Assembly (NCBI GenBank): GCA_002189035.1
Contig: NEEC01000012.1
Location: 1,674,001-1,738,000, forward strand
Direction: 5' to 3'
Length of the DNA: 64,000 bases
Source of the DNA: Utricularia gibba
Lineage: Eukaryota; Plantae; Magnoliophyta
The position numbers were made by a program, and so were the translations under genes. Of the stretch, positions 1 through 64,000 are shown in pieces (position 1 is the first letter of the stretch; each line of letters begins with the position of its first letter). Under the pieces are notes generated by a model that saw only the letters and a list, made by a program, of their open reading frames with translations, was not told the origin of the DNA and searched no databases.

Positions 1-1927
<1,927 letters not shown>

Positions 1928-4208
1928 TGCAAGTTATGGCTTACCCTCTCCCCGAAGCAATCCCAAATCCAAACAGCAACCCCTCAACCCACACAGGAGT
2001 CAATGAACAAACCCCACAAAGCCTCAATTCTTTTTCAAGAAAACACACACATGTATTGTGTCAGTAGCAGCTCAGCCGCATTTCCCCCATCGACCACGGC
2101 ACCTGATTGCGAAAGAACAATCCCTGTTCGTGCGCTTCGTATTGCTATTGAATACAAAGAGAAACCAATCCTTCATAAAACGCTGCCTCGGCCCCTCCTC
2201 CACCTGACGAGCAATCATAGAACAGGAAATTCAACCCTAAATACCAAATCCAAAATCCACCTTCATTGACCAAAAAAATACCCCGTTTGCTCCGCTCATC
2301 TGGGCTCAAAAATCAAAATCTGAGAACATGGGAATGCAAGAAATGCAGATCTGAAGAGACCCTTTATGCTTAAGCAAATAATTTAGCCGAGGGGAGGAGG
2401 AGGGAGAGAGGCTACAGCTACACTAACACCGACGGAAAGTATAATGCTGGAGGTTTACAAAAAGATAAATGCCTACGCCACGCCTATCCATCTACCTCTC
2501 TATTCTCCTATTTCGGCCCCTCTGCACCTCCCATTCCCAATAAACCCACATGGCCCTAACTTGTACACGCATTTCACTAAAACCAAAGATTTGCATTTAT
2601 AATTCATCTTTTTTATTTATATTCCTTATTTATTTTTTTTTTCATAATATAAAATGATTTTTAATCCAATGATAGCATTACTTGAGGGGTGTCTTCCAAA
2701 AAAAATAATGTGTACATATTATTAAATAATAAATTTAAATTATGATCAATAATTTTACACCACTAAAAATCCAATATAAAAATATTAATGAAATTATTTA
2801 AGAGATGGATACAACTCAACTCCATTATTTCTTAGACATGCATTTGATCAAGGTGTTGAGTATTGATAACTACATTTAAGACTTTATGTTTAAACAATTT
2901 ATATTTTTTGAAAAATATTACAAAGCAATTTTATTATCAAGTATGAACGATTTTTCTTTGAAAAGGAGAAAAAGTAGAAATACTTATTATTTTTTAAAAA
3001 TTATAAATTCAACTTATATTTTTTTAATAAATACTTCATGAAAAATATTTACTTGGCTATCTTTTTCAGCAATTTTTAGAAGTGGATTTTGAGAAGGTTT
3101 GGATAGATGATGCATTGTAATTAAATGGTTTTTGAGGGGGTCAAATGCAAGGAATTTTGAGCATGAGGAACTTCCAAGAAGAAGGGTTCAAAGTGGCAAT
3201 GAATGCATGCATGCATGGATGATGATAATGTGAGTCCATGGTTCATGCACTTGTATGAACGGGAAAGAAAGAACCTTCCCCCAGTCCATTTGCAAGGAAT
3301 CTAGGGTTTGGTCACGATACGTGGGATTGTCGATGGGTTGCCACGTGGCAGGAGAGTTTAATAAAAACCCGGCTTCATCTGAATGTTGTTCAGCGATGGT
3401 GTTCTATGATGCACGTGTTTCGTGCTCGGTAGTCTTTCTTAATCCGTGTTAGAGTGTAGAATGTCCGAAGCTTCTAGAAAGAATTTACTGTTTTCACCTT
3501 GAATGAAAGGTTGAGCCGTACATAGACTGGAAGAAAGTGGACCTGGGCCGAGAGTTCGATTTTGGGCCTTTTTCACATGGCCCGATGTTTCTGTTTCTGC
3601 GAGCGCGCAGTCATCGTCGTGTTTGGCGAGATTTTACACACGCAACGCGTCGACGGTCTGCGCTTTCTCCATTCATCGACTGAGAAAATGTAACTGATTA
3701 ATTTTTCTTTCAGTTCTTTCAAGTGTTTGTCACCTTTAATCCGTATATTATGTTGTTAGATTGCAATGAAGTAAGTGTCTTCGGTGATTGAATCGCGAGT
3801 TTTCAGTTTGAAGTTAAAAAAAAACATGAATATTAAGGATTGTTGTTGTTTGCTCGATTCAAAAACTGTTACGAGTTTCAGGTTATTCTGCTTTAATTCA
3901 CAAATGCTTGATTGTTTTTTTGGTTCATATTTTATTTTGTTTGATCAGGGAAAGTGTACTTTTGCTCGGATAAAGTATGAAGGTTTTTTAGTTGAATTCG
4001 GTACTCGCGACGGAAGAAGGCAAATCAAATTTCAAAAGCTGAAATTAGTGAAACGCTCCACCATTTTTAGTATGGGAAACATAAGATTCATATTTATGCT
4101 TAAGATGTTCCTCAAATTTCCTGCTTTTTGGCATACGGTTGGGCGGCACTGCGCTCTCAAATTTTGAAGTAATACTAATCATACAGCTTAATGATGTACA
4201 GGAAACCA

Positions 4209-5149
4209 ATGGTAGCACAGCGGTTGATGAAAAGGCGGTCACTGACAACCCCAAGCAAGTTTCGAGTTTGATAGACGTCGTTAACCTTCCCAAGTACTAC
4301 GAGATTTCATGGGCCAATCTCAGAGCACGCAGCTGAGTTGCTTCAGGCGTGTATGGGATTATATCAAGGAGAAAAACCTGCAGGTACGATTCTAATTCCT
4401 GGAGATTTTCTTGATCACGCTGAATGAATAGTAATAATTGTTACCAGAGAGTTGCTTGATTAAAATGGCAAAATCGTAACACTGATTATGACTGCATTAC
4501 CAATTACTTGCCCACCATTTGTGGTTTTGACTGGTTAATGGTTACATGCTTCCTGAAATCTACCTATAAAGACCAGTTTGAGAGTCTCATTCCCCCAAAT
4601 AGCACTTAACTTAGAAGTATGTAGTGAGTAGTAGGCATTCACAAAAAAAATGTTGTTGAATACTAGCTCTTGGGCTGTTCTCCCGAAGCATGATCTGTCA
4701 GATTTTGCACCCCATTTGCCTTTGGTGAGTAGGGTTCTTTCCAAAACATGTGCTTCATTACTATTAAGTCACGGACTATTGCTTGCTTTATGGCCCCTGA
4801 ACTTGTCGCGCAAGCTGACTTACAGTTCTGCCACCATGTAAAACACCAACTCTCTCTGATTGGATAAAATTCTAAAAAGCCCACTGGCAAGTGCATGAAC
4901 CTCAAAGGATGAACCACGACAATGGATATTTTTTGGTTTCTGGGTTTCTCTTTTGCCTGATAGTTGGCAGGGTGTCACTAGCTTTTGCATACATTTCCGA
5001 TGCACCTGAACTTGTTGTAGGATCCAATGGACAGGAATGCAGTCAACTGTGATCAGAAGCTGAAGAGCATTTTTGTGGGGAAATCTAGATTTAATCTCGC
5101 TGAACTTCCCATCCTGGTGAAGGTTCTTTTCCCAAAGAAGTCCAAGTAA
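4209..5149 (+). pseudogene. Small SWIB/MDM2-domain protein (At4g26810-like) with two -1 frameshifts in exon 1; pseudogene or assembly error
   Basis: Exon 1 is 4209-4383 and exon 2 is 5021-5149, joined by a GT-AG intron. The repaired translation is MVAQRLMK[K]AVTDNPKQVSSLIDVVNLP[ST]LRDFMGQSQSTQLSCFRRVWDYIKEKNLQ|DPMDRNAVNCDQKLKSIFVGKSRFNLAELPILVKVLFPKKSK*. The SWIB signature VWxYIKxxNLQDP...CDxKLKSI is present. Frame changes occur at about 4230-4233 and about 4288-4297. Confidence 0.85.
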
Positions 5150-8100
5150 TTCTATTACCATTAACCTTTGATGTCTCTCTATTTACCTTTGATGTATCTT
5201 CACACACTAGCTTTATAATCATGGGTTCAATCCAGACTTTAGATATATAATTTAAGCTCATGATATAATCGAAAAATATATTAAATTCATTTAAATAATA
5301 AATTTTATTTTTTGAAATTATTTAAAATATAATTAGAATTTATTTAATCCAATTTAATTTATTATAAAAAGGATTTAATTTTAAGAAAAGTTTGACCTTT
5401 TAATTACGCAAAACTAACTAAAATGAAAACCATGTAGTGGGATTGAATCGTTGATAGAGATAAAAATTGAATTTAGTTGAAGTTAGATGTTTGTAATAAG
5501 GTAATTTTATTTCTTGTATTTAACTAAATTTAATTTTTAATTTATGGTAAAATAGGAAAAAATAATTAGAAAGTTAGAATTAAAATTTTATTTGTAATAT
5601 ATTTTAACATATACAATTAGCATGACAATTAATTAAAACCTAATAATTAATTTTATATTGGGTTAGGCTTAATTAGAAAAATAGACTTATGCATAACTTT
5701 TTTTTTCAACAATCATATTTTATGTATTGATATACTAAATAGTTTTACTTTTAATATAGTATATGTATTTATCTTATAATAAAAATAATATATTTATGTA
5801 AAATAGAATATTAAATACAATTTGATAAAATATTATTAGAATTCAAAATTTTATTAATTCAATTAATTAACAATTGAAAATTATATAGAGTACGTTATAG
5901 TCTTAAAATTATTATTTATTTATAATTCAAATAAAATTTTATTAATTAAAAAATGTAGGTTAATTATTAAATATTATCTGCAAAAATTTCAATAATTAAA
6001 CTAAAAATCACATCCGTATATTTTTTTTTTGTTAATGCACATACAAAAAATATCCATATCACTTATACTTAAACAATACTAATAATTTGAATCAAATGCA
6101 TCTTAATAATACATTGAAAATGAAATAATATAATTTATTTAAAATATTAATGTCTATTTTCGAAAATATTGCTAAATATACTTTTTATTCTGAATCTTGA
6201 TTTACAAGGATGAGTTGAATTCAATATGGTAGGAATGACTTGTGATAATGATATTTTCACAACTGATGTATAGTGGAATGAAAAAATCTATATTGAATGC
6301 ATGTATGCTATTGGCATTGGGGAGGGGGATGATCTTGATGTATTTGACGAATGTTGTATGCTTTGAGGACATTATAGTACTCTCATCTGTTGGTTCGGTA
6401 CTGATTGTCTTGAACTCCAAAATTAAGCTGTTGTTCTATAATATTATAAACTAACTCCTTAATCTATTTATTTTATGTGTTCAAGTCATTGTATCTTGTT
6501 TAGAATGATGATATTTATTTAATCTAGACAAATGCAATACTAACATGAAGGGAGTATCATCCCACTCAATTTCATTTCGTATAAGATTAAAATTATTTGA
6601 ATATGTAGCAACAAATGTCTTTAGTTAATACAGCATATTGATAACCTTATGTGAAAGTGTATTGAACGAGTAACATATTTATAGAATGATGAAAATTAGA
6701 AGTTGAAGTAGAGATGGTCTTATAATATGACATTTCAAATACATTTGAACTTATTGTGTATGATTGCATAAAATTTGATAAATTTGTCAAAAACTATAAT
6801 TGCATGTGTCTATTGAAATGTTAACAATATGCATAATTCTACATATAAAACCGATCTCAGATATAGAGAATATTATTGTGGCTCTATTATATTTTTCAAC
6901 TCATATGCCAAAAAGATTTTTAGAGTTTGCATTTAAGAGCTCTTCACCGTTTTTTACAAACTTGATTTGTTGAAGTATTACTTTATTTTGTTGAATGTTG
7001 TCTATAGTTGTTAGAAGATTAGTTAAATAAGATATGTCATTAGGATTGAAGAATGCGTGTATCATACCTTGGTAACGGATGTAGTTAGTTGACAATACTT
7101 TTCTAAAAAATCTCATTTATTTTATTTGACGTGGTTTTTGTTGTGCGCAATCGATACCAAACAATAAATTTAACTATAAAAATCAAGAAATAATCATAGA
7201 AATTAAATTTGATTCATTCCAAAATAAATGCTACGTCTATACCCAATTATAAAAAATTCACTATTTATCATAGTAAATACAAATAGATTCATCCTGATAA
7301 ATTATCGGGTTTTACCCTCTATTTCTACCCTCTCTTTGAAAACTCTACCGGCAAAATACATGAATAAGAAAAAAATCTTATTCCACCCTTGGAAAACGAG
7401 TTCATATCGAACTCACTCACAAAAAACTCGATCGAAGTGCTATGGATGCTTTGATTCCTTGTGATGCTCTATGGAGGAGAGTTCACCTCTATAAATAGAG
7501 AAAACCAGACGCCACTCTTGAAAGGTTGAAGTGTCAACCGCCCATATTTCTTATTTTTTTTATTTTAAACTATAATATATCTCACATATGAAGATACTTT
7601 TTAATTTATAGTCATAATGTCAAATTTGAAAAATCAGGAAGAATAAATCATGTATGATAATAGAAGTATAAATGTTTATAATTCATATAGTATGTTCATT
7701 AGGTATGTATATGCTCCCTCATGTGTGTGATGTATCATCTCTTAATACATAATTGAATTATTTGACACGTGTGTATACTATTATCCACATTAAATCGTGT
7801 AGATTTTTTCCTATTTTATATAACATTGATTAATCGCACATGTCATAGGATCACTAATTATATATGTTAGATGATGATCACGAACCACAATTTAATTTTG
7901 CAACATTGTATTATGATACATAACATAATTTAGTTTTGCAACATTGTAGAAGGGCTTTAAATAGTCGAAAATTTCCAAGTTATATGTAATTACTGCATAA
8001 AATAAATTTACAAAAAAATTAGATTACATTTATATAGATAAATATCAATAGAAGTATTTAGTGGATTTTTCTATTTACTTGAAAAAATTGATTTACAAAA

Positions 8101-9643
8101 TATATATTATATTGAATTGAATTCGCAAAATGCATGATGTTTTACTAACTTTTTACAAAATATATGTAGTTTACAAATTAACATTTTTTAAAATATATAT
8201 GTTTTTAAGAGAAATTATAAGCAAAATTAATTTGTAAATTTTTAAAAATCTAAAGGTATTATTTATTTTTCATTAGATCAATATTCAATTTTCGTAAATT
8301 GATTGAAAATGCATGACAAATCTAACAATTATAAATAATGATTAAGATTGAAAAAAAGAAGGAAATATTAGTATAAAAAATGATATATAAAAAATAATAA
8401 TTTTAAACATCTAATTGTATACTTTGGTGGCTAGACAAAAACTCGCTCTGTTTAAGTCTTGTGTAAACAAGTAAGTCGATATCATATTGAAAATCAATTG
8501 AATTTAATATAAATGTAATAAATATGCATCGTCAATATCTATGTAATTAGTATTAACGGTATTGGACTCATAGAATTTAATCATGAAATCAAATTTAAGG
8601 TTTCTTAAATTTAATTATAATCCATTACAATATAGTCAATAAATTTTTTATATGTATTATGTTTTGTTTTTATTATTTTAAAAGCATATTTGTTATGTAA
8701 TACATAAGTGTGATTATCTCTTATAACGTTTCCTTTATATAAAATCTTAATTATGGCTTTGGACATCACTATTTATTATAATATAAGCACATAATTAGGA
8801 TAAAGATAATGTATTAAGTGCAAGTAATATTGAGAATTCATACATTATTTATTGAACCGTAATTATCCAAAAATTTGTTTGATAATAAATGTAAAATCTT
8901 TGTTTCATGTAGAATTGTAGTATTTATAAAATTATTATGTTAAAAGTACACTTCTACAAGAAAAAAACATTTTATTTATTTACAAATAAATAAAGTATAA
9001 ATAATTGTATTACAGTAATAATCAAAATAATTTATTTTCTTATTCATTTTATATAAATATGAAATTAATATTAATACGTGAAATTTCATTAAAAATAATA
9101 ATGTTAATAATATATAAAACCATTTTTGTTTGCAAAACATATATTTTGCGAATCATTTACAAAAATTCAGCTTTTGAGAAAAGGTGTGGATTCTCATATT
9201 GTTAGTTGAAATTTATTTCAACTACTTTATATATGATGACACTCTATTGATTTTGATAGTATCACATGTCTGTTTTTTCGAAAACATTCTTGTTGTATGC
9301 AATCAACAAAATAGATATCAAAATTTAACATGATTCACCCTAAAATAAGTTCTAAGTTCATATTCAATTTTAAGAAAAAATCATTATTTACTACAGTGAA
9401 TGCAAAGAGATTTATCCTAATAAACTACTGAACTTTACTTTTTATTTCTACCATCTACCTAAAAAATTACCAGACAAGAGACACGAATAAAAAATAATAT
9501 TATCTTTTTTATTGTCTATTCTTTCGTAAAAAATCAAGTTCCTACTGAAATTACTCAAGATTCAAAGTTGAGCCACACAATAAGATACACAACATTCCAT
9601 TTTATTTATAGAAATGAACTCAGCTTGCCAACATTGAAAAGTA

Positions 9644-10066
9644 TGTTGGCCGACATCAAAAAAATTTTACGTGGAAACTGCCGTAAGATGGAAAAAACTA
9701 CGGAGCTGTCGGAGCTCACCGGAAAAATTCCTTACTAGACGGAGGTGGTGAAGTAAGGTACAGGTTGGGAGGTTTAGGGTCGAACCATTTCTTTGTTACG
9801 ATTTCTTCTTTTTATAGAGGAGGCTGATCTGATCGAGTCCTGAATTCGACAGATCTCCATTGCTTTCTGTACCTGCCATGAGATCTTGCTTTTCAAATAT
9901 CGACTACCTACTTTGCCTTAATTCGGTTGCTTTTTAGACTGTGCCATACGGCCACTGTTACCAAATTTCTAACAAATATCGGCTTGTCGACTGACATTAT
10001 CTCGTCAGGGCTCTTTTTGGCAACCTTTTAGAAGCCGATTACCCTCAGCCGATTTGTACCCCATCA
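9644..10066 (-). mobile_element. Diverged LTR of the Tat/Retand lineage (related to the LTR at 40424-40955), no internal domain
   Basis: The minus strand begins TGATGGGGTACAAATCGGCTGAGGGTAATCGGCTTCTAAAAAGG, which aligns with the 40424 LTR start TGATGAGGGATAAAGTCGGCCAAGGTTAATCGGATTCTGAAAAG. It also shares the GCTCCGT...TTTCCACGTAAAA block and ends ...GGCCAACA. No TSD found. Confidence 0.65.
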
Positions 10067-11184
10067 CCTATCAATTAATCTAAAATATTGAAAACATAAA
10101 AATCACAAATAATTGTTATATGTGCATGGCTTATGATACCTATATAATAATTTTTTTAACTATATGAGCATGGATAGCATGATTCATGGTCATATAACAA
10201 ATCTTCAATTATACTGTGGTTTATTATAATTTCAAGTAAAAATTAAAATTCTTTTAAAAAAATATATTTTAAAAAATTACATTTTTAAATATATAAATAA
10301 GTATTATATTATAAAAATAAATACAATTGGTATACATCAAAATAAATACACCTCAATAAAAATAATTCATTAAAAAAAGAGTAGTATTTGACCAATGTTT
10401 ATCAAATAAGACTATTCTGCAAATAAAAATTTTGTAGAAGGCTATTTCACTAATTAAGCAAAAGTATTTAATGGATACGTTTATGATTGATAAAAAAAAT
10501 AAGTAAACTAGAATTCAATTAATTGAGAAAATTCATCTAAAGAAAACCTAATTAGAGATATTATGTATGTGCTTTAAAAATCAAAATACATATATATTAG
10601 AAAATATATTTATCAAATAAACATAATTTTCAGTACATGTCAATTTAGGAATCTAAACAAGTTTATCAAACACTATCTTCAAATTTAATACTATGTTAGG
10701 AATTTGTTCCTATTTGATAAAAAAATATTTTAGAATAATTTTATTATCAAATAGGAACAAATTCTATTATAAATCAAATAGAATCTAAATGAATACTTCA
10801 ATTATAAAAAGATTAAGTATGATTTTTAAAAAATAATATATATAAGAATAATGATATTAATTTATTGTGTTATGCACCTTAAGAAACTCATGATAATGGC
10901 ACCTTTATGCTTTACAATTCACCAAAATTCAGAAATAAATTGAACAAAAGAGAAGCTCATGCAACTGAGACGTTTGGTGAAAGAGCGTTGTCTTTGACAT
11001 AAACCTTATCTTATCTGCTGGAGGCTATCACCATTGGGCTGCAACTGAAGAAGTTCTTTGCTGATTTTTCCATTTTCAGGAGCTTCCCGTTTCCATTTCT
11101 GCAGGAGGAAGTCCCCCGTTTGTTCTTCGAAGTTCAACGCATCACTTGCAGAGTTGAAACAATCAGATTTTTTCCAGAACTCGG

Positions 11185-12723
11185 ATGCCGCCATGTTTTT
11201 GCTACTACAATCCACAATCTCCCTCTATCTCAAGGTTTATCTCCGACCAACCACTCCTATCGCTGCTGGAAACCAGTTGCCGCACAGTCAGAGACTTGAG
11301 AAAGATTCACGCCCAAATGATCAAAACAGGGCTTGCTAGAGACACGGTGGCGGTTAGCAGAATACTGAGTTTCAGCGCTACGGGGCCGGAACCGGATCTG
11401 GGATACGCGTTATCTTTGTTTCATCGGATTGACCGAAAAAATGAGTTCATTTGGAATACTGTGATCAGGGGGTTTTGTGGGAGTGCTGATCCTCATGTTG
11501 CGGTTTTACTGTTTGCTGAAATGCTTGAGAGAGGGGAAGTGGAGCCGGGGAAGCTCACTTACCCCTCTGTATTTAAAGCTTATTCGCAACTCGGGGTTGC
11601 TAAAGGTGGTGCACAGCTTCATGGGAGGATTGTTAAGTTGGGTTTGGAATTTGATCCCTTTATACGTAACTCTGTTATTCACATGTACGCCAACTGTGGA
11701 CTTGTGACAGATGCTAAGAAGCTGTTTGATGAAGATGAAGACAACGATGTCATTGCTTGGAACGCTGTGATCATGGGCCTGGCCAAGACAGGGGAAGTGG
11801 AGGAATCATGGCGTTTGTTCTGTAAACTTCGGTCGAAAAGCGATATATCTTGGAATACAATGGTGAGCAGTTTTGTTAGGAATGGGAAATGGCAAGAAGC
11901 CTTGGATCTATTTGTTGAAATGCAAGTGCAGGGGATGAAGCCAAGTGAATACACAATTGTCAGCACCTTGAACGCCTGTGCTAAACTAGGCGCTCTTGAA
12001 CAAGGTGAGTGGATTCATGACTACGTAGGGAAGATGGGAATACATCTGAATGCCATACTAGTGACTGCCCTCATAGACATGTACAGCAAGTGTGGGAAAG
12101 TAGAAATGGCTCGCTGCATCTTCGAAACCGCCCCGCAAATAAGTCTTTCATGCTGGAACTCAATGATGTTTGGTTTAGCAACTAATGGACTTGAAGATGA
12201 AGCAATCCGATTGTTTTCAGAGTTACAATCTTCAAGTTTTGAACCAGACAATGTGAGCTTTATAGCAGTTCTTACAGCATGTAACCACTCCGGTCGAGTT
12301 GATGAAGCGAGACACTACTTTAGATTGATGAAAGAAGCTTATGGAATCAATCCAACGATCAAACACTATGGTTGTATGGTGGATGTTCTGAGCAGGGTGG
12401 GGCTTCTGGAAGAAGCAATGGAGCTGGTAGGCAACATGCATGTGAGACCAGATGCTGCTATATTGGGATCGTTGCTATCAGCCTGCATTCGTCACCAGAA
12501 CACTGAACTTGCAGAACTGGTAGCACAAAATCTCATCTCCTCAGGTCAGGATGACCAGTGTGCACACATACTATTGTCAAATTGTTACGCAGCTTCAGGA
12601 TGTTTCGAGAAAGCTGTGGAAGAAAGGGTGAAGATGAAGATCAAGCAAGCTGTGAAACAGAGAGGATGCAGTGCAATTGAAGTGAATGGAGAGGTCCACG
12701 AGTTTGTAGCAGGTGGAAGATGA
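11185..12723 (+). CDS. PLS-class pentatricopeptide repeat protein with E domain (At2g42920-like), 512 aa, intronless
   Basis: Single ORF with repeated PPR motifs (WNTVIRG, TYPSVFKA, AWNAVIMG, SWNTMVS, TALIDMYSKCG, HYGCMVDVLSR) and E-domain ending GCSAIEVNGEVHEF. Residue pattern closely resembles Arabidopsis At2g42920 as I recall it. Confidence 0.95.
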   Translation: MPPCFCYYNPQSPSISRFISDQPLLSLLETSCRTVRDLRKIHAQMIKTGLARDTVAVSRILSFSATGPEPDLGYALSLFHRIDRKNEFIWNTVIRGFCGSADPHVAVLLFAEMLERGEVEPGKLTYPSVFKAYSQLGVAKGGAQLHGRIVKLGLEFDPFIRNSVIHMYANCGLVTDAKKLFDEDEDNDVIAWNAVIMGLAKTGEVEESWRLFCKLRSKSDISWNTMVSSFVRNGKWQEALDLFVEMQVQGMKPSEYTIVSTLNACAKLGALEQGEWIHDYVGKMGIHLNAILVTALIDMYSKCGKVEMARCIFETAPQISLSCWNSMMFGLATNGLEDEAIRLFSELQSSSFEPDNVSFIAVLTACNHSGRVDEARHYFRLMKEAYGINPTIKHYGCMVDVLSRVGLLEEAMELVGNMHVRPDAAILGSLLSACIRHQNTELAELVAQNLISSGQDDQCAHILLSNCYAASGCFEKAVEERVKMKIKQAVKQRGCSAIEVNGEVHEFVAGGR

Positions 12724-12932
12724 ACTTCTCATTGTTTGGTTCTAATTCATATCCCCAATACAATGTGCATGTTCTTTGAAATGGAGTCTGCGACATTAGT
12801 ACAAAATAATGACATTTGCATGTAAAATTCAACTACCAACAAACTGAAACTGAGCCTCTCTCAGGTTTCATGAATTGTTACAGCTTCAAGTGAAAAAAAG
12901 AAAAAAAAAACAGCATGGTGCATGGGGTTCCA

Positions 12933-14934
12933 TCATTCTGATTGCTCTGTCTTGCTCTCCATCTCAGCTGCCCCACTGGTCTCCACCAGCAACTCTGCAT
13001 CCATGCTTGTGCTTCGGCTCTTTTGACTCCGGCGATCCTGGTCTCAGAGAATCAGCAAGGCGCAAAGAGGATCAAAGAAATTCGGAAACACATCGAGCAA
13101 AAAAGCTTACCTCACGATATGGGAAGTCATCACTTTCAAGCATTCTAACAACTTGGCTTGTCTTGGGTCGTTTCTCAGAATTAGGATCAACACACCTGAG
13201 TGCAACCAAGAGTGCACGCTTTAATGCTCGAGTCGAAGGCCGAATCTGGAGGTTTGGATCGACAACCTCTTCTGCTCTCCGATTACCAACCATCATTTTC
13301 AGCCACTCCACAAGATTGACCTGGTGAAAGTGTCCATTGTAGCACTGCAGCTCATTTGCAGGTCTAGTAAGGGGACAAGCATTGCCATTACCTCATTTGC
13401 AGGGCGGCCATAATCAACAGGCTCTCTTCCGGTGATCGCTTCGAGCAGAAGAACACCAAAACTGTAGATATCACTCCTTTCGTTCAGCATGCCGGTGTTA
13501 GCATATTCAGGAGCCACATAGCTTTGTTTCAGAAAAGGAAGAAGGTGAGTAAGGGGGGAATGCAACAATCTTCCATCAGCAAGCAAATGAATACATACCC
13601 GAATGTTCCCATAACTCTTGTTGTTATATGACTTTCATGAGAACCTAGAAGCTTAGCCAAACCAAAGTCAGAAACTTTTGCATTGAACTCATGGTCGATT
13701 AAGATGTTGCTCGATTTAATGTCACGATGCACAACTTTTGGCTCTATGGATTCATGCAAGTAAGCAAGTCTGCCGAGAAAAAAGAATCGAATTTTCTTTC
13801 AGATGGCGAAGCGGAGGGGTGTCCACCAAACACAAAATATGAAGGTCTGGATGTACTTACGCCTTTGCAGTTCCATGAAGAACCTTCATCCGGGCTTCCC
13901 ACGTTAGGGTGCCATGATTCCGCATAGCACCATGAAGCCATTGCTCGAGGTTTCCATTATTGACGTATTCATATACCAACATCCTGAACAAAGACAGCAG
14001 CAAAGGTGAAGATATCATCTTAGGGGAGCGCAAGAACAGAGATAAATGGCGATGAAATGGAGTCTTGTGCATCATGAGCAAAAGCAGATTGTTCTTAGAG
14101 GATGCATAACCTGTGAACTCCCTCGATGCAATAACCAAGAAGCCGGACAAGGTTTTTGTGACGAACATGACCAATGGCCTCCACTTCGCCTCTAAATTCT
14201 TTCTCTGCTTGGCCACTGTAACATGAATGGAATCAAACAAGGATATTGATCAAATAAAGTTTAGGTTCAAAAGCCAAAGGTCACTCACAGATGGTTAAGA
14301 AGCTTTTTAACAGCAACCTCTGTACCATTAATCAATCTGCCACGATAAACAACACCATAACCACCTTCACCAACAATATTATCTGCTGCAAACCGATTCG
14401 TAGCAATTTCAAGGTCTCTCATTGTGAACCAGTGCCCCCATCCAAGTTGGGGTACTCCTGGTAGCCAATTAAAGGGGAGGGCATGACAAGTCCATTTGAG
14501 TTTGTAGGCTGTTTTCGACCATATCTAGAGCTCCCTTCCTCACCGGACTGCGAGCTATATGCCCTTTCATGATACAATGTGGAGCTGCAGTGGCTAATAT
14601 CATCAGCATCACTTGCTTTACTCCTAACCAGATGAGCTAACAATTTTTCTGAATGCTTTTCACTTGACTTTTTATTGATGTCCAAGTGCATACTTTTTAT
14701 TCCATTGTCTGGGCTACCATCTTCAACTCTGTCCACTCGAATTTCTCTTGACACATTCGGTATTTGGCAAGTAGGATTATCCAAATTTCTGCGTGATTTT
14801 CTTCGAAACATGACCCATACTGACAGAACTCCAAGAATCAGGACTATGGATGCAACCACACATACGCAGATGAGCACCCAAAGCTCCACAGCACCATATT
14901 TCTTTGACAACTCATTGACCAAAAATCTAGGCAT
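12933..14934 (-). CDS. Single-pass receptor-like cytoplasmic kinase (RLCK-V, At2g42960-like) with a 1-bp frameshift in exon 1
   Basis: Exons are 14289-14934, 14111-14215, 13861-13983, 13599-13769, 13392-13521, 13111-13320 and 12933-13037, all GT-AG. An N-terminal TM segment ([32 protein letters not shown]) is followed by [30 protein letters not shown] and GYVAPE. Frame breaks at about 14464 between SPLIG and [13 protein letters not shown]. Confidence 0.9.
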
Positions 14935-17209
14935 CTTCTGAAACTCGGATTACAAAAGTGTCCAGTACGAATCAAAATGTGAAAAACATTCATCCATACA
15001 AACCTGAATGCCAAAAACCAGAATGGCTGATCAGGAAAAGGTTATTGACAGCAAAAAATACATTGAGAAAACTAAATGTATGGAAATATCTTCTTTTTTC
15101 CCCCCTGAGAATAAGGTACGAGCACGATTGGGCCACAAATCTGAATCTCAAACAATCCCAGTAAAAGGATTTCTCGGTCTCTCACACAAGATGAAGAGAC
15201 GCATGACTTCTCAGTCAAGCGATAAAGAAATGCATAAGAAAACATCTGGATCTAGCTACAAGAAGCAGACCTTAACCACCTGTTTGTGATTCAGCCGCCC
15301 CGATCTTCTTCCTTGAGAAACCAAGCAAGCAAACAAAGGGCAACTTTTCGTCTCGAAAGAGACTCAGAGGGCATAGATGAGCCAAATGCAGGTGTAGAGA
15401 ACCAAAAATCCAGACAAATAAATAACTGGGGATTGGCGATAGAGGGGAAAAAGACAGCACAAACAAGAATCAGGTGTGCTTTGGAAGCGGAGAGGTCGAA
15501 ACAATGCCAGCCACAGACCGAATCTTTGAAACAAAGGTCCTAGTCTTCCTTGGTTTTCAGGTAGAGATCTCTATCTTGAAGAAGGTAAGCTGCTGGGTGA
15601 AAATAGTTGGTGGCGGGTTTGAATTCCGGGTGCAATATGTACATCCGCAAAAGCTTGAAAATGAGCTTGGTTTAGCAATGGAGTAAACATGAATTGACAG
15701 ATGGACACAAAACAGTAAAGTAAACGCAAGAATGTGGCTCATTTACAACAGAGGTTGGGGAAAGGAAAACGAAATCCTCTCCTGCACTGCAGCATAAATA
15801 AAATATGAAATATACCCAGTACGCTACAAAAAGAAATTATGCAAAAGGTTGGGTTTTTGACAGAGGAGCAATAATTCATCATACTCTTCAATGATGGAAT
15901 CTCAAAAAACAAAATGGGATAAAGATGTAATCCCCAACCCCCGGCTACATCATTCCCTGAATTCCATCTCCAAGATCGTTGTCTTGCAGAAACGACGAAC
16001 AGAGGAACGCTGTGGAGTTTGACCCTTTTCCGATCGATACCCCACTACCTGGCTGGCATTGAATGTCAATAATGGCGTTGGCAATTGCTTAACAAAAATA
16101 AGTGATTTGTGTCATCGTATTAATACGCGTAAGCCCAAAAGGAATCATTTCACGGATGAGTTAATTCCACGAAATAATTCTGCAGAGCTGTCAATGCGTT
16201 AGGCTTGCTGATAGTGAAGCGCAGTGGAAACTGGAAACTGGAAGGTGAAGCAAGACTCCACAAAAAATCATTATTCTACGGTTTGACTTGCAGTTTCAAG
16301 AACTCTGTAAGGTATGTGTTCTTGGATAAACTACCTCCTGTGCCGAAGAACTAGTGTAAATCTTTTTACTTAAGCTTTTGTTTGTGCCATATAGTTTCTT
16401 TTGTTGCTTGGTTTATGCCGAATCAAGAGATGTGTTTAGCTCTTTGGACAATCCCATGAATCTTTCTAATTTCCTCTCAGGGTGAGGTTCCGTTGTCGTC
16501 ATCCTGATTTATTTGACAGAATCATTCACCTTACACGAGGTGGAAGAAGTATAGCATTAGCAAAAAACACAACTTGCGTGAAGGGAAAATTGCTGGTGAT
16601 ATCTACTTGAAACATTGTTCTCAGGAAACTATGCTGTCTTATGCTACCATTCAACACATAGAAGGGGCTACGCCACGCATCAAAGCAGGAAAGGGGATGA
16701 TGAACCGGGTATGTTGTTTGAGGGGCAAATGTTGCTATGCCAAGATGTATTTCAGCCTGGACGAGGATTTGAGTTATTCAGGATGACAGTCTTTTTACCT
16801 CCCCCGTTTGCTTTCATCTTTGTTTATGATGGTTTCCATACATTTGCGAGTTCCAAACGAGGGTGATCTTCAACTAGGCTGAGGCCTCCAGATTTGAATG
16901 CGAGAAGAAGAATATGCACCACACAGAGCAGCAGGTTGGCTCCAGAGATCATCATTTTTGAATACCATCTTTGTCAGTCAACAGTAGGTTGATGGTGTAG
17001 AAGCGGTATTGTTATCTTGTCAGTGATTCGAATTCTTACATGCTGTTGTGGAACACCATTGAACCCTATATCGAACCCCGGTTGTATGATATGGTTCGAT
17101 GGGATCGACGGTTAGATGGTTCGGTTGTGGGTTAAAAGAAAAGTATATCAACGTTGAATTAGAAACGAGAAGGTCAGCCAGAGTGAAGTAGAGGGGATTG
17201 CTGCGGAAC

Positions 17210-20154
17210 ATGGCTTCCCCGGCCATTCCCAGATCTCCAATGCAGAGGTCATCCACTCTCAAGCGAAGCCCCGTCGTCGGCACCGCCAATTCTGCTCCGT
17301 CAATGCTCTCCTCGGGGGCCTCGAATTTGGATACCTTTTCATCCGACCCAATATTCTCTCCGTTTCTTTCCCCAGATTTCAACCCAACACAATTCTCCTC
17401 CACCGCACTTTCTTCCGGTTCCGCCGCGTCGAGAATCGAAAAACTCCGGGAGGGACTTCGGTTGCTTGATGCCCAGCTTCGGCACGAAGTGGTCTCTCGC
17501 CATCAAGATCTGCTACAACAGTTGTCGTCAATTAAGGCCGCCGAGGCTTCCCTCTCATCCCTTCGTTCCTCTGTTTCCTCCATACAATCTTCCGTTCGCC
17601 GTGTGCGGTCCGAGATCTCCAATCCTCATCGAATTATATCGACCCAGACGCTTCAGCTCAACAATCTCCACACGACGTCTTCACTGCTTCAGGGTACTAT
17701 CAGAACGCTCCGGCTTATTCAGAAGCTAAGGAGCCTGGTTGATTCGCAGCCTGAAGCGTCAAAGTGGGATCTTTCTAAAGCAGCCCAACTGCACTGTGAG
17801 ATTTTGACTCTCTATAAAGAGGGCCATTTATCAGGGATTGATGTGGTGGACGTTGAATTGAAATGGGTTGTTGACATTGGCGCTAGGATCCGTGAAGAAG
17901 GGATGAAGGTATTGGAAAAGGGTCTCGAAAGCTTGAATCAACCTGAAGTTGGATTAGGTTTGCAGGTTTTCTATAATTTGGGTGAATTGAGACCAACAGT
18001 GGATGGTTTAATCAGCAAGTATGAAAAGATGGGTGTGAAAAGCTTGAGTAATGCATTGGATATGAAGGCAATTTCAGTAGGCGCTGGTGGTTACGGTGGT
18101 GGAGGTCCTGGAGGAGTACAGAGACACGGGACACCGCAGATTGGAGGGGGAGCAAAGGCAAGGGAGGCGCTGTGGCAGAGAGTGAGTAATTGTATGGATC
18201 ATTTGCATTCTGTGGTGCTTGCTGTTTGGCATTTGCAAAGAGTGTTGTCCAAGAAGAGAGATCCCTTCACACATGTTCTGTTACTGGATGAAGTAATGCA
18301 GGTTAATCTCTATGTTTTTCAATTATCTCAAGAGATATATGCGCTTGATTTGGTTTCTTCAGTTACCTTGTGTTCATGGACTTTGGCTCTTTCTTTCATT
18401 TTTTCTTGCCATTTATCAGGAATGTAATGCTCCACACTACCATTCATAGAAGTCAATGTCTTTGAAGTGGTTTGAGTTACTTAGATTTCATGTGCTATGG
18501 CTCATTTTCATTCTTGCCTGTGATTTATTATGGAAGTTGATCCAAAGAATGCCTGAAAATTTCAATTCACAACCTCGTTCTTTCAATTGTTTTCTTGAGT
18601 TGCTTTGAAAGCTCATGGATTGTGGCACTTTGTTCATTCTTGTTTGTGCTTCATCAGGAAGGGGGTCCGATGTTGACAGACAGAGTATGGGATGCTCTAG
18701 TGAAATCTTTTGGAAGCCAAATCAAGTCTGCTTTTACTGCATCAAGCTTTGTCAAGGAAATCTTCACTCTCGGGTTTCCAAAGCTTTTGTCTTTGATTGA
18801 CAACCTCCTTGAAAGAATCTCTCGTGATACAGATGTGAAAGGAGTGGCACCAGCTCTTACAACACAGGGCAAGGAACAGTTTGTGGCTTCCATTGAGATT
18901 TTCCAGACAGCATTTCTATCATCTTGCCTGAGTAGGCTCCTAGATCTTGTAAACTCGATATTCCCGATGTCGAGCCGTGGAAGTGTGCCCTCCAAAGAGC
19001 AAATATCAAGGATCTTATCCCGGATTCAAGAAGAACTAGAAGGTGTGCAGTTAGATGCACATCTTACCATTCTTGTGCTGCGTGAAGTCAACAAAGCTTT
19101 GCTTCTGCTTGCAGAGAGAGCTGAGTACCAGGTAATTTCGACAGCCTTAGTCTCTGCATCATGCTCATAGTGATACTTGCTGCAAAAGTTGAGAAATTCG
19201 GGTCGTGTAATTCTCCATTCTCAGATAGCAACCGGTCCTGAAGCTCGTCAAGTAGCCGGCCCTGCAACTCCGGCACAGCTAAAGAACTTCACATTGTGTC
19301 AGCATCTTCAAGAGGTTCACTCCCGCGTATCTTCCATGGTGGCTCCATTACCCTCAGTTGCAGCAGATGCTCTGTCCCTGTCTCTGGGAACAATCTACAA
19401 TGTGGCTGGCGATTCAGTTACATCGCTATTCCAGTCCATGCTCGACCGCCTGCAGTCTTGCATCCTGCAAATTCATGATCAGAACTTCGGCACTCTCGGA
19501 TTAGATGCTGTTGCGGACAACAATGCCTCTCCGTACATGGAGGAACTGCAGAGCTCCATCCTCCATTTCCGCACCGAGTTCTTGTCCAGGCTTCTGCCTT
19601 CGTCGTCTTCAGGATCCATCCCGTCCACCACAGAAACCATCTGCACAAGGCTGGCGAGAAGCATGGCGTCCCGAGTCCTGGTCTTCTTCATCCGCCACGC
19701 AGCAATGGTGAGGCCACTATCCGAGTCAGGGAAGCTGAGAATGGCCAGAGACATGGCGGAGATCGAGCTGTCAGTGTCCCAAAACCTCTACCCCGTGGAA
19801 CAACTTGGCGCCCCGTATCGAGCTCTGCGGGCATTTCGCCCCATCCTCTTCCTGGAAACATCGCAGCTGGGATCTTCGCCCCTTCTCAAGGACCTCCCCC
19901 CGAGCGCAGTCCTCCACCATCTCTACACCAGAGGCCCTGAAGATCTGCAGTCCCCCCTCCAGAGAAACAACCTCACACCACAGCAGTACTCTCTTTGGAT
20001 GGACTCACAGGGGGAAGATCAGGTCTGGAAAGGGATCAAAGCAACTCTAGATGATTATGCTGCAAAAGTGGGAGCCAGAGGAGACAAAGAGTTCACTCCA
20101 GTCTATCCTCTAATGATCAAGATTGGAGAGTCTTTAGCTGGAAATGCATCGTAG
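17210..20154 (+). CDS. COG5: Conserved oligomeric Golgi complex subunit 5, 831 aa
   Basis: Exons 17210-18301, 18658-19131 and 19225-20154 total 2496 nt, open, GT-AG. Motifs typical of plant COG5: FSSDPIFSPFLSPDFNPTQF, KKRDPFTHVLLL, RPLSESGKLRMARDMAE, EQLGAPYRALRAFRP, WKGIKATLDDY. Confidence 0.96.
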
Positions 20155-20552
20155 CCTGAGAGCCTTTAATTTCATTTCCAGACATCTATACTACATCCAA
20201 CACACAGGTGACTGCAAAAAACCTGGAATTCCAACGCTCAGAGCTTTTTTTAACATTATGAAGCCAGCAGTTTTTTTTTTTTTTTTTGGTTTAATGCACA
20301 ATTATCTCAAACCGTTAAAGATTTTTAAATAGATATGACTATTGTGTTTATAATCATGATGAATGTTCTTCTGGGAAAATCTATAGATTTTCTGATATTA
20401 GTAAGTTCATGATAAAATCCGTACAGACCAATATAATATTAGATATGTCATTTTCTAGAAAAAAAATAACATTAATATTAATGTGGGAGAACTCGAACAT
20501 GTAACCATGATTCCTCGCGTGGAAACATGCAAGAGATTACTTGAAAATTTCT

Positions 20553-20682
20553 ATCAAATAACTATGAACTTCACTAGAGATTATTAGGAAACTCATAAGA
20601 AATTCTACCGAAATTCCCATCAAATAACTAAGAACTTCACTAGAGATTATTAGGAAACTCATAAGAAATTATACCGAAATTC
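20553..20682. repeat. 66-bp tandem duplication in the HMA-1 promoter
   Basis: ATCAAATAACTA(T/A)GAACTTCACTAGAGATTATTAGGAAACTCATAAGAAATT(C/A)TACCGAAATTC occurs at 20553 and 20619. It is single-copy upstream of HMA-2. Confidence 0.9.
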
Positions 20683-20778
20683 ACTACATTTTGTGTTATA
20701 AAAGGAGGTCATCATCTCTCAGTAATTTCTCAAAAGCTCCATCTAGTAATCCATTCAGTGCCTTCTGCGAGTACAAAA

Positions 20779-21206
20779 ATGCCGGTTAGTAGTTTTGGAT
20801 TCACCATTTTCAGATGTCTCTTCATCTCTCTCAGATGGGTAAATGGTGTTTTTTTTTTCATGCAGTCTGAGATAGTGATCTCGCTACCTCTGAAAGACGA
20901 GGCATGTCTTTCCAAGGCGATGCAGGTTTGTGTCAGCGTTCCAGGTGAGCATGCGCCTTATCAGCTGCACAACAGCGATAATTTCGAAGGAGTTGTGATG
21001 CTTTTCTGGAAATCGGATTTTGAATTATAACGTTCCATCAAGCTGACGAAATTGATGGTGATTTAGGGTTCAGGTCGGTGTCCAGTAAGGGAAACCAGGT
21101 GGTGGTCATCGGAGAGGGTATCGACGCCTGGGCGTTGACAAAAAAGTTGATGAAGAAGGTGGCGCGTGATGCTACACTCGTGAGCGTGGAGCCGATCGAA
21201 GACTAG
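20779..21206 (+). CDS. Minimal heavy-metal-associated (HMA) domain protein, HIPP/HPP-like, 74 aa (copy HMA-1)
   Basis: Exons are 20779-20784 (ATGCCG|gttagt), 20866-20944 and 21067-21206. Protein: MPSEIVISLPLKDEACLSKAMQVCVSVPGFRSVSSKGNQVVVIGEGIDAWALTKKLMKKVARDATLVSVEPIED*. It fits the small-HMA pattern IVI.V....CRSKAM......GV.SV.......VVV.G.G.D...L...L.KK....L.SV. The 6-nt first exon and phase-1 second intron are typical of that family. A TATA-like TATAAAA lies at about 20697. Confidence 0.85.
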
Positions 21207-23589
21207 TCGCTGCTGCTTGGGGTTCTCAAAATGGCCGCCTTATGCTGAACAAATTAAATGAAATTATATTATTGCTGTTGTTGTTATTATTGTTGTTATT
21301 ATTATTATATTATTATTATGTGAATTAAGTAAGGGGTTTGTTTGTAAATGAGTTTCTATTCTAAATAAAATTGATAAATACTTCTATTAATTCCTAATCT
21401 GAAAACATTAAACAAAATAGGTAAAATGGCATTTCAAACAATAGACAATGATCGCTTTACTTAATTTGGGAGTAAACTGCACAAGGATAAATTAAAATTC
21501 ATTTTCATCTTTTTGGTTCCTACGTGCATATGCGAAAACAGTAACGAAAGTAATTTGGCTAACACATTTGAAAGCATTTGAACAAATTCAATATTCAAAA
21601 TAGAAAATGAAAATAGTGCATAAGCCATGAAACAAAAAAAAAAAAAAAATGTAAAAACTAAGTTTTCAGAAAATAAAAAAAAAGTTTTATGCAGTGCTAC
21701 AATTCCACTCTCTCTTTTACGTCCTCTCCTCAAGCTATGGTTGTTAAGGTTCCTTGACAACAGTCTTGGTCTCAACTATACTTTTGGATGTCGATGATTA
21801 ATTCTATTATCATGCTAAAACTTCTTTTCCTTCATTTTCTTCGATGGAATTCACCCAAAAAAAAAAAAAAAATGATCTCCTCTTCTCGTTGGAAAAAAAT
21901 CTTTAGAAGTAAATATTCTTCCTTCTTTCTCCACTCACTCCAACCCACATGCCCCTTTGTGATTACATGTGTGTTGCTTCCTTCCTTCTTTTATGATGAT
22001 CATGTTTATCTTTCACCTCAATGCAATTCCTATTTTACTCTTGTACTAAAAATAATTTTGCAAACTGGTTAAATATACAACCCAGCCCAAATGGGCCGGC
22101 CAAACGTGCATAGGCTTGGCTAAACCCTAAAACCACCCAACCTTTGAACTAAGAAAAAATGGCTCAAATCATATTTTTATTGAAAATAATTTAACCAATA
22201 CAAAATTTTGGTATTTTTTTTATTCTAATTCATATAATCCTAAAAAAAATTATTGACAATTAAAGTTGATGAATTCATGTGAATTATCATATCAAATAAC
22301 CTTGGTCAAGGCTGAAATATTTCCTATCATATGAAAGAGTGACTCAAGAAGTTTTGGAATTTCTGATTTATGATACATTAAGAATCCCTAAGTGCAATGA
22401 CTATAGTCATCTACTAAAGTTAACATATAGTGAGCACTTGAAGTAGATGGTTAATGATAATGACCCCCATATGTCTATATATAATAAATCAAAAGGATCA
22501 GGGGAATGGATTTCACTAAGAGCAAAAGGCCAACGTGATTTTTAAGCACAAAAATATTGTTTGGAGTCTAAAGAAACATTTTTAGAATATTGAATGAAGG
22601 ATGGCTAAGATGTAAGTGCCATAGCCAATTTTGATATTGGTAGATAGTAGTCGGGGAAAAAAGGTCATTTGTTAGAAAATATAGTTCACTATGAGGAAAT
22701 CTGATAGTCAATGTCTCAGGAGTTTTTTGGTTTTGTAAAATATTGTGGGAATCAAGAAATTCGAAAGCTAAGAAAGTTTGGTGAATGAGTTTTCAAACAG
22801 AGATGAGATTACACCAAAAATCCTTTGCAAAAAAACATTATTCAAAATAAAGGATTTGGATAAAATATATTTACCAAAATGAATGATTTGTATTTGACTA
22901 CCATTAGGAAGGGAGACAAAAGCAAGATGTTTCAAGGGATGTATGTTACTGAGAAGTGCAAGATTGGCACAAATGTGGTTGGTAGCTTAAGAATCAATTA
23001 TCCAATCATCGTTGAAACCAAAGGTAACACGAAGGGGTAGTAGAGATTCCAGTAAAATCATGATCACAATTTAGTTTGAAATTCATTAGAATTTGGATTC
23101 AATAAAATGGTTCAATTTCGCAAATGTATAAAATAGGGCTATTCTTCTAATGTATATCAAATGGAACTTCTGCAAATAAAAATTTTGTAGAGGGTTATTT
23201 CATTAATTGTGCTACACATAAACATTGAGTTGCAATTAGTTTACACAACTTAGGTCTCATCTTAGGCTAGAATTTGCTCACATTACAGCCTCAAGCCTAA
23301 GAATGGTTGGACCTAAATCCTTTTTCAATTTGAATCAAAATTATTTTGAAAATTTACAAAATGCATTTTATTAATATATAATATGTAAAAAATATAATAA
23401 AAAGTTTTGAAGAAAACTAGATATAAAATGATAAGACGATACAAAAAAGATATAAAAAATTATTTTTATATGATAAAAAATCATTTAAATATATATGATA
23501 TTTATTTATTTATTTCACAACACCAACATAAATAAAAGAATGTAATTCACTTGATTCAAATTTCCAGTTTCTACAAATACTTGTCATCA

Positions 23590-24126
23590 TCAACAGCCGC
23601 CGCCACCCCCACCTCCTCCTCCGCCACCGCCACCTCCGCATCCGGAACCACCTCCTCCACCAAAGCCGAAGCCGCTGCCACCTCCGCATCCGCCGCCTGC
23701 TGTAAACGTGCCTGCGGCTAGGCCCCCTGCCCCAGCTCCCGGAATCATCATTCCTCCGTTGCTCCTGGTGGCACCGGCACGATGCACCGGCAGAGTCGAA
23801 CCGTGACGTGCGAGGCAACAATCCACTATCACGGAAAACAGTATCAAACTGTTCAGAAACTGATAACGATTGTAGCGCTGCTTTACCCCGCTGATTGTAC
23901 GCCGCTGCATCTGGTTTGTACTTGACGGTTCTAACCGTCAAGCATGAGACTGAACCCAGCTATAAAACAGCTGGGTTCCTTGCTGTTTTACGATTCGATG
24001 AATTACGAACAGTTTTATTTTCTCTTCAATTGCCTTCGTATTTGTTCTACCCAACGTCCCTTCGACCTTTGAACACAAACCTCCCGCGCACCCGAAAATT
24101 ATGATAAAAAACGCTTCTGGACTCAT
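23590..24126 (-). pseudogene. Single-TM Gly/Cys-tailed small protein, copy GRP-A, interrupted by a solo LTR
   Basis: Removing 23850-24080 gives an open 101-aa frame MSPEAFFIIIFGCAGGLILFSVIVDCCLARHGSTLPVHRAGATRSNGGMMIPGAGAGG...GGGC*, collinear with the intact copy at 33228-33560. With the insertion, an in-frame TGA falls at 23938-23940. Confidence 0.85.
23850..24075 (+). mobile_element. 226-bp solo LTR with 5-bp target-site duplication
   Basis: Termini are TGTTCA...TGAACA (TG..CA, 6-bp inverted). CAAAC flanks it at 23845-23849 and 24076-24080. An internal CTATAAAA lies at 23960-23967. It is absent from paralogues B and C. Confidence 0.9.
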
Positions 24127-26679
24127 GGTACTGGGTCGTGTTGTTGATTCCTTTCAGCAGCCAGTAGCCGCTCTCTCTCTTTATATAACGAATGATTCAA
24201 GATAAGGAGACGCCGGAGGAAGCTTCCACCGTCAACGGTGCAAAATATATATAAGAGTCAGAAATCCGCCGACATGCGTTGACATTCTCATGTACATTTT
24301 CGCACATGTGGATACGTAGAAACCCAGATGAATGTTTGATATATTCAGAATAAATATTGATATCGGTAATGATAAATATTTTTTATCTTTTGAAATAAAC
24401 CTGTGGTTTCTATATTATTTATAAAAAAATCCTTAATTTTGAAAATTGGTAATATATTAGATTTTGATTTTAAGAACTTGCAAAAGTAAACTTCCTTGAA
24501 CAACTTGTAAAACAAACCTCAATTTTTTGAAAAACACATAAATTAGTTTGTAGAATTATAAATTTAGTGAATTACACCTCATCCACAAAACCATTCAAAT
24601 TAAACCTCAAAACCTTTAAAACTTAGCAAATTAACACTGTCAAAATTTAAAATTGGTGCATATTAGCCTCGATTCGTTTTTTTCCTATTTCACATTGATT
24701 TACTATAAATCCAATACTTAATTTTCTATTATAATATATGTAAAAAAATGATATCCATTAACTATGTTTATTGTTATCATATATTTATTTTTGTGAGGGA
24801 ATTAAATTTGTTTTAAACTATGAGAATTGTAAATTTTTATTTATTTTATTTTTCGTATTCATTAATGTATGATATAACAAGAATATATATATATATATAT
24901 AAAATACAAAACTAACATCCATATTTAATAACTTTTTCAATCTTTTTGAATTTTTATATTGAAGCTAGGTTGGATTCTTGTTCCTAATACTTCTATATCA
25001 TATATATTTGGAATAAGAATTCTGATGAGAGTCCTAAAAGTGTTTGATGATAATATTTTTTATTTTCTGTTTGATGATAATATTTTTTATTTTCCTTTTA
25101 GAATTGATACAATGAACATAAAACAATATCTTTTAAAAATAAGTCGAAGGTTATTAAAAAAAGATATTATCATCAACCCGCTCAGCCATGTAATGAAATT
25201 GTCAAAAAAAATATCTCATTGGGTAATTATATGTATATTTTTATGCATAAAAAAAAATTCAACCTTCTGTCATCGTTGGGAACTGGAAAATTACATTAAT
25301 GTGCAACTTAAATCCATTTATTGAATATGTTATGTCATGACAATTATCTCGGTGATTTGAAATTTCAGGATTAAAGTGAGTTCAATCCAAATTTACACAT
25401 TTTCTGATTGGATTTTACAATTTTTATAAAAAAATTAAAGAGAATTCTGAAAATAAAAAAACTTAGCTTTGGATAATAATTTTTAAATATTCTATATTGG
25501 AAAATAAATATAACTAAAAATTAATAAATGTAATTCAAACTATTATAAAACAATGTCATTTACAAATCTAGCTATTTTTATTAAGGAAAAAAATTAATAT
25601 GAAATGTGATTAATTTTTTTATCATATAATAATAAAATTTTTAAATCACCTTTGTCAACATCCATTATACAATCGGACATAAAGTGAATTGAAAACGCTT
25701 TTAAAACATTGGTTATCTCATATTTTCGTTGGCATGGCTTTGATGTCAAAAATAGGAAAAGTAAAAGCACGTTTGAACCAAGGTAAACGCTTGCTGACAA
25801 GGATTTACAGTGAAGCAAAGTCCTTTCAAACGTGACTATTTTTCTATTTTCACTGACATTTAATATAAGATTTATTTCATTTTTTTTTTGTAATTTATTC
25901 TTTGTCAAAGTGTTCTTGAATACCACAAAATTTTAAGAGAGTGACTTAATAGAATATCGTTGGCAAGAAACATTTGATTTAATCTATTTGTAAGGATGTG
26001 AAATGTAGAGATTAAGATTTAATGTGGAGGAATGATGCATTATCATAACACGTGAAATAATTTTGATAGTATGATTAATTCTATAATATTATTAAATGAA
26101 AAACGATGTTATAACGCTTATTGAATATCAATCTTTTAAATTAACACTTTGGAACTTGTGCAAGAGTCAATACTTAAGGTTTAGACACACTTATAAAAAC
26201 AAATTTTAGCCATATTATTTTCAAATCTATCTTTTTTTCTCGTCAATTATTCTCAAATTGTTTTTAAGAAAATCCAAATAATAAAATTCTTTATGAATAC
26301 AATCTTTATTTATTAATTTGATGTTTATATACACTTACATAATTACCTTTAATTATTTTTCAATTTTTGTTATTTCAAATCAAACACGCTTTTGATCCAT
26401 TATTCAATTTCACTATTTAAAAAGAATTATTCAAATACAATAATTTCAATAGGATAAAAAATTCGATAAAAATATTTAAATTATAATTAATAAAAAAATC
26501 ATGTTTCCATTTAAAAATTCAAAATTGTATGAATTATTTGTTACCACCGATATGAAAGTACAAAAGTACGCTTGAGCCAATAGATTAATTGATCGAATTT
26601 CAATATCAGTTAACCAGTTCATCGATCAACATGTCAATTTTAAGACACCTTCCAATGAAAGGCAAACACAACAAACAAT

Positions 26680-26860
26680 AGGATGTTATTGTTCAATATT
26701 CTACAGATGCAGAGTATACGATTAAAGAAATCTCATCACTTACTAAGTTATTGTACCCCAGATGATTTTGTTATCTTGGATCCAATTGCTCCAGACATTT
26801 CTGGTAAAACTTGTAAAAGAGGAAGAAATTGAACTGAAAACGCTTGATTAAATTGATGGT
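26680..26860 (+). mobile_element. Highly degraded Copia RNase H remnant
   Basis: GTTATTGTTCAATATTCTACAGATGCAGAGTAT reads VIVQYSTDAEY, resembling the Copia VARSSTEAEY motif. Downstream similarity is weak. Confidence 0.35.
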
Positions 26861-28776
26861 AAGGCATTGAATGCAACCTATAGAATCAAGAAATTAATGT
26901 AAAACAAATATGTAACCATTTAAAATATACACTAATTAGGAGATATGATAAATAAATAATAAAATTTAACATATCATGAATTCCTTAATTATGTGACTAT
27001 TTACGTGCATAGCTGTATTATCTTAACCTCGGTAACTTCAATTCTATTTAGTTGCATCCCTTCTTTTCTTTCATTTCAATTCATCAAACTCATACCATCT
27101 AGTGGATATAATTTATGGCCTTGTGTTAATCTTCAACGGTATCATAAAGTGGTTAAAATGCTCAAAACGATGTGATTTATGACTTGAATTTTGACATAAA
27201 AATCCTTTTTTTTTTTTTTTACTTCTAGAACATGTGAATATAATAAAATAATGTAAAACTTTGGATTTTTGGTACGATTCTGTACATTATTACCCATGAG
27301 CATATGGACCCATGGGAGGTCTCTAGAGCAATGAGTGACTTTGCCTACCATGAAACGATATTTTTCAAATTGTGATGATTTAATTTACACTGTTTTGAAG
27401 CTCATTCCAAACCGATTGTATTTGTTCATGAAAGACCGACCATCTTATGAAGGTTGGTGCTTGATGACCTTCTGCTATCAATGAAGACTTGCTTATTATC
27501 TTAAGTTCAGCTGAATGGTTAAATAGGTATCAATCTCAAATTTTTTCATATTTTCCCAACCCAAGGCTTCAAGAAGAAACTTACAATTTAGAGAAAAACT
27601 AGAATCTTCAAACGAAGAAAGACTCATGTTCGTGTAATCGACGGTTGTTTGAACTAATGAAAAACAGATGCTTATTGTGTAGTGGAACTGAAATGTGTTT
27701 CTGGGGGTGGTGTACCAGAAACTGTACGCTTGATTCTTGGAAACAAGTTTCTGTGAGAACAGGAGGGGTGGAATCAAATGCGTTGAATCGGTGAAGCTTA
27801 CCTTAACGGGTTACATTTCTCTTGCCTTTTAAGAAAATGTGTTTTGCATCTTCAATAGATTTCGTTTTCTTACCTTTGTGTATAACCTAAGCGTTCTGAG
27901 AGGGAGGCGGCAGCGTAGATGGAGGCCCTTAGCAAGAACTTCTCTTTCCCATTGGAGGAAGAGAAGATGACGCTCAGATGTGGATGCTTTCAATCAGCAG
28001 CGCAACCTCTAAAGATGCCACGGAAGGAGATAGTTGAAAGAAGGAGACGGCTTGTAGCTTCCGACCTCCAAGCCTGGTCTGATTCGAGCTTTTGAACTTG
28101 AAGCTAAATTCTGGTGTTTTGAAGAATAAGAAGTATTCTGTAAAGTTTTTAGTAAAAAGTTATATTCAATGTGTTCCTACAGATATTTATAATACAATAT
28201 CAAGCTAGAAGACAAAACTAACGGTTATATTCATGACTGTTGGATTTGTCTGTCTTGGACTTTTTGCATTATGCGATTGAGCTTGTTAGAACTGAGCCTA
28301 GCGAATCACTATTTCAGCCTGCATATTTCAGAACCTAATTTCTGGGCTCATCGTTTTCATCTTCCCATTCATCGCACAGTAAGATTTCTTTTTTCTCGAA
28401 GGGTTTGATCAAGTTCATGAGAATCAGTTCATCAGCTTCCAATGATAGTTAGTTGTGCATCCTGATGTGGAGTTTCTGGATGAAATTGGAGCCAAGCTGA
28501 AGGTGTACGTGCTGGGGGAGCTAAACGTGAGTTCTTTGGCGACCTGCAGGCTGCAATGACACAATGAAGTATGCAGCTTTCCCCGCGTGGAAACATGCAA
28601 GATATTACCTGGAAATTCCCATAAAATAACTAAGAACTTCACCAGAGATTATTAGGAAAGTCATAAGAAATTATACCGAAATTCACTGCATTTTGTGTTT
28701 AAAAGGAGATCATCTCTCATTGATTTCTCAAAAGCTCCATCTAATAATCCATTCGGTGTCTTCTGCGAGCACAAAA

Positions 28777-29213
28777 ATGCCGGTTAGTAGGGATTCACCA
28801 TTTTCAGATGCCTCTTCATCTCACAGGGGTTCTCTCTGGAATGGATATATTGTTTTTTTTTTTCTTCATGCAGGATGAGATAGTGATCTCGCTGCCTCTC
28901 AATGACGAGGCACGTCGTTCCAAGGCGATGCAGGTTTGTGTCAGCGAACCAGGTGAGCATGCGCCGTATCAGCTGCATATTAGCGATACTTTCGAAGGAG
29001 TTGTGATGCTTTCTGGAAATCGGATTTTGAATTATAACGTTCCATCAAGCTGACGAAATTGATGGTGATTTAGGGTTCAGGTCGGTGTCCAGTAAGGGAA
29101 ACCAGGTGGTGGTCATCGGAGAGGGTATCGACGCCTGGGCGTTGACAAAAAAGTTGATGAAGAAGGTGGCGCGTGATGCTACACTCGTTAGCGTGGAGCC
29201 GATCGAAGACTAG
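28777..29213 (+). CDS. Minimal HMA-domain protein, 74 aa (copy HMA-2)
   Basis: Exons are 28777-28782, 28874-28952 and 29074-29213. Protein: MPDEIVISLPLNDEARRSKAMQVCVSEPGFRSVSSKGNQVVVIGEGIDAWALTKKLMKKVARDATLVSVEPIED*. Same structure as HMA-1. Confidence 0.85.
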
Positions 29214-29393
29214 TCGCTGCTGCTTGGGGTTCTCAAAATGGCCGCCTTATGCTTGAACAAATTAAATGAAATTATATTATTACTGTTGTTATTATTATTA
29301 TGATTATGATTATTATTATTATTAGAAACATGCTCATCGAAAATTTTAAATTGATTATTTTAAATTGATTATTATGATTATTATTATGCTTGA

Positions 29394-29448
29394 ACAAACA
29401 TCTCTATTCATCGTTTGTCTATCACAAACGATGAATAGAGATGTTTGT
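29394..29448. repeat. Perfect 25-bp inverted repeat with 5-nt loop
   Basis: ACAAACATCTCTATTCATCGTTTGT-CTATC-ACAAACGATGAATAGAGATGTTTGT; the arms are exact reverse complements. Confidence 0.95.
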
Positions 29449-30219
29449 AGATCAAATATTATCGTGAATTAATTAGAATCAAAACTGTTTAAGAAATACC
29501 AGATTCGAAATCAATAAATTATTCAAATAAAAATATAAAATTATAGTAACCAATTATAAATGGCCCATATTCCATTTCAATCTATTTAGAATCGAATCTA
29601 GACTGATTATGCATACTTTTCTAGGCCTCATTCCTATTTCTTCGTCTTTTCACCTTTCTAATTTAGCATTTAATCTCGATTTCAAACATGGGATTCATTG
29701 AGCCAAGAATAATGCACAACTACCTCCAATCATATTTATAAATAAAAATAATAATTATGATTATAATCAACATGACCATTAATATGAGAAATGTTCTCTT
29801 GTATTCTATATATAGGTTTTCCAATATGAGAAAGTTCGTGATATAATCCAGACAGACCAATAATAGACTTTTAATTTTTTAAAATGTTTTTAAAAAAATA
29901 ATAAAATTAGATAAATCGTTTTCTAGAAAGCAAATAATATCATTATTAATGGGGGAACTAAAACACGTAGCAAGATATTACTTGGAAGTTTCCATCATAT
30001 AATTGAGAGCTTCATGAGAAATTGTGATGAAATTGATAAGAAATTATACTGAAATTCACTACAATTTGTGTTACTAAAAGAGGATCATCATTTCTCGGTG
30101 GATTCTGAAAACTACTATCTACTCTATCCAGAGACTTCTACTAGATTCTGATATGCCATTTTGACATGCCTCTTCATCTCATATGATTCTTAGATGGGTA
30201 AGTTTTATTTCTCATTCTG

Positions 30220-30334
30220 GCTGAAATTGTGATCTCGTTGCCTCTCAAAGATGAGAAATGTCGTTCAAGTGGATGGAGATTTGCTTTGTATGGGTGTGTG
30301 AGGTGAGCATCTGTCTTATCAGCTGCACAATAGG
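30220..30334 (+). pseudogene. HMA pseudogene (copy HMA-3): exon-2 remnant and start of intron 2
   Basis: Reads AEIVISLPLKDEKCRS followed by a frameshift. The acceptor is mutated (CTG instead of CAG), the ATG micro-exon is lost, and intron 2 (gtgagcat...cagctgcacaa) is cut by an LTR at 30335. Upstream 29810-30190 aligns with the HMA-1 promoter. Confidence 0.8.
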
Positions 30335-31050
30335 TGTGAGAGTAAAGGATCCCAAGGGGATAGCAGATAAATACTCCTCTTAGAATTTTCTATTTTATAA
30401 AAATGAAAATAAGCATACTTTTGTAAAGATAAGATTGCCTTTTATTGTGAAACAAAATGTAATCGGGATGAATGGATGAAGCTGAAGCTCTTAGAATCGA
30501 GCTTCTAGTTCTGCATCATAATTTGAAGGATTTTGATCTTCTTTCTTCTCTAGTGAGCAAAGGGAAATTAATAAAGATTACAATTGGCTCTTTAACTTGA
30601 ATAAAATGTGCCTAAAAGGGACTATTTTCTATAGCCTCCCCTCAAGTCGGGTAGAATTGCCAATAGCTGATCCAGCTGCAAAATCCCTTTGTTGAAGGTT
30701 GGGCTAGGCAATGATTTCATATATATATCAGCTGCTTGATTGACAACTTATGTAGTGAAGTTTCAAGAAGCCAGATTGATGATGTTGCCGGACAAAGTAG
30801 CAATCCATTTCATTATCTTTGTCTCACTCATGGCAAACAGGATTTTCAGCAATCTATAGAGCGGATTTACTATTACTGAATAAAGGAAATCGGTAAACAA
30901 AAAGTACTCTGTATATAGAGAGGCCGATGCTCATCTGATGGTTTAATAGTGAATCAAACTTGCAGAAAAAGATGAAAAGCTCTTCTAGGCAAACTTTAAT
31001 ATTCTAGCAGCACATAAGTTGAAGAATACAATAGAATCACAACAATAGCC
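30335..31050 (-). mobile_element. Truncated Copia element: RNase H remnant, PPT and 3' LTR (30335-30633)
   Basis: The minus strand reads ..SKSAL*IAENPVCHE..KDNEMDCYFVRQH..KLHYIS..AADI..KSLP (Copia RNase H end). PPT TTGAGGGGAGG lies at 30635-30645, and a ~299-bp LTR starts TATAGAAAAT and ends CTCTCACA. Confidence 0.75.
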
Positions 31051-33227
31051 GTGGTCCAATTTCAGTTCTAAGTGTAGGGTGATCCACATCATCACCCTAC
31101 ACTTAGATTTAACCACGAATAGATCGCAAACAAATGTTTTAGACTTTCATATGAAAATTGGTTTTATTCATGTTACTATTTATTTTTTTCTTGTTAGACT
31201 ACAACTGGAGATGTATTGTTGATACTATTTTGTAAAATTGTATTATTACTTTTCAGTATGAGTAACTAAGCATAATATGGTTCCTTGAAGTAAAAAATTT
31301 CTTGTCAAACCCTAATAAAAATCTATTTAGAGATAGATCAAAACATAAGATAAACAAAAATTTAGATTGACTTAAAACTTTTATTTTGTTTGATGATCGA
31401 TTTTTAATTTGAATAGAATAAAGATAATGATCAACATAACATTTTGAAAGGTTCAAGGCATTATATTATTTTTTTTCTACACAATAATCGGATTTACTTG
31501 TTTATTACTTTTAATATGTTTTGTTGTTGAACTATATTAATCCTAAGTTAGACTTAATATTACATCATGAAAAAAAATGCATTAAGCATTTTGCTCTTCG
31601 TGTTTAACTCTAATTCTTCTATATGCTCGTATTTGTTTGATGTTTAATTATATATTGAGTTTACAAATTTATTTAATATAATAACTATCATTTATATAAC
31701 TACATGCAAATTTTCTCATTTATCAAGCATCAGCTCAAATCTTGAACTCAAGAAAATCAACATCAGACTAAAAAGGGGGGTGTCTGAGAGTCCCCTAAAA
31801 CACGCAACAGTCTATGTATGCATCAACACCGCCTACAATGTCGTATACGATGGGCGCATTCGTTACATATTTTATGTATTCATTTCATTACACAATACCC
31901 ATGGAGGGACCATCATCACAAGATACTCATACCATACTTAATCTAGCTCATCCACATAAATTGATGTCTGCAATAAAAAAACCTATTTAAAAACGTTTTC
32001 CAAAAATAAACATTGAAATTCAGGATAACATAGCGCAAACTATAATATTTCTTTAGGATGTATTAATAAAAGACATTTGCATGCAATGCATGAGTATCAT
32101 TTAAGCATTAGTGGTGTGGGTAAATTAAAAAAAAAAATACAAATGCCATTTATGCACAAGTCACATATGAAAATGAATTTATTAGTAATTGAAAATTATG
32201 TATAGACAACATTCATATAAAATTATTTGAAATTATTTTTAGATATCTATACTTGACTTTTGCATAAACAGTGTCATATGTACTATTTTTGTGTATTTTC
32301 CAGATATACATAAGTTGATTATGTATGAACGGCATCTATATATTTTTTATTAGATAGAAAAAATATAAACATAACAAAAAATAATTTCTAGTTATATTCT
32401 TCATATCTACAGAAACGTGATTTATGCACGACGCACAAGTGTGTGGGAATCAAGAAATATAACAAAAAATAAGAATGTATAAAAGATATATTTATGCCAT
32501 GTCATCTATGCATGATTGACATTAGTATATACAATAAAAACCAATTTTAAAATATAATATGAGCACCATCTATGCATAAGTTACGTTTAGATATTTAAAA
32601 AAAATTCAAATATTCGCACGGTTGGCCTGCAATTTACAAAATGTGTTAGCATTCAGATTTGACTAAATGGTTCAATTTCATAAATATATAAAATAGGTTA
32701 TCCTGCCATTGTTTACCAACTATCACTATTCTGCAAATAAAAATTTCATAAAGGGCTATTTCACTATTTACTCTATGCATAAATATTGAGTAATGAATCA
32801 TTTACACAAGTTCTCATAGCATTACTTTAAATTAGTGCTATTTATTAATCATTATAGGATGGCCATTGAGATTATAGAAACAATTCTACTACTAAACTCA
32901 TTCTTATCTCATGATCAAACTGAAACTCAAACTCTTGTTGATGGATTTGATCAAATGTGTTTAATAATTATTTTCGATTGAATCCTTCTCATTAAACATT
33001 TTAAGTTAAATCTCGAATTTTTCTAAATATTCTTCAAGCTAAATAATGATGAAGTACACGTTTATAAAAGAAAATATTATGTAAAAATGAAATCTAATTT
33101 CATATTTAATATAAAAATATAGTAAAAATTATTTTTACATGATAAAAAATATTTAAAAATATATTGTATTTATTTTGTCAACACCAACATAAATAAAACA
33201 AGTCAATTCACTTAATCTAAATATTTG

Positions 33228-33560
33228 TCAGCATCCACCACCACCACCACCACAACCGCCGCCGCCGCCGCCACCCCCTCCTCCACCACATCCGCCGCCA
33301 CCACCACCGCCTCCACCACATCCGCCGCCTCCTCCTCCGCATCCGCCACCTGCTGTAAACGTTTCTGCAGCTAGGGCCCCTGCCCCAGCTCCTAGAATCA
33401 TCATTCCTCCGTTGCTCCTTGTGGCACCGGCACGATGCACCGGCAGAGTCGAACCCTGATGTGCGCGGCGACAATTCAGTATCACGGATAACAGTATCAA
33501 GAAGACAACAAAACCTCCAAAGCACCCGAAGATTATAACGGGAAGCTCTTGCGGACTCAT
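33228..33560 (-). CDS. Single-TM Gly/Cys-tailed small protein, copy GRP-B, 110 aa, intronless
   Basis: The ORF has a hydrophobic segment (LPVIIFGCFGGFVVFLILLSVILNC), a basic juxtamembrane, a conserved NGGMMILGAGAGA core and a (G)nC tail. A TATA-like TTATATATAT and GA-rich leader lie upstream and are conserved in all three copies. Confidence 0.85.
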   Translation of the reverse strand: MSPQELPVIIFGCFGGFVVFLILLSVILNCRRAHQGSTLPVHRAGATRSNGGMMILGAGAGALAAETFTAGGGCGGGGGGCGGGGGGGGGCGGGGGGGGGGGCGGGGGGC

Positions 33561-34479
33561 GGTACTGGATCGTGTTGTTGATCCCTTTCAGCAGCCAGTA
33601 GCCGCTCTCTCTCTCTATATAACGAACGATTCAAGACAGGGAGACGCCGGAGGAAGCTTCCACCGTCAACGGTGCAAAATATATATAATTATCGAAGAGT
33701 TGAACATTCAGAAATCCCACGTAGATGCGTTGACATTTTCCTATTACTCGACAAAGACTTTTGCACTCAGTCACAAACCCAAATATCATACTCATCCGAT
33801 AAATGATATATTCGGAATAAATATTTTTTATCTTTTTTTTTTAAATTGATATGAACATAAAAAATACCCTTTTTTGAAAAAACCTGTGGTTTCAATATCA
33901 CTTTTATTATTTATAAAAAATCCTCAATTTTGAAAATCGGTAGTATATTAGATTCTCATTTTAAAAACGTGCAAAAGTAAACTTCTTTGACAAACTTGTA
34001 AAACACGCCTCAAATTTTTGAAAACACACAAATTAGTTTGTAGAATTGTAAAATTTAGTGAATAACACCTCATCCACAAAACCATTCAAATTAAACCCCA
34101 AAACTTTTAAAACTTAGCAAATGTCATTATAAACACCATCAAAATTTTAAAATTGATGCATATTAGTCCTGCATTCATTTTTTTTCCTATTTCACCATGA
34201 TTTACTATAAATTCTAATATTTGATTTCTAGTTATGAAATATGTACAAAAATAATATCCATTAAATATATTTATTTTTTGAGTAGCCTTCCAACTGTACG
34301 TTGCCACAGCATCATTTGGGCACCTTATTATGCTCAAGTTGTTGATGATATTTTGACACAATAATGATACTGAAAGAAAAAATAAAAGTTAAATATCAAC
34401 TAAAAGAAGGGCACAATACACTCGAAGTAAATAATTTTAAAATATAACTTGAACATTTGAGAGCATCATATGCAATACC

Positions 34480-35250
34480 AAAAACAATGTTTCTCCTTGA
34501 TAAGACATACTCACAAATTCATCCTGATTTTTTTTAAATATACCACAGTCAACAGCTAATAATTTAAGAAATCATATCCAATTATTCTCTGTTTTACTAT
34601 TTTCAATACCAAAAGCCATAAGAAAGGCAACGATAACCATGTCTCTAAAGTATGTGCCATCTATATAAATAATTGGTTGACAATGATGAAGTACATCTTT
34701 AAATACCTAAGTAACACATAATAATGAATTAAGATTCAATTAAAAAGATACAAATCAAATGCATATTTATACCTTTAGACATATAGAGATGGCTTGAAAC
34801 CTTCCAATTGCTTTGTTTTCCAAAGATAAACTCTACTTTATCAAACAAGTAGTATCGAGATTCCTTAAAGATTCTTAGATTTCCAAAGTTAAAATTGTGT
34901 CTTCGTAGCTTATGTATCAATACTTTGGAATCACATTTTTCAGAAATATAGGATAGAATCATCAACAAACTAGTTTCTAAATCATTGTAGCATATAATCA
35001 CATGTAAGGCACTATTTTCGGCAATAGAGAAGAAAACGTTGTCATGGCTAACAAAAGTTCTGAAATTCCATGCGATATCCCATTTTCTCTTTGCAATATA
35101 TATATAAGACCTACACTTTTTCTTTTCATCTCCCCTTTTGTACTTCACAACTAGATGATAATTTTTATCTTTATCCACATCGAACTTAAATAATGTCATA
35201 CTGTATACTCTTCCATATCTCTTTTTGCATCAGTGAGGCAGCGCTTGGAT
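34480..35250 (-). mobile_element. Degraded Mutator-like (MULE) transposase remnant
   Basis: The minus strand around 34640-34697 reads HHCQPIIYIDGTYF, matching the MULE DDE first-Asp motif C.P.I.IDGT. Surrounding sequence has stops and frameshifts. Confidence 0.55.
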
Positions 35251-35585
35251 TGCAAAAAAATAGGTTGTTATTTAAACAAAATTTGCTTAATCAGGTAGAG
35301 TTTTCACTCATACTGAATTTAGGATTTAAGATTTCAAAATCGATATAACATCATCTTATTTCAAGATTGATTTTTTATTTTCATGCCTATTTGCTAATTG
35401 TTGTTCGGTATCCGTACCCAACTCCCAATTGCAAGTATTGGTTTATTAAAATAATGATAGAGTTTATATAATTTACAATGTGCAGCATAATATTATAAAT
35501 TGAGGTGTTACAACACGCTTAATGCTAATGTATATCTTATTATAAATCAAAATATTCCATTTTTATTTTTAAATTGAATTTCTAC

Positions 35586-36708
35586 TGATAGTGATTCTGC
35601 AAGTGCATAGAAACCGTCGAAGTAATAAAATAAGATCGTATCCACAAAGAATTGTTATTGGAATTTTCTTTTCAAATAAAGACTCAAAAAGACTGAAAAC
35701 AAAAGAAAGATTTGGATTTAAAAACAATAAGAAAAGTGGCATTGGATTTAAGATCCACCTTGCTTAAAACTCGCCCTTGCATGTGTGTAAACCTTGAAAA
35801 CTGACCTGCTTGCGCAAGCTCTGGAGATGTTATTCTAAAGTAGTGCTACTCAGTGAGCGTTATAGCACTCTCCCTTGTTTTGTGGGATTATGGAATCAAC
35901 CACGCCACCAGAACCATTTCACCTCTTATGATAACCCATGTTTTCCTCACACTCAAATCTAACTCCTACACCGCACACCTTGCAGATAAATTAGATAGAA
36001 TGTGTCTTACCAACGTTGTCCGATTGAGCCCTTCTCCTTAGGTGTTTGAGGCCAACCTTTGATTTTCTCACACTCCTTTCAGGTTATGTGATACAAAAGA
36101 GCATGTTGGTAAAGAAAACGCTGCGAAAAACAGAATCAAACTTCAATTTAAATGTCGAAAAACATAGTAAAACAGTCACACACGCAGGATTTGCGCAAGC
36201 AAGGCTTCATCGCAGATTCTCAGCCGCAAACACCTACACACGTAGACTTGACTCTAACATGAAAATGGACACGAAAATAGGAAAAGTGGTCAAAGACATT
36301 TCTAATGGTTGAGAGAGTGAGGTATTTATAGTAGAGTAGATCCAAGTCTTCATATTGGATTTGTTTGATGGGCTTGGATAAGATCTTCTATCCAAATCTT
36401 TGAAAATTATTTTCATATCTCTATGTTATTCACGAATTTTGAACCAAATCTTCATCGTTTGACTGAGTCTCGGGCTGAGATTCGTAGCCCATCAAGTCCA
36501 TAATTTGGTGAATCTTGATTTCTCCTCAAATTGATCCAAAAGTACCCTAAAAATCCACAAAATACACTTTCTCTCAAAAAAGATCAAAGTAGTGTGAAAG
36601 ATACAAAATCAATTGAAAATAATGAGAAAGTGGAGTGTAAGATAAGTAAAAATAACTCTAAAGAGTAATGGAAGAACAAGTTTTGGAATGACACAAAATC
36701 ACTTATCA
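35586..36708 (-). mobile_element. Gypsy (Athila-type) solo LTR, ~1.12 kb
   Basis: Termini are TGATA...TATCA. Flanks are TCTAC (35581-35585) and TCTAA (36709-36713), a 5-bp TSD with one mismatch. It carries the CAAGTGCA...AAGTAATAAA...GATCGTATCCACA terminal motif seen in reversed Athila-type LTRs. Confidence 0.75.
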
Positions 36709-37379
36709 TCTAACAATAACTTATCATTCTAATATTAGATTAGAGTGGATACATTATTACATAAAAATTTCATTCAAATGTTTGCAATAATTCCAATGAT
36801 AAATATTTTTAATTATGCATTCAAATTGAACATAAACAACCAACTACCGTTTTACAAGAGAAATAATCTTGATTACATTTGTTCTCGGTTGCAACCAACC
36901 CCCTCTACATCCCTGGTCTAAATCTAGTAATTTAGTTCATTATATGAATCAAAAGGTAATGTGATGGTTAAGTGCTAGAGCAATTATTATGTCCCTCTTC
37001 CATTTTTCGTTCTCTCAAAACACTCCAAAATTGTTTACATGTATCAGAGCAATGATCAAAAAACCTTCAACACAATGATGAAATCATCGTTGCTACTCCG
37101 AACCCTGCTGTCATCTTACTTGCCTCCAACCATTGCACTCTATCTCTTGTTTCCAAAATCCTGAATGACAAAAAATTAGGCTTTCAAAGGATGTTTGGTG
37201 TATCATGATGATATTAATAACATGTTCTTGGATTAGTATTTGAATAAATAAATTTTCTTGCAACCTTATAGAAGGGTCTAGTAGCTATGAAACTGGTATG
37301 ATTTGTAAAAAATCATTTTATGATCCTAAACAAGCTTCTCATTAGTAGAATGTAGAATTGACATCCTAGTTGTTATGTT

Positions 37380-37830
37380 CATGTTTTGCTGAGCCCCGAC
37401 TCACATGATCCATACCTTTTTACCCAATGTTTTGATAGAATTAACTTGATGGTTCTCATTTATATTGATGACTTGTTAATTAATGTGAACAACTTATAGA
37501 AGCTAATTCCACTCAAATGAAATCTTGGTTTGGAATTTTTAGATGTGTTGTAGGGATTCATATAAGTTAGTGCACATTTATCTTAGACCAGCGAGCACTC
37601 TGTTGCCAATCGATTTTTCAGTTTCCACTTGATTCATGTCAGCCTTTCAACCATCTTGAAAAACTATCGCAAGATACTTTGGAAGTTGTTATATTTGGGT
37701 TTTTCACATCTTGATTTATCATATGTTGTCCAAACGTTGAGCCAACACATGGAGATTGCATGTCAATGTCATTGAGTGTCTCCTAGACATGTGTGTCGCT
37801 ATTCTAAGAGGATATTGCATATATGCTTAT
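37380..37830 (+). mobile_element. Degraded Copia reverse-transcriptase remnant
   Basis: 37452 onward reads VLIYIDDLLI (YxDD motif) and about 37725 reads VVQTLSQH. Many stops. Confidence 0.55.
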
Positions 37831-38567
37831 TCTAGCTATCTGTTAAACGTCATTTTCTAAGTGTTTATTATGTGTTATTACATGTTAGATTAGGATTAAG
37901 TAGCTCACATTAGGAGTTATATAAATAAGTATTTCATTTTATTAGAAAAATTCAATTACTGTATTTTATATATATTTTTGTTGTTTTTTTTTCATGCACT
38001 TTGATCAAAATGTGTCAAGAGTCAATCTTGAAGTGTTGAAAGAGATTTGCAAGAGATTAGACACTGACATTTTGTGACTTGTACACGAAATAGATCCATT
38101 GTGGGCGGAAGACTCACACTAGTTAGAACTTTTGACTTACGATATGCCAAAATCTATAACAATAATTGAGCACTTACTTGCATGTATGAGAAAGTTGGTT
38201 GTGCATGCAAGATAAAAAGAATACTGAAAAAGGAGCAGAGGAAGTTAATGCATGTGTGAGTGAATTAAAATAAACTGAGAACACTTGTTTTCGAACCTTT
38301 TTTTACACTTAGTTTTAGCACTAGAACTTTTGGTTATTCCTCTCCACCAATGGGAAGAAGAAGACTTTAGCTTTCCATTTAATTTTCTATTTTCATGGCC
38401 ATTCTTTGTTGAACTGTTTTAGTTTCTACGAATAAATGAAGTTTCCATCTACGTCTTGAGCACTAATCTTGGTTCTTTACTGAAATTCTTTTGGATTTCA
38501 CATATTTCCATACATCATATTATAGTATTTCTGTAACGTCTCTTAGTCACAATCCATTAGCAAGCCA

Positions 38568-38668
38568 CTCCTCGTAGATTTTGATGAAGAATAAGGTGAA
38601 TATCACCATCTCCAGTCCTCCTCGTAGATTTTGATGAAGAGTAAGGTGAATATCACCATCTACAGTCC
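38568..38668. repeat. 50-bp tandem duplication
   Basis: CTCCTCGTAGATTTTGATGAAGA(A/G)TAAGGTGAATATCACCATCT(C/A)CAGTC occurs at 38568 and 38618. Confidence 0.9.
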
Positions 38669-39004
38669 TATTAGTTCGAGGGAGATAGCGAATGGTTTGT
38701 AACCAAGTTACTATGACAGTGGATGAGTAGTGACCTTGGACCTAAATTCTTCTTCAATTCGAATCAAAATTATTTTGAAAAATTACAAAATATATTTTAT
38801 CTAATCAAATAATATATAATATATAAAAATAATAAACAGCTTCGAAAAAAAACAATATAATGGTGATATGATTGGTAATAGATATAAAAAATTATTTTTA
38901 TATGATAAAAAAAATACTTAAATACATATTGTATTTATTTATTTACTTTATCAACACCAACATAAATAAAAGAAATCAATTTCACTCAATCCAAATTTTT
39001 GTCA

Positions 39005-39253
39005 TCATCCACCACCACCACCGCAGCCTCCGCCGCCGCCACCTTCAGTAAACGTTTCTGCAGCTAGGGCCCCTGCCCCAGCTCCTAGAATCGTCATTCC
39101 ACCGTTGCTTCCCATGGCACCGGCACCATGCACCGGCAGAGTCGAACCATGACATGCGAGGCAACAATTCAGTATCGCGGAAAACAGTATCATGAAGACA
39201 ACAAAACCTCCGACGCACCAGGTGATTATAAAGGGAAGCGCTTGCGAACTCAT
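39005..39253 (-). CDS. Single-TM Gly/Cys-tailed small protein, copy GRP-C, 82 aa (short tail)
   Basis: MSSQALPFIITWCVGGFVVFMILFSAILNCCLACHGSTLPVHGAGAMGSNGGMTILGAGAGALAAETFTEGGGGGGCGGGGG*. Flanks 38735-39004 and 39254-40140 align with copies A and B. Confidence 0.82.
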   Translation of the reverse strand: MSSQALPFIITWCVGGFVVFMILFSAILNCCLACHGSTLPVHGAGAMGSNGGMTILGAGAGALAAETFTEGGGGGGCGGGGG

Positions 39254-40423
39254 GGTACTGGATCGTATTGCTCATCCCCTTCAGCAGCCAGTAGCCGCTC
39301 TCTCTCTATATATAACGAACGACTCAAGACAAGGAGACGCAGGAGGAAGCTTCCACGGTCAACAAATACATAATTAACGAAGAGTTGAAGAGTCAGAAAT
39401 CCGACGTAGATGCATTGACATCTTCATATTACTCGCCAAAGACCCAAATATCATACTCATCCGATAAATGATATGCTCGGAATAAATATTTTTTTTTATC
39501 TTTTTTTTTTAATTCATATGAACATAAAAAAATGACTTTTTTTTTAAATAAACCTGTGGTTTCAATATTTTAACACTTTTATTATTTATAAAAAATTCTC
39601 AATTTTGAAAATTGGTAGTATATTAGATTCTCATTTTAAAAACTTGCAAAAGTAAACTTACTTCTTTGACAAACTTGTCAAACAAGCCTTAAATTTTTGA
39701 AAACACATAAATTAGTTTGTAGAATTGTAAAATTTAGTGAATTACACCTCATCCACAAAACCATTCAAATTAATCCCCAAAACCTTTAAAACTTGGCAAA
39801 TGTCATTATTTACACCACCAAAATTTGAAAATTGATGCATATTAGTCCTGCATTCATTTTTTTCCTATTTCACCATGATATACTATAAATTCCATTTGAT
39901 TTTTAATTATGAAATATGTAAAAAATAATATCCATTAAATATGTTTATTTTTATGATATATTTTTTTTGTTATTGAGTTAAATTTGTTTTAACTTATGAG
40001 GATTGTAAGTTTTTATTAATTTAATTTTATTTATCTCATTCATTAATGTATGAAAACTCATTATTAATGTCTGACATAATCACAAGGGATATATTAAGAT
40101 ACAAAACTAACATTCATTTTTATTAACGTTTTCAATATTTTTTTTCATTTTTAATGGTCTTAAGATGTTACAAAACTAACATCCATGATGAAGCTTCCAT
40201 CCAACAACTATCTTTTTACAACCACTATTATTTTGGATGAGTTCATTTGTGTGCACCACTTCATCCTCCGTCAACTAATCTTGAGTCATCTATAAATAAG
40301 ATATAATTTTAACACATTGAGATCAAAAGCAATAACTACATATAAATCAAAAACATGCTCACAAGATATGTATATCTGGCATGGTTATATATGTTCGATT
40401 TGTATTGAAGAAAGCAATAAATA

Positions 40424-43400
40424 TGATGAGGGATAAAGTCGGCCAAGGTTAATCGGATTCTGAAAAGCTGCGAAAAGGGACTCTAAGGGGATAATGCCTA
40501 CCGACAGACCAACATCTGTCAGAAATCTGACAGGTATAACCATATGACGCAGTCTGAAAAGCAGCCGAATTACGGCATAACAGGCGGCCGATATCTAAAA
40601 AACGAAATCGTATAGCAGATGCAGAAAGCAACCGACATTTGCAGATGTCAGGATTCGGTCAGATTGGGCCCTTCTATAAATAGAAGGAACTATGACGAAA
40701 AGTGGGTTGGAGACAAAAAGGAAGATTCTTCAACTTGTATTCTCTTCTTCACCTTCTCCGTCTAGTGAAAATCTTTTCCAGCAAGTTCCGGTAGCTCCGT
40801 GATTTTTCCGCTTTCCAGTGGTTTCCACGTAAAAATATTTGCTCATTTTTACTTCAATTGAACCAACCGTGAAAAACACAACTAAGTGCGACATTCCCGA
40901 TCGCACCTGTTACCTTAAGTCGGCCTCCCACCGGATACCGATTTTACCCGTAACATTTTTGGCGCCCACCATGGGGCCACGTTCTACAGCCCCACTTGAA
41001 AAACCCACAGGAGCTACTCATTAACCACGGATCATGGCAGAAAATAGCATAGCCGCCGACCCGGCTCGGGACGGAAGCGCCGACGCGCGAGACCTCGGCC
41101 TTATGATCACCAACAGGGTGTAGCTGAAGGCCCTACTAATGGAAATCCTTGCCGACCTCCGGGCACCTTCAGGTCTCAACTCCAATGCCTAGGAGGGAAC
41201 ACCCGAAACTGCACCACGAACGGAGAAGCAACCTCTTATTCCGGATTACCCCCTAGATATAGGAACTGAATCCAAAACCGAGGAGGAGATGCTGTGAAGA
41301 AAGAGGCACAACCAAGTCATATATGAGCCAGGAACTGATAGGGAAAACATGGCTGGAAAAATTTTGGAAGAAAGGGAAGAAGAGCTGAAGAGAGAGTTAG
41401 ACTAGATCCGTGAGAGGAGAAGACTTATCGACAAGCAGAGATCGACGAGAAGAAGAGAGGATAGGGGCATCAGGGACATTTTCGATCAGAACGTATCCAC
41501 CGGGAGAGGGGACGTTCTGCGCAACATCGCTTTGGCCTTGAAGAGTGGGGTTGAGGGAGCAGTTGGGACCACAACGCTGCGTTTTGATCCCTTCTCAGAC
41601 GATTTAGTCGAGGAAGAACCCGAGAGAGGATTCAGGGTCCCAGATGGATTACCTACGTACGACGGGAAAGGGGATCCTATATCACACGTAACTGACTTCA
41701 ATATGAGGATGTCCACGGTTCGACATTCAATGGCCATGAAGTGTAAGTCGTTCGCTTGCTAGCTCCAGAAAGGAGCAAAGACTTGGTTCAAACAGTTAGA
41801 ACCATGCAACGTGGCATCTTATCGGGAGTTAGTGCTGCTTTTCACTACCCGATACGCTGTCAACATCGAAGCTCCACCTTCAAAGGCAGCATTATACTCT
41901 GTTTGGTATGACCACCGAAAAGAGAGCTTGAGAAGGTTCATTGACCGATTTAATTGCCAAGCGCCATGGATGCCTATTTGGGATACCACCAAATTTTCGT
42001 TGCCGAGAGAGACCAACCAAAAACCACCTTCTACACCAAGGATGGGGTTTACTGTTACGTGGCCATGCCCTTAGGTTTAAAGAATGCATGGACGACTTAT
42101 CAGAGGTTGGTAAATAAAATATTCTCTTCTGAAATTGGTACCTCGATGGAAGTATATGTGGACGATATGATTGTAAAATCTATGAATGAAGAAGACCACT
42201 TAACGTATTTGGATTCTTATTTCTCTTTGTGCCGGTTATACGGGTTAAAACTCAAACCCACTGAAATGTTGCTTCGGGGTGCGAAGTGGAAAATTCCTGG
42301 GGCATTACGTATTAGAGAGAGGAATTGAGGCCGACCCCGAGAAGATTAAGACAATATGCGAAATGCAACCCCCAAGGACAATCAAGGAGTACGAGAGCCT
42401 CACGAACAAATTGGCTGCGCTCAGCCGTTTCATATCTCGATCAGCTGATAAGTCGGCATCCTTCTTCAAAGTCTTGCGAAAGGGAAACGCTCTAGAATGG
42501 AACGAGGATTGCCGGCTTGCCTTTGAAAAACTCAAGGAATATCTCTCATCACCCCCACTTCTTGTGGTTCCGAGAGTAGGAGAGCCTTTAGGACTATATC
42601 TATCTATATCGCCCATTGCAGTTAGCGCAGTCTTGACAATCATCTCGGCAGATAAACACCTTCCGGTGTATTATGTGAGCAAGGTTTTGTTACCAGCCGA
42701 AACCCGTTATTCGGTGACAGAAAAATTCATCTTGGCTTTGAAGATGGCGGCCACAAAGCTAAGGTCAAATTTCCAAGATCGGCACATCGTGGTATTCACC
42801 AATCAGCCCTTGAAGAATATCCTATCTCGACCAGAGATTTCCGGAAGGGTTGCCAAATGGGCGGTCGAATTGAGTACAATGGATATTGAGTTTAAATTGA
42901 GAATAGCAATCAAGGCCCAACCTCTTGCCGATTTTGTGGTCGAAATGACTAGGCCTATAGACCGTTTTGAAGAAGCCAATGACCGATGGACCATGCACGT
43001 TGATGGCTCGACGTACAACGGCATTGGAGGAGGAATAGACATCCGAACCCAAGACGGGGAACACATTTATATCACGGTGAAATTCTTATTCCCAGCCTCC
43101 AACAATGTGATCGAGTATGAAGCATTGATTGAAGGAATGAAAATTGCCAAGGAACTTGTGCAAGGACAATTTTCGAGTGAATACGAAACCCATGACCCCC
43201 TCATGGCTCTATACCATATTTAGGTAAAGGAGCTAGCAAAAACCTTCAAGTAATTCACCCTATCGCACGTGGCTTGCGAGGAGAACGGATCAGCAGATAG
43301 CCTCGCCAGATTTTCTGCAAGTTTTCATGAGCTGAGGGAAGGAAGTGTGACGATTCGGCTGCGGGATCAACCTTCAATGACCTTGCGAGCCGTGAATTAT

Positions 43401-44484
43401 ACTACCCAGCAACCAGGAAATGATATCTCTCCACAGCTAAGTCACCTCGATGATTGGACATCACCCTACGTCCGGTATCTATGAAATGGAGAAACACCAT
43501 CTAATAGATCCAAAGCCCGACAATTAGAGATGAGAGCAAAGAGATATACACTAGTAAATGGAATTCTCTATTGCAGATCCTTAGATGGACCCCTCTTGAG
43601 GTGTATCGGGGCAAAACATTCTCAAGAACTTATAACCGATCTGCATGAAGGGGAATGTGGCAGCCATATCGGCATACGATCCTTATGCAGGAAAGCCTTG
43701 AGAACTAGGTATTATTGGCCAACTATGGAGCGGCATATTACCAAAATAGTGAAGAAATGCAAAGTATGACAATACCATGCGAGTACACCGAGAAAGCCGG
43801 TAAATAACCTGACCCCTCTTCCATTCTCATGCCCGTTCGATCGATGGGGAGTGGATATCATGGGGCCGTTCCCCCAAACCTCGAGCCAAAGGAAATTTGT
43901 CATCGTGGGAGTCGAGTATTTCTCCAAATGGGTGGAGGCTGAGGCCGTGGCAAAAATATCAGAGGAGACTGTTATTCAATTTCTGTGGAGAAATATCTTC
44001 GTCCGGTTCGGAATCCCTCAAGAACTGGTGACCGATAATGGAACCCAATTCGCTGGGGGAAGAATGAAGGCATTCCTAGATAAATATACAGTCAAACACA
44101 ACTTCACCTTGGTGTATCACCCGTAGAGCAATGGTCTCACAGAGGTAACGTATCGAACGCTCCGGCTAGGAATGAAGACTAAACTTGAAGATTTTGGAGG
44201 ATCATGGGCAGATCGCTTGGATGAAGTGCTGTGGTCATATCGCACCACCCCTCGGACCACCATGGAAGAATCTCTGTTCTTATTGGTTTACGGTTCAGAA
44301 GCCGTGTGCCCTATTGAACTAACCCTGAAAAGCTAATGGGTGGAACATTATAATGAAGAAGAAAATGCTGACCTGCGAAAACTGGAGTTGGAGCTGTTGG
44401 AAGAACGCAACTAAGTGCAACATTCCCGATCGCACCTGTCACCTTAAATCGGCATCCCATCAGATACTGATTTTACCCGTAACA
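40424..44484 (+). mobile_element. Ty3/Gypsy Tat (Retand-like) LTR retrotransposon, internally deleted and degenerate
   Basis: The 5' LTR is 40424-40955 (TG..CA). The PBS TGGCGCCCACCATGGGGC at 40960-40977 is complementary to the tRNA-Lys(CUU) 3' end with 1 mismatch. Domains are a gag remnant, RT (MDAYLGYHQI, YVDDMIVKS), RH, an additional aRH (WTMHVDGS..ASNNVIEYEALI) and integrase (HEGECGSH, MDIMGPFP, VTDNGTQF). Only the last 77 bp of the 3' LTR remain (44408-44484). TSD AAATA flanks both sides. Confidence 0.93.
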
Positions 44485-45469
44485 AAATAAATTAAAAAAC
44501 ATAAAACTACACTTTTTCCCTCCAGATTATTTGTGAACTATCAAGCCAATAAATGTGTATTGATGTATATGCATTTGATACATCATCATTACGGTAAGCA
44601 TCACAAGATAACCTTAAATACCTACCAACAATTGGAAGGAGTTGTAAAGTTTTCAAATGTAATTAAATAGAAAGTGTGTTAAAAAAATGGTACCAATTAT
44701 TATAAGAGATATAGTAACATTTAGAAGTAATTCATTAAAGAGCTATGTAAAAAACTTGTGTTTCTAGCTATCGATATGGTGATAATGACAAAACAAAGCT
44801 TGAGTCTAATGTTCTTTGTGAAATAATTTATGTTCTTGAGTATTTATTGAACACCACATGTGTGTCTGTTTAAGGGATAATGATTTCTGTTTTTTAAATG
44901 CAACACGCAGTAAGACATTAGAGTGCAATATTACAATTATAAGAATTAGAACATGAGTGGAAAGGGTAAATGTTTGATCATATCTTTCATCATGTTGATG
45001 AGGACAAGTTTCTTCATAATTCGCATCCTCATTTTTCATTCCGCATACGGTTTCCAAGGATTCCTAATAAGTCATTCAACATGTTATGAAAAACAAATCT
45101 ATATTACATTTAAGGCAAACTGTGAGGTACCTCATATTTAAGAGTAGGTTTGAAAGAGAGGGAAAAAGAAGAATAATGATTTTAAAAAAAATTGCTTCAG
45201 AGATTACATTTTGTTTCCAACAAAATCTATAGAAAATGCAGAACTATCTGCTTCACCCAATACTTAATTTCTCAAACCATGAGCTTTGGAAACAAATAAT
45301 CTCTTCCCCAACTTAGCTAGTCCCTCAGATATCTATACTTGTTGCTGTTTTCCTTTAGCTAGTGTTTTCTTCTATTGAGAGACTCATTAACTATTGAAAC
45401 ATCTTCTCATGTTGTTCTACAACAACGAAAACTAGGTAGATCCAGTTCTCCTCGGCTACTTTTTCATCT

Positions 45470-46090
45470 TCTCATAGCATTATAGAAACAACTATACTAC
45501 TAAACTCATTCATATCTCATACCATGCTTTTTTGAATCAAATCCTAGTATGTACATATAGCGATCTGCTCTCTCATTCTTCGATATTGTCTGTTTTGAAC
45601 ACTTAAGTCTCATAATTTTACGATTTACTCTAGTGAGGAAAATGCCTTGCACAAGATTAGAGAAGACCTCTTCATATAAATTCTCATTTTACCTCATCTG
45701 TAATCAATGTAAGATTCACCTAAATTGTTTGTAGTTTTCCTTGAACCAGGCCCTTCCACCCTTCTTATAAACTCAGTGTCTTCATTGAAGTTTGCCCTAC
45801 TATTGATTACATGTCTGGGTTCGGTTTTGATATCAAATGTAACGGCTTAGCTCCTTATACACTACTTAACTTTTACAATATTATGTTTTTCCTTTTGAGG
45901 AAAAAATCTTGTATAAAATTAAAAAAAATACTTCTATTTACGCAAATTTTCTCTTACGTCCATAACCAATATGAGATATCATCACTAGATTCCAAACCTA
46001 ACTCAAACTATTGTTGATGGATTTGATCAAGCACATGTTTATAAAAGAAAATTTCACATAAAAATAAAATCCAATTTCAAAACACCTATA
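45470..46090. repeat. Flank fragment of a fourth HMA/GRP array unit
   Basis: 45480-45530 (TATAGAAACAA...TAAACTCATTC) and 45995-46080 (AACTCAAACT.TTGTTGATGGATTTGATCAA...TTTATAAAAGAAAAT) match 32870-33100 just downstream of GRP-B. No coding remnant seen. Confidence 0.7.
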
Positions 46091-47284
46091 AAATACATTA
46101 AAAAAATCACATACATAAAGGCTTGTGCATGCATGGCTTTATCACAGTCCTCAACCAAAGAAAACTTAAACTTATATACTTGGCTTTTAAAAACGAAAAA
46201 TGCCATAATAGAAGCACACTGTACTCATAATTGAGAGCACGAAATTTAGAGTTTTACTCCTAATATCTGATATATGTTTTGCCTTCTCTTGCGATTTGAG
46301 CTTTGTTCATGATGCGGTGAGAATGGATAGTACACCATGTTTGATGTCAATGAAAACACCCCCATCGAAGAACACTCAAAATCAAACAAGGAATGATGTT
46401 GTGGATTTGCGACGATTACTCCAGCTACTTGAACTCTAGGGGTTGGATCCTCAGATCCATTGTATGTTCATGGGTCATGTACACATGATACCGCCACACG
46501 GGCGTGGTTTACGCATAAACCACGCCCGTGTGGCCTTGTGGTGCTGCTGCATATGCACACGGGCGTGGTTTATGCACGTGTGACGTTGTCATGTGTACAC
46601 GACCCAAATTGCTCCTAAGGGTCGAACGCTAATTAAGATTTAAAATAAATTAATATGCACTCGATTCAACGTATATTTACGGATCGAATGATAATAAAAA
46701 TATTAAAATAAAAAATATACAATCGATCCTAATCATACCTAAGGATCGAATGCTACTTAAAATGATTGAAATAAAAATACACACTTGATCTGAATTTGGA
46801 ACATCTCTAACTAAACCCCAACTCAGATTCGGGTATCTCGAAGTGAATTCCCTATTCGAACTCCATACAAGAAATGAAAGCGAATGAATTTAGAAAGCTG
46901 ACCATGGCATCCGCCCGACAAGGGTTGCCATCGATAGGCAGCAGCTTCAATTTCAATTTTTTGTTTACCTCTTTGTGTTATTTGAAAAATGTTAGTTTGA
47001 TTTTCAATAGAGGTTATTGCTTACTTTACTGCTTTTCTTTCAACAGATAATTGGAGAGGCATGAGTTTCTTCTAAAGTATGGCTTATGATGAAGATAACG
47101 AGGCAGACATGTGAAGTGCTAATCTTGCAGATTAAGAGACGAGTGATCCACTTTTTCTTCCTAACATGAAAATATTATTCGACATTGCGCGTGCTGTTGA
47201 TGATATTGGGATGGTTAGTGGAGAAGAGGAAACAATATTTGAGGGTGAATCAGAATCAGAAAATGAACTAAGTCTAAGTTGTGA

Positions 47285-48171
47285 AACTACTTGTTTCCCT
47301 CCTTAGGTCTACCCATGATTTGTTAGAAATAAGAGTTAAGAAACACACATAAATTTCATTATCAGCCCTAAACACACACCACCCCACTTCACCTTAAGGC
47401 ATCCCTAAGACTTTAGCCACTCATGCTTAGGAAATAAAACACGATTTCATTCATATAAGTTGGTCTAAATGGCAGAAACATTGTAAACAAGTCAAACACA
47501 GAAACTCAAAATGTTCAGATAACATAAAGCAAATAAATATTGGTCTGCCGCTTGGTTGCTACTATTCACAACCCGGAACAGTAGCGTTGGACTGGGCTCT
47601 GGCGCTGCTCTTGACATGGAGGCCTTCTACCCCCCCCCCCCCCCACCCCCCTTCTGGTTGGTGTTTTTCGCGTTAGGGAAGACGCCCCTTGCGTGCTCTA
47701 CCCATTCGCTCTTGCTTGCATTTTTTTGCTCTCTCCCATTTTCGAAATAAATTATCTCCTCTCCTTCACTCCATTGCATTGTTCCTGACTGCCAGCACTT
47801 TTCCCTACCACCACCACTGTTCCCGGCCTGAACTTGCACACTGCGATGGCGGCAGAACAGTGCTCTTTGTCCTTTTCCAGATTTTGCGCCCTTTTTCACT
47901 TGTTCCACACGTTTGCAAGTCTGATTTGTCTGCTGAACTCCATGCTGAACTTACTGAAACATTAGTAATAAAAGTTGTGGACTAAATCAAAGGATTTAGT
48001 CCACTTTTCAGCATACTCAACGATTTAGAACGCCCAAACAATGATAGGAAATAATCACATAAGATTAACATAAACACCACTAAAACATGAAAAACCATAT
48101 TTATCTAACCTAACCCATAATAAAATATAACTATTTTGTATTATAAATTTTTGGAAAAATGTGTGTCATCA
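47285..48171 (-). mobile_element. Truncated Gypsy LTR related to 49229-50385
   Basis: The minus strand starts TGATGACACAC at 48171. It shares TAAG.CTTTAGCCACTCATGCTTA and AGTCAAA.ACAGAAA blocks with the 49229-50385 LTR. The left end has no TSD. Confidence 0.6.
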
Positions 48172-49169
48172 CACTATGCTACAACGACGTGAGACTTGTC
48201 CCCAAGTTCTAGCTAAGACTAACAGTAAACTAACTTCGTGAGCACAAATGATAAACAAAAACAACTTTGAAAAAATTCGGATGCATGAGTTATAGGAGTG
48301 CTGGTTTGCATGTCATGTATCACTCAAATGTGCATGAATTGATTCTTCTTTGGGAGTGTTTTCGAAGATTACTTCCTCAAGTTGCTTCGTTCAAAACCAC
48401 TTAAGACTATGGTTGCCAACTCTTTTTCTTTTCTTTTTTTTCTTTTTTTTTTCTAATAGTGAAGGGCAGCTAGTTCTGGATTGATCCGGGTATAATGTCA
48501 TGGCCTTTCTCGTGAAAAAATGTTTGCCAAGCACTCACACCTTATAACCCCGGGCCTCCTACTACTCCACCGGATCAATCCATCCCTTCTTACTCATTCA
48601 CTACTTATTAAGTCCGCACATGCTATTTTGTCAAGTGCTGCTTTTCAGGACTTTGATATCAATTTTTTTCCGATGCTGCTTTTTTTCTTCTCTTTTTTTT
48701 TTAAGCTAGCAACCTGTCCCAAGACGATGATGAAGTCCAACAACTCAATTTAAGCTAATCAAGATCACACTCCCTAGGTTCTTCTATTCATGCACATGCT
48801 CTCATAAAATAGAAGGTAAAACATGCTCTCAGGTATATAAAAGGCATAGAAAGCTCATACATCTAAATCATTTCATAGTTGCAATGTTTAGGCATGTGAC
48901 CATTCAAAGTAGTTCACCGACGGGAAACAAAATAAACAAGCAAGTACTCAACTATTCCTAGCACAGACTAACAGACACATATACGAACAGCATCCTAAGG
49001 AAAAATAAAACTAAAAATAAAAATAAAAATAAAATAAAGCTACACAAATACGTTCAGCAGTTGATTACTTATTCAGGAAGGAGTCTATCACTCCCTGTTT
49101 CAGTTCTTGCACTTCACGAATTAAATCAGACATTTTCTCGTTCAACTCTTTGATCATTTCTGGGCAGCA

Positions 49170-52100
49170 GGGCATGAGTTGGTGCTCTCCACGTTGCTCC
49201 TCTCCAAAACTCGCCAGTAGTGATCAGTTGATAAACGAAAAATTGTGCAAGTCGTTAATTGCAAATTTTCCTATCAAATAAATTTATAACCTAACCCACA
49301 TTCAAGCATAAAACAATTATGAGCATAGTGATTAGGGTCGAACACGAAGAGCAGGTGCTTGCTATGTGAAAGTTGACGCACGAAACTAGTGTCACGTTGG
49401 TAAAATTGGTCTTAGCTAGGAGTAAGGCAGAACTAAAACGAAATACAGTAAATAAAAATAACAAGTTCTGGAGTTCGGTTGTTTCTGGAATGGAATGGGT
49501 GATGCCTTAGGACTCCTAGGGGATGTATGCTCATTAGTAAACAAACTCACACAAACCACAAATCATACAACTAACTCACAAGATCTAGGTCTACCCGGAT
49601 TCTTGTTTTTCCCCTAATCTTTGGTCTACCTCTAATTAGGGTTGTTAAGTTGGGTTTCACTACTTCCCCCTCCTGGATCTATCCTGGTTTGTTAAGGAAG
49701 TGGCGTGACTCATGGCTGTTTAGATCTAAAGGTTGATTAATATGTTTCTCCCCTTTTTACCTCAAGGCACCCCCCTAAGTACTTAGCCACTCATGCTTAA
49801 GGTAAATGAAAGTGGAAAAGAAAACATCACCCTCAGTGTGCTCATTTCAAAGTCAAATACCAGAAAGCAAACAAGCAAGTAATGTGAAGTGTCAACAAAA
49901 ACTGAAAAACGTCACTAGCTACTCTTAGTTAGGAGTAATGTTCTTCGAAGACAGAAAATAATCTTGAACTTCAGCTTCGTTCCTGTTTGTCTTCCTTCTT
50001 CTTCCTCCCCAGAAAATCTTCCCAGAAATTGTGTTCGTGAGTCTCCAAGGGGAGATCTGCTTCTCTCTCCACCTTTCCTCCCTTTTTGTCCAAAATCTCC
50101 ATTTTTCACCTCCTTGGACTTTGTCTGTACTCTTTTTCAGACTTCTTACACCTTCTCTGCCACCACACTGTTCATACTCGGCTCCTTGGGATTTGTGTTG
50201 CGACCCATACTGCATTGCTCGAAAGGAACTGTTAGAAGGTTGGGACTAAATCGAAAACTAAGACTAAAAGTGCACTCCTATGGTACTTATGTGCAAAAAT
50301 ATAGAAACTGGCAATTAAGCTTAATTTTTGTAGCATAAAATGAGTAAATTCCATGCATTGAGCCACTCAAAACTATGTGTTATCATCAGTTAACCGTGAA
50401 TCTTGAGTAAGAAGACTGTTACAGAAAGATTATAACATAGTCGCATGAAGACATATGGAACCTATTCGGATTCAAAGAAGAGATGAAGATAAACTAACGA
50501 AACAAGAGTTGAGAGTATCCCAACCCAGAAACAGAAGTTTCTAGCTGCGAATGGCCATACAAGCTCAAGAAAACGAAAACAGATTACATAGAGAAGTTAG
50601 AGGAAAATCCTCTAGAGAGAGAAATAAAAGTCTAAACTAAACTTGAATTGTATGCTGAACTGTCTGAACTGAATTAAATTTCAATGAAAGTCTGAGATTT
50701 TGTGTCCTTGTGGTTCTATTGGACTTGGGGTGACGTGTAAGAAAGTTTCTGTTCTGACATTGGTACGCTAATGATTTCGGCTATCAGGGACTCCCGTGTT
50801 CCGCACATCAAGGCTCATGATTAGGCATCTACAGTCTTTCGGAAATCAAGGAGATGTCAGATTGGGAAGATCCATTTTGTCGTCATCTGCAGTCCTCTTT
50901 CTCTTACTTCCTGCCACATGTGTGCCTCTAGAAAAATTTAAATAAAACTAGCAAAAATATTAGATAAAATACAAGATTTAGGATAATTATCCTAAACTAG
51001 ATAAAAACCTAAATCTCATATTATAGACTTCGAATTAGACATTTCTAATCACATTTAGACATAAAAAACCTATAAAATATTGAGAAAATGACACTTAATA
51101 TATTCCCCCACATTTAAATCATGCTTGTCTTTATGAAAACAGATAAACAATCCATAGCTCTAATAGTACCTAACGCATGGTGCATGACTAAGGCAACCTA
51201 TTCCTATCTAACTACATGTACCACCTTCTATTTCTTTCCAGACTCTTCAAATCAATTTAAAGCATGCTACTCAAACAACACAATCGAGGAAGAGACAGTT
51301 CGGGATATTTACAAAAAGTTTGGGCCACAATGACTTACTCCTCTTTTTTTTTTTTTTTTTGAATAAGGACCCCGCTTTGGGGAAGAGATGTTTGGATTAC
51401 AAAACCTTATTTGTGGTTCATAAGGAAAGTTCGTGTCGTCCACGGTTTCACCAGATAATTCTTACCTTTGGCATCCATCTTTTTTTTTTTTTTTTTGAAG
51501 TGAGATATCACTAGGGTGCGAATGTACAACAAAAACATGAGAGCAATTCTAAAGAAGTCTCAACCCTAATGCATGTCATAAAAGCAAGAAATTCAGAGTA
51601 AGGAAAAATCTAGAAGGTTTCCTAGCAGCGAGATAAGTCTAAGCACCCTAATCATGAATCAGGCGCAAGGAATACCTATGCATGGATGTCATCTAACATA
51701 GGAAAGGAAACAAAATAAAAATAAAAATTAGGAAGCATTATATCGGCTAGACTCAAAAAATAAAAATGCGAACATAGGAAAGGAAACAAAATACGAAAAA
51801 TTGTCCAAATACTAAAGCAAGTAATTAGTTCGTTCGATAGAGAAGAACTCCTCCCACTTAATTCTGAGGATGTCCTCATCATCAAGCATGTTGGAAGGTA
51901 CCTTAGTGATGGCGTGGCATGGAGGTGAGCAGGGTGTCCAGTTTGGACGACAATGTGGTGATCTGGCACTGCATATCTTGAAGAGCCAGTAGGAGAATGC
52001 ATTTGTCCGGAGATGCAGGGGCAGTCGCCAGAGGAACTTCAGAGGTGTCACCGTATGGATCTACAATGGTTTGCGGCATGACAGTGATCTCACTCTTTGT

Positions 52101-55100
52101 TCCCGCTTGAACAAAGATGGAAGGGCCTCTAGCTTCCTTGAGTTAGCTGCACTGAAATAGATCAAAAAAGTCAAGGTATCTAAAGTGAGCATCTACCTTG
52201 GGTGTGTTGGCGGTGAGATCCAGTTGAGGTGCATCGCGAGCTTAGTGATGAGGGATGCGAATGGGAGCACTCGTTCGCTACGCGATGGTACACGATTCAT
52301 GTGCATGGCAATCCACCAGCCAATGTTGATCGGGATCTTCTTCATCATGGCCCAATGGAAGAACACCACCACCTTGGAGACCACACTGGTGCCTTAGCGA
52401 GTGGCAGAAAAGCATCCTCCAAGATACCTTTTTAAGACTAACAGCGCAACGGCCCTCAAGTGATGGGCCTTGAGTTTGGAACTAAGAAAGGCTGGTTCAC
52501 ACACATACATGGAACCATAAGCAGTATGAACATCAAATGAAGGGGGACAATCACAACATGATTGCAAATAATGAGCAGACGTAAGTTCATCGTCACACAC
52601 AAAACCAAGAGCGACATTAAAATTATTAACAAAAAGTTCAAAATCTTTCCCACCCAATCAAAAAGAAATGAGAGGTTTTGCAATGGGGTTCCCTTCCACA
52701 TCATCAAAAGCAAAAGTAGCATAAAACTCGAAAAACTAATTTTGGAAAAACAGGAAGTTCAACTTCTGAAAAACGATGCCATTCAGGTGAAAACTCAAAC
52801 ATTGGTTAATATCATGTGTCAAGTTCAGATGTGCTAACGTAGGAGCATGAAGATGGAAATCAAACAAAATACGGCGACTAATTGCAGCATTGAAAAGGGT
52901 TTGAGATTTCCTGTTGGGAAACTTGAAAGTGTCATGGAGTTGATTCCAAGCAGGAGATTCCAACAGACGATCTCGCCAGAACTTTTTTCGCCCACATTGT
53001 CCTTTGCCATGCTGCCTGCTCCCCGTCTTGGAACGTTAGTGGCCCTTTGCATTTCTGCAATCCATAAATCCACTTCAAAACCAATATTATCATCCTTACC
53101 TTCCTCTTCTATACAGGGTGAGCATCTGCATTCAGCAGCTAGTCAGCTGGATGCCTCTTCCACTTCTATTTCTTATTCTTCCTCCTCCAAGTCGGAAATC
53201 TTCATCGGAGCTATCGATATGAGCCTTGGTTGCAACAGCGTCTTGCTCCAGTGTGTCATCTACAACAAGGTTAGGTGTGGTTTCTCTCTCCGAGGTTGTA
53301 GCTGGCAATTCTTTAGGTTCCTAAGGTTTCTCATTTTTCCATGGGAGGTACAAAAAAGAGGGAAGTTCGACTAAAGGGACTAGGGAAATCAGCGGAGAAA
53401 TCTCCCAGGATGAAGTTTCCAGTGGAGGCACAGACTCGTGTTTGTGAGGTCTCGGTTAGGTTGAAGCAGAACGCTGTCGGTTGCTCTGTGATGGACATTC
53501 AGTGGTGGCCTTGCGGCGTATAGCTGTGAGGTTCCCTTCATGGCTGTTTGTTGTGATGGGTCATAAGGTTGAGGAAGAAGGTAAAATGTGAATTTGTAGA
53601 AGTGGGTATAATGTCTTATGGGAGAGTGGAAATGTGGGTTAATGGTAGAAGTGGTGGTGTGAATGGGGAACTGGGAAGTTATGGTGAGAGAAGGGTTCCA
53701 AGGAGGGTAATCATGAAGGGAAGGGAAAGAAAATTAATCAGTGTCTCTCGATAATGATGCGTGGGATAGAGTGTAATCTCAACAAAATACCGGGAAACCT
53801 GCAATGTCAGACAAAAGTAAAAGAGGAAAGAGAAAATTAACTCACGAGTTGTCTCCCATGCAGAACCAATTTAAAGTCGTTGGCCGACTTGGTATGCTAC
53901 TAATGATCCTCAAGTAAGAGCAAACATGCCTCAAATGGAAAAACATGCATAACTTTATAAGCTCCTAGCCATTTCCATCCCACCTTTTCTAGAAAAGATT
54001 GCAAGTTCGTACTAAATAGGAAAACTAATGGAACAACTATAAAGTTTTGGATAGGCAACCTGTTACCATGAATATGTTTTACCAAATCCTTGTAGATGAA
54101 TTGGTTAGAGTTGGCATTAAGTGAGATTTTTTTCAGCTCATGCTCCAAACCAATTGGGTGAGTGAAAATGGTAGGGCTTACTTCGGTGATGTCAACTAAA
54201 ATCCATCCAATCCATGGTTTGTGCTCTTGGAACATTGCTCATGCATCATCGCATAGTGATCAGTATCAGTTTAACATCTGGAAATTGTATATATCTCATT
54301 GATCTGGTCAGGATGCTTCATGGTTTGGTCAAGATTGAACTCTAGCACCTGTCCATCGAATTGGAGACTGATCGTACCTGCTTGAACATCAATCTTTGTA
54401 CCTGCAGTAGCCAGGAATGGTCATCCCAAAATAATGGACTCTGAAACCTTAGGATTATCACTTTCCATGGGGATAACCAAAAAGTCTGTTGGGAAAACTA
54501 AATCATCAACATGGACAAATACATCTTCAATTCTACCATCTAGTATAATTTGTGATCTATCTGCTAGGTAACATACAACATTCTTCGGCTTAAGTTTACC
54601 TAACTTAGATGCAAGATACAAATAGAGAAATTTAGGCATAACATTAACCGAGGCACAAAGATCACACATAGCTACAGAAATCTTTGTGTTTCCAATGGTA
54701 ACGAGAATTGAAAACATACCAGAATCATTACACTTACATGGCATTCTCCTTTGAATGATGGCTGAAATGATTTCAGTGAAAGGAATCACTTCTTGCTCCA
54801 CATTTGCTTTCTTCTTTGGATCGCATAAGTCCTTCAGCAACTTGGCATACTTGGGGACCTGTTCAATCATATCAAGAAGAGGAATAGAAACATTAACCTT
54901 TTTCATCATTTCCATAAAAGTTTTCAATTCTTTCTTGTCCTTATTCCTTCTTCGAAGCCTCATCGAGAAGGGTGGCGATATGACCAATGGCTTGGTCTGA
55001 GGAATCTTGCTTGCCTCCTTCTCCTAAACATCTTCGAATGGCTTTGGAATATCATTGTTCTACATTGGTGAGCCATCTGAATTCTCAAAAATGATCTCTT

Positions 55101-58100
55101 CTTCGACATCAGAATCATTGTCTATGACCTCCAGATCCTTTTCTTCGGACCTGTAAACCTTTTTTGTGAACCATGGATAAGGGTCTATTGGGTCCGTTCC
55201 ACTTATCAGAGAAATGGCGTTGATGTGCTCCGGATTCTGCACTAGCTGTGATGGCAATCCTCCCTTTGTTTCCAAACGGTTCATTGCTTGCGCGAGCTAA
55301 GTAGTTTGGCCTTGTATACTTGTGATTTGGCCCTTCATGTCCTTCTGCTTCACATGCATCTTGAAGGCGCTTTCAGCTAGAGATTTGACCATGGCCTCTA
55401 AACTATGGTTTGGTTGATACAGAACCATGTGTTGTTCTAGAGGTCCATTTATGTACAATGGTTGAGGTGGTCCAGTGATAGTCTTATGAGGAATACCAGG
55501 TGGGTTCTCTAATGATGATGCTTGATCAGGGGGTGCTAACTATCTACAGCAAAAACCAGGATGGTCTCTTCGAGGCATCTGATAATTTCCATAGTTATAA
55601 GTCTCTCCTTGGTTTTGATAAAAAGCATTGACTTCTTCCACCGACATTTCATGAACTCTTGGTCCTGGATCAATGTGAGATGGCATAGAACTTGAGGTTC
55701 CTTAATATCCTTCTTTTTGTTGAAGCAAGGCTTGAAGCCAAAACTTCAACGTGTCACTCATTGCTGCAAGTTGAGCCAATACTTCTGAGTTGTCCATTCC
55801 ATAGACCACTTTCGTTGTTCCAATATTTCCATCAGGTGGTCTATAGGAGTTGTCATAACGATTGGCTGTGGAATAGGAATTAGCAGCCATTTGTTCAATG
55901 AGTCTCTAGGCATCAGCACTATGACGGTTCTCTAATAATGATCCATTACAAGCGGCATCCATTTGACCTCGTACCATAGGAGTCAATCCTTCATAGAAGT
56001 GTTGCAAGATCTAGCCTTCAATGAGTCCATGCTAAGGGTAGGAGTTGCAGATTCAGTTGAATCGATCATAGTACTCCTGCAAGTTTTCTCCGTCACTTTG
56101 CATCATGGTTGTTAAGGTTCTCCTTCCGGCTGAAACTCTTCCTAGTGGTGCATAGCGATCCAAGAAGTTTTGAACCATCTATTCCCATGTGGCGATAGAT
56201 GAAGAGGGAAGTCCATAAAGCCACTTAAAAGCTCGTTCGGTGAGATTGAAGGGAAACACTCTAAGCTTGACTTGATTCTCCATAGCTCCCTTGAGGTGCA
56301 TGGATGCACAAGCCGTGTGCAACTCACGTAGGTGACAATTGGGGTCGTCATTTCCCCTTCCAGCAAACTTCGGAAGGGTCTAGAATAAGTAAGGACGTAG
56401 CTCATAGTCTTCTTCTCCATCAAAGATGATGCATAAGGGGCAGTTTGAATGATTTGCAATGATTTCTTCCTTGATGATCCATAATGTTAGTCCACGATTA
56501 GCGGGAGGTAATATTGGAAAGTTTCCGTAAGGTTGTTCTCCCTGGGTTTCAAGCACTATGGGTACTCCGATGGGTATCTGTGCTGCCATGATGTCTCCAG
56601 TGGTTAAACAAGACGTCTGCTCTCTCTTTTTAGCAAGAAAGTTGTGTTCCATCTATTGGTCCAATGGATATAGAACTTCTCGATAAGACCTTAGGCTTGG
56701 ACGAACCCTTGATGGATCTGGTTGCATAAAAAAGAAAAAAAAACCAAGCAGAAATGGAAACAAGAAAAGAAACTACAAGGAAAAAAAAAAGAAAAAGAAG
56801 GAAGAAAAGGAAAAAGAAAAGAAAACAAAAAAATAGAAAAAGAAAAATGAAACTCACACAACATCAAACATAAAAAAATTTCAACTCCCCGGCAACGGCA
56901 CCAAAAATTTGATGCGTGTCGTTTTCACAATAAATTTTAATATTTTTAAAACTTGTAAAAAACAAAAGCGTAGTACAGGTGTCGAACGCAGGGAGTTGTT
57001 TTTTAGTGAATGGTGAGATTACACCAAATACAACTGTCACGATTTGTAAACAGTTTTGAAAATAAAGGTGCGAGAAACGTAAATAATAAGGCTTGAGTAA
57101 GGGAGTAATAGGGTTGTAAACAAATAAAGTGAATGTTCCTAGGTTTGAGATCCTATCCATCTATGTTCGTTGTGTCTTCACTCTTCTCTGATCTTCTCGA
57201 GTACTCATAGGAGTAAGGAATTGTCTACCCTCCCTTACACTCTCTTGTAAGAAGTGCGGGAATAGCCCGATGTTTCCCCTCCTTGGAAAAACGTGAAGAT
57301 AAGAGGTCCTTCCAGCGTACCCTCACGGCCAAATTGTGCGCACGTGCCCGAGTGTTACCAATGACCCAATGAGTCCAGATACAAGGTCACTATCTGTCCA
57401 TTGATCCTGAGATAAGGCCACAAACAAAACATTGTCTCCCTCCTGCCAAAAGGGCATCACTTGGGTCTCTCCACCTTGCTCCTCTCCAAAACTCACCTGT
57501 AGTGATCAGCTAACCATGAATCTTGAGTAAGGAGATTGTTACAGAAAGACTGTAATATAGTCGCGTGAAGACATACAGAACCCATTTGGATTCAAAGAAG
57601 AAATGAAGATAAACAAACGAAACATAGATCTAGGAGTATCACAACCCAGAAACAGAAGTTTCTAGCCGCCAACGGCCATACAAGTTAAAGAAAATAAAAG
57701 CAGATTCTAGAGAGAAGCTAGAGGAAAATTCTCTAGAGAGAGAAACAAAACTCTAAACTAAACTTGAATTGTATGCTGAACTATCTAAACTGAACTAAAC
57801 TTCAATGAAAGTCTAAGTATTTATGTTCCTGCGGTTCTGCTGGACTTGAGGTGACTTGCAAGGAAGTTTTTGTTCGGACATTGGTATGCTAATGATTTCG
57901 CCTGTCAGGGACTCCTGTGTTCCGCACGTCAAAGCTCATGATTAACCATCTGTAGTCTTCCAGAAATCAAGGAGATGTCAGATCGGGAAGATCTATTTTA
58001 TCACCATCTGCTACCCTCTTTCTCTCACTTCTTGCAACATGTGCGCCTTTAGATAAATTTAAATAAAACTAGGAAAAATATTAAATAAAATACAATATTT

Positions 58101-58221
58101 AGGATAATTACCCTAAACTAGATAAAAACATAAATATCATATTATAAACTCCTAATTAGACAGTTCTAATCACATTTAAAAATAAAAAACCTAAGAAATA
58201 GTGAGAAAATGACACTTAACA
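49170..58221 (-). mobile_element. Athila-lineage Gypsy retrotransposon, deletion derivative (gag-protease and 3' extra ORF retained, most of RT-RH-INT missing)
   Basis: The 5' LTR is 56910-58221. The PBS at 56886-56903 (minus TGGTGCCGTTGCCGGGGA) is of the tRNA-Asp type typical of Athila. A gag remnant lies at about 55300-56600 and a protease at 54421-54987 (AMCDLCASVNVMP). A degraded extra ORF lies at about 51950-53350 and the PPT at 51101-51117. The 3' LTR from 51100 matches the 5' LTR, is split by a nested solo LTR and is truncated near 49170. Confidence 0.88.
49229..50385 (-). mobile_element. Gypsy solo LTR (1157 bp) nested in the Athila 3' LTR
   Basis: Termini are TGATA...TATCA. A perfect TSD TCAGT lies at 49224-49228 and 50386-50390. 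Removing it restores continuity with the 5' LTR sequence at about 57500. Confidence 0.9.
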
Positions 58222-60078
58222 CTGGCTTACGGTGAGACTAAGATGGGTTATCGGTTGTGGGATCCTGCAGTTGATAAGTTCATACGATCTCGTGATGTTT
58301 GTTTTCTAGAGGATCAAAACTGTTCACTTGGTGAGCTCCTAAATACGAGCTCATAAATTAGTCTTAATTTAGACTCTGCAAGACATGAAGCCTGCTCATC
58401 ACATCTTCAGGTAGATAGTCCTCATGTAGAGGCAACACCACAACAGCCGATACATCCCACAAAAAGTGCAGATGGCATTCATGCAATCACAACCACTCAA
58501 TCAAACATCTTCTAGGGGACTAATACCCAATTCTCAATATACATCTACTGGATTTATTTTGATCACTAAAGAGGAGGAACCCAAATCAGTAGATGAGGCA
58601 ATGCATACTTCAAACAAAGAACAATGGTTGGAGGAGTCACATGTATGAGCTTGCAGCATTACCGAAAGGCAGAAAACCATTATAATAAATGGATTTTCAA
58701 GCTAAAACGAAATCTAGATTGCATCGTGTAAAACAAGGCCAGAATTGTAGTGAAGGGGTTTAACCAAAAAGAGGGAATTGATAACCAAGAGATCTTCTCC
58801 CCTGTAGCCAAGATATTTTTGATCCATATTATCATGTCTTTTGCAGCAGATGGATGTCAAGAAAACATTCCTGCATGGACAGTTGGCAGAAGAAATTTTC
58901 ATGAAGCAAATACCATGATTCATTAAGCAAGGCCACGAATATCTGGTGTGCAGACTCAAATGTAGTTTATATGGGCTCAAACAAGCCTCTCGATAGTGGC
59001 ATCAGAAGTTCGATAGCTATATGATCAAGCTAGGTTATCAAAAGTATGATGCTGAGTCCTGCATTTATTTTTAGTATTTTGCAAGGGATATGGTGCTTCT
59101 AATATTTTATGTAAATGATATGTTATTAGTTAGTCCACAGTTGGCATTACTGACTCAGTTGAATGACCAACTTCCTGAGGTGTTTGAGATGAAGGACCTC
59201 AGAGATACCAAGAGGATTCTCGGAATTTATATTGTGCGAAATTGTCGAACAAGGACGCTCAATCTTATTCAAACATAGTATAAGCTGATGTTTACACCCA
59301 TGCACCTAGCTGTTAAACTCATTGGTATGGATGATTCTGAGGCAAAAAAACAAAGAGGAAAGTAAGCTGATTGCTCCATTGGGTGGAGGTGGTGTCACAT
59401 GGATGTCGTCTTTGAAACCCTGTGTGGCACTCTTGTCTATAGAAGTAGAGTATATGGCACTTAGTGAAGCAGGGAAGGAAGCAGTCTCGCTAGACCAATT
59501 TCTGTAGGAAGTGAATATCTTGACACTGTCACACAAGATGACAATCTTATGTAACAATTAGAGTGCCATAAATCTGAGCAAGCATGCTACATATCACTCT
59601 TGTACCAAACACATTGACATATGGCATCATTGGATTCATGAAGTATTGAAGGAGCACAAATTGAGCTCATTAAGGTCAGTACGGCTGATAGTATTGTAGA
59701 TATGATGACTAAAGCCTTAATGTCATCTCGGCATCAAATGTTGGTTCGAGAGGCAGGTCTCATCTTTAACTGTTGATTTTTCTAGCACACTTCCACCTAG
59801 GGAGCCATTGTAAGCAAATTGATCAGTGTGGTTGGCTGGTAGGCAAAATGTGCACGTCCACTCTGGACAATTGATTCAGCGGTTATTTCCTTGATGCATT
59901 AGAGGGTTCATCGAGGGATGCAGAAGTGCCCTCTGATGTATAAGTGTGTGTAGTGATGGAAGGGGTTTGGATGATTGAGAGCAAATTTTGTCTGCGTTAT
60001 GAGTGATCTCATTGGTGTTCTTGAATGGAAGGTAACCTACACTCCTGCCTTTGAATCCTAAATATGCTTCATGGAACA
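58222..60078 (+). mobile_element. 3' half of a Tork/Tnt1-like Copia element (integrase end, RT, RNase H, putative 3' LTR 59809-60078)
   Basis: Motifs: YGETKMGYRLWDPAVDKFIRSRDVCF, MDVKKTFLHGQL.EEIFM, SLYGLKQAS, YVNDMLL, VALLSIEVEYMALSEAGKEA. A purine tract precedes TGTAAG at 59809. It is truncated on the left by the Athila 5' LTR. The LTR boundaries are less certain than the coding motifs. Confidence 0.8.
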
Positions 60079-63000
60079 GAATGGATGTGACGATGTGATG
60101 CTGGTTCATGAAATCCATTTCACAGGAGTTAGTCTGGAATTTTAATTCAGCAAGAACTACTAAAGAATTGTGGTACACCATTGAGAAGCAACTAGGACAG
60201 ACGAATCTAGCTGTAGTGTACCACATCAAGCGGCAATTATACCACGATTCATACGAAACTATGACGGTTATAGAATATTGCTTGAAAATGAAGAACCTGT
60301 TGATCTACATGGAGGTATTGATGCCTACGAATCAATGCATAATTTGTAAGGACAACAAAACAACACAGATGACAAAGTTGGTGCAATTTCTTAATGAGCT
60401 GAAAAAATCAATTCACACTCATGGTTAATTACATTATCACCATGTGACCAGATGAGACTTACTACAAACTACATGGCTACCTAGACAAACATAAGAAGAA
60501 AAGGAACCAAGGGAAGGTAACTATGGCTAATATGATAGATACCAATATATCTGAATTTCTAGGGCAATACCTTAGTGAGACACATGATATGGAAGCTGCA
60601 CAAATTTAGAAGGATAACTCTTGGAAAATCATCCAGCAAGAACTAATAAAGCTTATAACAACACAAAAAATGAGGAAATCAAGTGAACAAGCCCAATATG
60701 TATTCAAGGACTTTTCGGGTCAATCCACCACCTTGAAGCAAGTTTTATTATTGATAAATTGTAGGCATTGTATTATAGATACCGAAGCTACTACCCATCT
60801 GTGTGTCAATAATGATTCCTTTATTAGCCTTACACTTCTGTCCAAACCAATTCCTATCCATTTTCCTGATGGCTCTTCCCAATTAGCCACATATAAGAGA
60901 TCTATACATTTTACTTCAGTTGTAAAATTCGAAGATACTCTTTTTGTCTCAACTTACTGCCTCCACTATTTTTTTTATTCACTCTAGTAAGGTCTTTGGA
61001 GTACGAATTCTCCAAAATGGACTCCATTTCTAGAATGGAAGTCCTTTTTGCCTCATGCCATTCAATTGTATAAACGTACTTTGGTATGAAATCTAGAGCA
61101 GCAAAATTACTTGATCAAATCTTCACATGTTTTTATGAATTACATAGCTATTTTTTTCTAGTCTTACTTATTCCCACAATTCTCATATGTTGTGGCATAA
61201 TTATTTAGGACATGTGTCAAACACTAGAGCCAAACATGTATGTGGCTTGCTCCACACTTGACTAGTGATCAACAAGCCCCACACTCTCTATTTCTCCTTC
61301 ATTTTGACAATGGGGACCATGCTCAACACTTACTATGACTAGCCAAAATTACTTCCTTATCATTGTTCATGACTTGTCGAAGGTGATGATAACACCGTTT
61401 TTATTGTATTTTTGTATGTCTTTTTAGGGTTTTATGTGGTAAAATATTGTTTCACATATGTAATTGTTTCCTTTCGTGCATTTAGTTCATAGTAATATTT
61501 TTGTTATGAAAATAGACTCAATTGGCTACAATTGAGCCGAAAACTCTAATATTTCTTTCTATTCTGTTTCAAAGTCTTGACAAGTTAAAAGGGACAAAAA
61601 AACTGTGGAGAAATGGCTTTTAGCCAAAAGTAACCGTACTCTGAAAAGATAAGATCTGGAGTAGAGATCTTCCTTCTAGAAACCCAAAGAAAAGACAAAG
61701 ATGCCCTTTTTTAAAGAGGAAAAGAGAAAAGTAAGGAAGAGAGAGAGGAGAGAGAAGAGTTAGGAATGTGAAGGGAGGAGAGCTATGGTTCCGACAACTC
61801 CAGCCAACTTCCAAATCTATGTTTCCACACCATATTTCCACCCAAAATTTGAAGATCCATCAGATCTACAACTTATAGCAACCACTTGACATTTTATTTT
61901 CACCTTTTTGCACTTCCATTTCTAACGTTGAACTTGTTCTCACATTTTTGTATGTTTTCTGCTTTCCTTGCATTATGATGCTTAGTTGTGGACGAGAAAC
62001 TTTCAGTGGATGTTATTTTAGCTAATGAATCTATTCCTGTTTGAATCCTTCAACTTTTAGTTCTTGAGTTCAACATGATTATTGTTCTCACAATCCTTTA
62101 CTCTGTATTTAGGTGTAATACAGAGTTAAGAGGAAGACAAGAGGAAGATTCTGCCTAAGGTAGTTTTATGCCTAAGGACTCTCTTGAATGACAAGAGGAA
62201 GATTCTGGTGTGGAACCTAATCAAATCACATCCACTTTATGGTTTCTATGCATTCACGTTATTTTATGTGCTCCTTCACCCCTGCAACTTGTTCACTTTA
62301 ATGTAAATGTAAAGGACTTCGAGAAATTGCAATCATTCCCTGTAGATTCGATTTTTGATTGTCACACTACATTAATTTCTGTGATTTATATAGGAGAATA
62401 GTTAGGTTTATAAATTTCTTTTGATATGTTGAACAAGCAAAACTGCTACATTTAGCATTCATTCTCAACATTCATTAGGTGACGTGGACATTTTTAATTC
62501 CTAGTAAAAGGGACTTATATATCATACTATGCTCATTTGTCACCAAAATGGAGAAACTCTTAGGTCACCTTATGAAATTCATTCAGACAGATAACGCACA
62601 AATTCAAAAATCATATTGTGAAATCTCATACTAATTTAGATGGCATATCCCAACAGTTTTCATGCCCATACACAACCCAAAAAAATGATAAGAGTCAAAC
62701 GTAAACATCAACATTTACTAGAAGCTACTCGAGTATTGCTTTTTCAATCTTCTTTGCCTAAGAAATTTTGGGACGAGGCACTCCTCACGGTCACTTATAT
62801 TATAAACTAAATTCCTTCATCGGTTTTAAGTTGGAAGAGACCCATTGAGGTGCTGATGGGAGAAGCACCAGATTATTCCTTTTTTAAAATGTTTTGATTG
62901 CATATGCTATGCAAGTAACTTGTCCTCAAACCGTGATAAATTAGATCATTGGGCTAGGAAGTGTATTTTCCTTGGCTATCCATTGGTATCAAAGGGCTAT

Positions 63001-63670
63001 AAACTCTATAATATGGATAATCATGACATTTTTGTTTCCATGGATGTGGAATTCTATGAATTCACATTTCCCTATCAAGTGGCTCATGCATTACCTAATA
63101 ATCCAATCACTTTGCCCTCACCATCTTTTGAGTCTGACTTCAACACCTTAGGCCACAACACATCGGTATCTGTTGTTTTTGAGATTACTGTCCATACCCC
63201 TAATGATCATACTACTTCTTTTGAGCATATGGAGCCTGACTTCCCCTAGCCAACTTTGTTAAAAAGTGACACTCCTGTCCCTTTAACCTTTTTCCAGCCT
63301 CATAACACTTCCACATTAGCCGATATTGGTCGCCACCCCTTTCACCGAAGCACAAGACCACATCAATATCCCGATTGGCATAAACACTTTGTCCTTTCAT
63401 CCAATCTTAGGGGCTTACAATCAGCCATCTTATCTACCAATTCCAACTCACATCCTTTGATACCTCCTTGTATATTATCAGACATTGATGAGGATGTGAA
63501 AGCTCTTACATCTATGTTCTTTGAACCATGTTTTTATTAACAAGCAAAAAGATACAAGAAGTGGAGGCACCCATGCAAGAAGAGTTGGTTGCCCATGAGC
63601 GAAATCACCCCTAGGACAATCTAGACTTGCCACTCGGACAGCACACTATTCCATCCAAGTGGCTCTACAA
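60079..63670 (+). mobile_element. Degraded Copia element (gag, protease, integrase, RT start)
   Basis: Motifs: gag KSISQELV...TTKELW..IEKQLGQTN, protease IIDTEATTHLC, integrase IVHDLSKVTWTFL (split by a solo LTR) and [17 protein letters not shown], and RT start APMQEEL...IPSKWLY. Confidence 0.8.
61387..62477 (+). mobile_element. Gypsy solo LTR (1091 bp) inserted in Copia integrase
   Basis: It starts TGATAACAC and ends CATTA (probably a mutated CATCA). TSD GGTGA lies at 61382-61386 and 62478-62482. Excision restores in-frame DLSKVTWTFL. Confidence 0.85.
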
Positions 63671-63699
63671 TAGTGAAATATATATATATAAGAGTTTAT

Positions 63700-64000
63700 A
63701 TTTTCTTATATATAGAAGAGTTTACAATCTACAGCCTAGGCAATAACATTTTCTTTGAATTTAAAGTATTTGTGGAGGAACAACTTGGAACCTATATCAA
63801 GATGTTACTTTTTGATTGTGGAGGTGAGTATATCTACACTAACTTAACAGTTTTGTGTGAAAGATAAGTTTTGTGATAGATCTATCCTAACATGACTTAG
63901 TGCTTACTTCAAAAACATTTATCTGAATGTTTTTGGGAAGAAGTTATTTCTACAGTTATGTATTTACAAAACATAATTCTATCTTGAGATATGTGGCAAA
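63700..64000 (+). mobile_element. Further degraded Copia integrase fragment
   Basis: FEFKVFVEEQLGTYIKMLLFDCGGEY resembles Copia F..FK..VE.Q.G..IK.LRSD.GGEY. Confidence 0.65.

Follow-up and report, generated by a model that had tools for sequence, protein, structure and literature searches.

Within a window of 64 kb (the whole stretch of plant DNA analysed), two unrelated small genes recur in convergent order: one very probably for a minimal HMA protein, and one, here called GRP, for a putative short protein with a single helix and a Gly/Cys tail. The question raised by this locus is whether the two form a functional module, as an earlier note on this DNA had proposed, or whether they were passively carried along in one duplication unit, which that note kept as its fallback. 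The latter fits the data best.

Layout and history of the cluster

The cluster is located downstream of a plant COG5 gene, in AT-rich DNA invaded by transposons. Of its three HMA-derived loci, two are intact genes of 74 codons and the third is dead; of its three GRP loci, one is intact, one short-tailed and one interrupted by a 226-bp insertion. The features are:

20545..20682, plus strand: 66-bp tandem duplication in the HMA-1 promoter, 2.1 copies, 94%
20779..21206, plus strand: HMA-1, exons 20779-20784, 20866-20944 and 21067-21206; sequence read, splice sites and translation checked
23079..24956, minus strand: GRP-A block, with an interrupted reading frame from 24126 down to 23590
23850..24075, minus strand: 226-bp insertion within the helix-coding part of GRP-A
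28777..29213, plus strand: HMA-2, exons 28777-28782, 28874-28952 and 29074-29213, within the duplicated block 28579-29324
29710..30333, plus strand: psiHMA-3, dead, with start codon, acceptor, frame and exon 3 lost
33228..33560, minus strand: GRP-B, intact, 110 codons, single-exon, in block 32639-34278
39005..39253, minus strand: GRP-C, 82 codons, in block 38736-40153
40871..44484, plus strand: degenerate Ty3-type retroelement, with reverse transcriptase, RNase H and integrase in broken frames
45479..46104, minus strand: remains of a fourth GRP unit, reduced to three short 3' flank pieces

Self-BLAST recovered the gene order and strands that had been described before. The HMA-1 block (20511-21315) matched the HMA-2 block at 90% (E=0), the segment 20292-20975 around HMA-1 matched psiHMA-3 with 78% over aligned bases (E 3.5e-51), and the three GRP blocks matched one another with E from 1e-94 to 0. 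Two blocks of ~4.6 kb, 20292-24956 and 29710-34278, are equal in order and size and similar in divergence (JC 0.20-0.26), the individual values being 0.26 (0.21-0.31) for HMA-1 against psiHMA-3 and 0.20 (0.16-0.24) for the 5' flanks of GRP-A and GRP-B. The long flanks that the earlier note held to be common to the units were found within each family, but the HMA-to-GRP spacers (21315-23079 and 30333-32639) gave no alignment between the blocks in self-BLAST. Likewise, the co-duplicated tandem pair does occur twice, as HMA-1/GRP-A and psiHMA-3/GRP-B, whereas HMA-2 (~0.75 kb, JC 0.13) and GRP-C (~1.4 kb, JC 0.083 from GRP-B) are single-gene copies that differ in age. Co-duplication as a unit thus amounts to one block duplication at most, at JC 0.20-0.26.

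The fourth unit, previously described as a bare flank, is real though small. Its pieces (45479-45520, 46000-46041 and 46024-46104) correspond to sequence in the flank 3' of GRP-B (32871-33128) and are separated by ~480 bp of unrelated DNA; beyond them, no GRP reading frame was found. Between GRP-C and this relic sits the Ty3-type element, whose two termini (40871-40955 and 44400-44484) are alike over 85 bp. A tblastn search detected no further relic of either family within the window, weak matches to HMA exon 2 at 50.7 and 57.9 kb being transposon relics after inspection; an Rfam search of the entire window returned zero families, and a search of plasmid DNA was blank. The window also holds a GC-rich fragment (28455-28559) for which no identity was found.

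We consider it likely, with a probability of about 0.7, that local DNA duplication produced a birth-and-death cluster in which the linkage between HMA and GRP is passive, since both families lie within one duplicated segment. The repeat map, the tiers of divergence and the lesions support the birth-and-death character that the earlier note had attributed to these two small genes. In the order of events that we infer, a ~4.6 kb block carrying HMA on the plus strand and a convergent single-exon GRP on the minus strand would have been duplicated once, giving rise to HMA-1/GRP-A and psiHMA-3/GRP-B. The GRP-B segment would later have been copied alone, yielding GRP-C and the fourth, nearly erased copy, and the HMA-1 segment would have been copied alone to give HMA-2. 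Recent gene conversion may then have homogenized HMA-1 and HMA-2 over their 3' halves, while decay would have cost psiHMA-3 its start and last exon, brought the insertion into GRP-A and removed 28 tail codons from GRP-C.

The HMA genes and their products

Every intron of the 74-codon HMA-1 gene is of the GT-AG type, and the ATG at 20860 is an in-frame alternative start. The 66-bp unit duplicated in its promoter is single copy at HMA-2. The proteins encoded by exon 3 of both genes are identical, and exon 2 differs at five of 26 residues, a Cys to Arg change among them, with dN/dS near 1 between copies. This mosaic mirrors the divergence of the DNA (JC 0.13 for the 5' half, against 0.007 for the 3' half). 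As the 99% identity of the 3' halves includes intron 2 and the 3' UTR, it is attributed to conversion and not to selection. The third copy, psiHMA-3, is dead as reported: it has lost the ATG region, the acceptor AG and exon 3, and its frame is disrupted by a deletion of 1 nt and an insertion of 5 nt.

When exons were searched separately, exon 3 had its best match in the HMA domain of rice HIPP19 (7b1i), at a marginal E of 0.011; some 13 of the 16 matches listed were plant HMA domains (HIPP19, Pik-1, sHMA), collinear and covering chain residues ~42-77. Exon 2 of HMA-1 matched residues 7-29 of the Pik-1 ancestral HMA with E 0.86, and exon 2 of HMA-2 had no match in the PDB. Pfam recognized no family in single exons, and a word-index protein search with exon 3 returned nothing. 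In the Atlas, the neighbours were plant HMA clusters (72-90 aa) at 0.82, and ten of the ten best family matches agreed. The AF2 model of the exon 3 fragment (mean pLDDT 69) has strands at 2-6 and 9-13 and a helix at 20-34, which fits β2-β3-α2 and covers neither β4 nor the N-terminal βα. Thus, as had been proposed, these are very probably minimal proteins of the sHMA kind, related to the HMA domains of rice HIPP19 and Pik-1.

The MxCxxC motif is absent in both genes: HMA-1 reads L-K-D-E-A-C at this position, retaining the second Cys only, and HMA-2 reads L-N-D-E-A-R, retaining none. Neither protein has a CaaX box, both ending in VSVEPIED before the stop, and the HMA protein has no signal peptide. 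According to the definitions of HPP and HIPP (PMC11611257, PMC10459601), the lack of a C-terminal CaaX makes them HPP-type and not HIPP. Judging from sequence, the genes most likely encode small HMA proteins of the HPP type lacking both CxxC and CaaX. Their products are probably cytosolic, with a βαββαβ fold, and would act via protein-protein contacts and not by binding metal.

The GRP reading frame

The insertion in GRP-A has the termini TGTTCA...TGAACA and introduces an in-frame stop. A direct duplication of 5 bp (GTTTG) borders it at 24076-24080 and 23845-23849, and the whole resembles a solo LTR. In the tail of GRP-C there is an in-frame deletion of 84 nt (28 codons), and the final Cys codon is now a stop. 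The AF2 model of GRP-B shows a helix at residues 5-35 (pLDDT 82-92) with the remainder disordered, and the mean hydropathy of GRP residues 9-27 is 2.83, so model and hydropathy agree on the single transmembrane helix followed by a Gly/Cys tail that had been noticed earlier. This tail is a 30-nt unit repeated 3.7 times in GRP-B. Only in GRP-B is the helix followed by Arg-Arg, and from this topology the tail is predicted to be probably cytosolic.

Whether GRP is a gene at all has to be weighed, as the frames could be chance ORFs in a repeated segment that is rich in GC and contains (GGN)n, with only the HMA genes being functional. We regard this as rather unlikely, although several results speak for it. 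GRP-A, GRP-B and GRP-C matched no Pfam family at E<=1, PF07172 included, and a word-index protein search with the N-terminal 70 residues returned nothing. An exhaustive profile search of 1.84 billion representatives with the N-terminal 69 columns gave no true relative, the only match being an artefact of a TLPVH repeat. Moreover, between-copy dN/dS is about 1 (0.66-1.55), the three codon positions have changed to a similar extent (10/7/7), the coding part is not better conserved than the flank (88.4% against 92.1% in the 5' flank, for GRP-B and GRP-C), and the tail is itself a tandem repeat. However, all three copies retain the ATG, preceded by a TATA-like box ~60 nt upstream, and the position of the stop, and the probability of 68 stop-free codons at the given composition is ~0.04. 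The coding core has no indels in 147-207 nt, against 1.4-2 gap events per 100 nt in the flanks, and all changes in tail length are multiples of three; together with the fact that both the HMA and the GRP frame are open in at least two copies, this hints at some coding constraint. The confident AF2 helix and the GC island (56-62%), typical for exons amid AT-rich DNA, also argue against chance.

It must also be taken into account that the databases cover neither this plant, a member of the Lamiales, nor its close relatives; a PPR marker gave no self-match, and at this marker the nearest sampled proteomes are only 64-69% identical. At such a distance the failure to match GRP is weak evidence. The three GRP frames were absent when looked up by exact match in the protein database, which is uninformative on their annotation because the plant's proteins lie outside that database. 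Metagenome scans with the HMA and GRP proteins were blank, and a 'loricrin-like' assignment of GRP-B (Atlas 0.91, low recognition score) was taken as compositional, a literature search on that name being uninformative. GRP would be either a young orphan gene, fast-evolving, lineage-specific and membrane-anchored, or an open frame that evolves neutrally.

Linkage of the two families and comparison with known systems

The proposal that HMA and GRP form a functional module supposes that a helix-anchored GRP recruits or partners the soluble, CaaX-less HMA at a membrane, in place of the isoprenyl anchor of HIPPs, and that their linkage was selected. Convergent order and spacing are indeed alike in the two old blocks, each family retains at least one intact copy, with HMA-2 and GRP-B both intact and ~4 kb apart, and the GRP core is free of indels. 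Contact would be topologically allowed, given an HMA without signal peptide and the cytosolic tail suggested by Arg-Arg in GRP-B. However, the pair recurs through a single block duplication, the later copies being single-gene, and each old block has one broken partner, GRP-A by its insertion in one and the dead psiHMA-3 in the other. The stop codons of the convergent genes are 2.4-2.9 kb apart, so HMA and GRP share no promoter. GRP evolves with dN/dS about 1, and its undetected relatives leave a conserved pairing not demonstrable. We therefore consider a selected module very improbable. Its more specific form, in which GRP is a young membrane protein whose cytosolic tail docks the CaaX-less sHMA, as a two-gene replacement for the lipid anchor that HIPPs carry, with linkage selected, is slightly less probable still. 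A literature search for a cluster of HMA and glycine-rich genes found nothing relevant. A functional pairing of HMA and GRP, in particular as an undescribed metal or immunity module, is thus unsupported, and with passive linkage as the preferred reading the main value of the locus is as a neat case of birth-and-death duplication.

Pathogen effectors repeatedly target small HMA proteins, from which the integrated decoys of immune receptors also derive, so fast-evolving local sHMA arrays are of some interest. The present locus adds a CxxC-less and CaaX-less example from the Lamiales with a clear conversion tract, and its GRP frame may represent a lineage-specific gene at an early stage of its existence.

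With secreted plant glycine-rich proteins (PF07172; class II), GRP has in common an N-terminal hydrophobic segment followed by Gly-rich repeats with cysteines, as well as the arrangement in tandem arrays. It differs in matching no Pfam family at the threshold used and in having a conserved, non-repetitive linker, GSTLPVH...AETFT, that was matchless in the profile search. Its hydrophobic segment, ~23-30 residues long with no positive N-region, resembles a membrane anchor rather than a signal that is cleaved. CYSTM proteins are likewise very small, span the membrane once and contain cysteines and Gly-rich stretches, but GRP has no Pfam match to them and the reverse architecture, with the helix N-terminal and the cysteines in a soluble tail.

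The plant HMA family is large and expanded. HMA-1 and HMA-2 resemble the copper chaperones ATX1 and CCH in size and in their probable βαββαβ fold, but they have no MxCxxC, which makes metal delivery unlikely. They differ from HIPP19 and Pik-1 in having only 74 residues without a proline-rich extension, in lacking a CaaX box, so that they are not HIPPs, and in coming from a dicot of the Lamiales and not from a grass; at such marginal similarity (E 0.011) they are assignable to no clade. With the HMA domains of rice HIPP19 and Pik-1 they share what is probably a single HMA domain within a protein of very small size, and the best, collinear matches among solved structures, and a degenerate metal-binding motif like theirs has been described for the Pik-1 HMA (PMC11611257).

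Repeat families and their setting

Self-comparison of the window resolved two real repeat families, one carrying small-HMA-derived loci on the (+) strand and the other a membrane/glycine-rich reading frame (GRP) on the (-) strand. The GRP-B and GRP-C blocks are 87% identical, and GRP-A matches either of them at 70-80%. No additional relic of either family was found by tblastn across the window.

Features of the HMA/GRP cluster and its surroundings

11185-12723, intact single-exon PPR gene; matches carry At2g42920-like names
near 20154, 3' end of a COG5 gene (Pfam COG5_C match)
20779-20784 (ATGCCG), 20866-20944 and 21067-21206, (+), HMA-1 exons; GT-AG introns, 74 codons
28777-29213, (+), HMA-2; gene structure as in HMA-1
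20511-21315 and 28579-29324, HMA family pair, 90% identical
20292-20975 and 29710-30333, HMA family pair, 78% of aligned bases identical
20987-21283 and 28996-29290, gene-conversion tract, 3' halves of HMA-1 and HMA-2
23079-24956, 32639-34278 and 38736-40153, mutually matching GRP family blocks
23850-24075, GRP-A insertion resembling a solo LTR, 226 bp, ends TGTTCA...TGAACA, 5-bp target duplication GTTTG
33228-33560, (-), GRP-B, intact single-exon frame of 110 codons
40871-44484, degenerate Ty3-type retroelement; reverse transcriptase, RNase H and integrase frames all broken
45479-46104, fourth relic, three short pieces matching the GRP-B 3' flank

The bare fourth flank claimed in the earlier note corresponds to the last of these features; about 480 bp of foreign DNA lie between its pieces, and no reading frame follows them.

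The DNA is plant nuclear. The best database matches of the PPR gene are from Lamiales (Sesamum, Handroanthus, Perilla, Paulownia, Erythranthe), which places the plant there. As these reach only 64-69% identity and the search of the protein collections returned no self-hit, the plant and its close kin are unrepresented in the collections used. The cluster background is AT-rich (26-36% GC), and the reading frames form GC islands in it (56-62% GC). No Rfam family matched the window. The ends of the Ty3-type element match over 85 bp only, and an inverted repeat in the spacers after GRP-A and GRP-B (25923-26366 and 35571-36051, 64% identical) is probably an old transposon relic. Outside the cluster, a direct repeat pair (50368-51098 and 57487-58219, 86% identical) lies near a copia-like fragment (58243-58356). 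Immediately upstream of the HMA-2 block, a GC-rich, coding-like fragment of 34 codons (28455-28559; …VHPDVEFLDEIGAKLKVYVLGELNV…), with neither a Pfam nor a PDB match, may be a captured gene fragment.

Duplication history

HMA-1 has an alternative start, an in-frame ATG at 20860, and its promoter carries a 66-bp tandem duplication (20545-20682) that is single-copy in HMA-2 and psiHMA-3. The latter is without start region, acceptor AG and exon 3, and has a 1-nt deletion and a 5-nt insertion, lesions that mark it as a dead copy.

The HMA-1/GRP-A block (20292-24956, 4.66 kb) and the psiHMA-3/GRP-B block (29710-34278, 4.57 kb), the two old ones, agree in gene order, orientation and size. The divergence ranges of their parts overlap, with JC 0.26 [0.21-0.31] between HMA-1 and psiHMA-3 and 0.20 [0.16-0.24] between the 5' flanks of GRP-A and GRP-B, so that a single duplication carrying both genes fits. 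Thus, the array of a co-duplicated pair described in the earlier note is borne out as a two-gene unit in these blocks, but not for HMA-2 and GRP-C. The HMA-2 copy (0.75 kb) derives from HMA-1 alone, and the younger GRP-C (JC 0.083 to GRP-B) has no accompanying HMA; therefore the pair was co-duplicated once at most, and the remaining copies are single-gene events. Likewise, flanks are shared within each family, but the HMA-GRP spacer no longer aligns between the old blocks. One segmental duplication followed by independent later copies best accounts for the pairing.

HMA-2 is a mosaic relative to HMA-1. Over the 5' half, which runs from the promoter through intron 1 and exon 2 into intron 2, identity is 88% (JC 0.13), and in exon 2 five of 26 residues differ, with dN/dS about 0.8. 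The 3' half continues from within intron 2 through exon 3 to the 3' UTR, and its roughly 295 nt contain 3 mismatches (99.3% identity). Since intron and 3' UTR are as nearly identical as the exon, the cause is gene conversion rather than selection.

The GRP frame and the pairing with HMA

The AF2 model of GRP has one helix (residues 5-35, pLDDT 82-92), the remainder being disordered; mean hydropathy of residues 9-27 is 2.83. The GRP-B tail holds 45 Gly and 5 Cys, and its build from a 30-nt unit (3.7 copies) accounts for the even spacing of the Cys residues. No Pfam family, no match in a word-index protein search, no true match among 1.84 billion representatives and no entry in an exact-sequence index were found, which, as the nearest sampled genomes are distant, means no detectable relatives. 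Between copies, dN/dS is 0.66-1.55, changes are even across codon positions, and the coding part of GRP-B and GRP-C is conserved no better than the 5' flank. Counting towards a gene, the coding core is indel-free against 1.4-2 gap events per 100 nt in the flanks, the tail varies in length only in multiples of three, and 68 stop-free codons would arise by chance at this composition with a probability of about 0.04. GRP reads either as a lineage-specific gene that is young and evolves fast or as a neutral frame, the data being compatible with both.

The ATG is retained in all three copies, as is a TATA-like box located about 60 nt upstream. GRP-C has an 84-nt in-frame tail deletion and its final Cys codon is changed to a stop. 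The GRP-A frame is split within the helix-coding region by the insertion, which contains stop codons and adds, with its target duplication, 231 nt (77 codons). A candidate GT (24066) and AG (23860) occur in the insertion; splicing there would excise 207 nt in frame.

The convergent layout reported earlier was confirmed, with 2.4-2.9 kb between the stops, a geometry that gives HMA and GRP no common promoter. This argues against a functional HMA-GRP module, as do the single co-duplication at most, with other copies arising gene by gene, and the loss of one partner in each old block (GRP broken in the first, HMA dead in the second). An intact pair, HMA-2/GRP-B, has been retained about 4 kb apart and speaks for such a module, which nevertheless appears very improbable. 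Such reciprocal decay is in keeping with duplicates resolving neutrally; it would also be compatible with a need for one copy each of HMA and GRP. We found no paper describing the pair, and metagenome scans with both proteins were blank.

Affinities of the HMA proteins

The HMA exons were searched one by one, and folding covered exon 3 in isolation. Exon 3 (45 aa) best matched the OsHIPP19 HMA (7b1i, E 0.011), followed by Pik-1 HMA domains, sHMA25 and sHMAx, with the match always falling at chain residues about 42-77. Of the 16 listed matches, about 13 were HMA domains of the HIPP19/Pik-1/sHMA type. In the Atlas, the neighbours of exon 3 fall in plant HMA clusters (72-90 aa, score 0.82), and the isolated exon is predicted to fold as strand-strand-helix (pLDDT 69), as expected for β2-β3-α2. 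Exon 2 of HMA-1 gave a single match (reconstructed Pik-1 HMA, residues 7-29, E 0.86) and that of HMA-2 none in the same kind of search. Individually weak but concordant, these items support the HMA assignment with a probability of about 0.85. As the HMA-1 and HMA-2 proteins have neither an MxCxxC motif nor a CaaX box, under the HPP and HIPP definitions of PMC11611257 their predicted sequences would class them as HPP-type sHMA proteins, distinct from both HIPPs and metallochaperones.
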